In this document: piece after piece, positions 1-64,000 of the stretch
Position numbering within the stretch: position 1 is the first letter of the stretch
How the letters are laid out: each line of letters starts with the position of its first letter
Source of the DNA: a virus
Length of the DNA: 64,000 nt
Direction: 5' to 3' (one strand)
Virus record (IMG/VR): IMGVR_UViG_3300042486_001390
Coordinates: 1-64,000 of that record
The notes under the pieces: generated by a model
What the model was told of the DNA's origin: nothing
The model's input: the letters and a program-made list of their open reading frames with translations, nothing else
Database searches by the model: none
Translations under genes and position numbers: made by a program

Positions 1-95
1 CCGCAATCCTTTAATTTTTGGCAATCTTGGTCACTTAACCCCGGCAAATGTTCAATTAACCAGCTTTGCCTGTGGATAAGTTGCGATCGATTCAT
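1..95 (-). CDS. 5' part of a DUF4332-like cyanobacterial protein (truncated by the window edge; probably a host gene)
   Basis: Manual translation from ATG at 95: MNRSQLIHRQSWLIEHLPGLSDQDCQKLKDCG, resembling the W-x-I-E-x-LPGL start of cyanobacterial DUF4332 proteins. Confidence 0.5.
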   Translation of the reverse strand, partial: MNRSQLIHRQSWLIEHLPGLSDQDCQKLKDC

Positions 96-155
96 CGAAA
101 TTATTAACTATTGATAAGTAGATTATAGCAGTTAAGTAGGGAGGCACAATTATTT

Positions 156-185
156 GTAGGATGGGTTAGCGGTAGCGTAACCCAT
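156..185. repeat. REP-like palindromic element (GTAG-headed)
   Basis: GTAGG-ATGGGTTA-GCGGTAGCG-TAACCCAT: GTAG head plus inverted repeat, the architecture of cyanobacterial REP-like elements. Confidence 0.55.
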
Positions 186-396
186 GCGGGCTATCGATTA
201 TGAAGAATACATCAGTATTTATAATTTAGTAATTAAATTAATCAGAAATTTTAAAGATGATCTATTAAATGCCACCGTGACGGAACAGTATAAAAAAGTC
301 AAAATTATATAGGGTTTGCTGAAAAAGTCAATTGGCTGATGATGGGGTGAGTTTCCTACACTCCACCGATTATGCCTGAAAGCTTGCATTTTTTGC

Positions 397-2064
397 TTAT
401 TCATTTTCGGTACCCAAGAAATACCTTAACCAAGATTGTAAAGTTTTAGCACGTCTTTCAACAGTACTTTCTGAAAGTGACGGACACACTTCTAGTAAAA
501 ATTCTCTTGCTCTTTCTGGTTTGATTTCGGAGAGATCATGAGCATTTTGCCACTTAAACCATGCCAAACCCACCTTTGAAGCAATAAATTGGTGAGCCAA
601 GAATCTTTTTTTTGATTTTTCTGACAGACGATCAAGCATGAAACAAGCAGTAGTTGGCTGCACTCGTTCGTCAGCCAGATTAAGAATTTCTGCAGCCCTT
701 CTATAGTAGGAAAACTGCCTTTCTGTAATACCATTTCTATCCAAAAACTGTTGTCGAACAGTTGGCAAAGAATGAGGATATTGAATTAACAGCGAAGATA
801 AATCAACAACTCGTTCTAACCTATCAGCTTGTGGAATATCATGAGAAAGAACCCTGATAGATCGTGATTTTAACCCTGTTAAACTAGATATATATTCATG
901 TTCTGTAGAAATTGTTTTAATGACATTAAATTCTGAAGAATTAATGGAGACAGCCATATCTACTCGCAAATCATCCTCTTTGATTTTTGTGACACAATCT
1001 TGCCAAATACTAACAACTTCTAAGTCATTTTCACTTTCATTATCAATTTTTCCTGAGGAAAGGTCAGAGATAGTTTTTGCCAGTAAATTTGCGTGATTAG
1101 GACTGAGATTGACATGAAGTATAATTGTCCAAGAACCAGGTATTGCCTGCGCTGGAGTAAAAGCGGGAAGTTTATTGATTCTCTCAAAAGTCAGATCGGC
1201 AATTTCTTGAAATAACCGCTCTAATTTATCAATTACACTAGCAACTACAGACCAAGATTTTCTATCTTTAGAATCATTGTCAATACGAACTGCAACTGAC
1301 AATCCATCACTATCAAGAACTGTTCCAATAGTGGCAAGAGACGAAGTGACTAATTGGAGTAACTTGTCTTTTGTCTCTGCCAAATTCTTATCTTCTGTAT
1401 TGCGCTGTAAACTTTGAGTATTATAAATTTTTTTAATTAATTCTTCACCAGCAGAAAAAACATTACTATCTGAATATTTGGTTGTACTGGCTTCTTCAAA
1501 AAATATATTAATTCCCTCTGACCATTCAGCTTTTAACTCTGAGTCATCTACTTGCTCTAATAGATTATTACTAAGAGATTGAAGTTCTTGAAGCTGCGTT
1601 TTGACATGAGGTGCTTTCGCATAAATTCTTCCCCAAGTGGCCAAAAAATCAAAAGTTTGTTCGGCAATTAAAGGGGTTCCGTCCGCAAGACTAACTTTAA
1701 AAAAAGCGTCGAGGGCAGGGGCAAGAAGCGCAAAAATTGGTAATTCCCAACTATTGACAGAAGCGGTAAGAACAAGTAGGCTGATTCTAGATGGACTATC
1801 AGGGGGAATACTATTGCGAGATAAAATTGACGCAATAAATAACCAAACAACCTCATTGTTAATCTCGCTGTCATTCTGTAGAAGCTTACGTCCCAATACC
1901 CCTAAGCCGATTTCTGAAGCTTCGATCGATCCCAGTGCCAACAGAGCGGCAAACTCTCTAACTTGACTATCCACCTTTTTCAGATTGCCGAAAGCTCTAT
2001 CAATTTCTTCTCTAGCTTTATCACTATCGCCAGAGTCTAAAAATTGTTGTACTCTTCTAAGCAT
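397..2064 (-). CDS. 555-aa hypothetical protein with a C-terminal winged-helix-like domain of the kind found in restriction-associated proteins
   Basis: Long ORF; C-terminal motifs IPQAD, RQFSYYRRAAEILNL and STVERRAKTLQSWL. Confidence 0.5.
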   Translation of the reverse strand: MLRRVQQFLDSGDSDKAREEIDRAFGNLKKVDSQVREFAALLALGSIEASEIGLGVLGRKLLQNDSEINNEVVWLFIASILSRNSIPPDSPSRISLLVLTASVNSWELPIFALLAPALDAFFKVSLADGTPLIAEQTFDFLATWGRIYAKAPHVKTQLQELQSLSNNLLEQVDDSELKAEWSEGINIFFEEASTTKYSDSNVFSAGEELIKKIYNTQSLQRNTEDKNLAETKDKLLQLVTSSLATIGTVLDSDGLSVAVRIDNDSKDRKSWSVVASVIDKLERLFQEIADLTFERINKLPAFTPAQAIPGSWTIILHVNLSPNHANLLAKTISDLSSGKIDNESENDLEVVSIWQDCVTKIKEDDLRVDMAVSINSSEFNVIKTISTEHEYISSLTGLKSRSIRVLSHDIPQADRLERVVDLSSLLIQYPHSLPTVRQQFLDRNGITERQFSYYRRAAEILNLADERVQPTTACFMLDRLSEKSKKRFLAHQFIASKVGLAWFKWQNAHDLSEIKPERAREFLLEVCPSLSESTVERRAKTLQSWLRYFLGTENE

Positions 2065-2119
2065 CGTTCTACCTCTTAAATATCCGATTTCAATTTATTA
2101 TATCTTCTTTTCTTTTTTT

Positions 2120-2220
2120 TCCTCTATACAGTATCAACGGTATCAACAAACCTTGAAACCCAGTCAGGGTAAAGGTTTCGATTGTTAACAACCTTATTGA
2201 CAATGAAATTACAAAAGAAC
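2120..2220 (+). repeat. Copy of the dispersed composite palindromic intergenic element
   Basis: GAAACC-N13-GGTTTC palindrome followed by GATTGTTAACAA-CC-TTATTGACAATG (2180-2205); similar to 9645-9745 and 49195-49295. Confidence 0.8.
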
Positions 2221-2263
2221 AGTAGATATACTTAGCATATTTAAATTAAATACTGCTATCTGC

Positions 2264-4525
2264 TTAGAGGATCGTTGCTAGTGATTCTTTAAAAGGCACT
2301 GGATAACTTGAATTTTGAAAGACCCGTATTGTGTAAGCTGTTTGGACTGACCCCCAGTCGGCTATCTGTTGCGATTCTGTGTAAACGACGCTTCGGGCCG
2401 ACGATACTGACCATTCTCGTTTTACCGTCGCCCCGTCGTAAATTCTGACTACATAGCTGTCCAATTCTCCTGCTGCGTAAGCAATATCGATATAGTCGAT
2501 CCAACGACCATTTAACCGCGTCCGTCGATACCAAGTAATAATTAAATCGTTGTTATCTTTTTCCCCTCTTACAGCACAAGGGAAAGGCTTTAATCCTTCT
2601 AAAGTAATTGCGTGAGAGACTTCTTCCTCTATATCAGTTTCAAGTAATCCATTAGGAACTACTTTTAATAAATATTCTCGATTAATATCAGAAAGATTTA
2701 AAGGGAGTCGAACTAAATAATTAGTTAGTAGCACAAATTTTTCCCCTATTATATGCTTAGAAATGGCTGGTTCAGTTCCCTTGACTCCACGAATTGTATA
2801 TGAAATATCAAAGGTTAAAGGATTGCTGGACACAATAGCAGCATTTTTAAAAGCTATAATTTCTCCAGTAGAAAACCAACCTAATTGTTTGCCTGATAGA
2901 AATGTTTCAAGGGTAACTGGCTCTAATTGCCCTGAATTCATACTTATTCGTATCCAATTTGAATCGTCAATAAAACTAGGAGAAGCGTTGTTAAAATTTG
3001 GGGAAAAGCTCAATACAGTACCAGTTACGCTGTTGACAACATTGCCAACAGCAAAATCATAGCTTAATCCGTTGTCATCAGAATAAAATAATGCTCCTTT
3101 CCTAAAACTAGAGTTACCTTCAATTGCCACATAAATTCCTATGTCTGTATCTCGGCTATTAACTATTGGGACTTCAATAGGAATAGCGTTAGCGCGTCCG
3201 TAGGGACGAGGAGTGTTATTGTCTGGCGGAAATTCGTTATCTATAGGAATATCTGGTAAATATCCTACTCCTTGAAATCGAGTAGCTTCAATTTCAATTA
3301 AATAATTTACGCCTCTTACTTTTTTGGTGATTTGCATCAATTCCTGATGATAATTGTTATTATCATTGGTAAAAATTACATCCCCAACTTTCAGATTTTC
3401 CCATGCTGGCAATAAAAACATTTTTGAAAAAGTTTTTGATTGCGTTTTCCCTAAAAAAAGAATTTTTGAGGCGGTATTCATAAAAAACGCATCTATATCT
3501 ATTAGCTTAGTTTGAAAACTAAGCTCGTTTGTGTGAATATCTGATGGGTCTTTAGCTACTACGGTAATAGTTTCATAATTTTTTAAAACATTTAGTCCAG
3601 ATACTGTAACGGCACTAGGAGTTTCTCTAAAATGAGTCAATTTTTTCTCATTAAGGTCAATAGGATTTTCTCCAAATTTTTTAGACCCAAAAGAGCTTTT
3701 AGGGATAAAAATAGGATCAGATGATTGTTCTTGTCTTTTAAAAATTATTTTATCTTTTGGCTCCCTTGCGACAATAAAAAAAGCTCTCATAAGTTCTTCC
3801 AACTGATCAGCAAAAGATGTTCCATCAAACAATAAATCAAATCCTTGAATTCGGTAATCACTAGGAATGTCAGTCACGTCAATTTGATCGTCTGTTCTAC
3901 TAGCTAATTTACAAATAGTTTTCAAAATATCTTTTATTTTTGGATTGTCTCCACTTTCTCCAATCACTTCAACATCAATAGTAGGAAATCCAGTGCCGTC
4001 ATAATTGGCAATCGGATAATTATTAAAAAGCAAAAAAGACATTCCAGTAAAAGCAGGTACTGGGTTGGATTCTTTTGATTGAATTACTGACGATGGTGTA
4101 GTTTGATTGCCAGTATAAATAGTTGTATGCTCAATAAACTTTAGGCTTTTTTCGTCATTGGTTTCAGAATTGTAAACGAGGACGCTGTTCATCCAAACTC
4201 GCCTAACAGAGCCAATTTTTCTAGCAATTGGATAAGCGGCTGTCAGAAAATAAGTGTAAACTTCGGTAGTTTGCCCACCACCGCCACCTTTTCCCCCCTG
4301 CCTTTCGGACGTGACGACTTCCTTAAGGGGAACCCCCCACATCATAGTTAGCCCTTCTTTCCTCACCTTTCCAAAAGGATAGGATAGGCTTCTGCCGTAT
4401 TCAGCATCGGGAACACCAGTATCCTCAATTTTTCCTTTTTGTTGGGTAGGAGGTTTAGGAGCAAATAGAGATAATAATAGGTTAGCTCCGATTCCTATCG
4501 CTACGGGAATGAGAAAATTAGCCAC
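2264..4525 (-). CDS. Phage tail tip / host-specificity protein (GTA-like)
   Basis: 753 aa; N-terminal YG-x-x-x-x-YPFG and GGKGGG motifs, RIWM-like RRVWMN, TIRGVKGT, ITWYRRTR; same strand as the TMP and NlpC genes upstream. Confidence 0.8.
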   Translation of the reverse strand: MANFLIPVAIGIGANLLLSLFAPKPPTQQKGKIEDTGVPDAEYGRSLSYPFGKVRKEGLTMMWGVPLKEVVTSERQGGKGGGGGQTTEVYTYFLTAAYPIARKIGSVRRVWMNSVLVYNSETNDEKSLKFIEHTTIYTGNQTTPSSVIQSKESNPVPAFTGMSFLLFNNYPIANYDGTGFPTIDVEVIGESGDNPKIKDILKTICKLASRTDDQIDVTDIPSDYRIQGFDLLFDGTSFADQLEELMRAFFIVAREPKDKIIFKRQEQSSDPIFIPKSSFGSKKFGENPIDLNEKKLTHFRETPSAVTVSGLNVLKNYETITVVAKDPSDIHTNELSFQTKLIDIDAFFMNTASKILFLGKTQSKTFSKMFLLPAWENLKVGDVIFTNDNNNYHQELMQITKKVRGVNYLIEIEATRFQGVGYLPDIPIDNEFPPDNNTPRPYGRANAIPIEVPIVNSRDTDIGIYVAIEGNSSFRKGALFYSDDNGLSYDFAVGNVVNSVTGTVLSFSPNFNNASPSFIDDSNWIRISMNSGQLEPVTLETFLSGKQLGWFSTGEIIAFKNAAIVSSNPLTFDISYTIRGVKGTEPAISKHIIGEKFVLLTNYLVRLPLNLSDINREYLLKVVPNGLLETDIEEEVSHAITLEGLKPFPCAVRGEKDNNDLIITWYRRTRLNGRWIDYIDIAYAAGELDSYVVRIYDGATVKREWSVSSARSVVYTESQQIADWGSVQTAYTIRVFQNSSYPVPFKESLATIL

Positions 4526-4556
4526 GGCTTTTTAAATAGTATTTTCTCTATTCTAA

Positions 4557-4629
4557 TAGGTTGAGCAGGGGTTGAACCTGCCTAAGACGAATTATGAGTT
4601 CGTTGCCTCAACCGCTCGGCCATCAACCC
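4557..4629 (-). tRNA. tRNA with CAT anticodon, most likely tRNA-Ile2 (lysidine type)
   Basis: Cloverleaf on the minus strand: acceptor GGGTTGA/TCAACCT, D arm GCC-GAGCGGTTGA-GGC, anticodon ACGAA-CTCATAA-TTCGT, T arm GCAGG-TTCAACC-CCTGC; body resembles cyanobacterial tRNA-Ile(CAU). Confidence 0.85.
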
Positions 4630-5078
4630 TTGATTTGTTTTGGGGAAAATAAAGCAGGAGATATATTTAAAAAATTGGCTAATTTTTGAATGTAGATAGG
4701 AGTTAACTCTTGTAGTCCATCAAAAATATCATCCAAGATTGACTTGCTTTCAAAAATAGATAGCAAATCTTGCTTTTGTAGGTTTCTTTCCTCTAATATG
4801 AATTTCAACAATTCAAGTCCATAAATATCAGGTATTGGCTCTTGATTTTCCTCATACTCATAAATCAAAGTTCCTAAAACACTTAAATACTCCCTTTCTT
4901 CTATTGTCAATTGAATTTTATCTAATATGATTTTATCTAAAAAAGAACTGATAACTCTTTCCGTGTTTTCTAGCTCTTCCTTGTCGTAAATAGGACGAGG
5001 AGGGTATTGTTTTAATAATTCTAAGTATTTATTTGTATCAAACATAGTGTGACTGTAATCGCTGTAACTTTTTATCAT
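4623..5078 (-). CDS. higA: HigA-family HTH antitoxin / transcriptional regulator (no adjacent toxin)
   Basis: PPRPI, EEREYLSVLGTLIYEYEE and LLKFILEERNLQKQDL...IQKLANFLNISPALF match the HigA pattern. Confidence 0.75.
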   Translation of the reverse strand: MIKSYSDYSHTMFDTNKYLELLKQYPPRPIYDKEELENTERVISSFLDKIILDKIQLTIEEREYLSVLGTLIYEYEENQEPIPDIYGLELLKFILEERNLQKQDLLSIFESKSILDDIFDGLQELTPIYIQKLANFLNISPALFSPKQIKG

Positions 5079-5118
5079 AGGTCAAGTCTTTGATTTTGTC
5101 AATATGTTTGATTTTAAG

Positions 5119-5167
5119 TGGGTTGGGCTGGATTTGCACTAGCGTGGAATTAAATCTACAGATTTAC
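5119..5167 (-). pseudogene. 3' half of a degenerate tRNA-Tyr(GTA)
   Basis: Minus strand GTAAATCTGTAGATTTAATTCCACGCTAGTGCAAATCCAGCCCAACCCA: begins at the GTA anticodon, has a long variable arm, a decayed T arm and an acceptor 3' strand; no 5' half upstream. Confidence 0.55.
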
Positions 5168-5177
5168 TATATTAGAT

Positions 5178-5492
5178 TTATTTTCTGTAAAAATTAAGAT
5201 CACACCAAAAGGAATCTTTCCAAAAATTTATCAATTTTATATTTTTTTCAGCTATTAATTTTCGCCAAAGACGAAAATTCTCAAAAAAGTTATACCATCC
5301 AAAAGGAACATCCTCTCTAAGGGTAGTCCAAATAATAGGTAAATAGCTGTCGATAGGTTTATAAAGTTTGTTACAAACATAAATATAAAAACCAAAAGAC
5401 AAAGTGTAAAACAACCCTTTGGTGATTAACATAAATCCCCATACAGAAATTAAAAACAAATTCAAGATTAAGGTTATCGGTTTTATTTTCAT
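5178..5492 (-). CDS. Small predicted membrane protein
   Basis: 104-aa ORF with a hydrophobic N-terminus; overlaps the upstream ORF by 4 nt (ATGA coupling). Confidence 0.5.
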   Translation of the reverse strand: MKIKPITLILNLFLISVWGFMLITKGLFYTLSFGFYIYVCNKLYKPIDSYLPIIWTTLREDVPFGWYNFFENFRLWRKLIAEKNIKLINFWKDSFWCDLNFYRK

Positions 5493-5683
5493 TTTTGACC
5501 TTTAATAGATTTTAAAGTTATTACTATGCTAGTTACACAAAAAAGCCAAACATACCAAAATTTAAAAAGCAATTCTGTTTCTGTTAAATGTAAATGAATG
5601 AATCTAATACCGAAAATTATACAAGTATTAAAACTCATGATAGCAATCAAAAGGTAATAGTTTATTTGTTTAGTCTTTTTCAT
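5489..5683 (-). CDS. Small protein with two predicted TM segments
   Basis: 64 aa with two hydrophobic stretches. Confidence 0.5.
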   Translation of the reverse strand: MKKTKQINYYLLIAIMSFNTCIIFGIRFIHLHLTETELLFKFWYVWLFCVTSIVITLKSIKGQK

Positions 5684-5737
5684 GTCTTATTAGTTTAATC
5701 TTTTTAGGTGTTCTATGTTACTTTACTACAATTAAAG

Positions 5738-5935
5738 TTATTTGTCTATAGTTTTGATAAGAAAATAAATTAAATTTACTTTTTCCGGTGTCAGTGTTTT
5801 GATTTTTATTAAGATTTTTACTAATTTATCCTTAAGTTCTTTTTTAGTGGGTTCTATGTTAGTTGGTTCATAGATGAAAGTTTTGGCACTCCCATCTTGT
5901 TCTATTTTAGTCAAAGTGTATTTTTCCATGATCAT
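5738..5935 (-). CDS. Hypothetical protein
   Basis: 65-aa ORF in a co-oriented cluster, with AGAAGG upstream. Confidence 0.5.
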   Translation of the reverse strand: MIMEKYTLTKIEQDGSAKTFIYEPTNIEPTKKELKDKLVKILIKIKTLTPEKVNLIYFLIKTIDK

Positions 5936-5958
5936 AGTGCCTTCTTTTATGTGTAGGT

Positions 5959-6414
5959 TTATCTTAATATATCTAGCCCTCGATTTCTGATTCTTTGAGC
6001 AAAGTCTTTATTAAATACTTTTGATTTTTTAATCACAGTAATCTGATTGCTTGGCCAGTATTCTAGCAGAAAATCAACGAGTTCTATTGAAGTTGTGTGT
6101 ATTCTAGCTTCTTTGCTGTATCCTTTTAGTAATTGGTAAAAAAGAAATAGTCCACTAAGCAGGTCTTTTTCAATTACCCAAAATACTAATCTAATTAATG
6201 TATTGCTAAGTCGCCAGTGTTTTAGAAGTTGGCATAGTTTTGTTTCCTCTAATTGCCAGTAACTGAAAAAATCCAAAACATTAGAGATTACTGGGTAGTC
6301 GCTTCTATTTACGAAGTCAGATACTAGAGCATCGATTGCTTCTAGAGATTGACACATCCCGATGGATGCAATCGATAATCCCTCTAATTTATATCCTGAG
6401 ATAATTTGTAGCAT
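5959..6414 (-). CDS. Hypothetical protein immediately downstream of the CRISPR array
   Basis: 151-aa ORF starting 64 nt after the last repeat. Confidence 0.6.
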   Translation of the reverse strand: MLQIISGYKLEGLSIASIGMCQSLEAIDALVSDFVNRSDYPVISNVLDFFSYWQLEETKLCQLLKHWRLSNTLIRLVFWVIEKDLLSGLFLFYQLLKGYSKEARIHTTSIELVDFLLEYWPSNQITVIKKSKVFNKDFAQRIRNRGLDILR

Positions 6415-6477
6415 GGTTTTAAAGTTTTGTTTTGTTTTCTTGCCTTAGTTTGCCTTGCCTTGTCTTGTATTTGTTTC

Positions 6478-6804
6478 CTTGCAATCTACTTAACAAGTCA
6501 AGCCGATTGTTACTATCCTTAAAGCCTCTATTGATTGCCATTAAGAAGCTCTTGCAATCTACTTAACAAGTCAAGCCGATTGTTACGGAATGACCGCAAT
6601 TATACGAAAAAGCGACTAAAGACTTCTTGCAATCTACTTAACAAGTCAAGCCGATTGTTACGTTACCGATTAGATTGTGGGGATTGTGGACGGTTCCCTT
6701 GCAATCTACTTAACAAGTCAAGCCGATTGTTACAAAACCCACCGATCCAGACACTTTAGCGGTTCTGGCTTGCAATCTACTTAACAAGTCAAGCCGATTG
6801 TTAC
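6478..6804 (-). CRISPR. CRISPR array: 5 identical 36-bp repeats and 4 spacers (35-39 bp)
   Basis: CTTGCAATCTACTTAACAAGTCAAGCCGATTGTTAC at 6478, 6551, 6626, 6698 and 6769; spacers of 37, 39, 36 and 35 bp; minus-strand repeat GTAAC...ATTGCAAG, co-oriented with the nuclease gene. Confidence 0.97.
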
Positions 6805-8486
6805 CCAGTCTCCCAGAGTGTAAGCTGCGTATAGCCTGCGTTGACTGTTTGCGCGGGTTGCGAGTGGATCGACCTTTTCCTTGTTTTTTTCTTGGGTGTC
6901 ACTGGCTCGGAGGTCAAAACCAGTAAGGTTTCGAGGGTTTCTTCGCCGAGTAACAATCGGCTGGACTTGTCAAGTAATTCCTCCTGCGCTGATTCCTTAT
7001 CGAAATCCTTCAGAGGCTTAACTTCCCCGGTACAAGCCGGGTAGCTTCTTACGAAGTCTGCTTTCCCTAAGATGTTGATTGCGGCGGCCACATCTCTGGG
7101 TAAAGTACATCCACACTCTAAACATTTATGGGTGCGGGTTGATAAACTTTTTTTAACACGATTGCCACAGCGAGGACAATCTTGACTGGTGTAAGCTGGT
7201 TGAACTTTGATAAACTCTCGGTTGGGAGCTTTCATTTTCGTTTCAAGAAAACCAGTTAATTGTCCTAAACTAGCATCAGCAAAGGATTTATTTAATCCCC
7301 CTTTGGCTTTCGCGTTATTGCGTTCGTAGCCTTTACCGTCTTCTCTTTTTTTCGGTTTAGGTCGTCGCATTAAATTCTTTAAGTTGAGGTCTTCTACGGC
7401 TACAGCGCCATGATTTCTAGCAATATCGGTACTTAGGGCATGATTAAATCCTTTGCGTTGTCTTGCTATTTTTTCGTGAGTTTTGGCAACTTTAGCACGA
7501 GTTTTAGCGAGATTTTTGCCGTCTTTATTTTCCCCTGCTTTATACTGTCTAGCGGTTTTTCTTTGCAGTCTTGCTAGTCTTTTTTGCTGTTTTCTATAGT
7601 ATTTGGGCGGGTCAATTTGTTGCCCGTCGCTGGTACTAATTATATATTCTAGTCCTACGTCAATACCGATTGCTTTATCAGAATCAGGTAGATCATTTAC
7701 TTCAAATTCACCAAATAGACTTAGATAATATCCCGATGGGTATTTGATAATTGATACGGTAGAGGCTTTTCTGTCACCCCACCGAATGTCTAAGGTATTG
7801 TTGATAATCTTTAAATCGCCTAATGTTTTACCACAGCTACCTATAGATATTTTATCCCCTTTTCTAACAGCGCAATCGCTGATCTCAGAATAAAGAGATT
7901 TAATTTTATCTTCTTTTCTTTTAAATCTAGGAAGTTTTCTGTCTAAATTCTTTTTATCAAGTTTGGTGTAAGCTTTCCAAGAATCAGCAAGCTTTTTTAA
8001 AACCCCTTTAACAAAAGCCATAGGGATGTCTTTGCATAGTTCTGGACATTTTTCTTTTGTAATACAGCCACATAACCCAAAATAATTATCAGATTTTAAC
8101 CGCCGTTGAATAGGGATATGAACAGGATAAGAGTAACCTGCTTTTTGTCTTTTTTCTCTAGCTATCTGTATTTTAACTTTTTGCTTGCCAGTTAAATATT
8201 TAGGGGTGTAAAGGGGATTAGGAAGGGATTTACCTTTTTCGTTTTTTAGGGAGTCAATAAATTGAGGTTTTTTAGCTAAACGACGTTTAACCCGTTTAAC
8301 TGGTTTTCCTGTTATTTGCTCAAGCTCGTCGTAATACTTATTAAGCTGATATTCCATCAGTAGATCTAACCCAAAATTCCAGACAGCTTTAATCTCGTCC
8401 ATCCAGCGATCAATATAGGTTCGCTGAGTAGCATTAAGGTTAAGCTTTATGTCCGCAATAGTTTTTTTGACTAGCATGGTTTTCAT
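6801..8486 (-). CDS. tnpB: TnpB/Cas12f-like RNA-guided RuvC nuclease (type V effector candidate)
   Basis: IS605 OrfB-like N-terminus (VWNFGL), RuvC-I IGIDVGL, RuvC-II AVEDLNL, zinc finger CPRC...CLEC, RuvC-III RDVAAAINI; abuts the CRISPR array. Confidence 0.9.
   Translation of the reverse strand: MKTMLVKKTIADIKLNLNATQRTYIDRWMDEIKAVWNFGLDLLMEYQLNKYYDELEQITGKPVKRVKRRLAKKPQFIDSLKNEKGKSLPNPLYTPKYLTGKQKVKIQIAREKRQKAGYSYPVHIPIQRRLKSDNYFGLCGCITKEKCPELCKDIPMAFVKGVLKKLADSWKAYTKLDKKNLDRKLPRFKRKEDKIKSLYSEISDCAVRKGDKISIGSCGKTLGDLKIINNTLDIRWGDRKASTVSIIKYPSGYYLSLFGEFEVNDLPDSDKAIGIDVGLEYIISTSDGQQIDPPKYYRKQQKRLARLQRKTARQYKAGENKDGKNLAKTRAKVAKTHEKIARQRKGFNHALSTDIARNHGAVAVEDLNLKNLMRRPKPKKREDGKGYERNNAKAKGGLNKSFADASLGQLTGFLETKMKAPNREFIKVQPAYTSQDCPRCGNRVKKSLSTRTHKCLECGCTLPRDVAAAINILGKADFVRSYPACTGEVKPLKDFDKESAQEELLDKSSRLLLGEETLETLLVLTSEPVTPKKKTRKRSIHSQPAQTVNAGYTQLTLWETG
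6950..6976 (-). ncRNA. Anti-repeat (putative tracrRNA core) inside the 3' end of the nuclease ORF
   Basis: Plus strand GTAACAATCGGCTGGACTTGTCAAGTA is 25/27 identical to the inverted repeat; the RNA duplex would have one mismatch and one G-U pair. Confidence 0.8.
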
Positions 8487-8511
8487 GGATCGACCTTCCT
8501 TTATTCTTACC

Positions 8512-8543
8512 TAAATCTACCATAAGCTTTATAGAAATGTCAA
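8512..8543 (-). promoter_or_regulatory. Sigma70-like promoter of the nuclease gene (copy 1 of a 32-bp duplication)
   Basis: Minus strand TTGACA-N18-TAGATT with an extended -10 TG; 30/32 identical to 9038-9069. Confidence 0.65.
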
Positions 8544-8552
8544 GTAAGAAGT

Positions 8553-8996
8553 CTAAAGATTTTTTGGGATACCAGTTCCCACATCAGAACCTATAGCCCA
8601 ACCCTTATAAAAGCTAAAGCCAGTAGTATCAATATGAAGGGGAAAACCTAACTCTTCCCAGCAGTATAATAGTCTTAGTACATCAACAGTCTGAACCGTA
8701 TAATTTAATCCTGTTTCAGTGACGATAAATTTTTCAAAAATCTCTGGGGCAACTAAAACAGAACAATAGTTAGTGTCGTCAAATTTACCAGACTTTTTAG
8801 CTAATTCAGAAGTAATTGCGATCAAAATCTTTTTTGTAAGTAATCTTTCTTGCGATATATTGCTATCTAAGTTAGTCCAAGCAATAAATCTAACAATATA
8901 ATCAAATTTTAATTCTGTTTGATCTTTGGCAATTTTTCCAGTTACTCCATAAACAGGAGCATTAAAATTTTGTTGCACTTCTGGAGAATTAGACAT
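8553..8996 (-). CDS. Hypothetical protein between the duplicated promoters
   Basis: 147-aa ORF flanked by the 32-bp direct repeat. Confidence 0.65.
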   Translation of the reverse strand: MSNSPEVQQNFNAPVYGVTGKIAKDQTELKFDYIVRFIAWTNLDSNISQERLLTKKILIAITSELAKKSGKFDDTNYCSVLVAPEIFEKFIVTETGLNYTVQTVDVLRLLYCWEELGFPLHIDTTGFSFYKGWAIGSDVGTGIPKNL

Positions 8997-9037
8997 AACT
9001 TGTAGTAAAAAAGATGCTAAACTATATTTGACTAATT

Positions 9038-9069
9038 TAAATCTACCATAAGCGTAATAGAAATGTCAA
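9038..9069 (-). promoter_or_regulatory. Sigma70-like promoter (copy 2 of the 32-bp duplication)
   Basis: TAAATCTACCATAAGCGTAATAGAAATGTCAA; its -35 box overlaps the ATG of the divergent RHH gene. Confidence 0.65.
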
Positions 9070-9212
9070 ACAATAAGCCTAAAAATTATTATCCTCTTAA
9101 CGTCCGTACTTCGCTACCTGAATATAAAAAACTAAAAACCTACTGTGATTCCCAGAAGCGGTCAATAACCGAGGTAGTTCGGGAATTAATTAGAAGTTTA
9201 CCCGATGACTGA
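9063..9212 (+). CDS. 49-aa ribbon-helix-helix (CopG-like) regulator, absent from the ORF track
   Basis: Manual translation MSNNKPKNYYPLNVRTSLPEYKKLKTYCDSQKRSITEVVRELIRSLPDD: beta-strand LNVR plus two helices; such RHH genes accompany cyanobacterial tnpB. Confidence 0.75.
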   Translation: MSNNKPKNYYPLNVRTSLPEYKKLKTYCDSQKRSITEVVRELIRSLPDD

Positions 9213-9426
9213 TACTCAAGGATGTTATTGGGATAGCTAGTGTTAAAAGTGCCAGTTCATAGACCGGCACTAAAGTTGCTTGCTCTTCATTCAGGTAGCA
9301 GTAACGCTCAGGACGACCGCCGCTAGAGCCTTCTAGGGGTTTCGACATTTGAAATGCGACAACTCCAAACTCTTGAATCTCGTTAAATAGTTGCCTGACG
9401 ATTCTAGTAAGAAGAAAGAAATAGTT

Positions 9427-9462
9427 AAAGAGAGAGGATTAAAATAATCCTCTCTCTTTTTT
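9427..9462. terminator. Intrinsic terminator hairpin
   Basis: AAAGAGAGAGGATT-AAAAT-AATCCTCTCTCTTTTTT. Confidence 0.75.
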
Positions 9463-9484
9463 AGTGTCCTATGCTGGCAGGCGT

Positions 9485-9745
9485 TGTTAGATTGTAATTA
9501 GATTGTAGATATTGTTATTAACAATAGAACCCTTGATATATATAGCTTCTAGACTTTGTTGATACTGTTGACACTATCCCCCGATATTATTTTTTTACGC
9601 TCTTACTGTTGAGGCTGTCTTTCCTTTTTACCCCATTTTCTTTTTTCCTCTATAAAGCATCAACGGCATCTACAAAGTCCAAAACCGTTACAGGGTAACG
9701 GTTTTGGTTGTAGATAGGGTTATTTACAATCTATCAACAATCCAA
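9485..9745. repeat. Two oppositely oriented copies of the composite palindromic element
   Basis: 26-bp cores at 9501-9526 and 9706-9731; palindrome CCAAAACCGTTAC-AGG-GTAACGGTTTTGG. Confidence 0.8.
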
Positions 9746-9764
9746 CTTCCCACGGTATGGGTTC

Positions 9765-10058
9765 TTAGTTACGAGAAAAAAACTCTGGACATCTTTTTTT
9801 AGCGTTTTCAAGGATTTTCCTTATTCTTTCGTTGATAAAATAATCACGCCAAATATTAATTGGTTCGTACTGTGACCTCGAACTACTGTTCTGTTCAACG
9901 GCATATCTAATCGCTCCCATAGTTTCTCCCAGTGTCAGTCCAGACTTGAGATACTGACAAGTTCTTTTCTCAAGTATCTCTTGAGTTTGAGTATCGAGAG
10001 ACAGTGCCACGGTAGGCATCATTCCTAAAAACAATAAGCTTAAAGCAATCTTTCTCAT
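9765..10058 (-). CDS. Small secreted protein
   Basis: Signal-peptide-like N-terminus MRKIALSLLFLGMMPTVALS; two cysteines. Confidence 0.65.
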   Translation of the reverse strand: MRKIALSLLFLGMMPTVALSLDTQTQEILEKRTCQYLKSGLTLGETMGAIRYAVEQNSSSRSQYEPINIWRDYFINERIRKILENAKKRCPEFFSRN

Positions 10059-10076
10059 CGGGGTTATCGTAATTTT

Positions 10077-10511
10077 CTATGATTTTACCACTCCTGAAGC
10101 AGGTACTCGATAAACCAGTACAGGCGGGTATTCATGAATATAGGTCTTCATCACGCCATTTATTGAGTCAGCATGAATATACTCCCCATCTCCTAAATAG
10201 ATGCCTACATGACCATCTACCCCTGACTTATGGAACATTAGAACATCACCTTTACACAGATCACCTTCAACCCTATCTAGTAAGCGATCAAGAAATTTGA
10301 CTAAGAAGTTATTCCGGGGAATCCGTTCGTAGTTTTCAATAATGAAATCATGGGGCAAGAATCCGACTTTAATCCCCACGCCAGCGATAAATCCTACACA
10401 ATCGGTTCCAATACCTTTGAGGGATTGACCATGAAACCAGGGAGTACCGAGCCATTCAAGAGCTTCGGTAACAATTTGATTACCCAAAGAATCGTTTTTT
10501 AGTTCGTTCAT
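10077..10511 (-). CDS. NlpC/P60 phage tail peptidase
   Basis: WLGTPW, GTDCVGF (catalytic Cys), HVGIY and IHA; follows the TMP. Confidence 0.9.
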   Translation of the reverse strand: MNELKNDSLGNQIVTEALEWLGTPWFHGQSLKGIGTDCVGFIAGVGIKVGFLPHDFIIENYERIPRNNFLVKFLDRLLDRVEGDLCKGDVLMFHKSGVDGHVGIYLGDGEYIHADSINGVMKTYIHEYPPVLVYRVPASGVVKS

Positions 10512-13500
10512 TTTGTGTATTTTCCCGTTCTTTTAATTGATTCAAACTATAACCCATATCATTCCGTGATTCTACAGTCACGTTATTGGTGTTATTAATT
10601 ACCAAAGACTGATTAGAGTTATTGTTATTTGAGGTTGTGGAGTAATTAGGCTTACCCCCGACAAATCCCCCATTAGCATAGTTCTTAATAGGAGCATTAT
10701 TTCTGTAGTCTAGATAAGCTTCTGTTTCTTTAGGGGTAAGAACCAATTCGCCTTCATTAGCTACGATTAATCGAGGTTTTCGGCCTCCCGACATTGCTCG
10801 TTCGCGCTGAAAAGCTGAAATGATATTTTTCTCTATCGGAGCATTGGCATCCCCAACTTTTCCACCATCACTAAATAGGCTGAATCCTGTACCTAGAGAA
10901 AAGGCAGAAGCCGGAGCAGAAGCAAAGCTAGAGGCTCCTATACTACCAAGTGACCCAATCGAACCAAGTCCGCCTAGTCCCCCACTAAAAATCCCTGTTA
11001 TTCCACTAAGTAGCCCGTTAAATAAGCCACCTCCGCCACCTCCCCCAAAAATAGAGGAAAAGATGTTACCTACTGGTTTAAAGATACTGTTTAGGGCATT
11101 AGTAAAGAAGTTGCCTACTGGCCCGATGATTGCATTAAATACTGACTCAAATGCCTGAGTTATTGGTTTAGTAAAACCATCGATAGCAGAAGTTAGGGCA
11201 TCGATAGCAGGCTTGGTAATACCCTCGACAAATTTAGTTGCAATATTTAAGCCAAGACTACTAAAAGCTGATCCTATTCCTTTTCCTTCTCTAATATCAG
11301 AGAAAAAGCTTTCAGCTGCGCCACGATTTGGAGAAGCGTCTAACTCCGCTCGTTCTAACCTTAATTCTGCAAGCTTTTCCCATTCTGATCGGATATTGGC
11401 CACATATTCAGCGTATTGTGGTAAGTCTTTGTAAGGTTCTAAATAATCCTCTAATTCCTCTTTTTCTTTTTGTAGGCTAATACGTTCAGCAAAGATAGCA
11501 GAATCATCAAATAAAGTCGGTCGAGACTGAAATTCTAGTTGCATTCTTTGGACAGTTAAATCATTTAACCGATCACGAATGCTCCTGACTGTATCTCTGG
11601 TTTTTCTAAATGATGCTTCTAAGGTAGCTACTCCCTGATTCTTGCCTAATTGTTCAATTGCTTGATCGAGAATTCTTACCCGTTCTTTAGCTAATTCAGC
11701 GTTTTTAGCTAAAACCTCGATACTATCTGTCATCTCTTTGACAAATTCAGGGGGAAGAGCTATACCTTTTTCTTGAAATTCTCCTAAGATTTCTTTTATT
11801 GCGTCGCTGTATTTTTTTTGAGCGTCAGCATTTAAAAGTAAAGTCCGTCGCTGGTCTTGCAAGGATTCAATTTGAGAGCGATATTGACGAGAAACTTCTG
11901 TGGCAGACTTATTAATTTCCTCTTGAACCGTTAAATAGCCTTTAGAATTTATTGTTAAATCGGTAACGCTTTCAGATGCGTCACGAATAGTTCTATTTAA
12001 GTTGCGAGCTTCTTCCTCTTGCTGCTGTCTAAATTTTATTGATCTGTCAAGAGCATTGTTTAGATTTTGTTGCTCTTCTAGTCGTCTTAAAAGCTCGTCA
12101 GCGTTTTGGTTGGCTGTTTCAGCGTTGCGAATTTGATCAGCGGCCGCATCAAGATTACCCGTAGGAAGATTAGGAACGGGCGGTAAATTAGGACTCTGGA
12201 AGTTAATCGGATTGTCTTTAGGAACCGGTGGTAAATCGGCATCCCAGAAGTTATCTTGATTTTGATTAGGTAAAGTTGGTAATTGGGCTATAGGTGGGGG
12301 ACTACTAAATTCTGGACCACCTTTTCCTTCTTTTGTTTCTTCTTTTGTTAAAACACGGGGAGGTTGTAAAACAGGAACAGAAGTGGGCAAGGGGACAGGA
12401 GAAGGGTTAGGTGTGGAGTCTTTAATGGATTGGCTAATTGCATTAGTAGCATTAGTTATTATTGTTCGATTATTTAGTTGATTGCCGTTAATGTTTGCAT
12501 AAGCAGTTACAATATATTCTTTCCCATTAATGTTTACCAGTCCAACGTTACCAATAACTTTAGAGTTATTTCCAATTTTTCCGCCGATTTCATTATTGTA
12601 CTTAAAATTTCTTGTTTGTCTCAGAGATTGTTCAGCTAATTGACTTGCAGGATCTTGATTTTTAATTAAAGACTGCATAGCTAACGTTACGTCTTGTGCT
12701 GTTGAAATGTTTGGAGTTCCACTGCCTGGTATATTTAAATACCTAGAAATAGTAGTGTTTTTATAACCTTCTTTTTTGGCTAATTCTGTAGCTCTGGTTA
12801 GCCCACCTAGCTGATCAATTAAAACATTAGTTGCCGTATTATCTGACTTTTCTAGCATTAATTGTATTAACTGTTCAACTGTTCTAACTTGATTGGCTTT
12901 TAATTGTCCGTGTGGATCAACCAAAGGCAATTTTATAGCGATAGCATCTTTTAAGGAAAGTTTTCCGCTTGTTATTTCTTTGGCAATCAAATCAGCAATA
13001 ATAACTTTAATTGTACTAGCTGGCGACGCTGGGGGTGTTTGAGCATTTTTAGAATATACAGTTTTTCCGCCAACTTCTTGAACTAAAACAGATTGAATAT
13101 TTTTTGGTAATCTGTTAGTGATTTGTTGCTGAACTGATGGAGAAGGGTTAGGGGTGGAAGTTGATGGAGTGGGTGAACCACCTTGATTTCTTCTGATTTG
13201 TCGAATACGGTTTGATGCTCCGCTGTTAGCAGGATTGCCGTCATATCGCAGTGCGTCTAGTTCGGATTGAGTACGAGGGGCATTTGGTTGGTATTTTCGT
13301 AAAGACTGATCGTAAACCTTTAACAGGTCTTCCATCCGTTTCATACCTTGCCCTGGGTAATTAGCCCCTGGGAAAGATGCCCATTCTGTGCGGGTTGCGT
13401 TAATTGCCCCAGGAATATCTCCCTTAAGAAGCTCGTCCAATCCACCTCTCATTAAAATACGGCTTAATGCGACTAAATCTTGAGAGAAAGAAGAAAAATC

Positions 13501-16500
13501 TTTTAATCCTAATTTCGCTTTTTCTTCATCCCATGTAAAATCCATGATCTGGTATCTTCCAGATGCCGATGAAGTGGTTGATCCAAACGGGATTCTTCGG
13601 CGTGGATGGTCTGCAAAAGAACTAAATTGTCCATGGCCAAAAAGGGTGTTATATCCTTGATTTGGCATCTTGGCAGTACCTTCTGCGTAAGCAATAACAT
13701 CAAGAAAGGCTTTGACGCGAGGATTGTTTAAATGCTGAGATAATTCTTGACCGCGTGGTGTTAATCCTTTGGGAATTGAAGACGACTGTGGCGGTGTCGG
13801 CGGTAAAAACCCTCCCCCATTCCACACAGGAGCAGGGGTGAAATTACTGGGAGCCGGTAATATTATTCCTTCCTTAGCTTTTCTAATTGCCTCAGCAGTT
13901 TCCTCTATACTTTTTACTAAGTCTTCTCCAGAAGTCTTGATATTTGGGGGAATAGCCACTAACTCAGAATTGATTAATTTAATTGGCTCTGGAAGTGTAT
14001 TAAGATTTGTGACAATATCCTTGATTGATTGGGGAATAAAGCCTAATTCTTTATTGGTTTGTCGGATTAAATCAGCTAGAGTACGATTGAGGTTTTCTTG
14101 AGTCCGTTTAATATCCTCAATCGTTCTCAGTCTATTTCTTTCAGCGTCTTGCTGTTGCTCTTGTAGATTACGGATATTTCTTAGAGTAGAGATATAGGAA
14201 GTTTCTATTTCCTCGGTTCGGGATTGGAAGGTGCGTCCGCGACTGGCAAGGTCAGCTTGTCCCTGGACAAATTCTAGGAAAATTTCACCTAATTCTTTAC
14301 CAGCGTCGCTTGTACCGGGTATCAATAACCGATTTTTAACTTGCTGTACCCTGATTCTATCAGTCGTATCTAGTAACTGATTTTGGGCATTCAAGAGGTT
14401 CTTATCGAGTTCCCTGACTAAATCACTGTAACTTTCAGATAGGGAACGATTCTCTTTAAATGCTGACAGTTGAGCGTCTTCAATCTGTCTTCTATAATCT
14501 TCAATCTGACGATTAAAGTCGATTATCTGACGGTCAAGGTTGCGGTAATAGTCTTGTATTTGTTCTTGCTGATCTCTTAAAGATAGTTCGGTTTCAGCTA
14601 TTTGCTGTGTGATATTTGCAATAGCTGTTTTTACTGCTAAAGGATCATCTACGTTTAATACTAATTTTTCTTGCTCTAAGGCTAATTGATTATAAAGAGC
14701 CGCTAAGTTTATCTTGGTTTGTTCCAGTCCGTAGCTAATATTTTGACTGGAGGAGGTTTTATTAGCTAGATTAGTGAGTTGTTCTGCTTTAACAATTTCT
14801 CCACTAGCTTGTTTTTCTTGTATTTGTCTTTTCTTTCTTTCGACAATAATCTCCCGACTAATTTGCTGAATTTCTCTCTCAGTGTTTAAAATATCTCGTC
14901 GAGCAGTTGCGTATTCTTTAGCCTGATTTAAAATAGCTCTTAAAGCGGCGTTGTCTTTTAGGTCAGATTCATACTGATCCATTATTTGCTGAATAGCATC
15001 AGGAGAGAGTAAATTTTCAGCAATTGCTTCACCAAAACTCGCTACATTTAGCTGTTTTAAGTCTTCTTTAAAGTAAGTGCTTAAAACTTTATTGGCAGAT
15101 TCAGATAGCCTTTCGTTTAAAATATTAGAGATAGAGTTAGCTGAATTGCCTAAAGTGGCAATACGCTCTTTAGCAGTCTGTAAGCTTTCTTCTTGAACTT
15201 CAACATTAAACTGAAATTCATTAATTTTCCCTGATGCAAATTGTTGATTTAATCCAATTGAACGACTTAAACTATTTCCTTCATTAGCAAAATTAGCATT
15301 AGCTCTTGTTCTTATAGCAAGATCAAAGGCAACTTGTAATTTTCTATATTCTTTTTCTTGGTCTTTCAAGACTTGTAGATAATCTTGTTCCGCTTTTTTT
15401 AGTTGACCAATTATAGTCAAGAGGTCTATTTTACGTTGTTTGTAAGCAATATCAGTTATATCTTTATTCTTAAAGCTTTGCTCTAACGATGCTAACGCTA
15501 TCTCATATTGTTGAAGGTCAGCAGTAATTCTTGACCCAACGGGACCTAACTGTTTATTAATTAGCTCCTGTTCTTGCTTCATTAAATCCTGCTCTCGCTG
15601 GTTAAATTCAGCTACAGATCGGTCGTTTCCTTTTGCGCTTGCAATTGTTCTTTCTGCTCTGACTAAAGCTAAATTATTTCTGATTTCTTGTAATTCAGAT
15701 GAAAATTGCTTGCTACCTGAAAAATTAGATAAAGTGTCTTGATATTCTTTGAGATTTCCGACTCCAGTAGCCAGAGATTTATCAATGTTTTCTAGTCCTT
15801 GTCGTAATTCTAATAGTGACATAAGCCATTTAGAATTATAAACAAGCCCTAGTGTTAGAACATTAAAAAACTTTTCTCCTCCAGACAATTCCATGTCAGG
15901 CAAAAAGCTTGTTAAACCTTTGCGATTACTGTTATCGGTTTTGTTTTGCCAAACATCAAGAGCTTTTTTAGACTCTTCTAGGGTTCTTACAGCTTGTTTT
16001 AGTTCTTCGCTACCAGCATTTAATGCGTTATAAACAAATTGAATACCAGTTATCACCGCAGTAGGGATAGCCAATGCTTTAATTAATCCTATTCCTGCTA
16101 AAGTAGCAAGGTTTATAGATACTTTTAGTTTACCCATGGCTGTAGCTGTAGATAGAGACGCTACTCCGGCAGCTTGTAAGGATGCACTCATAGCAGCACT
16201 GGCAACGGCTCCTAACCGACCAGCTGCCGCAAATTGCATGACTGATTTTCCTAAGAATCCCATGACTGACAGTAACCCTGCGGCTCCCACTGATGCCACC
16301 GTCCCTAGATTGTCATTTAAGGTACTTAAGCCGGCATTTAATGCCTGTAAAGCAGGGTAAGCGACTACTCCAATTTTTTCCCCTAACTGCATTTGAAGCT
16401 GTTCGGTATTGTTCTGGAATCGAGAGATTTCCGATTGTAAAGTTCCGGTAGAAAGAGAAAGACCTCCAGCACTCATCCGTTTATATTCAGCCGCTAATCG

Positions 16501-19500
16501 AGGTAAAACATCTTGTGCCAAGAGATTGCCTGCTGATGCTTGTTGATAAAATTGAGCAGTGGTCAGCCCTATTGATCGGGCGGCTACATTTAAAGCGTCG
16601 TTTAACCCTCCTGACTCGCTCAATTGCTGTGTGAATTCTTCAACGGAAACAACAGCTTTAGAGGCTATTTGCCCGATAGCTCTAAAAGATTCAGCTTGTT
16701 GTTGGGCATTGGTTTGTCGCGCTGCTAATGCCTCTTGGAATCCTTCAAAAATATTATCTGCCTGCGCTTGTAGTGGAGAATCAGTAGTAATTAATTTGAA
16801 TCTGCTATAAGCAATAGCGGATTCTTTAAAGGATATTCCTAATTTGTCAGCCCTTGCCACTAAAGCGTCAAGAGATTGTTCTACGTTGCCTACACCGGCA
16901 AGATTTAAATTTAATTTAATTCTTTGTAACTCAGTAAAGGCAAGTAAAGAATCAGTAACAGCTTGTTGAATCCTAAAAGGAATATCGTCAATAGCAAAAA
17001 ATAGAGGTCGTAATAAGAATTCTGCTCCTTTGAAAAGAGCAAATCCCCCAATCACCGCCATAGCACTTTTACCAAGACTAATCATACCTCCTGTAGCAGC
17101 ATTAAGTTCTTGGTCGAGAGTTCTGAGTGCTTTGCCGCCGACCGAGAGGAAATTAATAAATCCGTCCGCTTGGGCAATAACGGCTTTTAGTCCAGTTACG
17201 ATGCCGTCTGTAAAACCACTAGAAACGCCCGCTTTTTCAATACTATCGAGAGCGTTGAAAATGTTGTCTCGTTTTTTATTCCAGTCATCAAGAATTTCTT
17301 CTCGTGTTGATTGTTTTGGAAGTGCTTCGGAAAGAAGTTTTTTGCGTTGTTCTAATATTTGTTGCTGTTTTTCTAGTAATTGACGAGCTTTTTTAATATC
17401 CTCAAGATATTCTTTCGCCATTTCGCTTGCTGATTTTACCTGTTTATTTGGTTCAGGTTCGGGATCAGGTGAAGCAACAGGTCGGTTAATAGGAGGGTTA
17501 GGAGGCTGTCCACTACTACCGATATTTTCCCACGGATCAGGTGAAGCAACAGGTCGGTTAATAGGAGGGACAGGAGGCATTCCGCCGCTTGATGTTTGTG
17601 ATTGAACAGAAGATGTAATCTTGGGAGTCTTGAATGTTTTAACTTTTTCTTCTACTTTTTGTAATTGACTTTTGATATTTAATAATATCTGATCGTCAAT
17701 TTCGACCTGCTTCCTAGCTATAGCCTCGTAACTATTAAATATTGGTTTTGGCGGAATTGGTCTGACTATTTCATGTACATCCTTCCATGGATCAGGGATA
17801 GGAGACGGTGTATAAAGAGGAAGTTTTTTTTCAATAACGCTAAACTCAACATCTATAATGCGAGATAGATTAGTATTATTTGGCTGTTTTGGCTGTGGTA
17901 TATTTTCAATAATTGGAATAGCTTCTAAGGGTTTTTGTCGTTGACTTGCTTTTTTTAGCTTAGATGCAACTTTTCCAGTTATTCCAAGCAAACTCAATAA
18001 AGAAGCAACGGTTAACCCATAATTGCCTATAAATTCTAGCAGATCGTTAGTTAATGCTTTATCAGCAGATTCAACTTTTCTAGAAATATGTTTAACTGGT
18101 AGTATTTCGTTAGCTGTTAATTGAAGACTAATAGGCAGTTCTCTATCAGCAACAGCGTCAAAAACATTGCTTGTTGAAAGATTTTTTTCTTTTTCAACAG
18201 GAGGGGTAACTACACTAGAAGATTCTGATAGCTTCGCTTGGTTGCTTTCTATTTGAGGACGTTCAAAAAATCTTAATTGGTAAGGGGTAGATTTTCCAGT
18301 TCCTCCTAAAGATTGTGGTAGAATGCGACTTAATGACTTATCTGGCACTGTTAACCTTGCCATATTTCCATGATCGGGAAGCATAACAGCAGCAAATCCC
18401 ATAGAGCGAGTATATTTCTCTAACTGTTGTGGAGTCATATCTTTTTGACTTTCCATAACAGTTAAATTACCTTCTTTTGTTTTACCGAAAAATACTCTAG
18501 GACGAGGAATTTCATAAGCTAACTGCTGTTTTAACGAGCTATGATAGCCTCCTTTGTAATTAGCTGGCTGTTGAACTTCATCATTATATAAAACATGAAG
18601 ACCGCCGATAAAAGTATCGTAATTGGTTAATTTATTTGATTTAGCTCCGCCATAACCAAATTTTAAATTACCTTGTTTGTTAATACCGATAAAACCCCTT
18701 TCTTCTGCAGCCGCACGATTACGAGATAACTGCAAAACTTGTCCTCTCTGGACAACATCGGCAATCATGTTTACTTGCTGGTTTTTGTCTTGCAAGAAAA
18801 ATTTATCAAACATCGGACCAGAGCTATAAGCAATTGCCTGTTTATCTTGAAAAGCTTTTTTATCAACATCAACTTGCTTAACAACCTCTACCCCGGTTGT
18901 GGCAGGGTTCATCGTGACCCCCTTAAAGGATTCTGTCTGGATAAACTGCTGTGCATTGACAGGCATTCCACTAGAAGCTATAGCAAGAGTAGCTAACAGT
19001 CCTTTCGCGGCAGAATTAGATAATCCTTTTTGTAACTCTTTGACGACTTTAGTGGTTAGTTCTTTTATTTTATTAGTTAATTGATTTTCTTTTTTCTTAA
19101 TACCGTTTTCTACTCCTTTTATTAGGTTTTCCCCCGCTTCTTTGCCTTTCCAAGATGGTGAAGCATTCCCCAGTCCTTTATTTGTTGCGTCGATAATTCC
19201 AATTGCAACATCTAAAGCGTATTTTTCGCTATTATTATTTTGTAATCCAATATTTAACCCCTTAATATAATTTAACCCAGACTGTTTGCCATCACTGGAA
19301 AACATCGAACTAATCGCTTCAAGGTTTTTTGCGAATACTGGAACGCCAGCACTTAAAGAAGATGCAATAACTTCAATGAGTTTGCGTCCGTAAATATTGT
19401 ACTTTTCTTCTATATCGCCTAAATTAATGCCTAAAAAATCAGACGGATCAATTTTGCCAGTAGTTTGAACCTCAAGGTATTCAAGTATCTCATTAGGTCT

Positions 19501-22500
19501 GCGATTGTATTGGTCTGGTGTAAAGCTAGACAAAGGATTTGTTATTATCTCGCTTGGATTTCTCCAAAAAGCACCAGAGTCACCTCTAGTAAATGTTGAT
19601 CGGTTGGCAATTTTTGCTATATCGAGCATTATTTCAGCATCGCCATAGTAATCATTTCCTTTGATCGGTTCGGAAAAAGAGTTAATTGCGCTATAAGCAA
19701 CAGGTTCCTTGAAAACTTGTTTTTCAAAATCAAATCTGTCTCTTCTTAAACTCCATTGATTAAAAGTAGGGTCTATTCCTTGTGTTAAAATAGCTTGGAG
19801 ATTTGCAAAAGCTGTTTTATGTCCAGCGTAAAAATTAGATAATTGCTTAAGTCTAATACTAGCAGAAGCTAACGCATTTTCCGATGGCAAGCTTGATTCA
19901 ATTAATCGTGTAGGGGTAGGATAAGAAATAATATCATTTTTTGGGGGTTCAACAGGAGTAAAAGTTTTTGATAGAGGGAATTTGCTTAATTTTTTTTCTA
20001 GTAGCCCGTCAATTGGTTTACCTTCCCACCCCATCATTTTCGCTTCAACAGCTAAATCTTTTAAGTTAGGAATATTTACATCAAAATAAGATTGAATAAT
20101 TTTTTCAATATCGCCAAGTGATAAACCTGATTCAAATCCTTTAACAACTTCATTAGCTAAACTCCGAAAATCAAAAGAAGAAATTCCTTTTTCTATTCCA
20201 ATTGCCACACCTTTAATTAGGTTTTCTCCCGCTTCTTCCCCCTTCCAAGATGGTGAAGCATTTCCCAGCCCTTTATCAATTTGATCTACTATTTTAAGAG
20301 CGTTCTGGTAGGCGATGTCGCTTGCGCTAGTATCCTTTAATCCTTTTTCTAAACCTTCATTAAGGTTCTTACCTGACTCCAAACCACCTTTAGCTAATTG
20401 AGGTACAATCTGTTTTAATTTGTCGTAAACAGCATCAGTAGCAGCTTTTGCTGTCATACCTTGCTCTTTAACTAATGTAATTGCTTCATTAATAATGCTT
20501 GAAACTGGACTAGCTGTATTTTTAAGTTGATCAAAAACCCTTAATGCTTGTTCTGCTTGATCTGCAATTGCTTTATTTTCTTCTATGTTAATTTGATTAC
20601 CCGCAGTTTGTAGTTTTGCGGCTTTTTTATCAGAAGTTAAAGAGCCAAATACCTGTTTATCGGCTACTATACGATTTCTTAATGCAGACTGTACCTCAGC
20701 GCGAGTTAAAGTATCTGTTTGCTGTGTCGTGGATAATCCAAATAAATCAAATTGTTCTACAGTATCAACTGTACTAGCGTTCAACGTATCAATTAACTCT
20801 GAAACTACTGATTCGGTTACTTTCTTTCCTTTTTTCTCGAAATTTTCAATTAATTTAACTAACTCTCTTTGCTGAAATTCCTTAAGTCCACTGCCGCCAA
20901 TCTGAACACCCCTAAGTTCAGGTATATCTCCACTGGCGACACGATCAAACAACTCCTGTGGTAATTGAGCTAACGCAAGTCCTTGAGAAGCTACTCGATC
21001 TCGCATCGGTATGCCAGCTTTTTTAAGCGATTCTTTGTCAGCTAGATTCATGTCTCGCAAAAACTTGGCTGCATCTATAGCTGTACCGCGTCCTTCTGCA
21101 ATATTAATCATTGCCCCTTTAGCCCTAGCTTCTTGGGCTGACTGAGCATTTAACAATCGGACGGTAATATCTTTGACGTTTAAATCTTTGGCTAAATTAA
21201 GTCTATTATGTCCATTAACTACATAAACTTTCCCGTCTTTAGGATCGCGCCAAACACTGACAACTCCCGCTAAATCATCATCCCATCTACCAACACCAGA
21301 TAAAGAACCAGTCGATCCAGTTTTGCCGTGTACAAGTTTATACTGGAATCGTTCTGGATCAAGATTTAAGTCTGAGATCGGAAGTTTTCCTACCCAGCCA
21401 GGGGAAGTCGGGCTATTTTCTTGAGGAACCCTTTTTAACGGATTCGGAGTTTCAGTAACGCGTAAAGGAATATTCTCAGTCTGTAGATTGCTTGTAGATG
21501 CAGGTAAAAGAATATTCTTGGATTGTATCTGACTTTTGGCATTAAGTAACAGATTGTCAATTAAGGTTACAAAGCCGATTAAAGATTTATTAATACTTGT
21601 CGTATCAAATTCAGGGTTAGCTCTTATTGATGCAATACCCGTTTTAATTTTTTCTAATTGAGAGAAAAGGGTCTTTAAAGATTGAATATCTTTATTAGTA
21701 TTAATTTGTTGGGTGATGCTTTGTATGCCACTGCCAATTGTTTTAATAAAATCAGCGGAAATTTTTCTTGTTTCAACTTGGAATCCACTAAGTTCTTTTT
21801 TCCCTAATTTTGTTCTATCACTTGCTTTTGTTGTTAGTAAAAGTCGAGTTAGTTGGTCAGGGTTAAATTTTTCAGTTAACGATTTCCATATTTCCTCTTT
21901 TCTGGCTCCTGCTCCTGATGCTGGTACGTCAATTCCTTGATCCCTGGCCAACCCTCGTAATTGTTTTACCGTGTAATATTCTGGGTTAATTGCCTTGATG
22001 TTAGCTGGAATAGGGTTGCTTGCTGGGAAGACCCTCTCATCGAAATATGGAGTTATTTCAGTGGTAATCAGAGAATCAGCTTTATTCTTTGCCGCTTTTA
22101 ATACTTTCTGGGTTTTACCCTCAATTTTTTGCTGTTCTTCTTTGCTAATTAATTTAGGGACATTACTGGTAGCCGCTCCCAAGAGCTTCTTAACACCTTC
22201 ACCGGCCATTAACGCCGATCCAGCAACTGCTCCCCCCTGCGATAGGACGCTGATAGTGCCGTTAGTTATTTCGGTTACAAGCTGCACTACTGCTTCCGTT
22301 AGCTGTTGCCCCACTCCAAACGGCAAGCCGCTAAAAGCTTGAGTCATTTGTGTGGCTACAGATTGGATCATTTCCCGACCGCCGGCACTCATCGCCCCTG
22401 CAAGAATATCTCGCATAGTATTGACAACCGTGGCATCTAGCCCCATCGGGAGAGCGTGGAGAGCGGCCGCACCCATAGCAGCCGTTCCCCCTACCTGAAT

Positions 22501-25500
22501 AGCTTTTTTACCTATTGCAGCACCAGGTAAAGCCATTACTGGACGCTCTAAAGCTTGCATTACCGCATAAACGACTTGACCAAATTTAACAACGTCAAGA
22601 GATGTGTCTCGGAAAGCTTTTGAAAGTAGAAGGCTTGCTGTTTTTAATTCTCTTACAAGAGTTAATTGTAGTAATTCTGCAAAATCTTCATTCCCGCTAA
22701 GGTACTGAATTTCTCCCGATTTATCAGGAGTACCAAGTCGTGAAGCTAAAACATCTTCTAATTTTGATTTAGCTGCTACAGCTAAATCATTAAGTTTTTG
22801 TGGTTGATTATCTAGAATTGGTTGTTCTTTTTTTTGTTCGGGAGTATCTATTTTTGCGAAAACAGTTTCTTTAGTAGGCAAAGAAAAATCACTAACGATT
22901 TGCTTTAATAAAGTTGGTGTATATGAACCTAATGGAATTGCTTCTCCTGTTACTACAGGAGAAAGAAGAGTCTCGTTAATTTCTCTTTTCTGAGGGATAA
23001 TGGCTGATTTTTGTCTGGCATTAGAATCAGAAACTTGAGTAGCAAAAGGTTTTGAGTAGCCAGATTGAATTGCGCCTATTATTTTAAGAGGATCCATCAA
23101 TCCGTAATAGTTAGAATCAATGATTGCTCGCTGAATAGTAGTAATTCTATCGTTAAATTTATCACTGCTAGTCGGATCAACTTTTGCATTTCCGAGATCA
23201 ATTGAAGTAATTCCACCTCGTGCAAAAAATACATTTGCTGCAGCTAAATCATTATGAACAACACCCATTTCCTGTAAAGATGCTCCAAGTTGTCCTACTT
23301 GTCGATATAGAATAGATGCAGCTTTATTAAAACGATTGTGTTCTTTTTTAGCAGATGATTGTAATTCTTTGGTTAATACTTTTAGCTCTTCGATTTTAGT
23401 CGCATCTTTGTTGTCTATAGCTAACTCTAATGCTTTATTAGCTTCCTGTATTTTTTGCTGAATTTCTTTGTAAGGACGTGCAATTCGATCAAGTATTTCT
23501 TTTAAAGGACGACCTTGTGTTCTTTCAGTAATTAAAGCCTGACCTGGAACTGCTTTGTACAATAAAGGAGACAAACGACCTTGTAATTTCTCATAAGCCT
23601 TAATTTCATTTTCTGACGCAATTTTTGTCGCTCCTATTGGGTCAAGATCAGTTTTATAAACAAGATTATCTGAAAGAAGAGCAACGGCTCCAAGAAATCC
23701 TGTACCAATTTTTTTGATTTCAGAAATACCAGGAAGAATTTCTTTACCTACGGCATCAAGAAGTTTGTTGTAAGCTAAAATAGCTGATTGCTTTTTTAGA
23801 AAAATTTCAGGAACAGCAACCTGTAATTGTCTTATTTCTTCTTCTTTTGGTAGTGTTGATGTGTCAAGGCGTGTATTTAGAAAACTTGTTAATTCTCCAG
23901 AAAACTCATCAACTTCAAAAGTTTTTATACTGTCTTTGGTTTTTTGCGATAGTTTTCCTCCTGTCTTAATAAATTCATCAGCAACATCAGCTATTTTTTT
24001 GTATGCTTCAACAATTTTTTTTGTGTAAGTTTGCCCAAACGTACTTTCTTCAGAAGTAAACCACGGTATTGTTTCGGTTCTAATCTTTTCTGTCCGTCTT
24101 TTAACTTCGTTAGGCTCTAAATTTCCGGCATACCAGCTAGGAATATTAGCAAGTTTTCCTGATTTAAATTCTAATAATGCGCTGTTTATACTTTTTGCTT
24201 CTTGTTGATACTTTTGATACCCAGCAAAATCTTGAGGATTTTCTGGTAAATTTGCACCCCCTTGTCTAAATTTTTCAGCTATAAATGGAACTAAAGGTTC
24301 CATTAAACTTTTTAAAGCTTGTGACACAGGCTGTAATTCTTTTGTATCAAAAGAAGATATAAGACGAAGCCCTTCGAAAAACTTTGCAATAAATCCTTCT
24401 ACGCTTACGTTAGGACTGCCACTGCTGTATCCTTGCAAGAATCTATGATAAGGTAGAGTCTTATCAAATTCCCCTGTTTCTTTAAGTGACTTTAATTGTA
24501 GAGTCGATCCCAATACTTCATATAGCTTATCGCCTGCATGAACAACTTTTGATTGTTGACCTGGGGTTATATCTGGCTGTTCAGCATTAATAGTCTTATA
24601 AAATAAATCTAGAAAAGGTTGTTTTTTAAATAAATGTTTTTGGTGGTGATTTGATAGCCCAAAAGGAGTATCACTTTCAATTGAGTGGAATTGGTTAGTA
24701 TTGACTCCAATTCCTAATAACTTGGCAAACCCGAGAGGGTCTCCACTTAGCAACGCTGCATTAAATCCTTTAGGTGTATTTTGAGTAAAATTAAGAAAGG
24801 GATAAGCCATGGCTAATGCGCGTGGCTGCATTCCCAAATATGCTGCTGTTTGACTATACTGAAGGTTATCTGCTCCTCCTAAAGAATAGCTAACAACGCT
24901 GCCTTTTTTACCCTGTTCTTCAGCTAATCTGGTATTGGCTATTGCTTGCGCTGCGGCTGTAGAATAACCAAACGGGTTAATAGCGTTTACTACCTGCCGA
25001 AAAGCGTTAATTGCTGTATCTATGGTTTCTCCAGCAGCAAAATCAGGGGCAATCTCAGCTATTTTATCCCTAATCATTTTTTCTAAAAGATTAGGGTTTT
25101 GTTTATCAGTATCAGTTTCAGGATTTTCTACAGGAATAAATCGTTTATTAGGAGCTAATAATTCAATTGATTGAGTAACTTGTCTGCCACCCTGACCTCC
25201 CTTAAATTGCGCTCCTCCAATGACACTAACTACATCTTCCCCCTCTCTTAGTAATGGAAAACCTGCTTTTCTTTCGTTGTAATATTTTTGGCTTTCTACT
25301 GATGTTCTATAAGACCTCATCCCTTGTATAAATTTTAATAAAGGAGCCATTTCTTGAATAAAAGAATTAACAAATCCTTTTAATACTTGTGTTTGTGGCT
25401 GTGCGTCAACTAAAAACTGAGCTATGGCTTTTTTCCCCGCTTCTCGCGGCTTGATACCAGGATTTTCCGATTCTATTTTTTGTAATACTTGTTGATAAAT

Positions 25501-26343
25501 TTTATTTAACTCAGAATTTTCTTTAATTAATCTCAGACGCTCCAGTGGTTTATTTGCAGGCACTAATGCGATTTCTTGTAATTTTTGAAGCCTTTCTGTA
25601 GTTTTACCTACTTCGGTGCGAGGAAAAGAAGCTTGTGTAGCTTTTTTTATACTTCCTGACCTGAAAAATTCTGATAAAAACGTTTCATATACTTGGTTTT
25701 TACCAATTAATTGTTCATCAATTTTTGTTATTGCGGATTTAATTTTTTTAGCTGTATTTTTAGCTGATGTTACGCCTATCTCTTCTGCAAAGGATTGACC
25801 TAGTTTCTCGAAATAACCAGTAACCATGTCATCAAGAACTCGTCCCGCAAGTTTAAAAGGAGACATTAAAATGCGGCCAATTGCGCCTGCAACACCTCCT
25901 TTGCTAGAGGATATCCTAATTTCTGACGATATCCGAGAAGTAGATCGATCAATCGCTTTCTCTACTCGATCTTGATACCCAGAAAACCGATGCTCAACAA
26001 CAATTTTAGAGGGTGTTCTTATCTCTACTGATATTTTTTTTAATTCACGCAACTCTTGGTTAAGAGAAACTAATGCGTCATCTTCAGCAAATACTTTAAT
26101 AGGATTTGCTTTGTAAAAATCAACTGTTTTCTTGAGGTCAACTCTTTTTAAAAGTAAATGACTATTTAGCCCATAAAGCTGACGGTCATCGACGCTAACT
26201 TTAATTTTTAGTGGAGTCGTGCCAAGTTTAGTAACACGACGCTCTAGGGAAGAAAGCTGGTCTTTAGCCGATTTAATACCGCTATCATATTGGGCTGTAT
26301 TTAGCCCTAGACCGATTTCTAAAGTACCAAGTGATAAAGGCAT
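10480..26343 (-). CDS. Giant multi-domain tail tape measure protein (~5,287 aa)
   Basis: Likely start MPLSLGTLEIGLGLN at 26343 (TAATG overlap with the chaperone gene); tape-measure core (QIASKAVVSVEE), coiled coils, lysozyme and SxxK domains, C-terminal YANGGFVG; lies between chaperones and NlpC. Confidence 0.9.
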   Translation of the reverse strand: MPLSLGTLEIGLGLNTAQYDSGIKSAKDQLSSLERRVTKLGTTPLKIKVSVDDRQLYGLNSHLLLKRVDLKKTVDFYKANPIKVFAEDDALVSLNQELRELKKISVEIRTPSKIVVEHRFSGYQDRVEKAIDRSTSRISSEIRISSSKGGVAGAIGRILMSPFKLAGRVLDDMVTGYFEKLGQSFAEEIGVTSAKNTAKKIKSAITKIDEQLIGKNQVYETFLSEFFRSGSIKKATQASFPRTEVGKTTERLQKLQEIALVPANKPLERLRLIKENSELNKIYQQVLQKIESENPGIKPREAGKKAIAQFLVDAQPQTQVLKGFVNSFIQEMAPLLKFIQGMRSYRTSVESQKYYNERKAGFPLLREGEDVVSVIGGAQFKGGQGGRQVTQSIELLAPNKRFIPVENPETDTDKQNPNLLEKMIRDKIAEIAPDFAAGETIDTAINAFRQVVNAINPFGYSTAAAQAIANTRLAEEQGKKGSVVSYSLGGADNLQYSQTAAYLGMQPRALAMAYPFLNFTQNTPKGFNAALLSGDPLGFAKLLGIGVNTNQFHSIESDTPFGLSNHHQKHLFKKQPFLDLFYKTINAEQPDITPGQQSKVVHAGDKLYEVLGSTLQLKSLKETGEFDKTLPYHRFLQGYSSGSPNVSVEGFIAKFFEGLRLISSFDTKELQPVSQALKSLMEPLVPFIAEKFRQGGANLPENPQDFAGYQKYQQEAKSINSALLEFKSGKLANIPSWYAGNLEPNEVKRRTEKIRTETIPWFTSEESTFGQTYTKKIVEAYKKIADVADEFIKTGGKLSQKTKDSIKTFEVDEFSGELTSFLNTRLDTSTLPKEEEIRQLQVAVPEIFLKKQSAILAYNKLLDAVGKEILPGISEIKKIGTGFLGAVALLSDNLVYKTDLDPIGATKIASENEIKAYEKLQGRLSPLLYKAVPGQALITERTQGRPLKEILDRIARPYKEIQQKIQEANKALELAIDNKDATKIEELKVLTKELQSSAKKEHNRFNKAASILYRQVGQLGASLQEMGVVHNDLAAANVFFARGGITSIDLGNAKVDPTSSDKFNDRITTIQRAIIDSNYYGLMDPLKIIGAIQSGYSKPFATQVSDSNARQKSAIIPQKREINETLLSPVVTGEAIPLGSYTPTLLKQIVSDFSLPTKETVFAKIDTPEQKKEQPILDNQPQKLNDLAVAAKSKLEDVLASRLGTPDKSGEIQYLSGNEDFAELLQLTLVRELKTASLLLSKAFRDTSLDVVKFGQVVYAVMQALERPVMALPGAAIGKKAIQVGGTAAMGAAALHALPMGLDATVVNTMRDILAGAMSAGGREMIQSVATQMTQAFSGLPFGVGQQLTEAVVQLVTEITNGTISVLSQGGAVAGSALMAGEGVKKLLGAATSNVPKLISKEEQQKIEGKTQKVLKAAKNKADSLITTEITPYFDERVFPASNPIPANIKAINPEYYTVKQLRGLARDQGIDVPASGAGARKEEIWKSLTEKFNPDQLTRLLLTTKASDRTKLGKKELSGFQVETRKISADFIKTIGSGIQSITQQINTNKDIQSLKTLFSQLEKIKTGIASIRANPEFDTTSINKSLIGFVTLIDNLLLNAKSQIQSKNILLPASTSNLQTENIPLRVTETPNPLKRVPQENSPTSPGWVGKLPISDLNLDPERFQYKLVHGKTGSTGSLSGVGRWDDDLAGVVSVWRDPKDGKVYVVNGHNRLNLAKDLNVKDITVRLLNAQSAQEARAKGAMINIAEGRGTAIDAAKFLRDMNLADKESLKKAGIPMRDRVASQGLALAQLPQELFDRVASGDIPELRGVQIGGSGLKEFQQRELVKLIENFEKKGKKVTESVVSELIDTLNASTVDTVEQFDLFGLSTTQQTDTLTRAEVQSALRNRIVADKQVFGSLTSDKKAAKLQTAGNQINIEENKAIADQAEQALRVFDQLKNTASPVSSIINEAITLVKEQGMTAKAATDAVYDKLKQIVPQLAKGGLESGKNLNEGLEKGLKDTSASDIAYQNALKIVDQIDKGLGNASPSWKGEEAGENLIKGVAIGIEKGISSFDFRSLANEVVKGFESGLSLGDIEKIIQSYFDVNIPNLKDLAVEAKMMGWEGKPIDGLLEKKLSKFPLSKTFTPVEPPKNDIISYPTPTRLIESSLPSENALASASIRLKQLSNFYAGHKTAFANLQAILTQGIDPTFNQWSLRRDRFDFEKQVFKEPVAYSAINSFSEPIKGNDYYGDAEIMLDIAKIANRSTFTRGDSGAFWRNPSEIITNPLSSFTPDQYNRRPNEILEYLEVQTTGKIDPSDFLGINLGDIEEKYNIYGRKLIEVIASSLSAGVPVFAKNLEAISSMFSSDGKQSGLNYIKGLNIGLQNNNSEKYALDVAIGIIDATNKGLGNASPSWKGKEAGENLIKGVENGIKKKENQLTNKIKELTTKVVKELQKGLSNSAAKGLLATLAIASSGMPVNAQQFIQTESFKGVTMNPATTGVEVVKQVDVDKKAFQDKQAIAYSSGPMFDKFFLQDKNQQVNMIADVVQRGQVLQLSRNRAAAEERGFIGINKQGNLKFGYGGAKSNKLTNYDTFIGGLHVLYNDEVQQPANYKGGYHSSLKQQLAYEIPRPRVFFGKTKEGNLTVMESQKDMTPQQLEKYTRSMGFAAVMLPDHGNMARLTVPDKSLSRILPQSLGGTGKSTPYQLRFFERPQIESNQAKLSESSSVVTPPVEKEKNLSTSNVFDAVADRELPISLQLTANEILPVKHISRKVESADKALTNDLLEFIGNYGLTVASLLSLLGITGKVASKLKKASQRQKPLEAIPIIENIPQPKQPNNTNLSRIIDVEFSVIEKKLPLYTPSPIPDPWKDVHEIVRPIPPKPIFNSYEAIARKQVEIDDQILLNIKSQLQKVEEKVKTFKTPKITSSVQSQTSSGGMPPVPPINRPVASPDPWENIGSSGQPPNPPINRPVASPDPEPEPNKQVKSASEMAKEYLEDIKKARQLLEKQQQILEQRKKLLSEALPKQSTREEILDDWNKKRDNIFNALDSIEKAGVSSGFTDGIVTGLKAVIAQADGFINFLSVGGKALRTLDQELNAATGGMISLGKSAMAVIGGFALFKGAEFLLRPLFFAIDDIPFRIQQAVTDSLLAFTELQRIKLNLNLAGVGNVEQSLDALVARADKLGISFKESAIAYSRFKLITTDSPLQAQADNIFEGFQEALAARQTNAQQQAESFRAIGQIASKAVVSVEEFTQQLSESGGLNDALNVAARSIGLTTAQFYQQASAGNLLAQDVLPRLAAEYKRMSAGGLSLSTGTLQSEISRFQNNTEQLQMQLGEKIGVVAYPALQALNAGLSTLNDNLGTVASVGAAGLLSVMGFLGKSVMQFAAAGRLGAVASAAMSASLQAAGVASLSTATAMGKLKVSINLATLAGIGLIKALAIPTAVITGIQFVYNALNAGSEELKQAVRTLEESKKALDVWQNKTDNSNRKGLTSFLPDMELSGGEKFFNVLTLGLVYNSKWLMSLLELRQGLENIDKSLATGVGNLKEYQDTLSNFSGSKQFSSELQEIRNNLALVRAERTIASAKGNDRSVAEFNQREQDLMKQEQELINKQLGPVGSRITADLQQYEIALASLEQSFKNKDITDIAYKQRKIDLLTIIGQLKKAEQDYLQVLKDQEKEYRKLQVAFDLAIRTRANANFANEGNSLSRSIGLNQQFASGKINEFQFNVEVQEESLQTAKERIATLGNSANSISNILNERLSESANKVLSTYFKEDLKQLNVASFGEAIAENLLSPDAIQQIMDQYESDLKDNAALRAILNQAKEYATARRDILNTEREIQQISREIIVERKKRQIQEKQASGEIVKAEQLTNLANKTSSSQNISYGLEQTKINLAALYNQLALEQEKLVLNVDDPLAVKTAIANITQQIAETELSLRDQQEQIQDYYRNLDRQIIDFNRQIEDYRRQIEDAQLSAFKENRSLSESYSDLVRELDKNLLNAQNQLLDTTDRIRVQQVKNRLLIPGTSDAGKELGEIFLEFVQGQADLASRGRTFQSRTEEIETSYISTLRNIRNLQEQQQDAERNRLRTIEDIKRTQENLNRTLADLIRQTNKELGFIPQSIKDIVTNLNTLPEPIKLINSELVAIPPNIKTSGEDLVKSIEETAEAIRKAKEGIILPAPSNFTPAPVWNGGGFLPPTPPQSSSIPKGLTPRGQELSQHLNNPRVKAFLDVIAYAEGTAKMPNQGYNTLFGHGQFSSFADHPRRRIPFGSTTSSASGRYQIMDFTWDEEKAKLGLKDFSSFSQDLVALSRILMRGGLDELLKGDIPGAINATRTEWASFPGANYPGQGMKRMEDLLKVYDQSLRKYQPNAPRTQSELDALRYDGNPANSGASNRIRQIRRNQGGSPTPSTSTPNPSPSVQQQITNRLPKNIQSVLVQEVGGKTVYSKNAQTPPASPASTIKVIIADLIAKEITSGKLSLKDAIAIKLPLVDPHGQLKANQVRTVEQLIQLMLEKSDNTATNVLIDQLGGLTRATELAKKEGYKNTTISRYLNIPGSGTPNISTAQDVTLAMQSLIKNQDPASQLAEQSLRQTRNFKYNNEIGGKIGNNSKVIGNVGLVNINGKEYIVTAYANINGNQLNNRTIITNATNAISQSIKDSTPNPSPVPLPTSVPVLQPPRVLTKEETKEGKGGPEFSSPPPIAQLPTLPNQNQDNFWDADLPPVPKDNPINFQSPNLPPVPNLPTGNLDAAADQIRNAETANQNADELLRRLEEQQNLNNALDRSIKFRQQQEEEARNLNRTIRDASESVTDLTINSKGYLTVQEEINKSATEVSRQYRSQIESLQDQRRTLLLNADAQKKYSDAIKEILGEFQEKGIALPPEFVKEMTDSIEVLAKNAELAKERVRILDQAIEQLGKNQGVATLEASFRKTRDTVRSIRDRLNDLTVQRMQLEFQSRPTLFDDSAIFAERISLQKEKEELEDYLEPYKDLPQYAEYVANIRSEWEKLAELRLERAELDASPNRGAAESFFSDIREGKGIGSAFSSLGLNIATKFVEGITKPAIDALTSAIDGFTKPITQAFESVFNAIIGPVGNFFTNALNSIFKPVGNIFSSIFGGGGGGGLFNGLLSGITGIFSGGLGGLGSIGSLGSIGASSFASAPASAFSLGTGFSLFSDGGKVGDANAPIEKNIISAFQRERAMSGGRKPRLIVANEGELVLTPKETEAYLDYRNNAPIKNYANGGFVGGKPNYSTTSNNNNSNQSLVINNTNNVTVESRNDMGYSLNQLKERENTQNERTKKRFFG

Positions 26344-26705
26344 TAGCTTTTCTCCCCTACTAATTGAATTATTTCGTCGTATAGTCCGCAATCGACTATT
26401 ATCTGAGTGGCGAAGACTGGCACTTGGCCAGCTTGCATAGCTTTTAACAGAATTTGAGCGGTTTCTTGATCAAGAAAATATTTTTTATTTTCTTTAAACC
26501 GGAAAGGAAGAAAATCACTGGGTTTTGGAGGTTGAGACTGTGATTTTTCTTTTGATTGAGCCATTAAGTAAATGTTAACCATGGCGGCAATCTGACTGAC
26601 TGTGTCTGATAGTGAATTAATCTCTTCACATTTGACTTTTTGAATCCCTGAATATTTTTTCAGGATTAACCAGTCTGGCCACTCTTCCCACTCTTCGATA
26701 GGCAA
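26343..26705 (-). CDS. Tail assembly chaperone, frameshift-extended part (lambda gpT-like)
   Basis: Frame stays open upstream to about 26803, across an A-AAA-AAC slippery site at the end of the upstream gene. Confidence 0.75.
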   Translation of the reverse strand: MPIEEWEEWPDWLILKKYSGIQKVKCEEINSLSDTVSQIAAMVNIYLMAQSKEKSQSQPPKPSDFLPFRFKENKKYFLDQETAQILLKAMQAGQVPVFATQIIVDCGLYDEIIQLVGEKS

Positions 26706-26788
26706 TCCCCATGCACACCATTTGTAATAGATTTCTTCCCAATTAATGGGGTTAGCGATTGCCTCTAACCGCGCATTAATTGCGTTAT

Positions 26789-27574
26789 CTATTCGTTTTT
26801 TTCGTCATCCTCCGTTGGCTCTGATTCTGGTTTTTCAGGCTCTGGTTTCTCAGTTTCTGGGTTTTGCCACTGGGTTATGTCTTGCCAGAGATAGTCTTGA
26901 TAGAGTCTCACTACCATAAATTGAGACAGATCATTAATGTCTTGTATGGTGAAATCAACAGAAGACTTATCCTTGAGCTTAACTACGCGGCGAGGGCTTC
27001 CAAGAAAGTTAGCTAATAAGGCTTTATTGTAAGTTTCATAGGTTGTTTCCCGATCCTTAAATAAAGCGTTTAATTCATCGAGATAAGGCTCTACAAGTTC
27101 TATAGATTCTCTTGTTAGTTCTCTTGTTTTTTTGCGATTATTTAAAATTGATTGCTGCACGATAGCGGCGGTTTCTACTTTTTGTTCTACGCTGTCAGAT
27201 TTTACGCCGTCAAGGGCATCAACCATGACCTGTTCAATTCGTTCTCGGATCGAACCGTCGTTAACTACTACTCCTTCAATTTCAGCAGTGGATAACCCTG
27301 TTTTTTGCCCGATGGCTTTAATTTTTTCAAGATAAGCTTTGTCAGCTTTTTCCCGTGCCTCTAAATATTCCTTAACCGACTCGTTTTCTCTTGGATTAAT
27401 TCCGTATCGTTTTAAAAACTTAATCCCAATTTCCCCATTTTCTTCAGTGGCAATTGTATCTATCTTTTCCAGTAAAGTATCGTTGTCTTCGATATAATAA
27501 AGCCACTCTTTTTTTAAAGGGAAAAAGAATGTTTCATTAAATTTCAATTTGCCTAATACGCTTAACTTCGCCAT
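26789..27574 (-). CDS. Tail assembly chaperone (lambda gpG-like)
   Basis: Position between the tail tube and TMP genes; acidic; ends in GAA AAA AAC GAA TAG. Confidence 0.7.
   Translation of the reverse strand: MAKLSVLGKLKFNETFFFPLKKEWLYYIEDNDTLLEKIDTIATEENGEIGIKFLKRYGINPRENESVKEYLEAREKADKAYLEKIKAIGQKTGLSTAEIEGVVVNDGSIRERIEQVMVDALDGVKSDSVEQKVETAAIVQQSILNNRKKTRELTRESIELVEPYLDELNALFKDRETTYETYNKALLANFLGSPRRVVKLKDKSSVDFTIQDINDLSQFMVVRLYQDYLWQDITQWQNPETEKPEPEKPESEPTEDDEKNE
26795..26801 (-). other. Programmed -1 frameshift slippery heptamer A AAA AAC
   Basis: X XXY YYZ in the correct phase; the -1 frame reads EKKRIDNAINARLEAIANPINWEEIYYKWCAWGLPIEEW into ORF 26343-26705. Confidence 0.8.
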
Positions 27575-27830
27575 TTATTTTTACCTTTTGATTTCTTTTT
27601 GCACTTTGTTCAGTATTGAGCCACAGAGGATCAATGATCACAGATACCTGTATTCTTTCTTGGTTTTTTGTTCCGTCTGGTGGTTCGATTAATATCTTCT
27701 CTTGTTGACTTATTTCTCGATCAAACGTACCGAAAGAAAACCAGAGGTAATTATTGATTATTCTAGAATTGACTAACATTACCTCTTGGTTTTCATCAAC
27801 AAGGAGTTTAACTGTTTTAATTGAGATCAT
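27537..27830 (-). CDS. Hypothetical tail-module protein
   Basis: 97-aa ORF overlapping both neighbours. Confidence 0.6.
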   Translation of the reverse strand: MISIKTVKLLVDENQEVMLVNSRIINNYLWFSFGTFDREISQQEKILIEPPDGTKNQERIQVSVIIDPLWLNTEQSAKRNQKVKINGEVKRIRQIEI

Positions 27831-28554
27831 CGGCTACATTAGGAGAAAATGGCGACGTTGCCATCGGTTTAATGTCAAACACATTGCCACTAATAGTTAG
27901 AGTTACGTTTGCTTGTAGGAAATTGCCTTTTTCACCACTAACATTTTGGCTAACATTTGTCTGGAATGCTAACCCCCCGCGCTGCCCCATATAGACAATT
28001 TCAAGGTAAATTCGATCACCTCTTTGCTCTGCAGCTTTTACAATTTCATATCCAGGATCACCATGTACAAGCGGACCTGATACCGATCCAGTGCTCATGA
28101 TCTCAGAGATAAATTTTTCTACCGCCATTTCACCGAAGACAGAATCAGTAACCTCGGTAGAAGAGGTATCAACGTTGAAGGTCTTGGCGCTCAAAAAAGG
28201 AACCCAGGATTTAATTGTGCATTTTTGAGCGGGAGTAGCAAGGGTAGCAGCAATTTTGGAAGGTTCGATCTGGATTTCTGTCTGGGTTGCTGTCGTCGCT
28301 GTTCGGACGATCACGTAATTACCGGCAGTCCCCACATAAATTAAAGTGCCAGCATATAAAATTCGGCCAAAACCCCCAGTCGCTACGGTAAGAGTGGTAT
28401 CACCTAAGACGATCGCGGCAGCTAAATCAGCTACTCGTGTGGGAGGTTCCTCTCCAAATCCGTAAACACCAGAGATAAAAAATTGCGTATCACGGCTAGG
28501 GGTGAGGTTGTCACTCCGGTTCAACTCTAAAATCTGATTGGACATTCTAATCAC
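27817..28554 (-). CDS. Major tail tube protein (putative)
   Basis: 245 aa rich in T/G/A/V; GDPGYEIV and LTISG motifs; position upstream of the chaperones. Confidence 0.65.
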   Translation of the reverse strand: MIRMSNQILELNRSDNLTPSRDTQFFISGVYGFGEEPPTRVADLAAAIVLGDTTLTVATGGFGRILYAGTLIYVGTAGNYVIVRTATTATQTEIQIEPSKIAATLATPAQKCTIKSWVPFLSAKTFNVDTSSTEVTDSVFGEMAVEKFISEIMSTGSVSGPLVHGDPGYEIVKAAEQRGDRIYLEIVYMGQRGGLAFQTNVSQNVSGEKGNFLQANVTLTISGNVFDIKPMATSPFSPNVADDLN

Positions 28555-28607
28555 TGACTAAACTTTTCTAGTTATATTGTACTATAAAAGATTAGTAAAT
28601 GTGTACT

Positions 28608-29057
28608 CTAGAAGCCTAAAAGTCTAGCAGTGGTAATTTTAAAGGTCGCTTTTGGTCTGATAATCCCTTCGGGGGTTTTGGTATAAGGAGTTAAGTGAGG
28701 CTGATCTAGAAAATTCCAGTAGCGAGAAGATTTAAGCCTTTCAATCACTGGTGTTAGGGATTTCTCTAGATTGTACTGTTTTAGGGTAATGCAATAGTTA
28801 TTTATACCTACGGTATATCCTAGTAAATTTTCGTGATAAGGATTAGGCTCTCTTTGAATAATTGCTTCGATGCCGCTATTAGGTTTTACTTTATAGTTAG
28901 GGGGTAATTCAGGAGGCTCCACCCAAATAGCGTCTATTTCATTTAATTTTTGCCCTGTAGGGCTTGTTATTTCGTACTTGCCTAAGTCAATACCGATAAG
29001 TATCTTTAAATTGTTTCTAATACCTAATAAAATATCTCTTAATTCTGATTCACTCAT
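28608..29057 (-). CDS. Tail terminator / completion protein (putative)
   Basis: Size and position between the gp10-like and tail tube genes. Confidence 0.5.
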   Translation of the reverse strand: MSESELRDILLGIRNNLKILIGIDLGKYEITSPTGQKLNEIDAIWVEPPELPPNYKVKPNSGIEAIIQREPNPYHENLLGYTVGINNYCITLKQYNLEKSLTPVIERLKSSRYWNFLDQPHLTPYTKTPEGIIRPKATFKITTARLLGF

Positions 29058-29448
29058 TTAATTTTTCCTTTAAGATTTCACTATAAGCCTCAATTGGATT
29101 ATAGTCTTCTATAGCCGTGTCGATAAATGGGCGGGCAGGAACATCTGTCACCGTCCCATCGTTACGCTCTATTTGATACCCTTCATGGACAAGAGCGGCA
29201 TGATCAGCCGTGTAACCGATTACTTTATAAACATCGGATACATCTTCAATAAATTGGCTATTTTTTAGCTCACCTGTGTCCACAATGTCCCGGGGTGAGC
29301 CAACTACACTACCGTTTTGACGCACGGTTTCCCGTGGCCAGTTCCATTTACTATCTTCTATCTGAAAGTTAATTTCTTGGGCAAACTCGGACACCATTTC
29401 CCCAAAAGCTTCAGTAGCTAAGTCTTTTCCTAGATTCCAGTTAATCAT
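29050..29448 (-). CDS. HK97 gp10-like neck / tail completion protein
   Basis: VDTGELKNS, HAALVHEG and PARPF motifs. Confidence 0.75.
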   Translation of the reverse strand: MINWNLGKDLATEAFGEMVSEFAQEINFQIEDSKWNWPRETVRQNGSVVGSPRDIVDTGELKNSQFIEDVSDVYKVIGYTADHAALVHEGYQIERNDGTVTDVPARPFIDTAIEDYNPIEAYSEILKEKLNE

Positions 29449-29552
29449 TAAAAAATAGCTGCAAGTTATCCTTACAGCTATTATAACAACTTTAGACTAT
29501 CCGTAATTGGATAGTCGACTCTTATGTCTCGTGGTGAGATATTAATTTATCA

Positions 29553-29909
29553 TTAAAGACTCAAACAATCCTTTAAATTTAACGTTTCTCCATCCTTTTT
29601 GAATTTTGAGAAAAGTTGTAACTCACCGTTAATACGTTTTGTGGTTTGTTTATCAATAGTTCCTATGCCTTGAGTTAAGGAATCCGAAAAAGTCTTACAG
29701 TCTTGCGTGTAAGTTTTTTGAATAAACCACTGCCCGCAATTGCAGTCTTTCTCGTCTATTATGTATTTTATCTGAAAAAATACCCATTCTACGCCATGAT
29801 AATTAATATTTGCCGAGAAATCTGAGTAACTCTTCCAAAACTTACACTCTCTTTCACTTGGACTAAAAACGTTTAGAACTTGTTCTTGAAACTCTTGAAA
29901 TGATAGCAT
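29553..29909 (-). CDS. Hypothetical protein
   Basis: 118-aa ORF with a GGAG RBS. Confidence 0.65.
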   Translation of the reverse strand: MLSFQEFQEQVLNVFSPSERECKFWKSYSDFSANINYHGVEWVFFQIKYIIDEKDCNCGQWFIQKTYTQDCKTFSDSLTQGIGTIDKQTTKRINGELQLFSKFKKDGETLNLKDCLSL

Positions 29910-29928
29910 AATTACTCCCGTTGATTCA

Positions 29929-30159
29929 CTACTTTAGTTTAATAACTTGACCAGTCTCCAAACACATAGCTTCAAAATACAATAACTTGTCTCGTTGATT
30001 GTAATACTCAAAAATTTTGGTAACATCTTCTTCTGTATTTATATTGGAAAAATACTGTTGAGGTATTCCTTCTTTGTTGTATATAATGGCCCCGGTAGTA
30101 AAAGTTTGGTTTTTAGGATTGCCATCTTTATCTTCTTCTGCAAAGATTAATTGAAACAT
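29929..30159 (-). CDS. Hypothetical protein
   Basis: 76-aa ORF with a GAGG RBS. Confidence 0.65.
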   Translation of the reverse strand: MFQLIFAEEDKDGNPKNQTFTTGAIIYNKEGIPQQYFSNINTEEDVTKIFEYYNQRDKLLYFEAMCLETGQVIKLK

Positions 30160-30216
30160 AATTACCTCTGTTGATTTGTGGTTAATAACTGATAACTGAT
30201 AACTAAAATTACTCGG

Positions 30217-30987
30217 CTAATTGTCGCAGACTACCCGAAAACCATTATCGTAGTAGCGGTAGTCGCGACGGTCTTCGTAGCAGCGGTAAGCGGAACGGCA
30301 GTAAATCGGATAGTTGTACCAGGAACCACCCCGCAGACAACTATCTTTGCACCACTCCCAAACATTACCATTCATGTCATATAGTCCCCAACCATTGGGC
30401 TTTTTCTGTCCTACGGGATGAGTTGTGTTATTAGAATTTCCGTCATACCAAGCATAATCTCCTAACTGATTGACATCATCACCAAAATAATAGCGAGTGG
30501 TTGTCCCCGCACGACAAGCATATTCCCATTCCGCTTCTGTGGGTAGGCGATAGGTTTTCCCGGTTATTTGACTCAATTTCTGACAAAAGGCTTGAGCATC
30601 GTCCCAACTAACCTTTTCTACGGGATTTTGGGGATTATTTTTGAAGTAAGAAGGATTGGTTTCCATTACCGCTTCATATTGTGCCTGAGTAATGGGATAT
30701 TTTCCAATCTTAAAACTGTTGACTTTAACTTGGTGTTGAGGATTTTCATCATCACTAGCATCGGGATCACTATCAGGAGATCCCATGAGAAACTCACCTG
30801 CTGGTAAGCTTACCATTTCTAATGCGATTTGATTGGGTAGTTTTTCGGTCATCGTGAACTCCTTACTCCTAAATGTTTTGTGTTCTAAACCCGCAAGTTT
30901 AGCTAACTCAACCAGATCATCTGTATCTGCATTAGCAAGACGCAGGTATAGTTCTTCAACTTCTCGAATAAAATCTGCATCACTCAT
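30217..30987 (-). CDS. FGE-sulfatase (SUMF1, C-type lectin fold) protein; candidate DGR target
   Basis: FLMGS, PITQAQY, RLPTEAEWEYACRAG, GLYDMNGNVWEW and RGGSW...GFRVV. Confidence 0.9.
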   Translation of the reverse strand: MSDADFIREVEELYLRLANADTDDLVELAKLAGLEHKTFRSKEFTMTEKLPNQIALEMVSLPAGEFLMGSPDSDPDASDDENPQHQVKVNSFKIGKYPITQAQYEAVMETNPSYFKNNPQNPVEKVSWDDAQAFCQKLSQITGKTYRLPTEAEWEYACRAGTTTRYYFGDDVNQLGDYAWYDGNSNNTTHPVGQKKPNGWGLYDMNGNVWEWCKDSCLRGGSWYNYPIYCRSAYRCYEDRRDYRYYDNGFRVVCDN

Positions 30988-31048
30988 TTTGTTAGTCCTA
31001 AATAGTTGATGATGATAATCAATAACTGATAACTAAACTATCACTTTA

Positions 31049-31243
31049 TTAACTGTTAACAAACTGTTTATCTAGAAACTGTTTATCTAGATCGGCAAGC
31101 TGTTTATCTAGCTTTGCCCGCTTGTCGAGCAAATACTCATAGACTAATGAACATTCTTCGATATGTCCCGCTTTTCTTAAGTCAATTAGCTGGCACTGGA
31201 CGCAAAATAGCTCATGGTATGCGATTCGCTCTTGGTCGGTCAT
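31049..31243 (-). CDS. Hypothetical protein
   Basis: 64-aa ORF directly behind a repeated promoter/RBS cassette. Confidence 0.65.
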   Translation of the reverse strand: MTDQERIAYHELFCVQCQLIDLRKAGHIEECSLVYEYLLDKRAKLDKQLADLDKQFLDKQFVNS

Positions 31244-31314
31244 CGTAGTAACCTCTTTGTGTGTTTTGGTATATACCCAATATAACAGGTATATGTTTTC
31301 GTGTCAAGGGGTTT
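31240..31314 (-). promoter_or_regulatory. 75-bp promoter-UTR-RBS cassette (identical to 32506-32580)
   Basis: TTGACA-N17-TATATT then GAGG RBS and ATG; related copy near 31760-31828. Confidence 0.8.
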
Positions 31315-31504
31315 TTGTTTTTTTCAACCGATAACGACGACATCTTTCGGCGTTAGTCATTGAATCAGGGTGGGAGGGTTTTCCTGCTGGATTACCAGTA
31401 AAGTGGTAATTGCAGTCTTTACAGCGATAACGCTGCTTTCCTGACACAGAGAACCCTTTTTTAGAGATTCTCTGTGATTGACATTTAGGACATTGCATTG
31501 TCAT
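31304..31504 (-). CDS. InsA-like zinc-ribbon protein
   Basis: CPKC...GKQRYRCKDC plus a basic MTNAERCRRYR tail; no IS1 transposase nearby. Confidence 0.7.
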   Translation of the reverse strand: MTMQCPKCQSQRISKKGFSVSGKQRYRCKDCNYHFTGNPAGKPSHPDSMTNAERCRRYRLKKTKTP

Positions 31505-31755
31505 TTAATGATAAATGATAGATGAGAATACTGTAACAGTAGATCAATCCATTGATCTTTGGTGTAACTTAACGGCTTCTCGTTAATGGTTGAAGTAGTT
31601 AGTCCTATAGCACTTGCAAGTGCTACTAATTCAGTAGATTTTAGCTTTTTAAGACTTTTTTCTGCTTTAACATATAGTTGTTCGTGTTCGTGAGAACCAA
31701 TAGTGACATTTTTGAATTTTTGAGCAAATTCCTTTAATGTGTTTAACCCGTTCAT
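31501..31755 (-). CDS. Hypothetical protein
   Basis: 84-aa ORF behind a related promoter cassette. Confidence 0.6.
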   Translation of the reverse strand: MNGLNTLKEFAQKFKNVTIGSHEHEQLYVKAEKSLKKLKSTELVALASAIGLTTSTINEKPLSYTKDQWIDLLLQYSHLSFIIK

Positions 31756-31840
31756 CTGTTTAACTCTTTTGTGTTTGTTTTTCTATATCCCCATTGTAGG
31801 GGATATGTTTTATGTCGTCAAGGGGTTTGGAAAATATTTT

Positions 31841-32509
31841 TCAAATAACCCCGTAGTCTGACAATGCAAATACTGACTCCATGTCTCCTTTTTTTGCTTT
31901 TGCTTTTGCTTCTTTGACAACTTTCAAATCAGCTAAGTTTCTTTCTCTCATTTTGTCATCCATTTTGCGATAAGCTTTTTCGGCTTCTTTGAAACTTTTA
32001 AAGACCGAAATGCTACCCCATACTTCGGTCTGATAGCAATCTTGGAATAAACCAGATTGTAAATCTTTTTTAATTTTAAAGATAATTCTCTCGAAAATGG
32101 TGTCGGTAACAGCACCTTCAAAACCGACTACATAAAAAGATTTTCCATTAACAGATAAATGTGCTATACAAGCGGCGCGTCCAGTATTGACACAGCCTAA
32201 CGATTCCACTCCTACCACATAACTTAGGTGGCGAGATAACTTGTGTTGTAAAGACTGTTCTTTACTGGTCGTCGCTTGTTTTTTGACAGTCTTAACTTGA
32301 TTGACATTGACTGTGACTTTATATGTCTGTAGTTTTTCCATATATTTTTCTGACCAAGCCTTAGCCGCTTCATAGCTACGGCGGTAAGATACTTTATCAT
32401 CAGGAAAATAACAGAACCACTTATCTTGATCAATTCCCACACCTTTTTTAATTTCAACTTTTTCTGCTGTTGCAACGTAGTGACCAGGTGCTTGTCTGTT
32501 AAATTTCAT
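31841..32509 (-). CDS. Hypothetical early protein
   Basis: 222-aa ORF behind the 75-bp cassette. Confidence 0.7.
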   Translation of the reverse strand: MKFNRQAPGHYVATAEKVEIKKGVGIDQDKWFCYFPDDKVSYRRSYEAAKAWSEKYMEKLQTYKVTVNVNQVKTVKKQATTSKEQSLQHKLSRHLSYVVGVESLGCVNTGRAACIAHLSVNGKSFYVVGFEGAVTDTIFERIIFKIKKDLQSGLFQDCYQTEVWGSISVFKSFKEAEKAYRKMDDKMRERNLADLKVVKEAKAKAKKGDMESVFALSDYGVI

Positions 32510-32580
32510 CGTAGTAACCTCTTTGTGTGTTTTGGTATATACCCAATATAACAGGTATATGTTTTCGTGTCAAGGGGTTT
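32506..32580 (-). promoter_or_regulatory. 75-bp promoter-UTR-RBS cassette (identical to 31240-31314)
   Basis: Exact direct repeat. Confidence 0.8.
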
Positions 32581-32709
32581 AAGAAATATTTCTTAAACCC
32601 TGATGAGACTAGCTAAGATACATATTCACCAAATTAAAGATAGGTGGGATTAATAGCCTGAGTGGACAAATAACACCGTTATTTGTCCACTCAATAACGT
32701 TACCACTCC

Positions 32710-32952
32710 TCATCCACTCAACATGACAGAACGTACACATTGCAAAGTGAATAATGGTGCAGAATTTACTTGGCTTTTTGCATACAAACACAGGAAGCTG
32801 TCAGCATAACTACCACAAGTGTAGTTAGGATCAGTAGTGATCCAGTTCCAGTGGTGTTCAATACCTGCAACAGCTGCAGGCAGTGTATTGTACTGCCCAA
32901 TTTCTAGAGATTGGTTGGTAGCGTCATTTTGCCATTCTATGTAAAAAGCCAT
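32710..32952 (-). CDS. Hypothetical protein
   Basis: 80-aa ORF with a GAGG RBS behind an operator-promoter cassette. Confidence 0.65.
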   Translation of the reverse strand: MAFYIEWQNDATNQSLEIGQYNTLPAAVAGIEHHWNWITTDPNYTCGSYADSFLCLYAKSQVNSAPLFTLQCVRSVMLSG

Positions 32953-32987
32953 AACTTTGTCCTCTTGTGTTTTGTTTGCTTGATTCT

Positions 32988-33050
32988 ATCTTATGATATT
33001 CTCCCATAAATGTCAACTATCTGGGAGAATCTTTCTTGAACAAGTGTACT
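32988..33050 (-). promoter_or_regulatory. Operator-promoter cassette, copy 1
   Basis: TTGACA-N17-TAAGAT with inverted ATTCTCCCA/TGGGAGAAT arms flanking the -35 box. Confidence 0.8.
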
Positions 33051-33072
33051 ACTGACAACTGATAACTAGAAG

Positions 33073-34005
33073 CTAACTAATCTCTAAGTCGTTAGCGTCA
33101 GCAAAGTCATAGATGTCCATGTACCAGTCTGACCATTCATCAGGGTCAGACAAATTGACTTTATCGACTGACCACCGTGCAGTCTGTAAATATAAGCCTG
33201 CTTTCCACTTATCAGGATATGGTTGCTTTGCTTTCTCAGCATCGGTAGGGGTGAGGATAAACTGGAGAATATTTCCGTTCCATTTACCTTTTTTGATATT
33301 GTAAAAGCAAAACAAGGCATCAATTAAGTCGTCGCACTCTTGCTGGTAATCAGCAAAGTTTTCTGGCAGTTTAAACTTAGATTTTTTAGCCGTCGGTTTT
33401 TTATCTGATTTAGGTTCTGGTTTGTCTTCTAATTGACTGCTTTTTAATTGCTTATTTTCCTGTTCCAGTTGATAAATACGAGCCGTCAAGTGGTTAATAA
33501 TCTCAGATCCTTCTTTATTCTCACGCTGTCTGAAATTGTGCATCTCTTCAAGAGATTGAGTCAATTCAAGATTTTCCCATTTCAGTCTTTGAGCTAAATT
33601 AGTTAATTGCCGATTTTTTTCCCATAATTCCTCATTTGAAATAGAGTCCTTGGTAATTACAGGTTCACCTAACAACCAATCAACGAGAGCAACCTGTCTT
33701 TTTTCAGAGACTGATAACTCGTTATCAGTCTTTAACTCATTTTCTGGAAGGGTGTATTTGCAATGATCTAAATAGTCCCACAAATTATCAAAGCCATCAC
33801 AGTCACCCTGATCATAGTTTTCTAGTTTGTCCCAAAGCTTTTGGGTGTCATAGTAACCAACAAATAGCCCTTGCGTGTGGACCGTAACACAATCACCGTT
33901 ATCAGTGACTGACAATTTTTCTCCGAAACACTCTTGGCTAATTTGATTGAGGGTGCTTTGGAGAAGCCTGATAACTGTATCTCTTTTGTGCCATTCGATA
34001 GACAT
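33073..34005 (-). CDS. Hypothetical coiled-coil protein
   Basis: 310-aa ORF behind operator-promoter copy 2. Confidence 0.7.
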   Translation of the reverse strand: MSIEWHKRDTVIRLLQSTLNQISQECFGEKLSVTDNGDCVTVHTQGLFVGYYDTQKLWDKLENYDQGDCDGFDNLWDYLDHCKYTLPENELKTDNELSVSEKRQVALVDWLLGEPVITKDSISNEELWEKNRQLTNLAQRLKWENLELTQSLEEMHNFRQRENKEGSEIINHLTARIYQLEQENKQLKSSQLEDKPEPKSDKKPTAKKSKFKLPENFADYQQECDDLIDALFCFYNIKKGKWNGNILQFILTPTDAEKAKQPYPDKWKAGLYLQTARWSVDKVNLSDPDEWSDWYMDIYDFADANDLEIS

Positions 34006-34041
34006 GACTTAGTACCTTGTGTGTTTTGTTTGCCTAGATTT

Positions 34042-34104
34042 ATCTTACAATATTCTCCCAATAATATCAAGTATGTGGGAGAATTATTTCTGAGCAGATG
34101 TACT
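34042..34104 (-). promoter_or_regulatory. Operator-promoter cassette, copy 2
   Basis: TTGATA-N17-TAAGAT with the same inverted arms. Confidence 0.8.
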
Positions 34105-34455
34105 ACGTCTTTTTTTGTAGCGTTGGTGTTGATCCTGTTTTCGTTTAGGATCAAGTTCTCGATGTTCTAAACAATACCCAGAATTGTTTCTGGTATTAAG
34201 TGCCGTAAATTTACCCAAAACTAGGCAAGCAACGCAGTATTTGGTTTTAGGGATACTTATCTCTACAGAGAAATTAATCCCTTTTATTTCAGGCTGTTTA
34301 TCACAGATTAAAGCTACTCTTGTTAGGGCTATGCCCGACAAAGAGTAGTCTTGTAGCTTAACAAGATTTAAGTTAGTGTCGATATTGTCAATTTTTTGAA
34401 TAGAAGATTTTAAAATTTTAAAATCTTCTGATTTAAGGGACAAGATTAGAATCAT
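34084..34455 (-). CDS. Hypothetical protein with a C-terminal CxxC...CxxH zinc motif
   Basis: CVAC...YCLEH and a basic tail. Confidence 0.6.
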   Translation of the reverse strand: MILILSLKSEDFKILKSSIQKIDNIDTNLNLVKLQDYSLSGIALTRVALICDKQPEIKGINFSVEISIPKTKYCVACLVLGKFTALNTRNNSGYCLEHRELDPKRKQDQHQRYKKRRSTSAQK

Positions 34456-34565
34456 GGCAAATACGCTGTCAATAGATTAAATTAAGCAGTTTAGTGACTT
34501 GCTTAGGTCACTGAATTTTAGATAATATAAACAAGCCTTCGGACTTGCTTGGTTCACCTTCTCTA

Positions 34566-34766
34566 TTAAAAATAGATATGGTCTGTCAGTGCATTTAGGG
34601 ACTTTTGTTGTTCCCATGTTAGGGTAATTTCTTTTTTGAGCTTTAACTGCTCAATAGCTGATTCTACTTTTAGAATTTCTATAACAATTTTAGCTTTGGC
34701 ACGATTGCCTTTAGTAATCTTAAGTTGAGCTTCCAATCGAGCCAGTTTAGTTTGCAATGTGTTCAT
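34566..34766 (-). CDS. Hypothetical protein, paralogous to the N-terminus of 36909-37370
   Basis: MNTLQTKLARLEAQLKITKG versus MNNLQSKLARLNAQLAITRG. Confidence 0.7.
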   Translation of the reverse strand: MNTLQTKLARLEAQLKITKGNRAKAKIVIEILKVESAIEQLKLKKEITLTWEQQKSLNALTDHIYF

Positions 34767-34798
34767 GCCGTCGTTCTGTCTCTTGTTTGCCTAGTCTT

Positions 34799-34863
34799 AT
34801 CTTACAAAATTCTCCCAATAAAGTCAAGTATGTGGGTCAATCTTTTTTCTGAACGTTTGTACT
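34799..34863 (-). promoter_or_regulatory. Operator-promoter cassette, copy 3
   Basis: TTGACT-N17-TAAGAT; one operator arm is degenerate. Confidence 0.75.
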
Positions 34864-34879
34864 AAGTATATTTACTTGT

Positions 34880-35342
34880 TATCATTGTAGATACATTGTA
34901 GATAGGGTGATCTACAACCGAAACCGTTACCCTGTAAAGGTTCTAGACTTTGTTGATAATGTCGATGTCTTATAAAGGAAAAAGATAAAAGAATAAACCA
35001 GACTGGACAATAAAAAGACTGCGAGAGATAACTAAGTTCAGCAGTAGAAAGAAAAAACCAAAGTCAGCAATAAATCTGTTAGTTTGTAGATAGATTGTAG
35101 ATAAGGTTATTTACAATCGAAAGCCTTATAGGGTATAGATTTCAAGGTTTGTTTATCTTGTCGACACTCTATACAGAGAGAGAAAAGATAGGGAGAAATA
35201 AACGAACTGGACAATAAGAGAAGGATAAAAAATCCTGACACAGGGAAATAGAGTAACAATATAAACAAAGTCTAGAACCTATATATATCAATGCTTTTTG
35301 TTGTTGATCACCTTATCTACAATCTATTTACAAACTAACAAA
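34880..35342. repeat. Three copies of the composite palindromic element
   Basis: 26-bp cores at 34894-34919, 35093-35118 and 35299-35324. Confidence 0.8.
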
Positions 35343-35348
35343 CTATAG

Positions 35349-35424
35349 CCCCCCTATGGGTCCATAGGGGGTTTATCTTGAATGTCGGGGTGAAGACCCT
35401 CGCTTTTAGCGATGGGAGTGTCAA
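35349..35424 (+). mobile_element. Possible IS200/IS605-family end remnant (no coding sequence)
   Basis: Hairpin CCCCCTATGG-GT-CCATAGGGGG, then CCCTCGCTTTTAGCGATGGGAGTGTCAA, resembling an IS605 right-end hairpin ending in TCAA. Confidence 0.45.
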
Positions 35425-35440
35425 ATGGGTTTAGGTATTT

Positions 35441-36146
35441 TTACCGTTTTTTGTCGTTTCTCATAAGCATTCGACCGCCTCGCCATCCCCGTGCTTTTTC
35501 TCGTTCGGTTTCGAGTAGGTTAAATTTAGCTATATCGCGCTCTTTTTCGGCGTGTAATTCTTCGATCACTAGCCGCTTATAGTCAAGCATCGAGTTTTTG
35601 CTGCTAAAGTCAGCGATCATAGTCTTTTGAGTTTTGATCAACTCCTCTAGTATTTGCTTCTCTTCGCTTAGTTTGACGATTTGGCTCTCAAGTTTGCCTT
35701 ACCTCTGTAATTGCCTCGCTCTTGACGCGAAAACCAGCTAATGCGTGAAGGAATAATCGGACTCCTAGCTTAAGCACTTGAGAGGCTAACTCAGGATTAT
35801 CCTTTGGCAACCACTTACAGATTAGGTCTTCTGGGATTAGATAAACCCCTTGCAACCCGCCCTCTGTTTGAATTTGAGCCTGTTTTAGCAATCCTAATCC
35901 TAACCCCATTGTGTTACCCCCTTGTAACCCGCTCCCTGTTTGAATTTGAGGGCGATTTGGAGATTCAGAAGTTACCCCCTTGCTATCTTCTTTAAATAGC
36001 CGGTTTAACCGCATAGTGATAGCGTTGTGGCTTTTCCCGGACATACGAGCATATCCTTTGATTGAGGCAAAGCTTTCACCGGTCTGAGTGTCGATAATTA
36101 ATTCAATACCGTCGTGATCAAAACGTTGTAAAATTAGATCAGCCAT
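35441..36146 (-). pseudogene. KilA-N / antirepressor-like DNA-binding protein split by a 1-nt frameshift near 35700
   Basis: ORF 35688-36146 (GIELII...GESFASIKGYARMSGK) continues in another frame as KLESQIVKLSEEKQILEELIKTQ into ORF 35441-35641. Confidence 0.55.
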
Positions 36147-36390
36147 GTTAGCCTCTACAGTAGGTTGACTTAGTTAGTCCCTCGCGTCAACGAGGGCATA
36201 TTAATATTGTACTACATTAAATAATCAATTATTCCCCAATATAGAAAATTCTATATTGGGGAATCTGGACACAGAAAAAACGAAAATCAGGGAACCTGCT
36301 AACAAAAACAACAAACTAATAAAACCTATATACATCAATACTTTTCACTGTTAATACACTGCTAACAATCTGTTAACAGTGTATTAACTA

Positions 36391-36418
36391 AAAACCCGTC
36401 AATCAATTGACGGGTTTT
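36391..36418. terminator. Bidirectional terminator-like hairpin
   Basis: AAAACCCGTCAAT-CA-ATTGACGGGTTTT. Confidence 0.7.
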
Positions 36419-36420
36419 GA

Positions 36421-36741
36421 TTAATTAAATTTTTTGTACTCTTGTAGTATTAGGTCGGTTGCCTCCTCAATTCGGTTTCCTTTTGATAGTAGTTTAAGAA
36501 TTTTAGCCAAAACTTGTCTGACTCGTTCTTTACCTATTCCTAATTCTGCTGTAGTTGATGCCACTCTAAAGCGATAGTTCCGATGCCGGGAAGTAACAGG
36601 CACTGGGTCAAGATTGTTGTTTTTTGCCCACACCAGATAGATGTAGGCTTGTCTGGAAGTTATCACTTTTGTTTTTCTAGTCTTAATTTTTGAAAACATT
36701 TGGCGGATCGTGCCATCAAGATCAAGTAATAAAGCTTTCAT
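36421..36741 (-). CDS. Small protein with a sigma70 region-4-like HTH and a HAD-like N-terminal fragment
   Basis: LLDLDGTI at the N-terminus; TAELGIGKERVRQV at the C-terminus. Confidence 0.5.
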   Translation of the reverse strand: MKALLLDLDGTIRQMFSKIKTRKTKVITSRQAYIYLVWAKNNNLDPVPVTSRHRNYRFRVASTTAELGIGKERVRQVLAKILKLLSKGNRIEEATDLILQEYKKFN

Positions 36742-36908
36742 TTTTTCAAATTTTCCCCTACTTAAGCTTCAGGACATCCCTAGTAGGGATTAGATAAAGC
36801 GCACGCGACTACGACTATAGTACATAGTTTCAATTCCTAATAGGAGTTCTTTGTGCAGCTACCTTAAGTAAATCACTTAATTCTTGATAAGTGTTTTGCC
36901 GTGCCACT

Positions 36909-37370
36909 TTAGGCACTGGCACGCTGAGAAAAGCGGTAACATACCTCTTGATAGGAGATGCTTTGGATTTCTCCTTTGACATTTTCAAATACCCAGTAAT
37001 CGCCGTCGCTGTCTTGGTAGATAGCATTTAAATTAATAGGAATTTCAAAAGTTGCTGCCACCTCTCCTTTTTTGCCTTCAAATTTTCGGCTTACAGGCTC
37101 GATAAACTTCTTAGTGAATCCACCGTGCTTAATATCTTTTTCGGGTGAGATTTTCGCTACCCATGCTCTCCAAGCGCGGCGAGGAGTTTCTAGGGTAAGA
37201 GTGCGAGTTTTAGGCAATCTTTTAAAGCTTACGATAGTATTTTTCTCGATTGCTTCGATAGCGGCTTCTACCGCTAAGATTTTTTCAATTAGTTTACGCT
37301 GGTTTCTCCGTCCTCTAGTAATCGCTAGTTGAGCGTTTAGTCGAGCCAGTTTAGATTGTAGGTTATTCAT
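36909..37370 (-). CDS. Hypothetical early protein
   Basis: 153 aa, GAGG RBS, N-terminus shared with 34566-34766. Confidence 0.7.
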   Translation of the reverse strand: MNNLQSKLARLNAQLAITRGRRNQRKLIEKILAVEAAIEAIEKNTIVSFKRLPKTRTLTLETPRRAWRAWVAKISPEKDIKHGGFTKKFIEPVSRKFEGKKGEVAATFEIPINLNAIYQDSDGDYWVFENVKGEIQSISYQEVCYRFSQRASA

Positions 37371-37705
37371 TTGATTTGTCCTCTTTGTTTTGCTTACATT
37401 CCTAATATAGATCGATCCTCTTGATGAGTGTTGGCAAAGTGTGACAGTTTATCAAGTGTCACTGTGGATACTTTTGTACTGGACTGATTGAATATCCGAT
37501 TTATTGCCGATTTTCAGTATATTTGGTTGTTATACGTCCATTTTTATTGATTATTACCGTTGAGAATATCACTAAGCATTTTTAACTACTATAGAAGTTC
37601 CTTCCTTTAGATCAACTTAATTTTATCGGTTTATTTTTTGGTTACACGGCACAAAATTTGTTAATTTGGCATAATATTGATTAATCGAGATTACATTTTA
37701 ATTTA

Positions 37706-38395
37706 ATGCCAAGACGAAAAAAAGTACCACCAAATAACTCAACCCCAACCCCTAAAAGCCCTGTATCAGGTAAGGCTAGTCGGTTTGATAATCTAATACC
37801 AAATGTACCTATCGAGTTTGGTCATTATCCAATTTGGGAAAGACAACCCTACGAAATGTCTCAATGGTTTGAAAAATTTCAAGCTTTTTATATCCATCTT
37901 CCTGCGGGGTACAGGACATTAAATCGTGCTTTTAATGATTGCGCTATGTCGGCAGGTGAGGAAATTCCAAAGACTGAAAGTAAACGCAGTATCACCGTTC
38001 CAGAACAATGGCAATTAGCCTATAAAATTTATCGCTGGGAAGATCGAGCTAAAGCATATTGGCTTAAAAAAATACAAGATCAAGAGGCTTATAGAGATGG
38101 AATTTTAAGCCAAATAATAGATAAAAGCATAAAGAATGCTTTTAAAACACTCGAAAAAAGCGAAGAGATAAACAATCGTTCGCTAGACGATCCTAACGGT
38201 AATTGGAGTCACAAAGACGCTGTGATCATGACTAAAGCTGTCACGGAAATAGTAGAAAAAGCATTAGGGCTTGACACTGTAGAATATGCTATTAGTATTT
38301 TACAAAAAAATGGGTTGGCCGCAATCGACCCCGACGGGAACCTAATAGGACAGCCAACAGATAAAGGTAATTTAGAAGATGAAACTATCTTATAG
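37706..38395 (+). CDS. Terminase small subunit (putative)
   Basis: Overlaps the large subunit gene; WERQP-x-E and W-x-x-RA-x-AY motifs. Confidence 0.65.
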   Translation: MPRRKKVPPNNSTPTPKSPVSGKASRFDNLIPNVPIEFGHYPIWERQPYEMSQWFEKFQAFYIHLPAGYRTLNRAFNDCAMSAGEEIPKTESKRSITVPEQWQLAYKIYRWEDRAKAYWLKKIQDQEAYRDGILSQIIDKSIKNAFKTLEKSEEINNRSLDDPNGNWSHKDAVIMTKAVTEIVEKALGLDTVEYAISILQKNGLAAIDPDGNLIGQPTDKGNLEDETIL

Positions 38396-40016
38396 AAATC
38401 TATCTAAGATAAAAGCAGCGACCGAAAAATATAAACTTGTTAATACCAAAGAAGAAATTGTTTTCCCTCAATTACAAGAGGGAAAACAAGCTTTATTTGG
38501 GGAAATTGATGCTGATGTAATCTTCTATGGCGGAGGCGCAGGAAGTGGCAAGAGTGCCGGGCTATTAATTGATTTTGCCCGTCAAGAATTTATTAGCAAT
38601 CCTGACTATCGGGCTGTTATATTTCGTCGGACGTATCCTGAATTTACTCAAGCAGGTGGACTAATAGATGAAAGCCAAAAAATCTATCAAGCAGTGAAAG
38701 GTAATTTTATTGAAAAGCCTCCAGGGTGGCGATTTCCATTTGGATCAAAAATATCTTTTAGACATTTGCAATACGAAAAAACTGTCTATGTTTATCAAGG
38801 GGGACAAATTGCAAGGATAGGTTTTGACGAATTAACCCATTTTACAGAAGAACAGTTTTTCTATCTTCTCTCTAGAAACCGTTCAGTATCGGGAATTAAA
38901 CCCGCAGTTAGGGCAACTTGTAACCCCGATGCTGACTCTTGGGTAGCTAGTTTTATCTCTTGGTGGATCGACCCTAAGACTGGGTATGCTATTGAAGAAA
39001 GAGGGGGAATAGTTAAATATTTTATTAGACGAGAAAACATAATCCACTGGGCTGATACTAAAGAAGAACTAATCGATAAATTTAGTCTTAAAGATGAACT
39101 TTTTGACCTTATTCCTAAAGATAAAAGAGAAAAGTTTTTATCAAATACAGATACTAATATTACACCAGATAATCTGATTAAGAGTTTTACTTTTATTCCA
39201 GCTACGATTTTTGATAATCCAGCTTTAATTAGGGTTAATCCTACTTATTTGGCTAACCTTTACGCTTTACATCCTATTGAGCGGGAAAGACTTCTCAGAG
39301 GTAACTGGAAAGTTAAATATGAAGCTGGTACGGTATTTGATCGGACTTGGTTTGAGATTCTCGATAAAATCCCCGATAGTTGGAAATTAATAGGTAAAGT
39401 GAGATTCTGGGATTTAGCGGCAACTGCTAAAGAGAATGCTGAGAATTATCATTGCTATACCAGTGGCACTCTTGTCTATAAATACCAAAGAATTAAGAAT
39501 ACACTACCAGATTCAACCGAGATTAAGGAATTTACTTATGTGATTGCGGACAATATCTGTGAGCAGAAAAAGGTAGGGGAAGTTGAATTAATGCTTAAAA
39601 ATACTGCTGAATTGGATGGGAAAACTGTAGCTGTAAGATGGGAACAAGAAGGGGGATCGAGCGGTAAATTTGTTGAAAATACCATTACTAATGTAATTAG
39701 AGAAAATCATCCGAACCATGACGTTAAAGCGATCGTACCTCAAGGGGATAAGCTAACGCGAGCTTTACCAGTAGCCACGGCAGCTAGTCGGGGACAAATC
39801 TTTATCTTAAGAGATGGGACGTGGAACACTCGGTTTTTAAATGCCTGCCAGGGTTTTGATGGTAGCAAAAAAACACCCCCGACTAACGACATCGTAGATA
39901 GCCTATCGGGAGCATTTTATTCCCTTGAAAATGAGTTTCAAGAACATGAGAGAATTATTAGCACGATTGTTACTTCTGCTCCTGTTAATCGGTTTAGAAG
40001 CGGTTTTAGGGGTTAG
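38379..40016 (+). CDS. terL: Terminase large subunit
   Basis: Walker A YGGGAGSGKS, Walker B IGFDELTHF, ATCNP, nuclease WDLAAT...DIVDS. Confidence 0.92.
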   Translation: MKLSYRNLSKIKAATEKYKLVNTKEEIVFPQLQEGKQALFGEIDADVIFYGGGAGSGKSAGLLIDFARQEFISNPDYRAVIFRRTYPEFTQAGGLIDESQKIYQAVKGNFIEKPPGWRFPFGSKISFRHLQYEKTVYVYQGGQIARIGFDELTHFTEEQFFYLLSRNRSVSGIKPAVRATCNPDADSWVASFISWWIDPKTGYAIEERGGIVKYFIRRENIIHWADTKEELIDKFSLKDELFDLIPKDKREKFLSNTDTNITPDNLIKSFTFIPATIFDNPALIRVNPTYLANLYALHPIERERLLRGNWKVKYEAGTVFDRTWFEILDKIPDSWKLIGKVRFWDLAATAKENAENYHCYTSGTLVYKYQRIKNTLPDSTEIKEFTYVIADNICEQKKVGEVELMLKNTAELDGKTVAVRWEQEGGSSGKFVENTITNVIRENHPNHDVKAIVPQGDKLTRALPVATAASRGQIFILRDGTWNTRFLNACQGFDGSKKTPPTNDIVDSLSGAFYSLENEFQEHERIISTIVTSAPVNRFRSGFRG

Positions 40017-40200
40017 TGGTAGTCCATCCACATTTCCAAACGATACCAGAGGTGTTAATGTTAATACGCTCTATTTCAATTGGATTGTCGTTATTGCTAT
40101 CAAAATAATTACACCAATGCCAGATAGCTTCTGTTTTTGATTCCGATACAATAAGAAGACTAAATGATGTAACTGAATCTTTAACTAGGTACAAATTCAT
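40006..40200 (-). CDS. Hypothetical protein
   Basis: 64-aa ORF at the end of a minus-strand cluster. Confidence 0.55.
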   Translation of the reverse strand: MNLYLVKDSVTSFSLLIVSESKTEAIWHWCNYFDSNNDNPIEIERININTSGIVWKCGWTTTNP

Positions 40201-40218
40201 AATAGTTGTAAAAATATT

Positions 40219-40509
40219 CTAATTAATTTGATTTACTAGAGACTCTCGATAAAGTCTTTCGCGTTCTATCCAGAAACGAGCAGAAGGTACGCCTAAAGCT
40301 AATTCCATTTTATAAGCAATACAAACAGTAATTTCTTCTTTACCTTTTATGAGTTGATTAATAGTCTTTTTCGGCAACCCCATGCGACTAGCAAATTCAG
40401 TTCTAGTTATTTTTCTTTCTTTTAGGATTTCACTAAGGGTTTCTCCTGGTGGAGAAACAAAATCTGATGTATATTTATTTTCAATAGTATTAGTCATAGA
40501 TTTGATCAA
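40219..40509 (-). CDS. HigA/VapI-type XRE HTH antitoxin-like protein (orphan)
   Basis: SPPGETLSEIL...FASRMG...INQLIKGK...LALGVPSARFW. Confidence 0.8.
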   Translation of the reverse strand: MIKSMTNTIENKYTSDFVSPPGETLSEILKERKITRTEFASRMGLPKKTINQLIKGKEEITVCIAYKMELALGVPSARFWIERERLYRESLVNQIN

Positions 40510-40512
40510 TAG

Positions 40513-41046
40513 TTATAAATAATCATAAACAAAATAATTAACAACTTTAATAGCTTCCTTGACTCTTGGAATAAAGTCAATATCTAAGCTGATAAACATA
40601 AAAGGGTCTTCTGTTTTTTTTGTGTTTTTTAGTTTATGATAGCACGAAATATCTAGTAATAAAATATCTCCTGCTTTTAAAACCAATCTTTGTGTATCTT
40701 TTCTTTGGACTAATAAAGAGTTTATTTGATCATCCATACTTTTAAAGGGAGTATAATTTTTTAAGAGTTTTTCTAAAGTATTATTGTTTACTGTAGAAGA
40801 GTAGAGTTCATAGTTGTCACTCTGAACAACTAAAATAATTGAATATTTTCTACCCTTATAAATGTCGTCAGTGTGCCAATTTACTCCTATCGTTCCCCAT
40901 GAAGCATAAGAGTCTTCGCACGTATCATAAAGAGGGTGTATATTGTTATGTGTTACGAAACACTTAGTGGTATAACAAGAATCAGTTGCTATTTTGTTTA
41001 ACCTGTCTAAATTGTGATATTCGCCTAATTTATACAGAGGTTTCAT
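40513..41046 (-). CDS. 2OG-Fe(II) oxygenase / cupin-like protein
   Basis: WHTD (HxD) and a distal LKAGDILLLD...YH. Confidence 0.55.
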   Translation of the reverse strand: MKPLYKLGEYHNLDRLNKIATDSCYTTKCFVTHNNIHPLYDTCEDSYASWGTIGVNWHTDDIYKGRKYSIILVVQSDNYELYSSTVNNNTLEKLLKNYTPFKSMDDQINSLLVQRKDTQRLVLKAGDILLLDISCYHKLKNTKKTEDPFMFISLDIDFIPRVKEAIKVVNYFVYDYL

Positions 41047-41095
41047 TTTTTATTTGGTTGATGATTGTTGACTGATAGCTGATAACTGATCGAAA

Positions 41096-41587
41096 CTAAG
41101 TAAATAATCTTGATGCAATACTAAGTAAATACACCCATTCTTCTTCAAGCATTAACATCATTCCAGAAGGATCGGGATTGGTAAGTAAGCAAAAGCTTAC
41201 TTCGTCTATGCGATCACTGTCGTAGAATAACTCAATATCAGTATTTGGAAATACTGTCATAAAGCCAAATTTAAACTTGGCATTTTGACGATTTTCGCAG
41301 GTTAGTGTAGCTGAATGACTTGGATTCTCCCACGGAATACGATCTCTAAAGCTTTGATAAGTTATTTTTAGTTTCCAGTCAATAACTGAGGGAAAGTCTT
41401 CTTTAAAATGTTCTTCCTTTACCCATTTAGCAATTTCGTCGATTATCCATTCTTGATCTTTTTGGATGAAGTAGTGAACGCCTTCTGAATATCGAAACGG
41501 GAATAACTTTGTTTCGTACCAGTTTAACTTGAACCCTTGCGGGTCTGAGTCAATTTTAGGGAATTGCCCTATATCCATCATTGTCAT
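41096..41587 (-). CDS. DUF6876-like protein (paralog of 44783-45118)
   Basis: FRYSEGVHY...WIIDEIA...SATLTCE; likely start MTMMD after a GGAG RBS. Confidence 0.55.
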   Translation of the reverse strand: MTMMDIGQFPKIDSDPQGFKLNWYETKLFPFRYSEGVHYFIQKDQEWIIDEIAKWVKEEHFKEDFPSVIDWKLKITYQSFRDRIPWENPSHSATLTCENRQNAKFKFGFMTVFPNTDIELFYDSDRIDEVSFCLLTNPDPSGMMLMLEEEWVYLLSIASRLFT

Positions 41588-41623
41588 GGTTTTTACTCCT
41601 AAATAAATTGTTTTTACTGACAA

Positions 41624-41845
41624 CTAATGATTGAGCAGATAATTTTCTAGTTCTTCTTCCGTGTAATTACATACAGGACGGTAATTTAATTCTTTATGGC
41701 AAAGATCGTAAAATTCAGCTTTACTGCCTGCTTTTTCCCATATCCAATGAATCATCTCACCGTCAATTCCTTGATTAATTGCCCACATATCCGCTTCAAT
41801 TTTCTCAGATTCATCTTTCCAGTTAGAATTTTGTTGCTGTGTCAT
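41624..41845 (-). CDS. Hypothetical protein
   Basis: 73-aa acidic ORF. Confidence 0.6.
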   Translation of the reverse strand: MTQQQNSNWKDESEKIEADMWAINQGIDGEMIHWIWEKAGSKAEFYDLCHKELNYRPVCNYTEEELENYLLNH

Positions 41846-41897
41846 GATACTTAACTCTTAGTGGTTTTTACTGACAACTGATAACTGACAACTGATA

Positions 41898-43214
41898 CTA
41901 TTTTTTGAGAATGAGTTTAGGCTTTTTGCTAAACTCAACTGGTAGGTTTTTTTGCTGGCAGACAGTCCGGCAATCTGTCCATCTTTTACCGACCTTAGCA
42001 AGATAGGAGTCTTGGTTCCACTCCACCTTGTACCCTGCTTTTTCGCAGGCTGTCTTATAAGGAAATTGAGATTCCTTCTGTCGAGCAGTAATCTGCTCTT
42101 CTCTAGCCTTTTCTAAGGCTTCTAGCTCGTTTTTGCGAACCTTAAAGGCTATGGCTTCGATTACTGCTCGATGCAGTTCGGTAGCATCTTTCGGAAAGGA
42201 TTCATAGCCATTTCTTAAATCGCGGCTACGGACTACTACCCGTCTTTCTTCGCCACTCGTAAGCCTTATTTGAATCCCTAGAGATAGGGATTCTTCGACA
42301 AGTTGGGGGAATTTAGCCCCAAAATCTTCAATCAATTTTTGATTTTCCGAAACTTCCGAAACTTTAGGAGCAGGTTCGGGTTCGGAAGCCGCTTCTACTT
42401 CTACTACTTTAGGATTTTCTATATCCCATTTTTTTCTGGTCCAATAACCAGAATAATGGTTTAATAATACCCACTCTTTTTCTGATCTGGGTTTTGGAGG
42501 ATCGGTTAACTGTTTGGCTTCCCCGCTGGGAAGCTGGTAGTTTACGACCCGAACGGTCACATAACCGCCATGGGATCTCGATCCCATTCCGTCAGATGAA
42601 GGGGTATCTGACCCCTCGGAATAGAACCTTTCGGTTCTTTCATTGATTATTATGCCGTGTGTCACGGCATAATAATCGCTATTTTCATAACGGTCGTATT
42701 TTTTTAACCTGTCTTTGATTGACAGGTAGTTGCCCCACTCTTTTTCCCGCGCTTCTTCCCGCGCTTCTACGGCTCTTTTTTCCGCTTTTTCTCTTTCGGC
42801 TTGGCCGGCAATCCAAGCCTCTTTCGCTTTCTTAGAAGCCTCTTTAGAAGCCTCTAAAGAGTCCAGATAATTAATGATTATCTGGTTGATTTCATCTTCT
42901 TCGAAACCTACTGAGTAAGTTAGGGAATTGAGATCAATTCCCCAAGCACCTGCCCACAGACTTCCGTCTGTAGTCATTTCCTCCTCGCTCGGTAAATATA
43001 AACCAGCGTAATCGCCGGTTAGTTGAGCCATTTCTGCCGTAACAGGAATCTCTGCCCAACTGGCAGTAGGCAAAGGGACGAGGCGGTCTTCAAACCCGTC
43101 ATTGTACCAGAAGCACTCCCCTTCTCCTTGTACCGCGATCACTTTGCTTTCAAACAACAGACCTCCGTCCTCAGTGTCAAAGGGGATGTATGCGACGGTG
43201 ATTTGAGATTTCAT
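41898..43214 (-). CDS. Hypothetical early protein
   Basis: 438-aa ORF behind operator-promoter copy 4. Confidence 0.75.
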   Translation of the reverse strand: MKSQITVAYIPFDTEDGGLLFESKVIAVQGEGECFWYNDGFEDRLVPLPTASWAEIPVTAEMAQLTGDYAGLYLPSEEEMTTDGSLWAGAWGIDLNSLTYSVGFEEDEINQIIINYLDSLEASKEASKKAKEAWIAGQAEREKAEKRAVEAREEAREKEWGNYLSIKDRLKKYDRYENSDYYAVTHGIIINERTERFYSEGSDTPSSDGMGSRSHGGYVTVRVVNYQLPSGEAKQLTDPPKPRSEKEWVLLNHYSGYWTRKKWDIENPKVVEVEAASEPEPAPKVSEVSENQKLIEDFGAKFPQLVEESLSLGIQIRLTSGEERRVVVRSRDLRNGYESFPKDATELHRAVIEAIAFKVRKNELEALEKAREEQITARQKESQFPYKTACEKAGYKVEWNQDSYLAKVGKRWTDCRTVCQQKNLPVEFSKKPKLILKK

Positions 43215-43247
43215 AACTTTGTCCTCTTGTGTTTTGCTTACTCTCTT

Positions 43248-43310
43248 ATCTTATGACATTCTCCCAATAAAGTCAAGTGGGTGGGAGAATCTTTTTTGAG
43301 CAGATGTACT
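43248..43310 (-). promoter_or_regulatory. Operator-promoter cassette, copy 4
   Basis: TTGACT-N17-TAAGAT with ATTCTCCCA/TGGGAGAAT arms. Confidence 0.8.
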
Positions 43311-43429
43311 ACTTATTAATCCCAAATAGTTGATAATGATAACTGATAACCTTAATCTTCTATGCGCCAATCTGCATTTGCTACAGCATCATCTTATTAG
43401 GTTTCACCGTTGAGTACTGATTGGACAAC

Positions 43430-43735
43430 CTACCCCTTTATCTGTTTTACACACAAATATCCTCTATTTCCGTCAGAACGACGGAAATTCAATTCGGTAA
43501 ATGTTCCACACCTCCAAGATGGAAGCAATAATACTTTTGGGTTTTCGTGTCCTTGTGATGTAAGGTAGTGATTAGCTTTGTGGAGTGTTTGACCTACTCC
43601 AAACACTGCCATTCCGATTAAGGTAGCAATCAAAAGATACGATGCGTTCTCTAGCCTTGCAATTGTTCCTAGTATTTTTCTGGATTCCTCGTTCATGCTA
43701 TCCTCATCAGTGCCTAGAATTGAGCCGCTAGGCAT
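43430..43735 (-). CDS. Hypothetical single-TM protein
   Basis: Hydrophobic segment YLLIATLIGMAVFGVG. Confidence 0.5.
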   Translation of the reverse strand: MPSGSILGTDEDSMNEESRKILGTIARLENASYLLIATLIGMAVFGVGQTLHKANHYLTSQGHENPKVLLLPSWRCGTFTELNFRRSDGNRGYLCVKQIKG

Positions 43736-43762
43736 ACGGGAAAGGTTCCCGTTTCGGATCGG

Positions 43763-44149
43763 CTAGGGCTTTTGTAAAAACAAACAGCCTAAAACATTTG
43801 AGGGGTTAGACTCATCCCGGACGATTGCACCGGGGGCAAGGCAGTCCGTCCGTCCTTGTTTACTAGCGGCCGCCGCCACTAGCCCAGAGACAATGTAGAA
43901 AGTTTCCCCGTCTGCATCTGGTAGCCCCTCAATATCCCCGTAAATAACGGTTTCTACTGGGATACCGTCAATGGGTTCTGCGGGTTCGTTGGACATTTTA
44001 ACTCGCGGGAGAATCCCCGATGCGGGAATTTCCTTAAGAATCACAATCTTCTCTTTGTTTCCCAGAAACTGTTTCTTTGCATCTTGGGTGATGCCAGCTT
44101 CTTTGTTTAATATGGTGATAGTGTGAGGGGTTGCGTTGACAATAGCCAT
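43763..44149 (-). CDS. Conserved-looking phage protein with an N-x-TPH motif
   Basis: Likely start MAIVNATPH after GGAG; GLP and YIVS motifs. Confidence 0.65.
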   Translation of the reverse strand: MAIVNATPHTITILNKEAGITQDAKKQFLGNKEKIVILKEIPASGILPRVKMSNEPAEPIDGIPVETVIYGDIEGLPDADGETFYIVSGLVAAAASKQGRTDCLAPGAIVRDESNPSNVLGCLFLQKP

Positions 44150-44204
44150 GGTTTTTACTCCTAAATAATTGTTAGCTGACAACTGATAACTGATAACTAA
44201 TTTA

Positions 44205-44732
44205 TTAATCACAAACTACCCGAAAACCAATATTACGCCAGCGACATTTTTCAAAATAGTAACTGAGTTGTGCCGCACAACATTCATAGGAGCAGGTATC
44301 GAATCCGCCCCCACGGGGAACGTTTTGACACCATTCCCAGACGTTGCCGTGCATATCGTACAATCCCCAATTGTTAGGTAATTTCTGACCCACAGGATGA
44401 GTTATTAATCCAGAATTATCTTCGTACCAAGCGTAATCTTTTAGCTGATCGAAATCATTACCAAAGCTAAATAGGGTTTCTGTACCAGCGCGACAAGCAT
44501 ATTCCCATTCTGAATTTGTAGGTAGGCGATAGTTTTTCCCTGTTATTCGTCTCAATTTCTGGTAAAAAGCTATAGCGTCGTCATAACTAACTTGTTCTAC
44601 TGGATTTTGGGGTTTGTGCATAAAATAAGAGGGGTTGTTTCCCATTACCTCTTGATATTGTTCTTGAGTTATTGGATATTTCCCAATTTTAAAGGTTACG
44701 TTCGGAATCTCTATCATTTCAATCTCAATCAT
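44205..44732 (-). CDS. Second, more diverged FGE-sulfatase domain protein
   Basis: YPITQEQY, RLPTNSEWEYACRAG, GLYDMHGNVWEW and GFRVVCD. Confidence 0.85.
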   Translation of the reverse strand: MIEIEMIEIPNVTFKIGKYPITQEQYQEVMGNNPSYFMHKPQNPVEQVSYDDAIAFYQKLRRITGKNYRLPTNSEWEYACRAGTETLFSFGNDFDQLKDYAWYEDNSGLITHPVGQKLPNNWGLYDMHGNVWEWCQNVPRGGGFDTCSYECCAAQLSYYFEKCRWRNIGFRVVCD

Positions 44733-44782
44733 TTTTTTGGCTCCTAAATAATTTGTTTTTACTGATAACTGACAACTGATAA

Positions 44783-45118
44783 CTAATACTCGGAGGATAG
44801 CAATAGAATACCGTCACACAACCAAAGCGTGACCTCCGAAAAAGGAAACTCGGTAAATGGGATCTGCTGAGTTATGACAGATTCATTGTCTTGTTCGCAG
44901 GTAAGGACTGCGGATTTATCGGAGTTAACTATTAACATCCAGAACTGAATCTGGCTTGAATCAAGTTTTTTTTGCCATGACGCAATTGCATCAAGTAACC
45001 AATAGGCTTTACCATTTTCGGCCACATATTTTACACCATCGGTGTACTCAAACGGGTAATTTTTATTACTGTAGTAATTTTCCGTGCCATGAAAATTACT
45101 AAGATTTTCTTTGTTCAT
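44783..45118 (-). CDS. DUF6876-like protein
   Basis: FHGTENYY, YTDGVKY, AYWLLDAIAS and LLLSSEY; likely start MNKENL after GGAG. Confidence 0.65.
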   Translation of the reverse strand: MNKENLSNFHGTENYYSNKNYPFEYTDGVKYVAENGKAYWLLDAIASWQKKLDSSQIQFWMLIVNSDKSAVLTCEQDNESVITQQIPFTEFPFSEVTLWLCDGILLLSSEY

Positions 45119-45174
45119 GATTTTGACTCCTAATAGGTTGCTAATAACTGATAGCTGATAACTGATAACTGGTA

Positions 45175-45612
45175 TTAAAACTCTTGCCATGTCGTCGGAT
45201 CGGACATTGGCTCACTGTACCGACTTAAATCCGATGGTTCGTTATCATCGTAAATAAAATCGTCGTTCGGTTCGTTACTAGGAATCTCATAGTAGCGTCC
45301 GCCGCAATCCACAAAGCCCATCGTAGGGGACAATGCAAAAGCTTTTTTGACGGGTTGAAATTCGATTGCGGGTAATTCCTGGTTGGGAAGTTTTCCGTCG
45401 GGGCTGAAACCCCGACTTAACTTGCCATTAAAGGCATCAAACCACCACTCCTTCCCAGTTTGCTGGCAAGTGACTCGGAGGGTCGTTATTTGTCCCTCTC
45501 CCCATACTTCAAGAGCGACACGGTGTTTTTGTCCTTTGGCGACCATGACAAAATTACCAGACATAACGGGGACGGAGTTAGATTTGACGGATACGCGATT
45601 GGATGCTAACAT
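45175..45612 (-). CDS. Hypothetical protein (first gene of a leftward operon)
   Basis: ORF likely starting at MLASNR. Confidence 0.6.
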   Translation of the reverse strand: MLASNRVSVKSNSVPVMSGNFVMVAKGQKHRVALEVWGEGQITTLRVTCQQTGKEWWFDAFNGKLSRGFSPDGKLPNQELPAIEFQPVKKAFALSPTMGFVDCGGRYYEIPSNEPNDDFIYDDNEPSDLSRYSEPMSDPTTWQEF

Positions 45613-45775
45613 GACTTTTGACCTAATAAGGGTTGACGGAAAGGCGATCACACTAATTTGTGGTTGGGAGTGGTCGTCTTTCTCTATATCTGTATATTAC
45701 CGCGAAGTCAGTAATATTGTCAAGCATTATTCCAAAAAAAGTTATAATAAATTGTAGAGACACAAAACTAATACA

Positions 45776-45979
45776 ATGGTACTAAAAAACAGAGTCAAAG
45801 AATTTACACAGTCTAGAGGTATCACAATCTATAAATTCATTCAACAAACAGGGATTGCGATGTCCACGGGATACAAACTATCTCAGAATCCTAATCACTT
45901 ACCGTCTATCACAGTCTTACAGGCAATCTGTAACAGATACGAGATACAGCCTAACGAAATTGTCTATTGGATTGATTGA
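45776..45979 (+). CDS. Cro/C1-type (XRE) HTH regulator
   Basis: ITIYKFIQQTGIAMSTGYKL...LQAICNRYEIQPNEI; divergent from the leftward operon. Confidence 0.8.
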   Translation: MVLKNRVKEFTQSRGITIYKFIQQTGIAMSTGYKLSQNPNHLPSITVLQAICNRYEIQPNEIVYWID

Positions 45980-45997
45980 AAGTGTGATATACTGGCA

Positions 45998-46072
45998 AGC
46001 GGGGTGAGTGAAATGGTTTCCACATAGGCCTCATAAGCCTAAAACACTAGGTTCGACTCCTAGACCCCACAT
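45998..46072 (+). tRNA. tRNA-Met(CAT)-like gene with an imperfect acceptor stem
   Basis: D arm GTG...CAC, anticodon TAGGC-CTCATAA-GCCTA, T arm CTAGG-TTCGACT-CCTAG; two acceptor mismatches; TATACT -10 box upstream. Confidence 0.7.
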
Positions 46073-46075
46073 TAA

Positions 46076-46134
46076 TCAAGTAAAATTCCAATTAAGAGAA
46101 TTATCAAATCCTTGAATGTCAGTAAGGAATTTTT
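46076..46134. repeat. 59-bp near-identical copy of 47809-47867 (3' end of the PadR gene)
   Basis: TCAAGTAAAATTCCAATTAAGAGAATTATCAAATCCTTGAAT... with 3 mismatches. Confidence 0.85.
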
Positions 46135-46299
46135 AACTGACAGGGGGACAAGAGGACTGAATCTATATATCATAAGCTTTTCATGGTTTTAGCTCGAAAA
46201 AATTCGCCGCACCATATCTCGCTTATTAATAATAATTCCCAGTAAGCTTGCTCCTGTCCCTAATTCTTTCGTTGGCTTTTTGCCTAGAATCGCTAGTTC

Positions 46300-46394
46300 T
46301 TTAAATCAGGCGCAGAACCCCGCAGGGGAAAGAAGCAGAAACCTAAATCGTGAGGCTTGGGAATCGCCGTCCGTTTACGGCGGTGAGAGTGAAA
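46300..46394 (+). mobile_element. Possible IS605 right-end / omegaRNA-like remnant
   Basis: GAAGCAGAAACC...GGGAATCGCCGTCCGTTTACGGCGGTGAGAGTGAAA resembles the terminal hairpin of tnpB right ends. Confidence 0.45.
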
Positions 46395-46422
46395 CTTCCG
46401 GGGTCACGGTTTCGATCAACGG

Positions 46423-46923
46423 TCAGGACGGAGGGGGAAGGGGGCAAGGTTCCCCAGTGGGAATTGGGGAAGCGATCGAAGCCGATTGCTGTAACCTTAG
46501 CAGTCTTTCCATATTGTCTAGCCGTGATTTAATTGCCGCTATCTGATGATCGACTTGAAGCGACCTATCTCTGATTTTTTGATTAATATCCTTGATGTCG
46601 CCGTCAACAGCCAGAACCCAGTTGTCAAGCCGATCCTTTACAACCTCTATACTCGGTACATTATCGGGTAAGTGATTAGATAGCTTTTTTTCTATCGCAT
46701 CCTCACTAAATTTACTAGGTACGGTATCGAGTAACGGACTACCTACTAACTCAGGGTTATAGGCTAAAAGCTTCAATAATTCGATGATGCCAGTGCCAAG
46801 AGAAGGGAGCGTTTCCCCTTCCTTATCCTTACGGGTGATACCGTACTGGTTGCAGTACCCAGTAATAAAATCTTCTATGTCCTTTGGCAAATAGCAGGTT
46901 ACAGCCTTGTTGTTTGTGGTCAT
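46423..46923 (-). CDS. Hypothetical protein with an N-terminal RHH-like region
   Basis: KAVTCYLPKDIEDFI beta-helix pattern and a C-terminal coiled coil. Confidence 0.6.
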   Translation of the reverse strand: MTTNNKAVTCYLPKDIEDFITGYCNQYGITRKDKEGETLPSLGTGIIELLKLLAYNPELVGSPLLDTVPSKFSEDAIEKKLSNHLPDNVPSIEVVKDRLDNWVLAVDGDIKDINQKIRDRSLQVDHQIAAIKSRLDNMERLLRLQQSASIASPIPTGEPCPLPPPS

Positions 46924-47141
46924 GGTAAGTTACCTAGCCGATTACTTTTTTAGTCTAACACCTTACCTTACTAGGGTAAGTGACCTATAAGATATAGTAA
47001 TGTTTTGTAGTCAATTACCTAGTAAAGTCTGATTAATGGGTAGTTGACTTAGGTAAGTGACTAGGGTATTATAGATACATAAGGGGTTGAGACACCACAG
47101 AAAACCCCGCAGAACCTAGAAAACTAAAGAGGATTAAAGAT

Positions 47142-47696
47142 ATGTTGTTCGCTAACAAGATTAACGAAGTTAATGCGTCTATTGCTGGCATTTCTCAAGA
47201 AATCGAAGATTTACAGTCCCGGATTGAAGCCTTACGGATCGAAAAGCTTGAGTTAGAACAGTATCAACAGCAACTCGGATCGGCGGAAAATGCCTCCGAG
47301 AGTGCGATCGAGCAGGTCAAAACTGCATTGGCTATGATTAAAGCCATTAGCCCAGCAGAACGAGAAACCTTCAAGGATGCCCTAATTAGCCTTTTTGATG
47401 AGGGTGACATTCCCTTACTGGCAAGCGCCGAACCCGAACCCGAACCGGAACCGTCGGATAATGAAAATAACCCCCCCAATGGGAACGGTCACAATGGCAA
47501 TGGTCACGGGCATATTGATGTGGAGTCTTTTGAGATAGGGGTCAGTGACCTCACAGCTTCCCTAAACAAAATGGGGATTAACGACCTACGAAAACTAGCC
47601 AAAAAACACCGACTAGATAGTAAGGGTGCAAAATTCATCCTGATTCACCGATTAATCGAGTCTGGCATCTCAGAAGCTGATCTAGTGGCAAGTTAA
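47142..47696 (+). CDS. Coiled-coil protein with a C-terminal SAP/Rho-N-like domain
   Basis: GAGG RBS; LNKMGINDLRKLAKKHRLDSKGAKFILIHRL. Confidence 0.7.
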   Translation: MLFANKINEVNASIAGISQEIEDLQSRIEALRIEKLELEQYQQQLGSAENASESAIEQVKTALAMIKAISPAERETFKDALISLFDEGDIPLLASAEPEPEPEPSDNENNPPNGNGHNGNGHGHIDVESFEIGVSDLTASLNKMGINDLRKLAKKHRLDSKGAKFILIHRLIESGISEADLVAS

Positions 47697-47808
47697 AGCG
47701 ATAATCACCCCGACCGATCGCGACGGTCGGGTGCAATCCTCTAAACTAAACTATCTAAAATTCGGTTTGAAGGCTCTCAGTTTTACCGATGAGATGAAAA
47801 CCGACATT

Positions 47809-48102
47809 TCAAGTAAAATTCCAATTAAGAGAATTATCAAATCCTTGAATATCAGCAAGGGATTTTTCTCCTGATTGGGTAAGTCGATAGTATCTTTTTC
47901 TAGCACCGGCTCTATCGTTAGATCGCTCGGTTCCCCATCGAGATTTAATGAGTCCTTTTTCCTCTAATTTCTGAAATACAGGGTAAAACGAGCCAATATC
48001 AAGGCTTCTACCTTTAGTATTGGCTATAGATTCAATTATCTGTAATCCCGACAATTCTTTATTGTAGAGAGAGCGTAAAACAAGGATTTCTTTGTTTGTC
48101 AT
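47809..48102 (-). CDS. PadR-family transcriptional regulator
   Basis: GSFYPVFQKLEEKGLIKSRW...RKRYYRLTQSG. Confidence 0.9.
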   Translation of the reverse strand: MTNKEILVLRSLYNKELSGLQIIESIANTKGRSLDIGSFYPVFQKLEEKGLIKSRWGTERSNDRAGARKRYYRLTQSGEKSLADIQGFDNSLNWNFT

Positions 48103-48345
48103 TGCTTTAAAGTTTTCTAATCGGTCTTTTTCTGGGTGATTGTCGATCTTGAATTAAATCTTGGTTTTCCTCAAGGAAAGACTCTAGCTGATCATCGGGA
48201 ATTTCTCGGAACTCGCCAGTTTTCAATAAAACAGTAGCCATGGTAAATCGAACTCCTGAATATTCGTCTCGATCGCTATTATAGCAGTGACTTGACATTG
48301 GCTCATAAAGGCTCATAACTTGGCTCATAAAGGCTCATAACGGCT

Positions 48346-48600
48346 TTATGAGCCTTTTGTATAAAAGGTTGCACGGCGCATACCATGCTGGTTTAAGCGA
48401 CCTTGTTGTTTGAGCTTCTGTAACAGTTTAGAGGCTTGATCTTTGGTTAGACGACAGAGATACATCACATCCGATCGCTTGATTTGCCCATGTTGAGCGG
48501 CGTAGTTAAGGACGAACTGCTCATTTTGGAGATTTGAAAAGCCTATTTGTCGAGCGTACTCAGTTTTTTGTCCTGCGGATTGATAGACGATTGAGAGCAA
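48346..48600 (-). pseudogene. Winged-helix C-terminal fragment of a larger ATP-binding regulator
   Basis: EQFVLNYAAQHGQIKRSDVMYLCRL...ASKLLQKL...G...ATFY; no convincing start. Confidence 0.45.
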
Positions 48601-48732
48601 AAACTCTACTCTAGAGGAACAAATCGAGTTAATGGGGGGATATTAAGTAAAAAGCAGTAAACAACCTTGTTTACTGCTAAAATAAAAAACAATTGAAATT
48701 GACACCATAAATGGTACATAACTGATAAAGCT

Positions 48733-48760
48733 AACCCCTGTAGTCTCTACAGGGGTTTTT
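48733..48760. terminator. Terminator-like hairpin
   Basis: AACCCCTGTAG-TCT-CTACAGGGGTTTTTT. Confidence 0.7.
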
Positions 48761-48843
48761 TGTTGTCTAATGTTCGGAGCTTGTTGTCTAATGTTCGGAG
48801 CTTGGTGGGTAATGTTCGGAGCTTGTTGTCTAATGTTCGGAGC
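48760..48843. repeat. Four tandem 21-bp iteron-like repeats
   Basis: TTGTTGTCTAATGTTCGGAGC three times plus one variant TTGGTGGGTAATGTTCGGAGC. Confidence 0.9.
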
Positions 48844-48849
48844 TTGGCT

Positions 48850-49532
48850 GATTGTTAGATTGTTAATAGATTGTAGATAAGGATATCTACAATGGAAGTC
48901 TTGATATATATAGGGTTCAGACTTTGTTGATGTTGTTAACGCTATCCCCCAATATTATTTTTTGTGTTCTTATTGCTGACCTCGATTAATTAGATTGTTA
49001 GTTTGTAAATAGGTTGTAAATACCCTTATTAACAAAGATAAAAAGGATAAAAGTATTGATATATATAGCTTTCATTATTTCTTTACCTCTTTGTTGATAT
49101 TGTTGATGATTACCCCGTGTGTATTTTTTGCCTTATTGTTGAGCCTGTTTCTTTTTATTGTTGACCTTGTTTGTTTTCTTTATCTTTTTCTCCTCCTATA
49201 AGGCATCGACAATATCTACAAAGTCTCAAACCTAGTCAAGGTAAAGGTTTCGATTGTTAATAACCTTATTAACAATCGAATTACAAAAGAACAAATTAGC
49301 GATAAAACACTTCTCGACACTAAAATTCTCTGATTAGCCAAAAATACGGCATTTTGTCAATAGAGTCGGTTTTGCATTTAATGACTTTTTATTGCTGACT
49401 TTGCTGTATATCTTCTTTTCTCTCTTTTCCTCTATAAGGCATCGACAATATCTACAAAGTCTCAAACCTATACCCTGTAAAGCTTTCGATTGTAGATAAG
49501 GTTATCTACAATCTATTTACAATCTAACAATC
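48850..49532. repeat. Four copies of the composite palindromic element
   Basis: 26-bp cores at 48869, 49012, 49252 and 49488; the last two have perfect 12-bp arms. Confidence 0.85.
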
Positions 49533-49778
49533 GCTCTGTAGTATTTGTAGTATATGTAATACGGATAGATAAAAAAATACCGCTCCCTCGTAGGGCGGTA
49601 ATCCAAGTCAATCTTTAAAAAAATTTTCTCATAGTCTTAATAGAATTGTCAAGACAAAAAATAGCCGCGCTCCCGGGTGCGGTATAAAAGAGCGCGGCGG
49701 TATAAATTATGTTTTCCTTTTAAGTATATCTCAAAAAAGAAAATTTAATATATAATACAATAAACAGTACAGAACTTA

Positions 49779-50240
49779 TTGATGCCCCAAAAAGTCCTCA
49801 CAGGCAATCTCTATTTAATAGGGCAGTCGTATCCTACGATTGCCAGTGAAACTGTTATTGAGATTAAGCAGGGAACGACTTGGGATGAGGAGTTTTATGT
49901 TCAAGGAGATATTACGGCATGGAACATTAACTTCTATATTGCCAAACAATCAGGCGAGACTAGAATAGCTACTGGTCGGATCGAGGGGTTGCAATTTGGA
50001 GATTTTACGGTAGAGGGAACTGAATATGAAAATTACACTTATTTTAAGTTGATTGTCGATAGTAATATTACGGCTGAAATGGATATTACTCCAATTGCAA
50101 TCAAAGAAATACTCCAACCGAAAGCAGGAAGAGACTACTGGCAAGCTGACTTAGAGGCTTCTAGAACAATTGCTAGTAAATTGATAGTCCAACCTTTAGC
50201 TTTTGATTTAACTCCTGTAGTGGTGAGGGGGCAAGTCTGA
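49779..50240 (+). CDS. Virion structural protein (baseplate / fibre adaptor-like)
   Basis: IEIKQGTTW...YWQADLE...VVVRGQV; first gene of the fibre operon. Confidence 0.55.
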   Translation: MMPQKVLTGNLYLIGQSYPTIASETVIEIKQGTTWDEEFYVQGDITAWNINFYIAKQSGETRIATGRIEGLQFGDFTVEGTEYENYTYFKLIVDSNITAEMDITPIAIKEILQPKAGRDYWQADLEASRTIASKLIVQPLAFDLTPVVVRGQV

Positions 50241-50710
50241 TGGCGGTAATTATTCAGTCCTCTGGTGCGATAGCGGAAATAACAGGCATCTCTCAAAAGG
50301 TAATTCTTTCAGCTACTTTAGGGAATGCCGGCTGGTCTCCTATTCTTTCTTTAATTTCTGACGGCAATCGTCGGGTACTGCAAGTATCTGATTGGGTAGG
50401 CGGTTCTGGTTCGCCACCGGCTATTGGTGGGTATATTGGGAATAATGGCATAGTTCTATCGATTACCGATGCGATTAATATTCGTGGCGAAAAAGGTGAG
50501 CAGGGAGAGCCAAGTCCTTCCTATCTACACACTCAATCCACTAATTCAGATAGTTGGCTAATTAACCATAATTTAAATGCCTATCCTCAAATTCAATTAT
50601 TTAGTTTAGGTTGGGTTAAAATTTATGCCGATGAACAGCATTTATCTTTGAATACTACCCAAGTTTCTTTTTCGTATCCTGCTGTAGGATACGCGATTCT
50701 TTCTTTATAG
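50240..50710 (+). CDS. Tail fibre-associated protein
   Basis: Short collagen-like GEKGEQGE; HTQ...W-x-I-x-HNL motif. Confidence 0.65.
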   Translation: MAVIIQSSGAIAEITGISQKVILSATLGNAGWSPILSLISDGNRRVLQVSDWVGGSGSPPAIGGYIGNNGIVLSITDAINIRGEKGEQGEPSPSYLHTQSTNSDSWLINHNLNAYPQIQLFSLGWVKIYADEQHLSLNTTQVSFSYPAVGYAILSL

Positions 50711-50719
50711 AGGTAAATT

Positions 50720-51514
50720 ATGCCCCGATTTGATAACAACCTTACGTTTGCTCCTAATTCGACGGCAAAAGTCCCTAATCCACAGAGTGCAAACGACGCT
50801 GTAAATCTTGGATTTATAGAAGATTATTTTACTGGATTAAATGAGAAGGCGGCGGTTTTAGCTTCATCCTCTGGTAATATCAATTTAGATGCTCCAGGAT
50901 CGACTATTGGGGGAGTAACGATGTCCCTTAATGGCCGTTTTTTAGCACCTAGTCAAACAAATAACACTCAAAACGGGATTTATATTTGGAACGGGGCTTC
51001 TGTACCAGCAACGCGAAGTTCTGATGCAAATACTTCTACTGAGTTAAATAATGCCACTGTTTATGTTCCCGATTCTACGGGAACAACTATCGGTGCGACT
51101 TATCGACAAATTACCCGAAATCCAATAATAGGAACCGATCCGATTATCTGGACTATTTACGGAAATTCTGTCCCTGATGCAACGACAACTACTCCGGGAA
51201 GAGTAACTTTAGCATCCTCGACAAATATTAATAACAATACCGATGTAGGTAAAGTTGTTACTGTGGAAGCTTTGCTAGGTTCAAATGTAATTAAACGACA
51301 AGCTAAAGCCACAATTGGCAATGGCACTGACAGCACTTTCCCTATCAGCCACACGTTTAATACTTTTGATGTTGATGTAAAAGTCCGCAGAACTGCTGGC
51401 GATCGAGCCGATGTATATCCAGATATTACAAGGCCAACTACTGGATCAATTACGGTTACTTTTAGCTATGTTCCGACTGCTGGAGAGTTTACTGTATTGC
51501 TAGAGGCTTATTGA
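50720..51514 (+). CDS. Tail fibre / structural protein
   Basis: DAVNLGF, QTNNTQNGIY and ATTTTPGRVTLA motifs typical of phage fibres. Confidence 0.7.
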   Translation: MPRFDNNLTFAPNSTAKVPNPQSANDAVNLGFIEDYFTGLNEKAAVLASSSGNINLDAPGSTIGGVTMSLNGRFLAPSQTNNTQNGIYIWNGASVPATRSSDANTSTELNNATVYVPDSTGTTIGATYRQITRNPIIGTDPIIWTIYGNSVPDATTTTPGRVTLASSTNINNNTDVGKVVTVEALLGSNVIKRQAKATIGNGTDSTFPISHTFNTFDVDVKVRRTAGDRADVYPDITRPTTGSITVTFSYVPTAGEFTVLLEAY

Positions 51515-51515
51515 T

Positions 51516-51926
51516 GTGGCAGAAAACGCAGGGATAATTACTAAACTCCAGGATTTTGTTGACGTTAATTGGGTTGCTAGTCGGTTGCAAAGCGAGATAG
51601 TAACTATTACGAACATTTCTGCTGCACAGCAAATTCCTGTTGCTTCTTTTCTAAGAGAAATTACTCTTTTAGAAGTGCGAAATTTGCGTACAACCGTGGG
51701 AAGTGCTACAATGACTTTTAGCTTTGGTAGTGGTGCTTCTTTTGGGGCAATACCAGGACTATCTAACCTATCTCTTACTACTGCCCGGGCTAATTTTACA
51801 GTATCTGGACAAGGACAAATTATTACTACTGCTCAAGAAATTCGATTCGATATTACCAGTGTTACTGGCGGACCATTGAGTATCCCCTTTTTGTTAATTT
51901 TTCGCGAAACACCGTCGCTAACTTAA
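51516..51926 (+). CDS. Structural protein (putative)
   Basis: Beta-rich 136-aa ORF in the fibre operon. Confidence 0.55.
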   Translation: MAENAGIITKLQDFVDVNWVASRLQSEIVTITNISAAQQIPVASFLREITLLEVRNLRTTVGSATMTFSFGSGASFGAIPGLSNLSLTTARANFTVSGQGQIITTAQEIRFDITSVTGGPLSIPFLLIFRETPSLT

Positions 51927-52358
51927 ATGCCTAATAGTTTAACTGCCCAAAGTTTATTCCTAAATAGTCCCGAATATATTGAAAGATACCAAATTGCATT
52001 AACAAATGTTTCTGGGTCTTTCAATGGAATGTCAACTGATCCAGCTTTTTTCGGTAATCAAATCAAGCCTAGTTTAATCGATGATGAATCTGTCCGATTT
52101 TATGTTTACAAAAGGATTTTATCAGAAATGATCGTTTTTAATCCTTATGTTAAATTAAATGTGGCTAAATTGGGAATGACGGCATCAGTCTTTGGAGAAA
52201 CTCCAAGACTTACTATTTCTGTTAATAGCGAAGGGAAATTAAATCCGATTTCTGAATCGGATATTTTGCAAGCAGTAATAGAACAATTCAACGACGAGAA
52301 TCTGTTAGCTCAATTGCTAAATCAAAATATTCTCAAAGTGTCTGCGGTTTTTAATTAA
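51927..52358 (+). CDS. Hypothetical protein
   Basis: 143-aa ORF tightly coupled within the operon. Confidence 0.6.
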   Translation: MPNSLTAQSLFLNSPEYIERYQIALTNVSGSFNGMSTDPAFFGNQIKPSLIDDESVRFYVYKRILSEMIVFNPYVKLNVAKLGMTASVFGETPRLTISVNSEGKLNPISESDILQAVIEQFNDENLLAQLLNQNILKVSAVFN

Positions 52359-53095
52359 TGCTAATAATTGACGCTAGTCCCCCATTGTGGACACCCGCAA
52401 ATCTACCTGGGCTTTCGGTGTGGTTTGATGCAGCGGACCTGGCCACCATCACGGCGAGCAGTGGCGGCGGTGTGACCGAGTGGCGCGACAAAAGCGGGTT
52501 TCAACGTAATGTGTCCGTGCCATCCGTGTCCAATAGCCCGACCCTGCGACAGAATGTCCAAAACGGCTTGCCGGCCATCGACTGGGGGGCAGCGATAAAT
52601 AACAGAGGGCTGCGGCGCATCTCTGGGCTGTCCGGTTTCAATCCGACCCGATATTTGATTGTCGCCCATTACGAAGGGCCGAACCCGTTCAGTGAGTATG
52701 GCGGTTTGGTTTGCCACCAATTCAACGCAACGACCGATGCTATTCTCACGCAAAACTTCGGCGCCGGATGGTACGCTGGCTCATTTTTCCATAACGGCAA
52801 CCCCACGGCGACCAGCGCGGCTCTTCCGACGATCAGCCAGCCTTTCGTTGTAGCGTCAAATTTCGCGCATAGTGCCAACAGAACCAGTCTCTTTATCGGC
52901 AATGATCGGTTTTTACCGGGGCTTTCGCGCGGCTGGCGCGGCAAGATTTTCGAGGTCGTGGGGATAGATTTCGTCTGGTCGGGCGCAGAGCGCGCCCGAG
53001 CGGAAGGATACGCATCATGGAAATGGGGCCTCGTCGCTAACCTGCCCGCCACGCACCCGTTCAAAAACCGTCCGCCTCTTGTGTCTGATATTTAA
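52358..53095 (+). CDS. LamG / concanavalin-like virion protein with anomalously high GC
   Basis: WFDAAD...VTEWRDKSG...EGYASWKWGL...LPATHPF; 41/60 GC in line 52441 versus 19/60 in line 52321. Confidence 0.7.
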   Translation: MLIIDASPPLWTPANLPGLSVWFDAADLATITASSGGGVTEWRDKSGFQRNVSVPSVSNSPTLRQNVQNGLPAIDWGAAINNRGLRRISGLSGFNPTRYLIVAHYEGPNPFSEYGGLVCHQFNATTDAILTQNFGAGWYAGSFFHNGNPTATSAALPTISQPFVVASNFAHSANRTSLFIGNDRFLPGLSRGWRGKIFEVVGIDFVWSGAERARAEGYASWKWGLVANLPATHPFKNRPPLVSDI

Positions 53096-53132
53096 GGTAA
53101 AATAAAATCAGAAAATATTTGGAGAATTTAAA

Positions 53133-53303
53133 TTGAATTACAGAAAATATTTAGCTGGAATTAGTATTCCACCAGCAGAAGTTATCACATGGCAAGATAA
53201 GAGTGGCAATAATAACCACCTTTTACCACAACCGAAAAAAGGTGGCATCAACGGCTTTCTGTCTTATCGAGCGATGCTGTTAAATATCATCCCATCCCGT
53301 TAA
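53133..53303 (+). pseudogene. Short low-GC remnant paralogous to the LamG-like gene
   Basis: Manual translation contains VITWQDKSGNNNHL; GGAG RBS before the TTG. Confidence 0.45.
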
Positions 53304-54341
53304 TCCAGAAGACATAACATAACTGGTAACAGTAGCTTCAAAAAAGTTCGACTTAGTGTGACCTTCTCCTTGAGTATCAGAGAATTTCTCTAAATGGGAA
53401 TAGGGAGATTTTTTGTATTTATCTTCAGTAAAAATTGGATTTAAACCAATAGCTTTTAGTCGAATATTGGCAAGGTATTTGGTATATTGATCAGTGCTAT
53501 CTTCTGTAATTCCTAATATTTGATTGCCGACAATATGATTAGTCCATTTGATTTCCTGCTCAACTGCACAATAAAATAAATTTTCTATTTCTTGTTTGCT
53601 ATAAGAGAAAACATTCATCGCTTCAACAATTAACTTTTGATATAATCGGACGTGGCTTAATTCGTCTCGATTAATCATCCTAAAAATATCGGCAGAACCA
53701 GGCATTAATTGTCGAGAAGCAAGATTGTAAAAGAATACAAATCCATTATAAAAATACAAACTTTCTAGCAGATAATCAGCGAGAAGGGCGATAAAATAGC
53801 TTTCAGTAGTTTGTTTATTGATATATTGCTGATAAAGATTAGCAATAAATTCACAGCGATCCTTAAGAACTTTATCGGTGCGCCATAAATCATAAATTTC
53901 AGCCCTTTTGTTTGAGGGAATAATAGTCTCAATCAAGTATTGATAACTTTGATTGTGCATAGCCTCTTGAGAGATTTGTTCTGCCATACAAAGGCTAATC
54001 TCTGGGGCTGTGACACAAGATTTTAAGTGAGGAATGTTACAGGTTTGTACAGAATCAAGAAAAGTTAGATAAGACAAAATACCATCATAGGCACGTCTTT
54101 CGTCAAGGGTTAAATTATTATAATCAGTTATATCTTGAGTAATATCTATTTTTTGCGGGATCCAAAAATTTTCACGCATCTGTTGATATAAACCTACAGC
54201 CCAAGCGTAGCGGACATCATTTAATTGCATTAGGTTGGTAGTGTTACCAAACCAGATAGATCGAGTTTCAGTCGCATCATCTCCTGATGGATTAAAGATC
54301 GGGGAAATGGGCATTTTATTGTTAAGACTGATCAATGACAT
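53280..54341 (-). CDS. nrdB: Ribonucleotide reductase class I beta subunit
   Basis: FWIP, LDSVQ, EAMHNQSY, ESLYFYNGF, RDELSH and NFFE. Confidence 0.95.
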   Translation of the reverse strand: MSLISLNNKMPISPIFNPSGDDATETRSIWFGNTTNLMQLNDVRYAWAVGLYQQMRENFWIPQKIDITQDITDYNNLTLDERRAYDGILSYLTFLDSVQTCNIPHLKSCVTAPEISLCMAEQISQEAMHNQSYQYLIETIIPSNKRAEIYDLWRTDKVLKDRCEFIANLYQQYINKQTTESYFIALLADYLLESLYFYNGFVFFYNLASRQLMPGSADIFRMINRDELSHVRLYQKLIVEAMNVFSYSKQEIENLFYCAVEQEIKWTNHIVGNQILGITEDSTDQYTKYLANIRLKAIGLNPIFTEDKYKKSPYSHLEKFSDTQGEGHTKSNFFEATVTSYVMSSGLTGWDDI

Positions 54342-54350
54342 AGTTTTACT

Positions 54351-54632
54351 TTACTTTGGCTCCCAGTCTTTACATTGTACACAAGAAATAGAGGGATTTA
54401 CACTACATTTCAGATTAAAATCTTTATGGGTTTCAGGATTATAATATTTACAAGAACTAATCCGATTATATTCAGCTATTGAATAGCATTTAAATTGTTT
54501 AACCGTGTAGATTAAATTGGTCTTAAATCTAAAAAACACTCTACACACGACAACAGCAAAAATTAAAGCAGTATAAAGTAAAAATATACTTAATACAATA
54601 GTTGCTAGAAAGTTAATAATTATTATTGCCAT
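54351..54632 (-). CDS. Membrane-anchored Cys-rich protein (DUF6464-like)
   Basis: TM segment followed by CKYYN...LKCSVNP...CVQC. Confidence 0.5.
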   Translation of the reverse strand: MAIIIINFLATIVLSIFLLYTALIFAVVVCRVFFRFKTNLIYTVKQFKCYSIAEYNRISSCKYYNPETHKDFNLKCSVNPSISCVQCKDWEPK

Positions 54633-54637
54633 GATGA

Positions 54638-54823
54638 TTATTTATTTTTTCGAGTATTGATAAAATCTTCAAGAATTTCAATAAAACATTCAACAAAACC
54701 TTTAAGCCAGCCAATTGTATAAAACGAAATTGAAAAAACAGTTAGGGCAAATATTGTGCTAACTACAAGACCTACAGTACATAAAATTACATTAGAGATA
54801 ATATTCATGATTAATTGGCGCAA
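54638..54823 (-). CDS. Small membrane protein
   Basis: Hydrophobic ORF in the nrd operon. Confidence 0.45.
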   Translation of the reverse strand: MRQLIMNIISNVILCTVGLVVSTIFALTVFSISFYTIGWLKGFVECFIEILEDFINTRKNK

Positions 54824-57069
54824 CTAGAACAACTATTGTCAGACTCTTTAAAGTTATCCTTTTGAACAGTTCGTACATAATAGACTGCTTTACATCCTGA
54901 TTCCCACGCTAAAACTAGGGTTTCATAAATGTCTTTAGCTGTTAATGCGCGGTTAGGTTCATCAGGAAAATAAACCCCTTGATTAAGGTTGAACAGCAAT
55001 TCCATAGAAATCCCTGTATCAATCCATTTTTGCATTTCAGCAATCGCTTGGACGACAATCTTTTGATCAAGATTTTGATTCTCTTGGTAATACCAAAAGA
55101 AATCCTTAATAAAAGGAGGGCAATTAGGGATAGCACCCTTTGAGTTCTTTTCTGTAAATACCCGCTTAAAAACGGGCAAAACACTGGCAGTGCAACCTTG
55201 AATTAAGGAAGAAGTAGTGTTGGGAGCTACAGCAGCAATATGGGAATTTCTAATGCCAAATTGTTGAATACTTTTGGCTAATTGATGCCATCTCTCTGGT
55301 TGACTAGCATTACTTGAAAAATATTCTACTGGTTTAGCCCCTAATAATTTGCCTTGACTCCATTCACTGTTAGAGAAGGCTTGATAATGTCCACGTTGTT
55401 TAGCTAATTCCATCGAAGCGTAAGTACAAAAATAGCTAATATTTTCAAATAAATCACTGATCCTTGTAAAGTCTTTGTAGGATAATTTCCGTTTAGCTAA
55501 CCAGTCAGCCAATCCGGTGACACCAACTCCAATCGTTCGATATTTATCATTATGTTCTTTAGCCTCGCCAATTGGGGGACAAGTGAGGTCGATAGTATTG
55601 TCAAGCATCCTGACAGCAAGATGACACATTTCTGATAAATTAGTAGGAGTGTCAATGTTAGCAAGATTAAGACTAACTAAATTACAGCAATGGGCTGTTT
55701 TACCCGGTGTGACATTAGAAAAGCTCTCACAGCACAAATTAACTTGAGGGATGTACCCATCATGTTTATTAGGATTAGCGCGATTGATAGTATCTTTGAA
55801 GGCAAGATAGGGCATACCTGTCTCAATTTGAGGGCGCATAACATCTTTAAATAACTCCCTAGCATTAACCTTTTTGTAGAGAGTAATTTTTGTTCCTAGA
55901 CTATCTTCAATTAATTCATAAGCCTCTTCAAATTTGTCCCCCCATAGCTCTGCTAATTCTATCCCTAGTTTTATCCGAACTTCATAAGGATCAACTAATG
56001 TCCACTCGGCTTTATTTATTACCCGACGCATAAATTCATCGGTGATAACTAATTGGGGAAAAATATCATAAGCTTTGCGTCTTTGATCACCGTTTTCTGT
56101 TTGCATTTCCAGAAATTCTGGCACATCTAAATGCCAGATGTCAACACCGATAGTTACTGCCCCGGCGCGTTTTCCCCCCTGATTTACTGCAATAGCTGTA
56201 TCGTTGAGTAATTTAATCCAAGGAATAATCCCACCAGAAGCGTTAGCTTTCCCCATAACCGAGCTACCAGTGGCACGGATTCTACTCACATTCACCCCGA
56301 CACCGCCACCATTCTTGGAGATGCGAGCAGTATTAGTAATCTCGCTAAAAATACTCTCTAGATTGTCTTCCATTGCTACGATGAAGCAACTACTTAAAGA
56401 ACCATTAGGGGTTCTTAAATTGCCTAAAATTGGGGTAGCTAGAGAAATTTTTCTTTGGGCTATGGCTAGGTAGATTTGATAAGCAAAACGTAATCTATTT
56501 TCTGGTTTTTCTACACTTGCAAGTAATAAAGCGCAAGCTAAGAAAGCTTCTTGAGGTAATTCACAATCAAGTAAATACCTTTTTGACAGCATGATCGCAC
56601 CAGCATAGTCAAAATCTTTATCGTATTCTGGGTATATCCACTCTCCCGCAATTTCTAAATCTTTTTCATCATAGATTTCTGTGATTTTTGGATCATAAAC
56701 ACCCCTTTTTACCTGCCACTGGACATATTTAGCGTAGTCGGTTCCTTCTAATCTTCTGAAAACCGTGCGAGATAAATAGCCGCCAAATTCTCTTTTAATC
56801 CTTGTATCTTTCCATAATCCCCAGATGTGAAGTCTTCCGGCTACATACTTCCAATCGGTTTCTTCTACACAAAACAATTGTGTGGCAACATTAATTAAAT
56901 TTTCTTGAATTTCCCTAGTGGTAATCCCATCTCGTAATCGAGAAGTTAATCCTGATTCTAAAGCGAGGGGATTGACATCTAACCCTTCACACGCCCATTC
57001 AACTACTCGCCGAATTTTGGTAATGTCTAAGGGACGAGTTTCTCCACTTCTTTGAATTACGTTAATCAT
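54811..57069 (-). CDS. nrdA: Ribonucleotide reductase class I alpha subunit with ATP cone
   Basis: Likely start MINVIQRSG after GGAG; ATP cone, SSCF, GGGVG, NLCCE, CNLVS, APNTTSS and C-terminal CSSC. Confidence 0.95.
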   Translation of the reverse strand: MINVIQRSGETRPLDITKIRRVVEWACEGLDVNPLALESGLTSRLRDGITTREIQENLINVATQLFCVEETDWKYVAGRLHIWGLWKDTRIKREFGGYLSRTVFRRLEGTDYAKYVQWQVKRGVYDPKITEIYDEKDLEIAGEWIYPEYDKDFDYAGAIMLSKRYLLDCELPQEAFLACALLLASVEKPENRLRFAYQIYLAIAQRKISLATPILGNLRTPNGSLSSCFIVAMEDNLESIFSEITNTARISKNGGGVGVNVSRIRATGSSVMGKANASGGIIPWIKLLNDTAIAVNQGGKRAGAVTIGVDIWHLDVPEFLEMQTENGDQRRKAYDIFPQLVITDEFMRRVINKAEWTLVDPYEVRIKLGIELAELWGDKFEEAYELIEDSLGTKITLYKKVNARELFKDVMRPQIETGMPYLAFKDTINRANPNKHDGYIPQVNLCCESFSNVTPGKTAHCCNLVSLNLANIDTPTNLSEMCHLAVRMLDNTIDLTCPPIGEAKEHNDKYRTIGVGVTGLADWLAKRKLSYKDFTRISDLFENISYFCTYASMELAKQRGHYQAFSNSEWSQGKLLGAKPVEYFSSNASQPERWHQLAKSIQQFGIRNSHIAAVAPNTTSSLIQGCTASVLPVFKRVFTEKNSKGAIPNCPPFIKDFFWYYQENQNLDQKIVVQAIAEMQKWIDTGISMELLFNLNQGVYFPDEPNRALTAKDIYETLVLAWESGCKAVYYVRTVQKDNFKESDNSCSSCAN

Positions 57070-57113
57070 TTGGTTACTCCTGATTTTTAATTTTACTTTA
57101 ATAATCCTAGCGT

Positions 57114-57341
57114 TCATTCGATATTAGGACGGTCATTTTCTTCTGATTTTTCGTAAGTCGCTTCTATAGCTTTATCAATCCAAGCATTGATTTGATCATG
57201 CCTAATTTCTCCATAATCGGTTTCATCGTAAACTTCATTTTCACTTTTAATTCCTATATTTGAATAAAGTAATAAGAAATTGTATAAATCAATTTCGTTG
57301 ACCGATTGTATTAACTCTGTAAGAACTTGTTTAGCGTCCAT
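57114..57341 (-). CDS. Hypothetical protein
   Basis: 75-aa acidic ORF. Confidence 0.55.
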   Translation of the reverse strand: MDAKQVLTELIQSVNEIDLYNFLLLYSNIGIKSENEVYDETDYGEIRHDQINAWIDKAIEATYEKSEENDRPNIE

Positions 57342-57377
57342 TGTTATTTATCTTGAGTGTAATTTAATTTGAAGTAA

Positions 57378-57776
57378 TTACATCTTTGTCGGTTGCCAAT
57401 TGATTGATATTCTCAGTCTATCATAAGTTCCAGCTTTTATAAAGCCACACTCTTCTAAATATTCTATTAAAGGTTTAATTCGTGTTCTAGGAAACCCTAG
57501 AGTGTCAGCTAATTCTGTAATATTAATCATTGTAAATTTGCCGTTATTTTTTTCTTTTATTGACTTTGCAGTAGATATAATGATCTGTCCTTTTATAGCC
57601 AAATAAGCTTTTAAGTTGCCATAATATTGTTGTCCTCTTGCTGTCTTTAAAGAGTTAATTATAGCAGTCTCATTGCCGTTAAAACACAGGTTGCAAGGAT
57701 TAACATAGCAAGGGCATTTATACAGATAAGTGCCGTCGGGAAAGGATTGTCCTTTTGGGATGATTTGTGTTGGCAT
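57378..57776 (-). CDS. Protein with a Cys cluster and a C-terminal winged helix
   Basis: CPC...CNLC; ITELADTLGFPRTRIKPLIEYLEECGFIK. Confidence 0.6.
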   Translation of the reverse strand: MPTQIIPKGQSFPDGTYLYKCPCYVNPCNLCFNGNETAIINSLKTARGQQYYGNLKAYLAIKGQIIISTAKSIKEKNNGKFTMINITELADTLGFPRTRIKPLIEYLEECGFIKAGTYDRLRISINWQPTKM

Positions 57777-59375
57777 TTATTTATCCTGAATGTAATTTGT
57801 TTTTAGTTGAGATGCCCGTTCAATTTCTCTAGCTAGGTAGCCGATATGAAAAGATTGAATACTGGGACAATCGGCAATTATTTGACGGATTAGCTTCAAA
57901 GGATTCTTACCTTCCCATTTTCCCACAAATTCACCGTTAGGGTTTAGCTGACTGACTGTGATATTATTACTATCTGTTTCCACTAAAAAGTTACCAGCAG
58001 GATCACTGTAGCCTCGAAACTCTTGACTAATAATTGATTGGTATTGATTGTTAATTAACTGTTCTACATTTTCCCAACAGTCATCGTAAATATGGGCTGA
58101 TTGACTAATGGTAATCAGTGGACCCATTGATAAATCGTAGTCAGACTGCCTAGCAATTTCATCTCTGATATGACGCTGTAAAGCCCGTAATCCCATTGCA
58201 TTAGCTGGCCAAGCGGAAAACATATCATTACTTCTAAAGGTAGCTGTTAAAGACAGTTCATTATCTACTACTCTTACCCAGATATGATTGAGACAGGGAG
58301 ATCCGCTGTGATTATGATCTGAATCGCCTACCGAGCGGCCTCCTCGGTCAATAGAATTTGGTACTATTTCCCACCCGTCAGAATCGAAAAAAAACTCGTT
58401 TGATCGGGAAAACTCACTTTTTAAAGCCAAGCTGTAACATCCACTGGTAAGACTTTGGGGGTTGCCACTCCCGCTATCCCAAAGGGACATAACGGCACTA
58501 GCTGAGTCATTTTCTTCAATCAATTTGTTGATAACTGCTTTAATCTGGTCTTGACCAAACCAAGAGCGTAATCTTTGACCATAGGTATATTTAACCCCCT
58601 CCCTATAATCAGCATCATCAAGTATTTGTGGGATATAGTTCTTTAGATATTCTCTATCTAAAGGTAAGTAATTAGGTTCTGGAAAATAAAAATCTTCTGG
58701 TTCATCGGTAACTATCGCCATTAGGTCGATTAACTCTTGCCATTTACCATCATACCCAGTAGGTCTGATAGTGCCAATAGTTTTGATTCTTTGCAGTATT
58801 TTTATCCAAGTTTCAGCAATGGTTTTACCTTCAATCCGATGACCATATCGTGAACCGGGTTTTACTTCTGATGTAGGTTCATTGTAGGGAAAAACCATCG
58901 GTTCTGCCCACAAACCAAAGTTTCCTACTTCTACTATTGATTTTATATCTATATCCCGTTCAAGATTTGGTATTAAAATCACAGAATATCGTAATTGATT
59001 TAAAACTTCTAAAGGAATATTTATATCAATATATCCTTTCACTAAAGAATCAATTACCCAACACTCTTTCCCTACATAATTCTTCCCTCTATAAACCCCA
59101 TTTTTAAAGAAGTCTTTTAGACATTGAACGCTACCAGAATTTTTGTCTTCTTGGGTTGAATCCATTACAACAAGATAACGAACGTGGGGATTAGCTAACA
59201 AATTGCGAACCAGAAAGTTAATTCCCCTTGATGCGCTATAGAGGTTCCCGATCACAGCATAATCAGAAGGATCAAGTTTTGCGGCTACCGACTTAGCAGG
59301 AGTCCATCCTGTACAGATAGCAATATAGCCACTGCCTAAAATCAACTGATTGGGCTTGTAGATTGCATTAAACAT
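57777..59375 (-). CDS. thyA: Thymidylate synthase (ThyA fold) with N- and C-terminal extra domains
   Basis: YTYGQR, catalytic SPCL, FRSNDMFSAWPAN and SAHIY; C-terminal DPAGNF...HIGYLAREI (DUF4346-like). Confidence 0.85.
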   Translation of the reverse strand: MFNAIYKPNQLILGSGYIAICTGWTPAKSVAAKLDPSDYAVIGNLYSASRGINFLVRNLLANPHVRYLVVMDSTQEDKNSGSVQCLKDFFKNGVYRGKNYVGKECWVIDSLVKGYIDINIPLEVLNQLRYSVILIPNLERDIDIKSIVEVGNFGLWAEPMVFPYNEPTSEVKPGSRYGHRIEGKTIAETWIKILQRIKTIGTIRPTGYDGKWQELIDLMAIVTDEPEDFYFPEPNYLPLDREYLKNYIPQILDDADYREGVKYTYGQRLRSWFGQDQIKAVINKLIEENDSASAVMSLWDSGSGNPQSLTSGCYSLALKSEFSRSNEFFFDSDGWEIVPNSIDRGGRSVGDSDHNHSGSPCLNHIWVRVVDNELSLTATFRSNDMFSAWPANAMGLRALQRHIRDEIARQSDYDLSMGPLITISQSAHIYDDCWENVEQLINNQYQSIISQEFRGYSDPAGNFLVETDSNNITVSQLNPNGEFVGKWEGKNPLKLIRQIIADCPSIQSFHIGYLAREIERASQLKTNYIQDK

Positions 59376-59713
59376 TGGCTTTTCCTTTTTCTTTAATATT
59401 GGGTTGCTTCCAAGTTTCTATTTCTTTCAGAAATAAATCAGATTTAGGTTTCCAATTTTCTATTTCTTCTAGAAGCAAGTCCAGTTTTGCGTTGATTTCT
59501 TCAAGAGTCATAATTGATTTTACCTCTACTTTGTTCAAGAGATTTTATTTCTGCTAATGTTTTTTTTGATTGATTCTTTTTCATTGGCAAGCAATTCTCT
59601 TACTTTTTGAAAAAGAATCAATATTCTTTTGTCAATTTCTGTGATAGTTATAAGTCCCTCTTTATTTGAGAATTTTTTACGAAAAGCAAATATTAGGGAT
59701 GCTATCAGAAACT

Positions 59714-60010
59714 TTAACAAATATACGAAAGGTTTAGAGGAGGAGATGCGGGATGAGGTCTAACAAATACATGATGTACCAATCCAGCTAGTTGATAAGT
59801 TCCAATGTATTGTCCTTTTTTATCTATCAAATCGTCATCAGTACAGTAAGTCAAAATATCAAAAATCCTCTTAGGTTCTTCTGTTTCTACTAATGCCCAA
59901 AGTGTAGGAATATTATTCTGCAACTGAACGCATAATATCTTTGCGTTTAAAGGCATTTCGATCTCGTGACAAGAAGTTGTATCTATAGGGTACTTCCAGA
60001 TGGTTCTCAT
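59714..60010 (-). CDS. Conserved-looking phage hypothetical protein
   Basis: TIWKYPI...LCVQLQ...LWALV...YIGTYQ...HVF. Confidence 0.65.
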   Translation of the reverse strand: MRTIWKYPIDTTSCHEIEMPLNAKILCVQLQNNIPTLWALVETEEPKRIFDILTYCTDDDLIDKKGQYIGTYQLAGLVHHVFVRPHPASPPLNLSYIC

Positions 60011-60065
60011 TGGTTTTTTGGGTTAGTGTACATTGATCCGATAACCGATAACTGGCACTGTAGTA

Positions 60066-60269
60066 TTACTCTGGTTTTTGCCACGGATTATCACCTAATC
60101 CCCATTGATGTTTAAGAAAAGCTTTGTACATATTTTCTCTGACCATCATTTGTTCGTAAAGCTTGATCAGGAAATCCTGCGCTTGCTCCTGACTCATTTT
60201 TTCTACCTGAGTCTGAAAAGAACGAATATTGAACTGCTGTTCTAAAGAAAGTTTGATAGGTTGAGACAT
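60066..60269 (-). CDS. nblA: Phycobilisome degradation protein NblA
   Basis: LSLEQQFNIRSFQTQVEKMSQEQAQDFLIKLYEQMMVRENMYKAFLKHQWG. Confidence 0.95.
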   Translation of the reverse strand: MSQPIKLSLEQQFNIRSFQTQVEKMSQEQAQDFLIKLYEQMMVRENMYKAFLKHQWGLGDNPWQKPE

Positions 60270-60284
60270 AGCATTACTCCTAAA

Positions 60285-60479
60285 TTAAAATTCAGACTCT
60301 TCTTTTTGAGGTTCAAATCTATTATCAAAGTCTTCCAACGTTTGTTTTAGACAATGATAAAAGCCATTAAATTCGTCAAAAGGTTCCCAGTCTTTTTCGT
60401 GATGTTTGAGTAGCTTTCTTGCCATTTCTGGTTCAATGGGAACATAGATGTAATCTTCTAGCGTGAATTTATCTTCCAC
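60285..60479 (-). CDS. Hypothetical protein
   Basis: 64-aa acidic ORF with a GGAG RBS. Confidence 0.6.
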   Translation of the reverse strand: MEDKFTLEDYIYVPIEPEMARKLLKHHEKDWEPFDEFNGFYHCLKQTLEDFDNRFEPQKEESEF

Positions 60480-60747
60480 CGCCTAACTCCTCCCAAAAAT
60501 TGTCAAAACAAGTGATTTTCATCTCTAATCTTCTGTCAAATAAATCTTGAAAATTAGGATTATCAATTTCTTTTTTTATTCTATCAGAGTATTCATGTAC
60601 AAAAGAAATAATGTTTTCAAGGCTGATAGCATTGTTAGCTTCATCTTGATAATATTGTTCTTTTTGAGCATCCGACATTTTATCCCAAATTTGACTTCTT
60701 AATTCTATTAAGTCTTTTTTAAGGTTTTTTATTAGATTCGCATCCAT
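60469..60747 (-). CDS. Hypothetical protein
   Basis: 92-aa ORF with GAGG upstream. Confidence 0.6.
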   Translation of the reverse strand: MDANLIKNLKKDLIELRSQIWDKMSDAQKEQYYQDEANNAISLENIISFVHEYSDRIKKEIDNPNFQDLFDRRLEMKITCFDNFWEELGGGR

Positions 60748-60770
60748 ACCATAACACCTCTTTTAGATAA

Positions 60771-60956
60771 TTATCTCTTTTTGATCGCCATTTTTTCGAG
60801 TATTAACCGAGTATCTTTTTCTGCCTGAGATTTAGCGTATAAAGCTATAAACTTTAATCCTTTGCGAATAATTTCAGCCCTCGGTAAATTCAACTGCTGA
60901 GATATTTCTTCGAGACATTCTGAGCTTTTCCCACTAATTGAAATTTTGATAATCAT
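60771..60956 (-). CDS. CopG-like RHH protein
   Basis: IKISIS...LEEISQQLNLPRAEIIRKGL. Confidence 0.65.
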   Translation of the reverse strand: MIIKISISGKSSECLEEISQQLNLPRAEIIRKGLKFIALYAKSQAEKDTRLILEKMAIKKR

Positions 60957-61211
60957 GTTTTAGCTCTTACCGATACTTCTCCACTAAATAATCAATATAC
61001 GATTCTTTGGGGTCTTCTGAGCCTAAATCAACAACCCCCACTAAGTTTCTTGTCCAAGAATCAAGATCGCTTATGTTAGGGAATGAGAGTAGGTGATTTT
61101 TTGCTTTGTCTTTTACTATCGCAATATTTAACATGAAAAATGTTAAATCTATCAGTAATTGTTTTGACATAATTTTATCTTGTTTCTACAAATTTACCAT
61201 AATTAAACTAT

Positions 61212-61715
61212 ATGCCTTCTTACTTGAATTGTCAAGATAATTTTGATACACTAAGATTAGAAAAATTTATATTAATACAAATGTTCGACAGTGCTATTGG
61301 AGTTGCGGGAAAGTTTCTAGAAAATCCCACAATTAAGGCTAATGCCTCTCTATCCTTTTCCGTGGCTACAGGCTCGACTATAACTACAGATAGCGTAGGC
61401 AATCCGATCATAAGCCCTGCAGCGATGGAATCCGTAGTAATTACCTGTTGGTTGCAACAGTCAAAACCGCCTGTGGCAGAATTACAAGAGGGTAGTTATC
61501 TCGATTGTGAATATTTTGAGGGAAGATTGGTAAAGCCTAAAGATTACCCGCTCCCAGTCAGGACTACAGGGGAACTACAAGTAACAATTAATGGCAGAAT
61601 CGGTCTTGTCAGGCAGTTAAATGTGTTTGAGTCTCCAACAAGTCAACAGTTAGGAATTGCCGCAAAACTAGGACGGAGAATTAAACTTTATGTAAGGTTT
61701 GATCAGGGTAGTTAA
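61212..61715 (+). CDS. Head closure / neck-like protein (putative), on the opposite strand to its neighbours
   Basis: TTDSVGNPII motif and beta-rich composition; probable start MFDSA at 61281. Confidence 0.45.
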   Translation: MPSYLNCQDNFDTLRLEKFILIQMFDSAIGVAGKFLENPTIKANASLSFSVATGSTITTDSVGNPIISPAAMESVVITCWLQQSKPPVAELQEGSYLDCEYFEGRLVKPKDYPLPVRTTGELQVTINGRIGLVRQLNVFESPTSQQLGIAAKLGRRIKLYVRFDQGS

Positions 61716-61873
61716 GCACCGGAACCTTTTAAGTAGCCGAGGTATCCTGAAACAATTGCCACGATAACATTGCCGTAGGTGTCAGTAGTTTCAGGAGTTA
61801 GAGTGGAATGAATCAGGCAAGCGAAAACAATTAAAACACAGACAATAGACGGGTCTAACTTAAGATATGACAT
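61712..61873 (-). CDS. 53-aa two-TM protein, holin candidate (absent from the ORF track)
   Basis: Manual translation MSYLKLDPSIVCVLIVFACLIHSTLTPETTDTYGNVIVAIVSGYLGYLKGSGA. Confidence 0.5.
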   Translation of the reverse strand: MSYLKLDPSIVCVLIVFACLIHSTLTPETTDTYGNVIVAIVSGYLGYLKGSGA

Positions 61874-62270
61874 TGCTGTTATCATCTTTTATAAAAATTT
61901 TCCTTAGAATTGGTTTATCACTAATTGTTAACTTTAATTCGTCTTGGTTCCATTTCGTGAATATTGAATCGTATCCATAAATATATTTTAAACTGTCATC
62001 GACAATAACCCCCGCTTTTTTTAGCCCATCATTGACATACTTTGCGCTACCACAAACATTATCAGGGTCACGCCCAAAGTTTTTAATTCGCCATTCGTAA
62101 AGCATCCATACTTTGTCAGGAAAACATGGAACTTCTTGTTCTATAATAAGTTTTTGTATATTAAAATCCCATTCTTTTTTAGTAGTTGCGCTTTTAAATT
62201 TATTTGCGCGAGCTAATCTTATTTGATCATTAAGAGTCGGCGGAAGTGGACAGATAAAAATCGCTTTCAT
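61860..62270 (-). CDS. rusA: RusA-like Holliday junction resolvase
   Basis: PPTLN, RDPDN...K...DGLKKAGVIVDDS. Confidence 0.75.
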   Translation of the reverse strand: MKAIFICPLPPTLNDQIRLARANKFKSATTKKEWDFNIQKLIIEQEVPCFPDKVWMLYEWRIKNFGRDPDNVCGSAKYVNDGLKKAGVIVDDSLKYIYGYDSIFTKWNQDELKLTISDKPILRKIFIKDDNSNVIS

Positions 62271-62938
62271 AATCTTGTTGGGCGATACTTTTTAAATATC
62301 ATTAACAAATCATCAGGAATTGTACCAAGTTGACCAGTCCCATAATTGATTTTTGCCTCTTCAAAAGGTAATTCAACTGACGAAACACCCTTAAAAGAAC
62401 CCGTATTGCATACCCAATCTAAAACACGGCCAAAAGCCGCTTTTATCTCTCTTGTTTGTCGGGTATCTTGAGAGAAATTAATGCCACTGGAATACTCCAC
62501 GTCAGCCTCGGAAAACTCAGGATATGGTTCCCGACTGTAGCCATGATAGCCGCCATATCCCCACGATCTACCAATTGCTGTAGATAGGTGAATTTGCCCG
62601 TCTATATCGATTATGTAGTCGTTAGAACCTAAAATTTGCCAACTATCAGGAGCGATAGCCCGATTAAATCCATCGGTAATATTGCCTAGTCTGGCTTTAA
62701 TTATCGGAGCAGGATTGCTGATAATTGGAGTATTTATACTGACATAAGTTAATCTAAAATTTTGGAATTTCAGGTTAACTCTTAGTCTTTCCCGGTGACG
62801 GGTAATTTCTAGGGGTCGATCTGCCCCTCTATCGCCTTCAATGATTGATTGAACAAAGTAAATCGCACCAGTGACGGCATCTTCTGATAAAGATACCGAT
62901 GGTGCGAAAATAGAGAGGTCATCAACGCTAAAAATCAT
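62267..62938 (-). CDS. Head-tail adaptor protein (putative)
   Basis: Position after the capsid gene; VEYSSG...EIKAA...KKYR pattern. Confidence 0.6.
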   Translation of the reverse strand: MIFSVDDLSIFAPSVSLSEDAVTGAIYFVQSIIEGDRGADRPLEITRHRERLRVNLKFQNFRLTYVSINTPIISNPAPIIKARLGNITDGFNRAIAPDSWQILGSNDYIIDIDGQIHLSTAIGRSWGYGGYHGYSREPYPEFSEADVEYSSGINFSQDTRQTREIKAAFGRVLDWVCNTGSFKGVSSVELPFEEAKINYGTGQLGTIPDDLLMIFKKYRPTRL

Positions 62939-63162
62939 TAGGAAACCTTACTCAACAAAGGACAACTTGTGTCATGAACCGGGCAAAATGGACGATGTTC
63001 GAGGTCGGTTCTAAGTTGACCCTTACACCGGTTACAGACTGGATAACCCAGTGCTTTTAGGTTGTCATAAGTAACTTTATTGGTTCCATTTGTCGGGGGA
63101 AGGTTTTTAGTTCCACCTGTCACAGTGGGTAAAGTTTCTTCGAGGGTTTCTTTGCTTGCCAT
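62938..63162 (-). CDS. Small Cys-rich protein after the capsid gene
   Basis: Likely start MASKETL; CNRC...CPVHDTSCP. Confidence 0.55.
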   Translation of the reverse strand: MASKETLEETLPTVTGGTKNLPPTNGTNKVTYDNLKALGYPVCNRCKGQLRTDLEHRPFCPVHDTSCPLLSKVS

Positions 63163-63182
63163 AATTGTTAGAAAGATAGGGT

Positions 63183-64000
63183 TTATACAGCTACATCTAG
63201 GGTGCGTAATTCGGCTACTCGTAACTGCTGAGAGGCTTCCCCAGTACCTACGGGATCGACATCTAAGGTCTTGTAGCCGAGCCACGCTAACCAAGTTGCG
63301 CGAATCCGACGATCAAATTGAGTGACATTATCAAAAGTGATTTGAAACGGCATCCCTACACCAACACCTAACGCACCGGCTCCAATTAAATAACCAGTAC
63401 GGGTAGTTTTAGCACCTAAAGAACCGCCCAATGTTTCACTTTGAACACCGGGTTGACCAGCCGCTCCGACACCGACACTATTGCCAGTTTCAAAAATATG
63501 AAATTTTTCTACTAACCCTAAATACGAGCTAACCCTTCCAGTATCTCCAGGGGGAATATAAGACGGATTGAGAATATTTAGTAAAGCGTCAAGATCGCGA
63601 GTTGTATTTGCTTGCCAATCGTCATCATAACTCTCTTTTAATTGCAGAATTTGAGTCGAATTTAGGAATAACAAATACGTCTGGTCGGGATACATCTGGA
63701 ACCTGTTATCGTGGGCATATTGATATAATCGCCGCAAGAATCCTTTGGTAAAAGTTCCATCATCTCCTGTTGCCGATAGCCCAGCAGGAGAAGTAACAAG
63801 ACTGCCTTTTTTGTTATACAAATGCAGTGACGTGCTATCAAGCATAGTTTTGATCATGGTATTATCAAAACTTGCATAGTCGTAATACAGCGTATTCTGC
63901 ATCCAATCAATCATTCCCATCGCACTAAAATATTCAGTGAAAGTTGGGATAGAAACAGGTCGGATTGCAGTAGAAGCACCTACTTTACCGCGCCCATATT
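63183..64000 (-). CDS. Major capsid protein, C-terminal part (putative; truncated by the window edge)
   Basis: Frame is open to the window end; position upstream of the head-tail genes; QFDRRIRATWLAWLGYKTLD resembles an HK97-fold C-terminus. Confidence 0.6.
   Translation of the reverse strand, partial: YGRGKVGASTAIRPVSIPTFTEYFSAMGMIDWMQNTLYYDYASFDNTMIKTMLDSTSLHLYNKKGSLVTSPAGLSATGDDGTFTKGFLRRLYQYAHDNRFQMYPDQTYLLFLNSTQILQLKESYDDDWQANTTRDLDALLNILNPSYIPPGDTGRVSSYLGLVEKFHIFETGNSVGVGAAGQPGVQSETLGGSLGAKTTRTGYLIGAGALGVGVGMPFQITFDNVTQFDRRIRATWLAWLGYKTLDVDPVGTGEASQQLRVAELRTLDVAV

Follow-up and report, generated by a model that had tools for sequence, protein, structure and literature searches.

What is a gene for a TnpB-fold nuclease doing at the head of a CRISPR array in a phage genome, and if the two work together, to which family does the effector belong, how would its guide RNA be made, and against what would it be directed? 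The locus lies on the minus strand of a 64,000-nucleotide stretch (the window) of a 90,564-bp record, with a CheckV completeness of 100%, from a virus of the bloom-forming cyanobacterium Microcystis. A sequence-only reading had described it as a TnpB-to-Cas12 intermediate in which nuclease, anti-repeat and array form one unit of about 2 kb, possibly representing an independent lineage. Our analysis bore out that anatomy, on a single strand of a phage genome and with no adaptation genes, and placed the protein in an existing family.

A nuclease gene that ends inside its own array

The 561-residue product is, as had been read from the sequence, a TnpB-fold protein with an intact RuvC triad and zinc finger. 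A 26-member family alignment shows D276, E365 and the zinc-finger cysteines without exception and D465 in at least 90% of members; the catalytic contexts (GIDxG, xVEDL and RDxxAAxNI) align with those of a TnpB-type PDB chain. The conserved protein core corresponds to about residues 1–480, and the last ~80 codons run through a tracr-like region. The TAA stop (6803-6801) forms nucleotides 2–4 of repeat 1 on the gene strand (a stop-to-array offset of −3), and the five 36-nt repeats are identical, both in agreement with the earlier description. The 3' end of the repeat, which adjoins the spacer (..TTGCAAG), is its family-conserved portion. The coordinates of these features are collected in Table 1.

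Table 1. Features of the phage locus (window coordinates)
Feature	Position	Strand	Description or basis
cas12 ORF (type V-U2, C2c8-like)	6801..8486	-	561 aa, ATG start; ORF call, family models, alignment
RuvC-I to RuvC-III span	7092..7661	-	columns invariant or at least 90% kept, 26-sequence alignment
D276	7659-7661	-	RuvC triad
E365	7392-7394	-	RuvC triad
D465	7092-7094	-	RuvC triad
Zinc-finger cysteines C437/C440/C455/C458	within 7092..7661	-	
CRISPR array	6478..6804	-	5 identical 36-nt repeats, 4 spacers
Array repeats	6769-6804, 6698-6733, 6626-6661, 6551-6586, 6478-6513	-	
Array spacers	6734-6768, 6662-6697, 6587-6625, 6514-6550	-	35, 36, 39 and 37 nt
Anti-repeat (proposed 5' part of tracr-like RNA)	6949/6950-6976	-	27-28 nt; complementarity, duplex energy
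Stretch between anti-repeat and repeat 1	6805..6948	-	144 nt; conserved blocks, folds, RNA-library contigs
Promoter-like site	8514..8543	-	TTGACA, 18 nt, TAGATT, TG before second hexamer; consensus match only

Searches for Cas1, Cas2, Cas4 and the Y1 transposase (tnpA) returned no match in the entire 90,564-bp record, although positive controls matched; an absence first noted for the window therefore extends to the complete phage, in which the nuclease gene is present as a single copy. The adaptation module (Cas1-Cas2) that marks canonical adaptive CRISPR-Cas is thus absent from the phage.

Judged by its sequence, the effector is a member of type V-U2 (C2c8), a known but little-studied group characterized by a TnpB-like RuvC nuclease with a zinc finger beside a CRISPR array without cas1, cas2 or cas4. 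It scores 366.9 bits against the NCBIfam V_cas_c2c8 model (NF038192; model positions 4–456 of 457), a small margin over the cut-off of 350, falls below the cut-off of the IS200_TnpB model (170.7 bits against 425) and passes the broad guided_TnpB subfamily model (218 against 100). Pfam recognizes only OrfB_IS605 and TNB domains. The protein is 45–51% identical to proteins named C2c8 by NCBI, and 38% identical across 90% of its length to that of cyanophage vB_AphaS-CL131, a homologue annotated in GenBank as a transposase. A quick tree search of 37 rows, built without the Cas12p sequence, recovered a V-U2 clade of 31 rows (100% SH-aLRT) apart from TnpB; the window protein groups inside it with Xenococcaceae, Chroococcus and SBLK proteins (99% SH-aLRT), among cyanobacterial and viral V-U2 neighbours. 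Because the protein both scores as V-U2 and sits among V-U2 proteins in the tree, we do not regard it as the separate lineage that had been suggested. Among PDB entries, the family profile matched Cas12p best (9jfs; 262.7 bits, E 8e-77), in an alignment that extends from the N-terminus to RuvC-III, compared with 172 bits for ISDra2 TnpB. The corresponding single-protein search gave 93 bits for Cas12p and 96 bits for TnpB-like chains, and LaTranC showed weak similarity to the window protein (E about 1e-6).

Several diverged V-U2 lineages have arrays that start at the stop codon or within it. Repeat 1 contains the stop in 10 of the 12 diverged loci checked, the exceptions being L146 (+4 nt) and CL131. 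In CL131 the annotated ORF stops at locus position 4407, leaving 256 nt before the array, with a later in-frame stop at +112 nt. Out of 25 relatives, 18 are followed by a downstream, same-strand array of at least three repeats; among the remaining seven, two repeats are present in one and none in four, and two are cut by a contig end. Gene and array stay linked across lineages that are only 29–50% identical, with repeats that differ and share the same 3' end. The TnpB-like topology remarked on earlier is thus a conserved trait rather than a chance insertion. Four of the six chromosomal C2c8 loci that exceed the NCBIfam cut-off (L280-L283) differ in this respect, since their arrays follow 145–800 nt after the gene and their repeats end in ..GGGATTGAAAC.

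The 3' end of the gene as a putative guide-RNA scaffold

The anti-repeat that had been noticed inside the ORF occupies ORF nucleotides 1511–1538, is 93% complementary to all five repeats (its partner being repeat nucleotides 1–27), and is separated at its 3' end from repeat 1 by 144 nt. The predicted duplex has an energy of −43.0 kcal/mol (z −7.9), which none of 300 shuffled repeats matched; paired with the repeats of ten other loci, the same anti-repeat gave at best −32.3 kcal/mol. The intervening 144 nt contain nucleotide blocks that are kept across diverged loci (CCGCGCAA; CAGCTTAC..CTGGG), and we propose that this stretch serves as the internal scaffold of a tracr or natural single-guide RNA, as an array leader, or as both.

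Across the 14 loci compared, the array is preceded at 119–145 nt by the end of the best repeat-complementary segment in eight, even though the repeats differ, anti-repeats change in step with repeats, and a long-range helix between anti-repeat and repeat 1 appeared in all seven loci folded. A long anti-repeat is statistically clear only in the window lineage and L130 (z −4.5). The signal is modest in L144, L146, L039 and L204 (z −2.0 to −2.5), although the L204 segment is not at the distance seen elsewhere; it is weak in L038, L140, L199 and L200, and the shuffled-repeat test shows none in L131, L145, L141 and L041. An RNAalifold consensus from a MAFFT alignment of eight sequences gave no convincing structure (−1.3 kcal/mol), and no Rfam family was matched (one sub-threshold IS009 match fell at 7225-7335). 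A complement to the guide-proximal tail of the repeat was found 85–121 nt before the array in L038/L130/L140, L144 and L200, with a similar short complement seen by eye in the L146 fold, and no such pseudoknot partner was found in the window; since about 0.1–2 such matches per locus are expected by chance, these partners are only suggestive.

The pattern of substitution in the tail was compared with that in the gene body, by counting variable sites at codon positions 1/2/3 in three sister lineages. The gene bodies gave 39/14/143, 29/7/106 and 90/68/218. The last 330 nt gave 4/4/7 plus 20/21/16 in the first lineage, 2/3/0 plus 2/3/4 in the second and 9/16/14 plus 22/23/23 in the third. Having no codon-position bias, the last ~330 nt of the ORF behave as RNA-coding or leader sequence rather than as protein-coding sequence. 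In the cultured phage CL131 a stop codon closes the ORF ahead of the tail region, yet the DNA sequence of the tail is kept. Conservation of the tail does not exceed that of the body among 15 near-identical phage genes, a comparison that is uninformative. Taken from these sequence comparisons, a guide-RNA scaffold is apparently encoded inside the nuclease gene.

The promoter-like site matches the consensus at 10 of 12 positions, lies 28 nt upstream of the ORF start and is the sole strong minus-strand candidate within 6300-8700. It is located inside a direct repeat (8512-8564 / 9038-9090). RNA-library contigs from four studies cover parts of the gene, and in two of these studies a contig (6775-6980 or 6777-7050) spans the whole 144-nt stretch; positions 6000-6775 and other parts are uncovered. 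These are assembled contigs, from which strand, ends and level are not readable and in which DNA carry-over is possible. The ends at 6775 and 6777 are not RNA ends, because a k=31 assembly must break there, in the 36-nt repeat. Small word shares in runs X16-X20 are no evidence of habitat.

We envisage that a single transcript starting from the promoter-like site would supply mRNA together with the pre-crRNA and a tracr-like RNA. The latter would begin with the anti-repeat at its 5' end and derive from the last ~175 nt of the ORF. Pairing between anti-repeat and repeat would close the internal scaffold of ~144 nt, so that the RNA contiguous with spacer 1 would be a natural single guide of omega-RNA type, as in TnpB. 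The scaffold may also pair in trans, to serve the later spacers.

Spacer turnover and plasmid targets

Thirty-three phage loci with proteins 97–98% identical (one 93%) carry arrays of 3–15 repeats and 87 distinct spacers between them. Spacer content varies widely among these near-identical phages, despite the absence of phage cas1 and cas2, and the arrays are mosaics without simple polarity. A reading in which spacers are gained at the gene-proximal end was set aside, as unique spacers flank shared blocks on both sides in the full spacer table.

When the 84 spacers of at least 25 nt were compared at an identity threshold of 78%, 52 matched at least one of seven small Microcystis contigs; shuffled spacers (0/84), four chromosomal pieces totalling about 74 kb (0) and spacers of other phage groups (0/141) gave nothing. 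Three matches are perfect (39/39, 36/36 and 35/35). Most are only 78–94% identical, and the true targets are therefore likely to be variants outside the set compared. The window's own four spacers find their best matches in small Microcystis plasmids at 29/35, 27/36, 33/39 and 31/37; those of the 39-nt spacer fall in the plasmid integrase region (L316 659-696 and L318 5285-5323), the former within an ORF bearing a Phage_int_SAM_1 domain.

The targets constitute a family of circular plasmids of Microcystis, 7–9 kb in size, with genes for a primase-helicase-type Rep and for a tyrosine integrase. One of the target contigs and plasmid NZ_CP026286.1 of Microcystis aeruginosa NIES-2549 are 100% identical. 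Plasmids and phage have in common a Rep homologue, a ~50-nt repeat and other patches. Many protospacers lie within the plasmid Rep gene, and both strands and non-promoter positions are targeted. PADLOC found no recognisable defence gene on the plasmids (one DruC match, at E 8e-4, was ignored). A pattern scan of IMG/VR revealed no relative of the 1005-aa Rep of plasmid L304, and the large ORF of that plasmid matched nothing in Pfam or PHROGs.

The 5' flanks of the 52 protospacers are rich in T, which occurs at −2 in 45 and at −1 in 34 (background T 0.29); A or T occupies −3 in 40 and G in only 7, and the 3' flank is flat. We infer from these natural protospacers a 5' T-rich PAM of an A/T-T-T-like form.

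None of the 87 spacers matched the 90.6-kb phage outside the array; the L002 array found only arrays and anti-repeats in five related phage records, beyond chance 14-16-mers; and neither the window array nor the 15-repeat L002 array matched GenBank phages at E up to 1. An IMG/VR scan with a 16-nt core common to three related spacers retrieved arrays plus two contigs, whose matches extended to 16 and 19 nt and were judged to be chance. In another phage group, spacer 6 of L133 has matches beyond the arrays of two related phage contigs, L136 and L137. The 27-spacer array of L145, from a different group than that of the window, produced one marginal match (E 5e-4) against 401 cyanobacterial genomes, and for that reason we do not generalise plasmid targeting to other phage groups. 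That most of the fast-changing spacers of the window's phage type match small Microcystis plasmids suggests a conflict between virus and plasmid.

Function, alternatives and relation to known systems

We consider it probable that the Microcystis phage carries a functional type V CRISPR locus, minimal in form and belonging to V-U2 (C2c8), with a predicted nuclease directed against plasmids. The RuvC core of ~480 residues would be guided by the spacers and would cut double-stranded DNA beside the T-rich PAM. Spacers would presumably be renewed by host adaptation proteins acting in trans and by recombination between arrays. Since the targeted plasmids have a Rep homologue and the ~50-nt repeat in common with the phage, the locus would serve an inter-element conflict of phage against plasmid.

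An effector of this size might instead bind its target without cutting, silencing plasmid genes or replication in the manner of Cas12m or Cas12c, or play a regulatory role. A proposal relayed in PMC6293099 holds that the small size of V-U effectors rules out crRNA-dependent cleavage and that their role may be regulatory; binding is the mode of action of plasmid-borne V-M systems, according to a review; and the abundance of protospacers in the Rep gene would suit silencing. We nevertheless think this unlikely, given that 26 members keep the D-E-D triad unchanged or almost unchanged, unlike Cas12m, Cas12k and Cas12c, that Cas12p, probably the closest characterised relative, cuts dsDNA, and that targets fall on both strands and at non-promoter positions. 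About equally improbable, in our estimate, is that the plasmid bias reflects spacer gain, with host adaptation proteins sampling small high-copy replicons during infection and the phage deriving no specific benefit from their destruction, while the real function is general competition with any co-resident element, other phages included. The plasmids do lack known defence genes, 32 of the 84 spacers are unmatched, and the L133 spacer shows that phage sequences can be matched. Several spacer families, however, are variants that match identical places on the plasmids, a sign that these places were selected repeatedly; the strongly T-rich 5' flank is what spacers that function with the effector should show; and no spacer matched the window's phage type, GenBank phages or the four chromosomal pieces.

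The array could also be an orphan that serves host Cas proteins, or a decoy, that came to lie beside an unrelated TnpB-type gene by chance, or the gene could be a mobile IS200/IS605 TnpB. The missing cas1, cas2 and cas4, the purely OrfB_IS605 and TNB Pfam profile and the transposase label on the CL131 homologue would be in keeping with this. Conservation has already largely refuted it, and we give it very little credence: gene and array remain linked over 29–50% identity with a constant repeat 3' end, anti-repeats co-vary with repeats, and a search of the 401 cyanobacterial genomes that allowed up to three mismatches did not turn up the window repeat. A mobile TnpB is further contradicted by the lack of tnpA, the single copy in the phage and the low IS200_TnpB score. 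As had been proposed, an array stands where TnpB (OMEGA) loci of IS200/IS605 have a single flank guide, with no transposon context.

The reading that we favour, a plasmid-directed V-U2 locus, has published precedents. For CL131, a V-U2 locus in a phage genome, with an array of 10 spacers, was described in 2018 (PMC6293099), and V-U2 (C2c8) was placed under Cas12f3 in the 2020 classification, according to PMC7229846. The two loci share the protein family, a cyanobacterial or cyanophage setting, a downstream same-strand array with 36-37-nt repeats and the lack of other cas genes. For CL131 no tracrRNA was reported and the direction of the array was left open, whereas the window locus has a predicted ORF-embedded anti-repeat, a predicted fixed gene-to-array direction and a putative 5' PAM.

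The closest solved relative by family profile, Cas12p ('Cas12 hacker', proposed subtype V-P), is likewise phage-encoded, and both its biochemistry and its structure have been worked out; it is described as an early TnpB-to-Cas12 intermediate of 500–700 aa that cuts dsDNA using tracrRNA and crRNA and is activated by host thioredoxin (bioRxiv 10.1101/2025.01.20.633832). Its guide joins a 185-nt tracrRNA to a repeat of 37 nt, whose 3' end pairs near the 5' end of the tracrRNA (nucleotides 7–10), an arrangement similar to the one proposed here. The solved protein, at 741 aa, has ~128 extra N-terminal residues without counterpart in the window protein, plus insertions. Neither its GTN PAM (against a predicted A/T-T-T here) nor the AAAC repeat end of its AAAC:UUUG pseudoknot motif (against ..GCAAG) is found at the window locus.

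TnpB-to-Cas12 intermediates (TranC; Jin et al., Cell 2025) are already in print, as cited in review PMC13565253 and in a preprint. TnpB omega-RNA and TranC resemble the window locus in having a scaffold that overlaps the 3' end of the nuclease ORF with guides directly after it, and the idea of an omega-RNA split into tracrRNA and crRNA fits. The window locus differs in having no transposase or transposon ends, a multi-spacer array and a phage setting. TranC systems use both a CRISPR-derived crRNA with tracrRNA and a single-molecule RNA from the right end; at the window locus the contiguous order of scaffold, repeat and spacer 1 would allow such dual use.

A parallel in targeting is type V Cas12r of Thermus Lalka phages, whose spacers, in a 2026 preprint (bioRxiv 10.64898/2026.04.20.719267), mostly target integrase and primase-helicase elements, and for which the authors propose inter-element conflict. 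Both are minimal phage-encoded type V loci with diverse spacers, aimed at small host mobile elements with a tyrosine integrase and primase-helicase that have a gene type in common with the phage. Cas12r belongs to another effector lineage and host, uses crRNA only (no tracrRNA was found), and has an ARG PAM and 29-bp repeats; its targets are tRNA-integrated elements, in contrast to the free circular plasmids here. The use of a phage's own CRISPR against a small host-resident element is familiar in outline. Phage ICP1 is said, in work ascribed to Seed et al. in 2013, to turn CRISPR-Cas of type I-F on the Vibrio cholerae PLE. ICP1 reportedly carries a full system with adaptation genes and PLE is reportedly a proven anti-phage island; the window phage has no adaptation genes and the plasmids are only putative anti-phage elements.

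In the literature we found no functional study of V-U2, one of the original 'uncharacterised' type V groups, no ORF-embedded tracrRNA or array-at-stop layout for it, and no cyanophage spacers against Microcystis plasmids. Since the locus offers predictions for a tracr-like RNA and for the direction of transcription, along with a PAM drawn from natural protospacers, a test of activity can be designed directly. An effector core of about 480 aa in a unit of about 2 kb is of interest for compact genome editors, and a natural TnpB-like layout (scaffold in the ORF, guides abutting) combined with a multi-spacer array bears on the origins of type V systems.

It is possible, though we hold the idea tentatively, that the 7–9-kb elements are parasites or direct competitors of the phage, kept in check by a 2-kb CRISPR unit that renews its spacers rapidly without its own cas1 and cas2. 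If so, the phage would routinely hijack host (e.g. type I-D) adaptation proteins, with a leader inside coding sequence, or would gain spacers by a route without Cas1. The locus raises the question of how a phage array turns over quickly in the absence of adaptation genes, and points to an arms race in lakes between a Microcystis phage and small Microcystis plasmids that parallels the Thermus Cas12r case.

Family placement and anatomy of the locus

The protein encoded by the nuclease ORF matched OrfB_IS605 and a Cas12f1-like TNB domain in Pfam, and nothing else, and it passed the curated NCBIfam model for the type V-U2 effector C2c8 narrowly (366.9 bits against a cut-off of 350). One database copy is 98% identical; the next-nearest proteins are 45–51% identical, and those among them that carry names, from cyanobacterial records, are C2c8 according to NCBI. 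The family is rare: among 401 sampled cyanobacterial genomes, 6 have a match above the cut-off. A quick maximum-likelihood tree with 37 rows placed the protein inside a V-U2-like clade of 31 rows (100% SH-aLRT), separate from six TnpB-like outgroup rows, and grouped it at 99% with sequences from Xenococcaceae, Chroococcus and one other cyanobacterium; viral and chromosomal rows are intermixed. The closest solved relative of the family profile in the PDB is Cas12p (9jfs; 262.7 bits, E 8e-77), with ISDra2 TnpB at 172 bits. Cyanophage vB_AphaS-CL131 was described in 2018 as carrying a V-U2 locus (PMC6293099), and the protein of that locus is 38% identical to the window's over 90% of its length. 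Because the protein belongs to C2c8 and a phage locus of this kind was already published, the proposal of the sequence-only reading that this might be an independent lineage is not supported; these relationships place the locus in a group that is known but functionally unstudied.

All 26 family members compared keep D276, E365 and the four zinc-finger cysteines, and at least 90% of them keep D465; these residues stand in the usual RuvC motif contexts. These comparisons show family membership and, as judged from conservation, intact catalytic residues.

The whole phage record (G000 from IMG/VR, 90,564 bp, of which the window is the first 64 kb) was rated 100% complete by CheckV. The TAA stop of the nuclease ORF forms nucleotides 2–4 of the first repeat. 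Not one shuffled repeat out of 300 gave a predicted duplex as stable as that between anti-repeat and repeat (−43.0 kcal/mol; z −7.9), and the best value among repeats taken from ten other loci was −32.3 kcal/mol; an anti-repeat is thereby shown, at the level of predicted pairing, for the window lineage. Searches for Cas1, Cas2, Cas4 and Y1 transposase found no match in the entire record, while positive controls matched. The sequence-only reading had described the 561-aa ORF, the stop within repeat 1, the five identical repeats, the embedded anti-repeat, the intact D-E-D triad and zinc finger, and the lack of tnpA, cas1, cas2 and cas4; each of these observations was borne out, the last across the full record.

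The gene strand has a single strong promoter-like site, and this precedes the ORF, which fits one processed transcript. TnpB is likewise expressed from a single transcript that is then processed. This site lies within a 53-nt direct repeat whose second copy precedes the next gene; this suggests that a promoter cassette has been used more than once. Elsewhere in the window, the tail-gene region contains a single ORF of 5,303 aa, presumably a giant tape-measure-like protein.

Positions of features in the phage genome
Feature	Position	Strand	Remark
Nuclease ORF	6801–8486	minus	561 aa
CRISPR repeats, 36 nt, n = 5, identical	6769–6804, 6698–6733, 6626–6661, 6551–6586, 6478–6513	minus	same strand as ORF, downstream
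Anti-repeat, 27–28 nt	6949/6950–6976		inside ORF; 93% complementary to repeat
Promoter-like site	8543–8514	gene strand	upstream of ORF
53-nt direct repeat	8512–8564, 9038–9090		85% identical
Next gene	8553–8996
5,303-aa ORF	10480–26391
Multi-copy elements	30338–30849, 46137–46387		~75–95% identity across Microcystis genomes
~50-nt plasmid motif	41062–41090, 41583–41653, 44147–44194, 44729–44780, 45112–45166, G000 85897–85951		77–93% identity
Plasmid-like stretch	46377–47064		ORF 46423–46923 and nearby
903-aa protein	G000 82002–84710		beyond window

The gene–array junction and the 3′ end of the ORF

Gene–array fusion is conserved across relatives drawn from IMG/VR, genomes and metagenomes. Eighteen of 25 diverged relatives in a first set have a same-strand downstream array of at least three repeats (of the other seven, one has two repeats, four have no array and two end at a contig edge); a second set of 11 gave a downstream array in seven, one being merely a 3-copy 10-mer, and none in four. 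Repeats diverge among lineages, and their spacer-side 3′ end is kept (..TTGCAAG, ..TGGCAAG, ..TTGGAAG, ..TTGAAAG). Repeat 1 contains the stop codon in 10 of 12 loci. The stop of L146 ends 4 nt short of the array, and the annotated ORF of CL131 finishes at locus position 4407, leaving 256 nt to the array, with a later in-frame stop at +112 nt. Four of six high-scoring chromosomal C2c8 loci (L280–L283) have arrays 145–800 nt downstream, with repeats ending ..GGGATTGAAAC; in the other two (L285, L286) repeat arrays were seen solely upstream of the gene.

Two relatives deserve separate mention. L283, from a genome (G206) of Microcystis, the genus of the plasmid hosts described below, has a chromosomal C2c8 of its own (491.7 bits); the array there lies ~800 nt downstream, and its repeats, ending ..GGGATTGAAAC, are unlike that of the phage. 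L042, from a Nostoc MAG, encodes a full-length V-U2 relative with no detectable array; it keeps a CAGCTTAC block ahead of the stop codon and a second copy ~200 nt downstream (around 4615 and 4812), and may represent a single-guide or decayed state.

In three groups of sister loci, variable sites in the gene body cluster at third codon positions, and this bias is gone in the last 330 nt ahead of the array.

Variable sites at codon positions 1/2/3
Sister loci	Gene body	−330 to −176 nt	Last 175 nt
L130, L140, L038	39/14/143	4/4/7	20/21/16
L131, L133, L137, L145	29/7/106	2/3/0	2/3/4
L144, L200	90/68/218	9/16/14	22/23/23

The tail of the L131 group also varies two to three times less than its gene body, and in CL131, a cultured phage, a stop at aa 466 precedes the tail, yet the tail DNA remains close to its sisters. 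Short blocks just 5′ of repeat 1 (CCGCGCAA; CAGCTTAC..CTGGG) are common to loci with otherwise unalignable tails. The pattern of substitution shows a non-coding mode of evolution, in which the 3′ end of the ORF appears to behave as RNA and not as protein.

The segment best complementary to the repeat ends 119–145 nt ahead of the array in 8 of 14 loci despite their differing repeats, and predicted single-strand folds of seven loci all formed a long-range helix between segment and repeat 1 enclosing 125–145 nt. By the shuffled-repeat test, a long anti-repeat is clear in the window lineage and L130 only, modest in L144, L146, L039 and L204 (whose segment lies off the common distance), weak in L038, L140, L199 and L200, and absent in L131, L145, L141 and L041. 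An alignment-based consensus fold gave nothing convincing, and no Rfam family matched the locus RNA. RNA-library contigs from four studies cover parts of the nuclease gene; in two of these, contigs at 6775–6980 and 6777–7050 comprise the anti-repeat, the scaffold between it and repeat 1, and the first 28–30 nt of repeat 1, their ends at 6775/6777 being a forced break point of k=31 assembly within that repeat. These contigs are a weak hint of expression of the locus.

Spacers, target plasmids and host

A near-identical gene occurs at 36 loci in IMG/VR, of which 32 include the array and four are cut at a contig end. With the window included, the arrays number 33; they have 3 to 15 repeats each and 87 distinct spacers in all, so that spacer diversity is high between near-identical phages. 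Shared spacer blocks have unique spacers on both sides; the arrays are therefore mosaics without simple polarity. According to a proposal in a preprint, the V-K and V-U2 arrays of cyanobacteria rely in trans on the adaptation proteins of type I-D systems, in which case the leader would fall within coding sequence.

No spacer target was found in the phage itself, in five related phage records or in GenBank phages. When the 15-repeat array of L002 was compared with the 401 cyanobacterial genomes, two spacers matched at full length, both on one 8.8-kb contig of one genome. This contig closes into a circle of 8,719 bp. Six related small contigs of the same genus and four chromosomal pieces were added as a target and control set. 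At a threshold of 78% ungapped identity, and with three spacers shorter than 25 nt left out, 52 of 84 spacers have a counterpart in one or more of the seven small contigs. Three of these matches are free of mismatches (39/39, 36/36, 35/35), and further ones come close, at 35/36, 36/38 and 37/39. Shuffled spacers gave 0/84, the four chromosomal pieces none, and spacers of other phage groups 0/141. The window's own four spacers match the small contigs at best at 29/35, 27/36 (under the threshold), 33/39 and 31/37. The protospacers, which lie on both strands, have a T-rich 5′ flank: of the 52, 45 carry T at −2, 34 carry it at −1 and 40 have A or T at −3 (background T, 0.29). The 3′ flank is flat. 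This is the PAM side, and the kind of PAM, expected of a type V effector if transcription runs from gene to array.

In another cyanophage group, spacer 6 of L133 matches two related phage contigs outside their arrays (L137 7256–7289, 32/34; L136 6122–6151, 29/30), with the 5′ flank ..GAGTT, a hint that phages of that group target other phages.

One of the target contigs shares 100% identity with NZ_CP026286.1, a 6,987-bp plasmid of Microcystis aeruginosa NIES-2549, which places the target contigs in Microcystis. Four contigs circularise, with units of 8,719, 9,033, 8,799 and 9,028 bp. The plasmids encode a tyrosine integrase and a large Rep-like protein, with DUF3987 in L319 and L321 and DUF3854 in L316 and L320 (one of the latter two with a sub-threshold Toprim match); the large ORF of L304 had no Pfam match, L319 also encodes a protein with a Mu-type DNA-binding domain, and PADLOC gave no match of note on the plasmids. 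The 903-aa zinc-finger/Toprim-like/DUF3987 protein of the phage is 31% identical to the L319 Rep (2167–5127) over 844 aa (E 2e-95). A ~50-nt plasmid motif (L304 7640–7692, L316 2656–2715, L319 811–858) recurs in the phage, where it precedes several genes, and may be a common regulatory or replication signal; the plasmid-like stretch resembles parts of L304, L318, L319 and L321 at 69–90% nucleotide identity over 40–255 nt. By these similarities, the target plasmids are related to the phage.

The two multi-copy elements comprise a ~510-nt stretch (inside ORF 30217–30987) and two adjoining stretches of 165 and 87 nt; each stretch is present many times across the Microcystis genomes searched, and all 17 of these genomes matched the 20-kb query. 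The phage thus carries host-type repetitive or mobile elements, which supports Microcystis as its host.

Published systems and a proposed mechanism

The V-U2 effector family, its occurrence in a cyanophage, phage-encoded TnpB-like nucleases with a tracrRNA (Cas12p) and the Cas12r system of Thermus phages are already in print. Cas12p (‘Cas12 hacker’) is a phage-encoded nuclease of 500–700 aa, described as an early TnpB-to-Cas12 intermediate; it uses tracrRNA and crRNA, its PAM is GTN, and host thioredoxin activates it. In its guide a 185-nt tracrRNA is joined to a 37-nt repeat, the 3′ end of which pairs with tracrRNA nucleotides 7–10 (bioRxiv 10.1101/2025.01.20.633832). The layout at the locus described here, with a putative scaffold at 6805–6948, matches that arrangement. 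For CL131, the authors found no tracrRNA and could not assign a direction to the array (PMC6293099). Thermus Cas12r is a type V system of phages that is directed against elements encoding an integrase plus a primase-helicase (bioRxiv 10.64898/2026.04.20.719267). Our literature search did not find an ORF-embedded tracr with an array at the stop codon as a conserved V-U2 trait, a V-U2 C-terminal tail free of protein constraint, or a natural V-U2 PAM, spacer turnover or Microcystis plasmid targets, although supplements may hold some of these.

We propose that one transcript would yield the mRNA, a ~175-nt tracr-like RNA and the pre-crRNA. The anti-repeat could pair with every repeat and, on RNA that continues into repeat 1, would give a natural single guide. 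A ~480-aa core would then cut plasmid DNA beside an A/T-T-T-like PAM, and the phage may thereby eliminate or suppress small plasmids with which it has replication functions in common.

Follow-up and report, generated by a model that had tools for sequence, protein, structure and literature searches.

The closest precedents for the locus described here are Cas12n and the omega-RNA of TnpB, and the overlap of a nuclease gene with its own guide-RNA scaffold is in itself already known from related nucleases. Cas12n (type V-N, formerly V-U4 or C2c9) is described as a miniature TnpB-derived effector that carries its tracrRNA within the coding region of a C-terminal tail, a tail which reportedly lacks structure and can be dispensed with (bioRxiv 10.64898/2026.03.27.714800). 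In the omega-RNA of ISDra2, a pseudoknot is reported between the bases that immediately precede the guide and a segment further upstream, and the scaffold overlaps the C-terminal region of the protein, which is described as disordered and unneeded for cleavage (PMC10097598). TranC (Jin et al. 2025, Cell) follows the same concept, in that a TnpB-like nuclease is combined with an array and the omega-RNA is split into a tracrRNA and a crRNA (PMC13565253; bioRxiv 10.64898/2026.03.27.714800); for those TranC clades whose C-terminal domain is long, the preprint reportedly places the tracrRNA outside that region, unlike the arrangement found here. Type V-U systems are generally reported to be devoid of adaptation genes (PMC10691335). 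The cyanophage vB_AphaS-CL131 (MG209611) likewise has a C2c8 gene, 38% identical to the one analyzed here, next to an array of 36-nt repeats and no other cas genes, and its authors reported no tracrRNA and left the direction of the array unknown (PMC6293099). The literature searched yielded no characterisation of a V-U2 (C2c8) guide RNA, which, within that literature, places V-U2 among the last of the originally defined type V-U groups for which no guide RNA has been described.

The window analyzed here comprises 64,000 nt (positions 1 to 64,000) of the 90,564-nt IMG/VR record IMGVR_UViG_3300042486_001390, a freshwater phage in which a C2c8-effector gene and a CRISPR array form one module. We read this locus, with a probability of roughly 0.7, as a phage-borne V-U2 module in which positions 6805–7070 are used twice, as guide-RNA scaffold and as a selected protein tail. 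Like Cas12n, the effector is small and TnpB-derived and overlaps its tracrRNA with the coding region of its tail; unlike Cas12n, it passes the NCBIfam cut-off for C2c8, its tail is under purifying selection and has a conserved end motif, its ORF enters repeat 1, and the element is borne by a phage. The pseudoknot and the overlap of C-terminal region and scaffold are shared with the ISDra2 omega-RNA. In contrast to TnpB omega-RNAs, there is no tnpA in the record, five repeats with different spacers stand in place of a single guide, and a 27-nt anti-repeat separates a tracr part of the RNA from a cr part. V-U2 thereby gains a direction, a covarying scaffold and a rule for the scaffold–repeat pseudoknot, as well as an anti-repeat for this phage clade, all of which are needed for reconstitution. 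In this locus selection also acts on the protein that shares its DNA with the RNA, whereas the corresponding tails of Cas12n and ISDra2 TnpB are reportedly dispensable. The features of the locus are collected in Table 1.

Table 1. Features of the effector–array locus in window coordinates, ordered along the gene strand
Feature	Position	Strand	Basis
Best promoter-like site, TTGACA-18-TAGATT, with TG preceding the second hexamer, just 5' of the ORF	8514..8543	-	consensus match only
Type V-U2 (C2c8) TnpB-like effector gene, 561 aa	6801..8486	-	ORF, NCBIfam, Pfam
RuvC-III motif RDVAAAINI (aa 464–472), last catalytic motif, followed by the tail	7071..7097	-	alignment, translation
Scaffold hairpin A, within codons 476–482	7043..7061	-	covariation helix 1
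Scaffold hairpin B, CCCGG...CCGGG	7026..7041	-	covariation helix 2
Hairpin B loop CUUGUA, predicted pseudoknot partner of the repeat 3' end UGCAAG	7036-7031	-	complementarity
Scaffold hairpin C, outer and inner stem	6980..7016	-	covariation helices 3 and 4
Anti-repeat, 27 nt, encoding LLDKSSRLL	6950..6976	-	complementarity search, RNAduplex, translation
Mid-tail coding stretch, basic patch PKKKTRKR at about 6896–6873, only possible leader site	6828..6949	-	pN/pS
QLTLW codons (aa 554–558), putative beta-clamp-binding motif	6813..6827	-	homolog comparison
Stop codon TAA, bases 2–4 of repeat 1	6801..6803	-	translation, repeat positions
CRISPR array, five identical 36-nt repeats and four spacers, repeat then spacer on the gene strand	6478..6804	-	exact repeat search

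The effector gene and its adjoining array

The effector scored 366.9 bits in its match to the NCBIfam family V_cas_c2c8 (NF038192; cut-off 350), over aa 12–446, and the C2c9 family was absent among its six NCBIfam matches. Pfam returned OrfB_IS605 and Cas12f1-like_TNB, and the catalytic residues D276, E365 and D465, together with C437, C440, C455 and C458, were invariant across 27 homologs. The assignment to V-U2 is thus carried by a C2c8 score above the cut-off, by a RuvC domain with a zinc-finger TNB, and by an adjoining array that comes without adaptation genes, as no Cas1 or Cas2 was matched anywhere in the 90,564-nt record. The same record gave no match to a Y1 transposase (tnpA), which along with transposon ends and a single right-end guide would characterize a transposon module. 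Rfam families were absent from positions 5000–10500 apart from two chance-level matches, and a DNA search of the phage collection left the locus unmatched. For the search of genome contigs, a single protein as query retrieved 0 loci, and alignment A2 retrieved nine, four of them useful. The promoter-like site upstream of the ORF may, judging by its match to the consensus, serve as a possible single promoter for gene, scaffold and array.

Exact copies of the 36-nt repeat occupy positions 6478–6513, 6551–6586, 6626–6661, 6698–6733 and 6769–6804, with no other copy in the record, and the spacers between them measure 37, 39, 36 and 35 nt, in agreement with the identical repeats and distinct spacers of 35–39 bp that had been described for this DNA. 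The 3' end of the repeat, GATTGCAAG, agrees with the G(A/G)TTGNAAG end seen in the repeats of relatives. The absence of intergenic space between gene and array, also part of the original prediction, was borne out by the ORF stop (TAA, 6803–6801), which lies in repeat 1. The reading frame likewise ends only within repeat 1 in one further locus (L032) and in five of six distant array-bearing relatives; in the more distant C2c8 loci L060–L063 the ORF ends 145–818 nt short of the array, and at L080 it does so 113 nt short. The repeat appears to derive from an ancestral omega-RNA whose 3' end shared DNA with the last part of the ORF, and such a descent would account for the stop codon inside repeat 1. 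Four arrayless relatives (L117, L119, L044 and L046) have the same ending with a single pseudo-repeat end, like the omega-RNA of TnpB. A locus family with members of both kinds, arrayless ones with a single guide and array-bearing ones with the stop in repeat 1, would be a trace of a CRISPR repeat arising from an omega-RNA 3' end.

A probable guide-RNA scaffold within the coding sequence

Upstream of the anti-repeat, three hairpins (7061–6980) show conservation throughout the C2c8 family. The covariance model R1 describes an element at the 3' ends of C2c8 genes and recovered it at 27 places, with at least 12 loci outside the seed. In the alignment, which was fitted to the structure of this model and in which coding homology supplies part of the R1 signal, 94.4% of the scaffold cells were paired against 67.4% when shuffled, and 19 of the 20 scaffold pairs had compensatory changes. 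The covariation score reached 0.613 against 0.160 (0/500 shuffles), and slid controls gave 0.05–0.13. By helix, hairpin B was 95.7% paired with four of five pairs compensatory, and the two helices of hairpin C were 96.8% and 91.0% paired with compensation in all 11 pairs. Hairpin A was 94.3% paired with changes on both sides in 4/4 pairs, but its register varies in some relatives and it is not consistently alignable; therefore, no claim was rested on hairpin A alone.

The loop of hairpin B provides the link between scaffold and array. Its 4-mer is complementary to the last four nucleotides of the repeat in nine of nine lineages, a result reached by 79 of 200,000 permutations, and this pairing takes four forms (CUUG:CAAG, CUUU:AAAG, CUUC:GAAG and GUUU:AAAC). 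In CL131, too, a hairpin B loop CUUG matches a repeat end CAAG; the match of that phage to R1 is weak (16.9 bits). Checking the fold and the covariation of the tail RNA, as had been proposed with the original prediction, thus returned three covarying hairpins and a pseudoknot to the repeat 3' end.

These pairs also bear on the direction of transcription. The array and the tracrRNA could instead be read off the plus strand, as antisense transcripts of the gene's tail, given that an inverted repeat pairs on both strands, that one weak promoter-like site is found on the plus strand at 6490–6519, and that the authors of CL131 left the array direction open. However, G.U pairs account for 47 of the 462 scaffold cells; on the opposite strand these would become A.C and stay unpaired, and the gene-strand RNA is favoured for this reason. 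Additionally, the pseudoknot partner adjoins the spacer on the gene strand only, the repeat ends agree with the ...ATTGAAAG/C orientation of relatives, and guides of the TnpB type lie 3' of the scaffold. Transcription from the plus strand is hence highly improbable, and the following paragraphs refer to RNA of the gene strand.

The anti-repeat was recovered where it had been proposed, in codons 6977–6951 for LLDKSSRLL and 145 nt from repeat 1. Its arm and that of repeat 1 (6950–6976 and 6778–6804) are 93% complementary over 27 nt, in the form of 25 Watson–Crick pairs, one G.U pair and one mismatch, and the same arm matches all five repeats equally. The tail and the repeat gave −43.0 kcal/mol in RNAduplex, whereas 200 shuffled repeats gave −19.3 ± 2.8 (z −8.55, 0/200 as good). 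In the minimum free energy fold the anti-repeat was paired to repeat 1 (z −3.33, 0/100 shuffles), which is the predicted fold of a natural single guide in cis, and a cofold with repeat 2 and its spacer reproduced the three hairpins along with the repeat:anti-repeat duplex. Variation in this arm is confined, among 20 gene variants, to 6971 G>A and 6970 A>G, both of which exchange G.U and A-U and keep the pairing; 6948 C>T and 6805 G>A likewise preserve it. None of the relatives tested has a significant anti-repeat (z −0.7 to −2.5 for L078, L079, L043, L045 and L118; z +0.28 for CL131, unlike here), so that the tracr pairing mode is clade-specific and covariation between repeat and anti-repeat cannot be checked. 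By this comparison, the long anti-repeat is restricted to this phage clade.

A different role for this arm has to be weighed, namely that it regulates in cis by folding with repeat 1 into a hairpin (for example an attenuator of effector or array expression, or a site for RNase III) or is a relic of array duplication, and not part of a tracrRNA. The cis duplex extends over 6981–6946, 4 bp past the repeat and for repeat 1 only; relatives keep arrays without an anti-repeat, and in its place they have a short hairpin that folds locally. All five repeats are nevertheless paired equally well, the changes within the clade preserve pairing, and the succession of three stem-loops, a repeat:anti-repeat stem, a few bases and the guide is the layout published for Cas12f and Cas12n, as those systems are described. 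We regard a purely regulatory or relic arm as very unlikely.

Three features typical of tracr-type guides are accordingly present, namely an anti-repeat near the effector, a 5' stem-loop scaffold and a pseudoknot to the repeat bases adjacent to the guide. The tracrRNA reading would run as follows. Gene-strand RNA from about 7061 to 6946 would constitute a tracrRNA-like scaffold, beginning with the three hairpins and continuing into the 27-nt anti-repeat, which may pair with bases 1–27 of any repeat. The loop of hairpin B would bind the last 4–6 nt of the repeat, directly before the spacer, in a topology like that of the TnpB omega-RNA and of Cas12f guides, and the spacer would act as a 3' guide. 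Repeat 1 could be paired in cis, the 145 nt between the arms forming the loop of a natural single guide, and repeats 2–5 only in trans. TnpB and Cas12n suggest, by analogy, that these RNAs would most likely be released by cleavage of the effector mRNA or of a transcript that reads through, and target cleavage by the effector would presumably need the scaffold. RNA contigs spanning 6769–7047 or beyond, i.e., the tail and repeat 1, were found in four of four libraries; such contigs give neither RNA ends nor strand, and DNA carry-over is possible. Their ends (7211, 7193, 7028 and 7047) and the uncovered parts are uninformative, and the contigs do not rank the parts of the gene. The loose end at 7028, from library X3, is adapter-like and was rejected as a library artefact.

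The protein tail and its terminal motif

In the protein reading, the scaffold stretch and the next 50 codons would form the C-terminal tail, in which the 561-aa ORF reads ...EELLDKSSRLLLGEE... The tail had been taken for about 80 low-complexity codons following RuvC-III; the count is 89 (473–561), and the description as low-complexity did not hold, as the tail contains motifs conserved in relatives and its protein sequence is under purifying selection. Among 27 full-length genes (20 unique), the gene body had a pN/pS of 0.16, and the tail one of 0.27 that fell to 0.06 in the mid-tail; the number of changes behind these estimates is small, as 13 of the 88 codon columns of the tail vary. The use of the same DNA as coding sequence and tracrRNA, in contrast, was upheld by the significant anti-repeat, the covarying hairpins and the pseudoknot.

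The overlap invites the view that the RNA alone matters, the open tail frame being a by-product of a G+C-rich structured RNA and the peptide functionless. Such would be the expectation from the tracrRNA-bearing tail of Cas12n and the C-terminal domain of ISDra2 TnpB as reported, and the tail is indeed richer in G+C than the body (50.5% against 36.9%). In CL131, unlike here, the tail is interrupted by a frame change and by an in-frame TGA 255 nt before the array, with a remnant ...HTQLTLW readable in another frame, so at least one lineage can do without the protein tail. Against a functionless peptide stands the low pN/pS of the mid-tail, a stretch beyond the covarying scaffold whose synonymous diversity is close to that of the body (pS 0.0375 and 0.0468, respectively). 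Additionally, frames of 62–145 codons are open in 11 diverged loci, where the other two frames contain 46 and 88 stops per 1,122 codons (about 6%), and the terminal QLxLW is kept despite synonymous changes. We therefore consider an RNA-only explanation unlikely and the tail to be kept open and conserved by selection as protein, its parts being a linker, the basic patch and the terminal QLTLW.

The QLTLW peptide ends three residues short of the C-terminus. Of 121 homologs, 72 carry a motif of this type within their last 45 aa, compared with a rate of 0.019 per 45 aa in other parts of the sequence, and its Q, L and L codons change synonymously across loci (CAA/CAG; TTG/CTT/CTA/CTG). Clamp motifs of transposases are described with the consensus Q-L-x-L-F, in which Gln comes first, positions 2, 4 and 5 are hydrophobic, and the motif is located at the extreme C-terminus behind a variable linker (PMC4549789), and a putative beta-binding motif has been reported at the C-terminus of the cyanobacterial IS200/IS605 OrfB (Gomez et al. 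2014; PMC3971601). The V-U2 tail similarly ends in a Gln-led hydrophobic peptide at its extreme C-terminus; unlike the transposase consensus, the last residue in C2c8 is usually Trp and not Phe, and many C2c8 relatives have the heptad QLELDLW. The resemblance suggests that QLTLW is a docking peptide, most likely for the beta sliding clamp of the host, and the phage itself gave no match to DNA_pol3_beta_3. Literature joining a clamp-binding motif with TnpB or Cas12 was, within our searches, limited to an unrelated review and the transposase papers. If the tail does dock on the sliding clamp, RNA-guided nucleases would be linked to replication. A bolder extension, which we offer tentatively and think doubtful, is that QLxLW/F tethers V-U2 effectors and their parental cyanobacterial TnpBs to the host clamp and so focuses their cuts on DNA in replication, for example at the forks of a co-infecting rival phage, in warfare of phage against phage; a single 260-nt stretch would then have three selected readings, as scaffold, docking tail and array entry.

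Spacer turnover and a candidate leader

Phages whose effectors are 97–99% identical carry 94 distinct spacers in 22 distinct arrays, and array turnover between strains is rapid. The original prediction had held that the tail DNA doubles as a CRISPR leader beside which the Cas1–Cas2 of the host adds spacers in trans. This use of 6805–6949 is compatible with the dual reading proposed above, and as a logical inference it has several observations in its favor. Coding DNA is all that lies upstream of repeat 1, the record is devoid of cas1 and cas2, and the arrays have diversified despite near-identical effectors. Variant repeats are placed last in 4 of 21 arrays and first in 2, and the distance from the Q codon of the terminal motif to repeat 1 is 23–30 nt in six loci. 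The only spacer with a perfect present-day target, spacer 1 of L021, is gene-proximal.

The arrays themselves, however, are mosaic and lack polarity. Among 13 pairs of arrays with common spacers, the unshared ones were proximal in nine and distal in 11; hence, of the expectation that strains would differ by gain at one end, the turnover was confirmed and the polarity was not. Seven different downstream flanks point to recombination, and the synonymous diversity of the mid-tail is not reduced. In the comparison with host arrays that had been proposed, the repeat, allowing up to three mismatches, was absent from a sample of 401 cyanobacterial genomes. Within 6805–7070 the minus strand has no sigma-70-like site, and the stretch is coding, unlike a promoter-bearing non-coding leader; the general lack of adaptation genes reported for V-U systems also weighs against acquisition at this site. 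A leader function of the tail is accordingly possible, though rather doubtful.

Targets were sought by comparing 93 spacers with six phage records. This produced 36 non-array matches, of which only two, both to spacer sp048, were full-length; the remainder were rejected as targets with 10–20 mismatches across the full spacer. A 16-nt core common to three apparent hot-spot spacers occurred in 14 viral stretches, and the seven non-array ones, at 16–19 nt, were attributed to chance. The 14-spacer array of L007 was unmatched by DNA in the phage collection. A PAM was not derivable from the one real protospacer (5' flank ...AAAAAT) and the few flanks inferred from overlapping spacers, which disagree. 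One spacer does target a sister phage: carried by a sister of the phage analyzed here, it is identical at 37 of 37 positions to the window at 25247–25283.

The effector gene and the RNA scaffold in its tail

The virus record, of which the window forms the first 64 kb, comprises 90,564 nt and is rated complete by CheckV. Its protein P0001 scored 366.9 bits over aa 12-446 with the NCBI curated C2c8 model, whose cut-off is 350, and also matched TnpB family models and the Pfam domains OrfB_IS605 and Cas12f1-like_TNB; the RuvC residues D276, E365, and D465 together with four zinc-finger cysteines were invariant in a 27-homolog alignment. As originally noted, no intergenic space separates gene and array; the stop codon is located inside repeat 1. 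The spacers measure 35, 36, 39, and 37 nt from the gene outward. Searches of the record for Cas1, Cas2, a Y1 transposase, and the DnaN C-terminal domain yielded no match. The G+C content jumps from 36.9% in the remainder of the gene (7098-8486) to 50.5% in the tail (6805-7097).

Features of the effector gene, its tail, and the adjoining array
Feature	Position	Strand	Remark
Type V-U2 effector gene C2c8 (P0001)	8486..6801	minus	ORF of 561 aa
Hairpin A	7061-7043	minus	inside ORF, 5' of anti-repeat
Hairpin B	7041-7026	minus	inside ORF, 5' of anti-repeat
Hairpin C	7016-6980	minus	inside ORF, directly 5' of anti-repeat
Anti-repeat	6976-6950	minus	complementary to bases 1-27 of all five repeats; encodes LLDKSSRLL
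Stop codon TAA	6803-6801	minus	bases 2-4 of repeat 1
Five identical 36-nt repeats	6804-6769, 6733-6698, 6661-6626, 6586-6551, 6513-6478	minus	directly after gene
RNA-library contigs	6769-7211, 6776-7193, 6705-7028, 6775-7047

The dual reading of this tail as RNA scaffold and protein is well supported, and the overlap of a protein tail with a tracrRNA was supported by covarying hairpins, an anti-repeat, and a selected tail peptide in one stretch. Folding and covariation across homologs revealed an RNA larger than the anti-repeat alone, with three covarying hairpins. This block begins about ten codons past RuvC-III and occupies the equivalent place in relatives of only 39-57% protein identity, in which the stem sequences differ. 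A covariance model of the hairpins (R1), seeded on ten of these loci, located the element in 27 places among 51 sources, where C2c8-type genes have their 3' end, at least 12 matched loci lying outside the seed. In the R1 alignment, which was fitted to the model and to whose score coding homology contributes in part, standard pairs filled 94.4% of 462 cells (67.4% when shuffled) and compensatory changes on both sides were observed in 19 of 20 scaffold pairs. The covariation score reached 0.613 against 0.160 for shuffled alignments (0/500 as high), falling to 0.05-0.13 when the 3' partners were slid by one to three columns. The 47 cells with G.U pairs, which the opposite strand would render as A.C, argue for the gene strand as the source of this RNA reading.

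R1 also matched elsewhere. The related locus L118 has a second match (2490-2629, plus strand, 63.7 bits) within the gene and not at the C2c8 3' end, coinciding with a tail-like insertion in the protein (...ELTPVESHKSETLKQEPEKSG...), and L119 has one away from the C2c8 3' end (1751-1854, minus strand, 52.3 bits). A further match, of 39.7 bits, lies in a Clostridiales MAG (L049, 3440-3588), at the 3' end of the gene for a TnpB that shares only 30% identity with the phage effector; either the scaffold or the underlying coding homology extends past cyanobacteria.

The anti-repeat, 145 nt ahead of repeat 1, proved real: it forms 25 Watson-Crick pairs, one G.U pair, and one C.U mismatch with each repeat, and RNAduplex gave -43.0 kcal/mol for the whole tail RNA with the repeat versus -19.3 +/- 2.8 for 200 shuffled repeats (z -8.55). 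The minimum free energy fold of 7075-6734 joined it to repeat 1 (z -3.33, 0/100 shuffles as good), the duplex gaining four further pairs from the bases immediately ahead of the repeat. The tail-repeat duplex was no better than with shuffled repeats in L078, L079, L043, L045, and L118 (z -0.7 to -2.5), and z was +0.28 in CL131 (cyanophage vB_AphaS-CL131, a published V-U2 carrier); in these relatives a short local hairpin stands at this place. Among the loci examined, the long anti-repeat is thus specific to this phage clade, which leaves no covariation between families to draw on for its pairing with the repeat. Among the 27 full-length genes of the clade (20 unique), the anti-repeat changed only at 6971 (G>A) and 6970 (A>G), exchanging G.U and A-U with pairing kept, and changes at 6948 and 6805 likewise preserve the four-pair extension in cis.

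The protein reading of the tail

In the same clade, pN/pS was 0.16 over codons 2-465, 0.27 over the tail (474-561), and 0.06 in the mid-tail (513-550); pS was 0.0468 in the body, lower over the hairpins (0.0115), nil over the nine anti-repeat codons, and near normal in the mid-tail (0.0375), the tail estimates resting on small counts (13 variable codon columns). The tail is probably also a selected protein, and its description as low-complexity did not hold, as conserved segments and a motif are present. A segment ADF..SY[PR]....[GR].VKP, which owes its conservation at least in part to hairpins A-C, is followed by a variable linker, a K/R patch, and a terminal motif (QLxLW, QLxLxLW, or QLxLF). 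RNA-constrained codons (476-512) and protein-constrained ones (513-561) are largely side by side, not superimposed, similarly to the arrangement described for ISDra2, an IS200/IS605 TnpB transposon with an omega-RNA (PMC10097598).

The tail frame is uninterrupted over 62-145 codons in 11 diverged loci, and the other two frames hold 46 and 88 stops per 1,122 codons; zero stops in frame 0 is by construction, the evidence being the length of the open stretch. The ORF stops only inside repeat 1 in this phage, in L032, and in L078, L079, L043, L045, and L118, the last five being 5/6 of the distant array-bearing relatives examined. Exceptions include L080, where it ends 113 nt ahead of the array, and the more distant C2c8 loci L060-L063, with gaps of 145-818 nt. 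In CL131, likewise an exception, an in-frame TGA ends the gene 255 nt ahead of the array, and a tail remnant (...KRKNAKKQ...HTQLTLW) survives in another frame immediately ahead of repeat 1, so that the protein tail is broken and the tail DNA retained. In this stretch of CL131 (L181, MG209611, 2905-3162), the TGA that ends the published "transposase" gene stands where a Dolichospermum homolog has Arg. The effector gene of L032, a more distant sister phage (IMGVR_UViG_3300042382_000533, 3001-4685), came in two overlapping tblastn pieces, with 93% identity in the N-terminal part and only 185 codons open before repeat 1; this split is a frameshift or an assembly error.

Of 121 homologs, 72 carry the terminal motif within their last 45 residues (in 71 cases at 0-12 residues from the end), against 0.019 occurrences per 45 residues elsewhere in the same proteins. 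Its Q and L codons differ synonymously among loci (CAA/CAG; TTG/CTT/CTA/CTG), which points to selection on the QLxLW peptide. A putative motif at the C-terminus of IS200/IS605 OrfB in Cyanobacteria is mentioned by Gomez et al. (2014, PMC3971601). The tail may dock the nuclease on a sliding clamp.

The predicted guide RNA and its known counterparts

The first four bases of loop B were complementary to the last four, spacer-adjacent bases of the repeat in 9/9 array-bearing lineages examined: CUUG:CAAG in this phage, L045, L079, and CL131; CUUU:AAAG in L043, L078, and L061; CUUC:GAAG in L118; and GUUU:AAAC in L136 and L063. When the repeat ends were permuted 200,000 times, 79 permutations reached this match; in this phage the pairing can be extended to six pairs (CUUGUA with UGCAAG). 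Its topology is that of the pseudoknot in the ISDra2 omega-RNA, where positions -5 to -3, immediately ahead of the guide, are bound by -103 to -105; this pseudoknot is described by its authors as common to Cas12 guide RNAs (PMC10097598). Combined with the hairpins and the anti-repeat stem, this pairing leads to a predicted guide that would comprise, 5' to 3', three stem-loops, the long stem of repeat and anti-repeat, a nine-base stretch that would place four to six bases in the pseudoknot, and the spacer. Cofolding of 7075-6940 with repeat 2 and its spacer yielded the three stem-loops and the repeat:anti-repeat structure. The same layout is given for guides of Cas12n (type V-N) and Cas12f (bioRxiv 10.64898/2026.03.27.714800).

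Four loci (L117, L119, L044, and L046) share tail and scaffold with this phage and have no array. They end in QLxLF/W, with a stop a few codons further on, after which comes one GA(Y)TGGAAY-like or similar end (GAYTGGAAY in the viral loci L117 and L119, on 103- and 108-kb contigs) that matches their own loop B; in sequence, this looks like an omega-RNA with one guide. In array-bearing loci, that end closes the repeat on its 3' side, and the 5' part of the repeat consists of the last codons of the ORF (e.g., ...GEISSNTS* in L043). This fits an origin of the array in which the 3' segment of an omega-RNA was duplicated, an idea put forward more generally in PMC10691335; such a duplication would also place the stop codon inside repeat 1.

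A guide-RNA gene overlapping the nuclease 3' end is described as the rule for TnpB (PMC10097598). The tracrRNA of Cas12n lies within the region coding for a tail reported as dispensable (bioRxiv 10.64898/2026.03.27.714800), and the transposon-CRISPR intermediates TranC are defined by an omega-RNA split into tracrRNA and crRNA (PMC13565253, bioRxiv 10.64898/2026.03.27.714800). The tail-scaffold overlap is a variant of this known arrangement, not a wholly new one. No guide RNA for V-U2 was described in the searchable literature; the V-U2 entry of a 2024 review carries no PAM or size, and the authors of the CL131 paper found no tracrRNA and called the direction of the array elusive (PMC6293099).

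Transcription, array turnover, and spacer targets

The best sigma-70-like site (8543-8514) is ahead of the ORF; none was found on the gene strand within the tail, nor any terminator-like site between gene and array, which favours co-transcription of gene, scaffold, and array. A contig spanning the tail and repeat 1 is present in each of four freshwater metatranscriptome libraries, drawn from four studies; this attests presence in RNA libraries, not ends, strand, or level. The repeat was not found in 401 sampled cyanobacterial genomes. With neither a tail promoter nor the repeat in sampled genomes, a leader role for 6805-6949 is possible but unsupported, and the original prediction of leader function with spacer acquisition in trans is conjecture.

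The 36 array loci from near-identical phages (effector identity 97-99%) comprise 22 distinct arrays of 3-15 repeats with 94 distinct spacers, indicating fast turnover. These arrays are mosaic: among 13 pairs sharing a spacer, unshared spacers were gene-side in 9 and far-side in 11, so that neither end stands out as the one gaining spacers. A variant repeat was first in 2/21 arrays and last in 4/21, and seven different flanks follow the arrays downstream. These patterns are explained by recombination between arrays no less well than by polarised acquisition.

Within the set of six phage records searched, only one spacer has a true target, the gene-proximal spacer 1 of L021, which matches 25247-25283 of the window at 37/37 positions, inside an ORF of 5,303 aa (10480..26391) and with the 5' flank ...GCCAAAAAT on the spacer strand. 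Sister phage G693 also has the site; with a 131-nt probe spanning it, there was no match in G692, G694, and G695, and in G696 only the L021 array spacer itself was matched. The perfect 37/37 match suggests phage-against-phage targeting, with the arrays directed, at least in part, against sister phages. In the L007-L042 arrays, several spacer groups (e.g., 00/20/58, 01/06, 18/32, 59/74, 05/76, and 04/54) each cover one target site in diverged versions with shifted starts, and spacers 14 and 78 cover one site on opposite strands. Several spacers of these arrays contain GCGATCGC, the cyanobacterial HIP1 palindrome.

What the first reader, a model, noticed from the sequence alone, without database searches (positions are those of the whole stretch)
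10480..26343. Giant polyvalent tape measure protein carrying several enzyme-like domains
Motifs along the ~5,290 aa: alpha/beta-hydrolase-like elbow VSYSLGG (~24890); kinase-like domain (23150-23720); ParB-like domain (~20400-21390); possible ADP-ribosyltransferase-like domain (~19330-19840); phosphodiester-glycosidase-like region (RPRVFFGKTKEG, ~18270-18900); tape-measure core; lambda-R-like lysozyme (AFLDVIAYAEGT...ASGRYQ, ~13300-13730); SxxK/SDN/KIG penicillin-binding fold (~12420-13110). Cell-wall hydrolases in TMPs are known, but cytoplasmic effectors suggest the TMP also delivers host-takeover enzymes at injection.
Basis: partly seen in the sequence, partly recalled or inferred. Interest (0 to 1): 0.8.

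Follow-up and report, generated by a model that had tools for sequence, protein, structure and literature searches.

The report
Giant enzyme-carrying phage tape measure protein
The tail "ruler" protein of this 90-kb lake phage is one 5,287-residue, cysteine-free chain that carries a string of enzyme domains, some of them swappable, so the tail probably delivers ready-made enzymes into the host with the DNA, as one Thermus phage is already known to do.

Summary
The ORF is real: 10480-26343 on the minus strand, 5,287 aa from an ATG preceded by a ribosome-binding site. These are the TMP core, a lambda-R-type lysozyme and a PBP-A/class-A beta-lactamase fold, all by sequence, and an alpha/beta hydrolase, a Bud32/RIO-type kinase and a ParB/Noc-type module, by predicted fold plus conserved catalytic residues. 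The "ADP-ribosyltransferase" and "phosphodiester glycosidase" calls could not be confirmed. Both are conserved cassettes of unknown fold.

New here:
- The protein belongs to a family of 3,400-5,800-aa tape measure proteins.
- The ParB, "ART", "NAGPA", lysozyme and PBP parts come and go as cassettes, some between copies of a conserved SPSWKG peptide, even among relatives about 95% identical.
- All modules are under purifying selection.
- The whole chain has no cysteine, against 1.35% in other ORFs of the phage.

Delivery into the host is inferred, not shown. The closest precedent is Thermus phage P23-45 gp96, a 5,002-aa tape measure protein with an N-terminal virion RNA polymerase (PMC10770324). 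Earlier notes of this scan describe similar enzyme-carrying tape measure proteins on other DNA. Verdict: a new variant of a known kind, of moderate to high interest.

The parts
10480..26343 (-). Whole tape measure gene, 5,287 aa plus stop. No cysteine.
25798..26343 (-). N-terminal anchor, aa 1-182. It is kept even in relatives whose next ~1,000 aa are replaced, and is shared with the TMP of Cylindrospermopsis virus CrV-01T.
   Evidence: P0007, P0012, P0013, P0014; H22
24577..25296 (-). Alpha/beta hydrolase fold, aa 350-589. SYSLGG elbow at S487, with D535 and H566/H570 as the likely rest of the triad.
23032..23703 (-). Bud32/RIO-type kinase fold, aa 881-1104. Motifs GTGFLG, VYK, HNDLAAAN and IDLG.
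21550..22794 (-). Conserved module 2, aa 1184-1598. Fold unknown; Gly/Ala-rich stretch.
   Evidence: present in 13 of 25 relatives
20398..21549 (-). ParB/Noc-type cassette, aa 1599-1982. Absent from relatives about 95% identical.
20197..20397 (-). Adapter copy 1, aa 1983-2049, ending in GLGNASPSWKGEEAGENLIKG.
19312..20196 (-). Cassette called ART-like, aa 2050-2344. Fold not established.
19054..19311 (-). Adapter copy 2, aa 2345-2430, with the same SPSWKG peptide.
18193..18945 (-). Cassette called NAGPA-like, aa 2467-2717. Fold not established, but strongly constrained.
17401..17847 (-). Proline-rich linker with repeated PPINRPVASPDP, aa 2833-2981.
13816..17325 (-). Tape measure core, aa 3007-4176. 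Pfam TMP_3 lies at aa 3143-3319, with hydrophobic segments at 3086-3104, 3346-3365 and 3406-3438.
13321..13731 (-). Lambda-R-type lysozyme (lytic transglycosylase) cassette, aa 4205-4341.
12415..13173 (-). PBP-A / class A beta-lactamase-fold cassette, aa 4391-4643, with STIK, SDN and KIG.
10483..12336 (-). Conserved C-terminal part, aa 4670-5287: helical stretch, Gly-rich stretch and conserved end.
   Evidence: C-terminal end found in 18 of 25 relatives
10077..10511 (-). Next gene: a 144-aa minor tail protein with an NlpC/P60 domain. It overlaps the end of the TMP gene.

Best explanation
This is the tape measure protein of a siphovirus-type cyanophage, built as a carrier.

Layout:
- A conserved N-terminal anchor (aa 1-182) and a conserved core plus C-terminal end (aa 3007-4176 and 4670-5287) form the ruler and the channel-forming part.
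- About 2,800 residues of enzyme modules lie between anchor and core. An old, widely kept pair (alpha/beta hydrolase plus Bud32/RIO-type kinase) comes first. Exchangeable cassettes follow: a ParB/Noc-type module and two of unknown fold, the last two each preceded by a copy of an adapter peptide (SPSWKG).
- Two wall-acting cassettes sit after the core: a lambda-type lytic transglycosylase and a PBP-A-type DD-peptidase.

Proposed course (inferred):
- The chain lies largely unfolded in the tail tube.
- At infection the C-terminal end leaves first. Its wall enzymes, together with the NlpC/P60 protein of the tail tip, open the peptidoglycan, and the hydrophobic core forms the channel.
- The N-terminal half follows, just ahead of the DNA. 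It refolds in or at the cytoplasm, where the kinase and the ParB-type module act on host proteins or on DNA before any phage gene is expressed.

Shown here: the gene, its family, six folds, cassette exchange, purifying selection and the absence of cysteine. Inferred: presence in the virion, ejection, cytoplasmic location, and the targets.
For: 1. TMP identity and context. Pfam TMP_3 scores above its cut-off and PHROG TMP families match. A tail completion protein lies upstream and a minor tail/NlpC/P60 gene downstream.

2. It is a family, not an accident. 24 proteins of 3,162-5,797 aa match the N-terminal half. The source names 17 of them as tape measure domain proteins. The isolated cyanophage CrV-01T has a 4,416-aa annotated TMP with the same anchor and core.

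3. Folds and catalytic residues. Kinases recur: P0018 has a second Pkinase domain before its core, and P0012 has a Pkinase domain in its replaced N-region.

4. Cassette behaviour.
- The ParB part is a clean 384-aa indel against P0002-P0006, which are 91-96% identical over aa 1-1598.
- The 'NAGPA' cassette is 90-92% identical in P0009 and P0012, whose hydrolase, kinase and core segments are 51-65% identical.
- The 'ART' cassette is 99-100% identical where flanks are about 90-95%.
- Presence in 25 relatives: hydrolase 19, kinase 16, core 20, ParB 3, ART 5, NAGPA 4, lysozyme 7, PBP 7.

5. Position. Wall enzymes (lysozyme, PBP, M23, SLT) lie after the core. Kinases and ParB lie before it.

6. Selection. 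dN/dS is 0.06-0.58 for every module in all pairs that showed synonymous differences.

7. Cysteine.
- 0 Cys in 5,287 aa, against 1.35% in the other ORFs of at least 150 aa.
- 25 giant relatives total 111,121 aa with 4 Cys.
- Carriers of the ParB module have 0.28% Cys.
- P23-45 gp96 also has 0 Cys in 5,002 aa.

8. Company of the ParB module. It is shared with portal-fused and MuF-domain proteins, with a PBECR5 polyvalent protein, and with BFVD proteins named 'Large polyvalent protein associated domain-containing'.

9. Precedent. P23-45 gp96 is in the virion and on phage DNA 5 min after infection (PMC10770324).
Against: - No virion proteomics, microscopy or infection data exist for this uncultured phage. 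Packaging, ejection and cytoplasmic action are untested.
- Folded domains of 25-40 kDa cannot sit in a tail tube of the usual width, so the model needs an unfolded or extended state that nobody has shown for this protein.
- AF2 confidence is only moderate for aa 1-1183 (mean pLDDT 64). The kinase N-lobe is below 50.
- The kinase HMM scores are far below curated cut-offs: 27 bits against 125.
- No Pfam model defined on polyvalent proteins matches the protein at E <= 0.1.
- Two cassettes remain without a fold.
- Low cysteine is also seen in other probable structural proteins of this phage, for example 0 in 625 aa at 63183-65060. It may therefore mark virion proteins in general rather than passage through the tube.
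- The dN/dS pairs are not independent. Several loci come from the same contigs, and counts for the ParB and ART cassettes are tiny.
Confidence: 0.6

Rival explanations
1. Polyprotein made for the producer cell. The giant chain is cut during late infection. The N-terminal enzymes act in the cell that makes the phage, or are discarded, and only the core and C-terminal part end up in the tail.
For: Proline-rich linkers bound most modules and could be cleavage sites. Kinase and ParB activities need a cytoplasm, and the producer cell provides one. Proteolytic trimming of tape measure proteins is known in other phages (recalled, not checked here).
Against: The N-terminal anchor (aa 1-182) is kept even when the next ~1,000 aa are replaced, and is shared with CrV-01T. 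This suggests that both ends of the chain serve assembly. No protease domain was found in the protein. Complete absence of cysteine from enzymes that would work only in a cytoplasm is unexplained; the phage's free-standing kinase-like ORF has 7 Cys in 256 aa. In P23-45 the N-terminal enzyme is in the virion (PMC10770324).
Confidence: 0.17
2. Ruler with envelope tools only. All modules act outside the cytoplasm, on lipid, wall, sheath or polysaccharide, or are structural spacers that lengthen the tail. The kinase-like and ParB-like folds are then inactive relics.
For: Wall-acting domains in tape measure proteins are well known (PMC6116005). The alpha/beta hydrolase could be a lipase or esterase acting on the envelope; its fold matches include lipases, cutinases and a phospholipase A1. 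The 'NAGPA' cassette sits next to an M23 peptidase in P0018.
Against: The kinase keeps its Gly loop, Lys, Glu, HND..N and DLG at 90% or more across sequences down to 26-45% identity. The ParB module keeps N112, H114, R116, R142 and N149 in 47 sequences. Such conservation is not expected of relics. Modules before and after the core differ in kind.
Confidence: 0.15
3. Artefact: a chimeric assembly, a fusion of several genes by sequencing error, or a dead gene.
For: The genome is a metagenome-derived IMG/VR record.
Against: The frame is open for 15.9 kb. The same uninterrupted architecture occurs in many independent contigs and protein records. Every module is under purifying selection. CheckV completeness is given as 100.
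Confidence: 0.02

Closest known systems
Thermus phage P23-45 gp96: a 5,002-aa tape measure protein with an N-terminal virion RNA polymerase (Chaban et al. 2024, PMC10770324; passages read)
   Same: Both are giant tape measure proteins with an enzyme ahead of the ruler part. That enzyme can only work in the cytoplasm. Both have a wall-acting domain and membrane segments further down. Both have no cysteine at all. gp96 is shown to be in the virion and on phage DNA early in infection.
   Different: There is no detectable sequence similarity (BLASTP, E <= 0.01). The cargo here is not an RNA polymerase but a hydrolase, a kinase, a ParB-type module and two unknown cassettes. Part of the cargo here is exchangeable between close relatives. 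Nothing is shown experimentally here.
Polyvalent proteins of phages and conjugative elements (Iyer, Burroughs, Anand, de Souza, Aravind 2017, PMC5512222; abstract and passages read)
   Same: Many unrelated enzyme domains sit in one virion-gene-linked polypeptide. They include kinases, ParB-type domains, lysozymes and possibly an ART. The ParB module here is shared with a PBECR5 polyvalent protein and with portal-fused and MuF-domain proteins. Cassette-like variation is discussed in that paper too.
   Different: The carriers named in that paper are MuF, portal, virion RNA polymerase, DarA/DarB and relaxase types. The words 'tape measure' do not occur in its main text. No Pfam model built from those proteins matches this protein at E <= 0.1.
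Tape measure proteins with wall-degrading domains (T5 Pb2, mycobacteriophage TM4, phiIPLA35; review PMC6116005, passages read)
   Same: A lysozyme-type and a peptidase-type domain sit inside the ruler protein, towards its C-terminal end.
   Different: Those proteins carry only wall-acting motifs and are several times shorter. This one also carries about 2,800 aa of other modules in front of the core.
Sle1-type tape-measure-related effectors of actinobacterial contractile injection systems (Nagakubo et al. 2026, PMC13277306; abstract read)
   Same: A tape-measure-related scaffold is loaded inside a tail-like tube and carries a variable functional domain that can be exchanged.
   Different: That is a bacterial contractile nanomachine, not a phage tail. 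It has one C-terminal functional domain, not an array. No homology was tested.
TMP of Cylindrospermopsis raciborskii virus CrV-01T (MH636380, CrV_gp064, 4,416 aa)
   Same: It shares the N-terminal anchor (29% identity over aa 3-133) and the TMP_3 core lying about 1,900 aa from the start. There is no cysteine in the 4,128 aa examined.
   Different: It is annotated only as a tape measure protein. Pfam finds no other domain in it. The hydrolase-kinase module and the cassettes of this window gave no BLASTP match in it.

Membership tests
Siphovirus tape measure protein (Pfam TMP_3) | Match to the family model above its curated cut-off | tested here: met
   PF20155: 49.4 bits against a cut-off of 41, E 5.9e-13. 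PHROG TMP families match at 1.2e-16 to 1.9e-6.
Siphovirus tape measure protein (Pfam TMP_3) | Position in the tail gene block, ahead of the distal tail genes | tested here: met
   A tail completion protein lies at 29050-29448. A minor tail/NlpC/P60 gene lies at 10077-10511 and a tail protein at 2264-4525. Tube and chaperone genes were not identified by any library.
Siphovirus tape measure protein (Pfam TMP_3) | Length of the protein sets the tail length; the protein lies in the tail tube | not testable with these tools
   Uncultured phage; no micrograph or proteome.
TMP-fused virion enzyme, P23-45 gp96 type | Enzyme domain N-terminal of the ruler part in one polypeptide | tested here: met
   Hydrolase (350-589), kinase (881-1104) and ParB (1644-1988) all lie before TMP_3 at 3143-3319.
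TMP-fused virion enzyme, P23-45 gp96 type | Sequence relationship to gp96 or its RNA polymerase | tested here: not met
   No BLASTP match at E <= 0.01. It works alike at most; it is not a homologue.
TMP-fused virion enzyme, P23-45 gp96 type | Enzyme part present in virions and active in the host early in infection | not testable with these tools
   Needs virions and an infection experiment.
Polyvalent proteins (Iyer et al. 2017) | Several domains of disparate biochemical activity in one polypeptide, encoded among virion genes | tested here: met
   Six different folds confirmed, in the tail module.
Polyvalent proteins (Iyer et al. 2017) | Shares domains with recognised polyvalent proteins | tested here: met
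   The ParB module is 42-43% identical to one in P0024, where it lies next to PBECR5. The top BFVD matches are named 'Large polyvalent protein associated domain-containing protein'.
Polyvalent proteins (Iyer et al. 2017) | Match to Pfam models built from polyvalent proteins (LPD, ART-PolyVal, ddrB-ParB; names recalled) | tested here: not met
   None listed at E <= 0.1 in the Pfam scan of the whole protein.
Bud32/RIO-type small kinases | Kinase fold | tested here: met
Bud32/RIO-type small kinases | Catalytic motifs: Gly loop, Lys, Glu, HxD..N, DxG | tested here: met
   G882, G885, K897, E913, H1030, N1031, D1032, N1037 and D1049 are at least 90% conserved in 15 sequences.
Bud32/RIO-type small kinases | Score above the curated family cut-off | tested here: not met
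   TIGR03724: 27 bits against 125. Pfam Kinase-like: 18.1 against 25. RIO1: 15.1 against 22. It has the kinase fold but is not a Bud32 orthologue.
ParB/Srx superfamily | ParB N-terminal fold plus the following helical domain | tested here: met
   Foldseek: 7nfu Noc E 5.5e-5, 7bnk and 6t1f ParB, 8qa9 KorB, 1vz0 Spo0J, all probability 1.00. Sulfiredoxins match more weakly.
ParB/Srx superfamily | Conserved Arg-containing motif after strand 3 (GxxR type) | tested here: met
   In the motif NGHNR, N112, H114 and R116 are at least 90% conserved in 47 sequences. The comparison with the canonical ParB boxes is from memory.
ParB/Srx superfamily | Sequence-model match (Pfam ParBc, or PDB by profile) | tested here: not met
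   No Pfam family at E <= 0.1. No PDB sequence at E <= 1 with a 47-row profile.
Alpha/beta hydrolases | Fold with nucleophile elbow and Ser-Asp-His in the canonical order | tested here: met
Lambda R-type lysozyme (lytic transglycosylase) | Sequence match to the solved lambda enzyme | tested here: met
   1am7 and 3d3d: E 7e-26, covering chain residues 4-143 of 158.
PBP-A / class A beta-lactamase fold | Family model above cut-off, and the SxxK, SxN and K[TS]G motifs | tested here: met
   PF13354: 89 bits against a cut-off of 22. Tll2115: 9.7e-11. STIK, SDN and KIG are in the translation. All beta-lactamase equivalog models score far below their cut-offs, so it is not a resistance enzyme by those models.
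ADP-ribosyltransferases | ART fold and an H-Y-E or R-S-E triad | tested here: inconclusive
   AF2 pLDDT is below 35. There is no relevant PDB or Pfam match. The Atlas search gives DUF3626 at 0.93, DUF3841 at 0.90 and OspC at 0.88, but recognition is 2207, below 2300. H26, Y84 and E142 are conserved in a two-sequence alignment only.
NAGPA / phosphodiester glycosidase (PF09992) | Match to the family model or fold | tested here: inconclusive
   PF09992 gave no candidate at E <= 10 in this genome, while it rang in 8 of 14 controls. The PDB profile search found nothing relevant. AF2 failed.

The most novel reading that the evidence does not exclude
The lumen of a long phage tail is used as a cargo hold with exchangeable slots. 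In this family of cyanophage tape measure proteins, enzyme cassettes are swapped by recombination between co-circulating phages, some of them at copies of a short adapter peptide (SPSWKG). This would resemble the way polymorphic toxins swap tips. Each phage lineage would then inject its own mix of ready-made kinases, DNA-acting modules and unknown enzymes ahead of its DNA. The cassette set would be a fast-evolving counter-defence or host-takeover locus, and complete loss of cysteine would be the price of travelling unfolded through the tube.
Probability: 0.4. Interest if true: 0.75.

Novelty: new variant of a known kind. Interest (0 to 1): 0.58.

Why it matters
If the N-terminal half is delivered, long-tailed phages have a second route for bringing active proteins into the cell before any gene is expressed. 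The known route is the capsid, used by T4 Alt, N4 RNA polymerase and P1 Dar. So far one Thermus phage shows the tail route, for an RNA polymerase.

This family would widen it to kinases, a hydrolase and ParB-type modules. It would also add cassette exchange, in phages that earlier notes of this scan assign to the bloom-forming Microcystis; I did not test that host.

It gives concrete, cheap tests: virion mass spectrometry, tail length, and activity of three small domains. It also suggests a simple sequence mark, a total lack of cysteine in a giant virion protein, for finding such carriers in metagenomes. The two cassettes of unknown fold are conserved and constrained, and are candidates for new enzyme families.

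Tried and rejected
Searches that found nothing:
- Megablast of the gene against 50,697 phage records: no match.
- tblastn of a 310-aa ORF chosen as a possible capsid gene (33073-34005): no match. I could therefore name no close isolate. The Microcystis host comes only from earlier notes.
- Mic1 was considered as a relative because of its genome size and kinase. It did not appear among the 22 records matched by the N-terminal half. Its largest ORF is 2,572 aa (PMC7156551).
- PADLOC: only a weak coiled-coil-type LmuB match, E 5e-4, which I ignored.

Attempts to deepen alignments for aa 2100-2720:
- Word-index search among shorter proteins: none.
- Among proteins of similar length: 13, only one of them new, P0175.
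- IMG/VR scans: only near-identical copies.
- JGI metagenome scan: none.
- Species-genome scan: none.
- The one exhaustive search listed only its best 150 of 2,865 matches, all on the ParB module. It gave no ids for the other two cassettes.

Alignments discarded:
- A2 and A7 put the 91%-identical L006, L011 and L014 rows in the wrong place.
- In A3 and A6 the full-length giant rows were scattered residue by residue, which gave false identities of about 40% that BLAST did not reproduce.
- Only A1, A4, A5 and A8 were used.

Other negatives:
- AF2 on aa 1599-2720 gave nothing usable outside the ParB module.
- A family not listed by VIA-align or Foldseek is not excluded.
- Literature searches for tape measure proteins with kinase or effector domains did not surface P23-45 gp96. 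It came from earlier notes. 'Not in print' claims therefore rest only on these searches of open-access text.
- I did not use complex prediction, read laying or the look-up of sequencing runs.
Full report
THE OBJECT

The window is the first 64 kb of a single 90,564-bp virus record, which IMG/VR classes as linear and CheckV rates 100% complete.

One ORF runs from 26391 to 10480 on the minus strand. The first ATG is at 26343. It overlaps the stop of the upstream ORF (TAATG) and is preceded by GGGGAG. I number residues from this ATG.

The neighbours are tail genes:
- a tail completion protein at 29050-29448;
- a 144-aa minor tail protein with an NlpC/P60 domain that overlaps the 3' end, at 10077-10511;
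- a tail protein at 2264-4525.

Three are confirmed by sequence alone:
- Pfam TMP_3 lies at aa 3143-3319, with 49.4 bits against a cut-off of 41. Four PHROG tape measure families agree.
- Aa 4205-4341 match the solved lambda lysozyme at E 7e-26.
- Aa 4391-4643 match Pfam Beta-lactamase2 at 3.7e-25. The best solved relative is the Thermosynechococcus Tll2115 protein, which I recall as PBP-A, at 9.7e-11. STIK, SDN and KIG are in place.

Three needed structure prediction.

For aa 1-1183 I aligned 14 relatives (A1) and obtained a model of moderate quality, mean pLDDT 64.
S487, D535, H566 and H570 are invariant in all 15 sequences.
- The Gly loop, K897, E913, H1030-N1031-D1032, N1037 and D1049 are conserved at 90% or more, down to relatives of 26-45% identity. 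The N-lobe is poorly modelled.

For aa 1599-2720 the exhaustive search found 2,865 proteins at E <= 0.001. All of the best 150 matched only query residues 1-476, which is the ParB part.
- With 40 short members in the alignment (A8), that part folds at pLDDT about 90.
- It matches Noc, ParB, KorB and Spo0J over about 210-220 columns, at E 5.5e-5 to 1e-2 and probability 1.00.
- No sequence model sees it.

Two calls stay open. The "ART-like" (aa 2150-2345) and "NAGPA-like" (aa 2467-2717) parts did not fold, with pLDDT below 35.
- Profile searches of the PDB found nothing relevant.
- Pfam PF09992 found no candidate in this genome even at E <= 10, while it rang in 8 of 14 control genomes. PF12294 found nothing anywhere.
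- The only support for an ART is a language-model neighbourhood: DUF3626 at 0.93, DUF3841 at 0.90 and OspC at 0.88. I recall, but did not check, that these families belong to the ART superfamily. The recognition value is below the tool's own threshold.
- An H...Y...E pattern is conserved, but only in a two-sequence alignment.
- Both parts are nevertheless real domains. Divergent copies exist at 26-33% identity in P0022, P0018 and P0175. The "NAGPA" part has dN/dS 0.07-0.13 at dS 0.35-0.47.

WHAT THE RELATIVES SHOW

Twenty-four proteins of 3,162-5,797 aa match the N-terminal half. Sources name 17 of them "tape measure domain-containing protein".

BLASTP maps reveal a mosaic.
- The anchor (aa 1-182), module 2 (1184-1598), the core and the C-terminal end form the scaffold.
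- The hydrolase and kinase are found in 19 and 16 of 25 relatives, about as often as the core (20 of 25).
- In P0007, P0012 and P0013 this N-terminal module is replaced by other sequence. In P0012 that sequence contains a Pfam Pkinase domain, and the precomputed lists give kinase families for P0007 and P0013.
- P0018 has both the Bud32-type kinase and a second Pkinase domain.

The remaining parts behave as cassettes.
- The ParB part (3 of 25) is a clean 384-aa indel against P0002-P0006, which are 91-96% identical over aa 1-1598.
- The "ART" part (5 of 25) is 99-100% identical in P0002-P0004 and P0007, where the flanks are about 90-95%.
- The "NAGPA" part (4 of 25) is 90-92% identical in P0009 and P0012, whose hydrolase, kinase and core segments are 51-65% identical. 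In P0018 it lies on the other side of the core, next to an M23 peptidase.
- The lysozyme and the PBP domain are each present in 7 of 25. Elsewhere SLT and M23 domains are found after the core instead.

Each of the two unknown cassettes follows a copy of an adapter that ends in GLGNASPSWKGxEAGENLIKG. The ParB cassette is inserted immediately upstream of the first adapter copy. The two copies in this gene are 83% identical over 95 nt.

Wall-acting domains lie after the core. Kinases and ParB lie before it.

dN/dS is below 1 for every module, 0.06-0.58. Several loci come from the same contigs, and counts are very small for the ParB and ART parts.

CYSTEINE

The protein has no cysteine. The phage's other ORFs of at least 150 aa have 1.35%, so about 71 would be expected.
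- 23 of the first 24 relatives have none. With P0175 added, 25 relatives total 111,121 aa with 4 Cys.
- The 149 proteins that carry the ParB module have 0.28%, and 27 of the 41 of at least 1,500 aa have none.
- The CrV-01T tape measure protein has none in 4,128 aa.
- P23-45 gp96 has none in 5,002 aa, against 0.22% in 12 other genes of that phage.
- The free-standing kinase-like ORF of this phage (30217-30987) has 7 Cys in 256 aa.

I read this as a constraint on proteins that leave the virion through a narrow passage or face an oxidising compartment. It may also simply mark virion proteins, since some other probable structural ORFs here are cysteine-poor too.

THE COMPANY THE ParB MODULE KEEPS

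- Of nine carriers scanned out of the 150 listed, two have the module C-terminal to a Mu-type portal domain, one also has a MuF domain, and six have no Pfam domain.
- In P0024 the module lies just ahead of a PBECR5 nuclease.
- PHROG 21, labelled "portal protein", matches it through its C-terminal profile positions 1009-1322.
- The best BFVD structural matches include three proteins named [quoted passage not shown].
- Iyer et al. 2017 take fusion to MuF or portal domains as a sign that a domain is packaged and injected (PMC5512222, passages). They describe ParB-type domains and kinases in such proteins. Their main text never uses the words "tape measure".

HOW IT MOST LIKELY WORKS

Established knowledge, cited from passages read in PMC6116005 and PMC10770324, is this. 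The tape measure protein of long non-contractile tails sits in the tail tube. It is expelled into the envelope at infection and forms the channel for the DNA.

That the C-terminus sits at the tail tip is recalled, not checked. On that polarity the wall enzymes of the C-terminal third leave first, and the N-terminal half leaves last, next to the DNA end.

I therefore propose a carrier. The C-terminal cassettes and the NlpC/P60 tip protein open the peptidoglycan. The hydrophobic core forms the pore. The N-terminal modules enter or face the cytoplasm and refold.
- The kinase would phosphorylate host proteins.
- The ParB/Noc-type module would bind, clamp or nick DNA, either the incoming end or host and plasmid DNA.
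- The hydrolase could act on membrane lipid or on a cytoplasmic ester.

These functions are guesses from fold. By my own arithmetic, three copies of 5,287 aa occupy about 2,100 nm3, which would fit a 4-nm lumen of a few hundred nm only if the chains are extended. This is an inference, not a result.

COMPARISON WITH WHAT IS KNOWN

The idea has a precise published precedent, which I learned of from earlier notes of this scan and then read in passages.
- P23-45 gp96 is annotated as a tape measure protein of 5,002 aa and has an N-terminal RNA polymerase.
- Its fragments are active.
- Antibodies detect it in virions.
- ChIP finds it on the left end of the phage genome 5 min after infection.
- The authors call the fusion "previously unsuspected".

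This window's protein is not homologous to gp96. It has the same layout with different cargo, plus an exchangeable cassette array.

Earlier notes of this scan report comparable enzyme-carrying tape measure proteins in at least five other genomes, and a Bud32/RIO-type kinase in a TMP in another. Within this scan the theme is therefore recurrent.

In the open literature I searched, I found no description of kinase, alpha/beta hydrolase or ParB modules in tape measure proteins, nor of this cyanophage family. The CrV-01T protein is annotated only as a tape measure protein.

VERDICT

I rate it a new variant of a known kind.

Noticed in passing
window 10077-10511 (-): The gene after the TMP is a 144-aa minor tail protein with an NlpC/P60 endopeptidase domain (Pfam 3.2e-9; PHROG minor tail protein 1.2e-12). 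It overlaps the TMP's last 32 nt. The tail therefore carries three different wall-cutting activities.
   Followed up: partly
window 30217-30987 (-): A free-standing kinase-like ORF (phrog_18508 'kinase', 2.2e-81) sits among the structural genes. It has 7 Cys in 256 aa, unlike the cysteine-free kinase inside the TMP.
   Followed up: partly
window 6801-8486 (-): A transposase/TnpB-like ORF (phrog_506, 1.1e-76) is inserted within the tail gene block, between the TMP end and the tail protein at 2264-4525. Earlier notes treat it as a compact CRISPR nuclease.
   Followed up: no
window 21550-22794 (-), aa 1184-1598: Module 2, conserved in 13 of 25 relatives, has a Gly/Ala-rich hydrophobic stretch followed by YTVKQLRGLARDQGIDVP...KEEIWKSLTEKF. 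This reminds me of SAP/HeH or Rho-N DNA-binding motifs. That is recalled; no library matched it.
   Followed up: no
L011 (IMGVR_UViG_3300008113_009666) about 611-614: In this relative the reading frame of the 'NAGPA' cassette changes from frame 3 to frame 2, between query aa 2604 and 2619. This is either a frameshifted copy or a contig error.
   Followed up: no
L025 (MH636380.1 57277-70527): The isolated Cylindrospermopsis virus CrV-01T has a 4,416-aa annotated tape measure protein. It shares the N-terminal anchor and the late-lying TMP_3 core, has about 1,800 aa of unassigned sequence in between, and has no cysteine in the 4,128 aa examined.
   Followed up: partly
window 17401-17847 (-), aa 2833-2981: A proline-rich linker just before the TMP core contains a near-exact tandem peptide, PPxNRPVASPDP, twice. 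It is a possible hinge or processing site.
   Followed up: no
P0175 (5,558 aa, Logan assemblies): A cysteine-free giant protein with Pfam M23 and PLDc_2 (precomputed list) carries a 31%-identical copy of the 'NAGPA' cassette near its C-terminus (5059-5286). BLASTP found no match to this TMP's core or other modules, so the cassette travels beyond the close family.
   Followed up: partly
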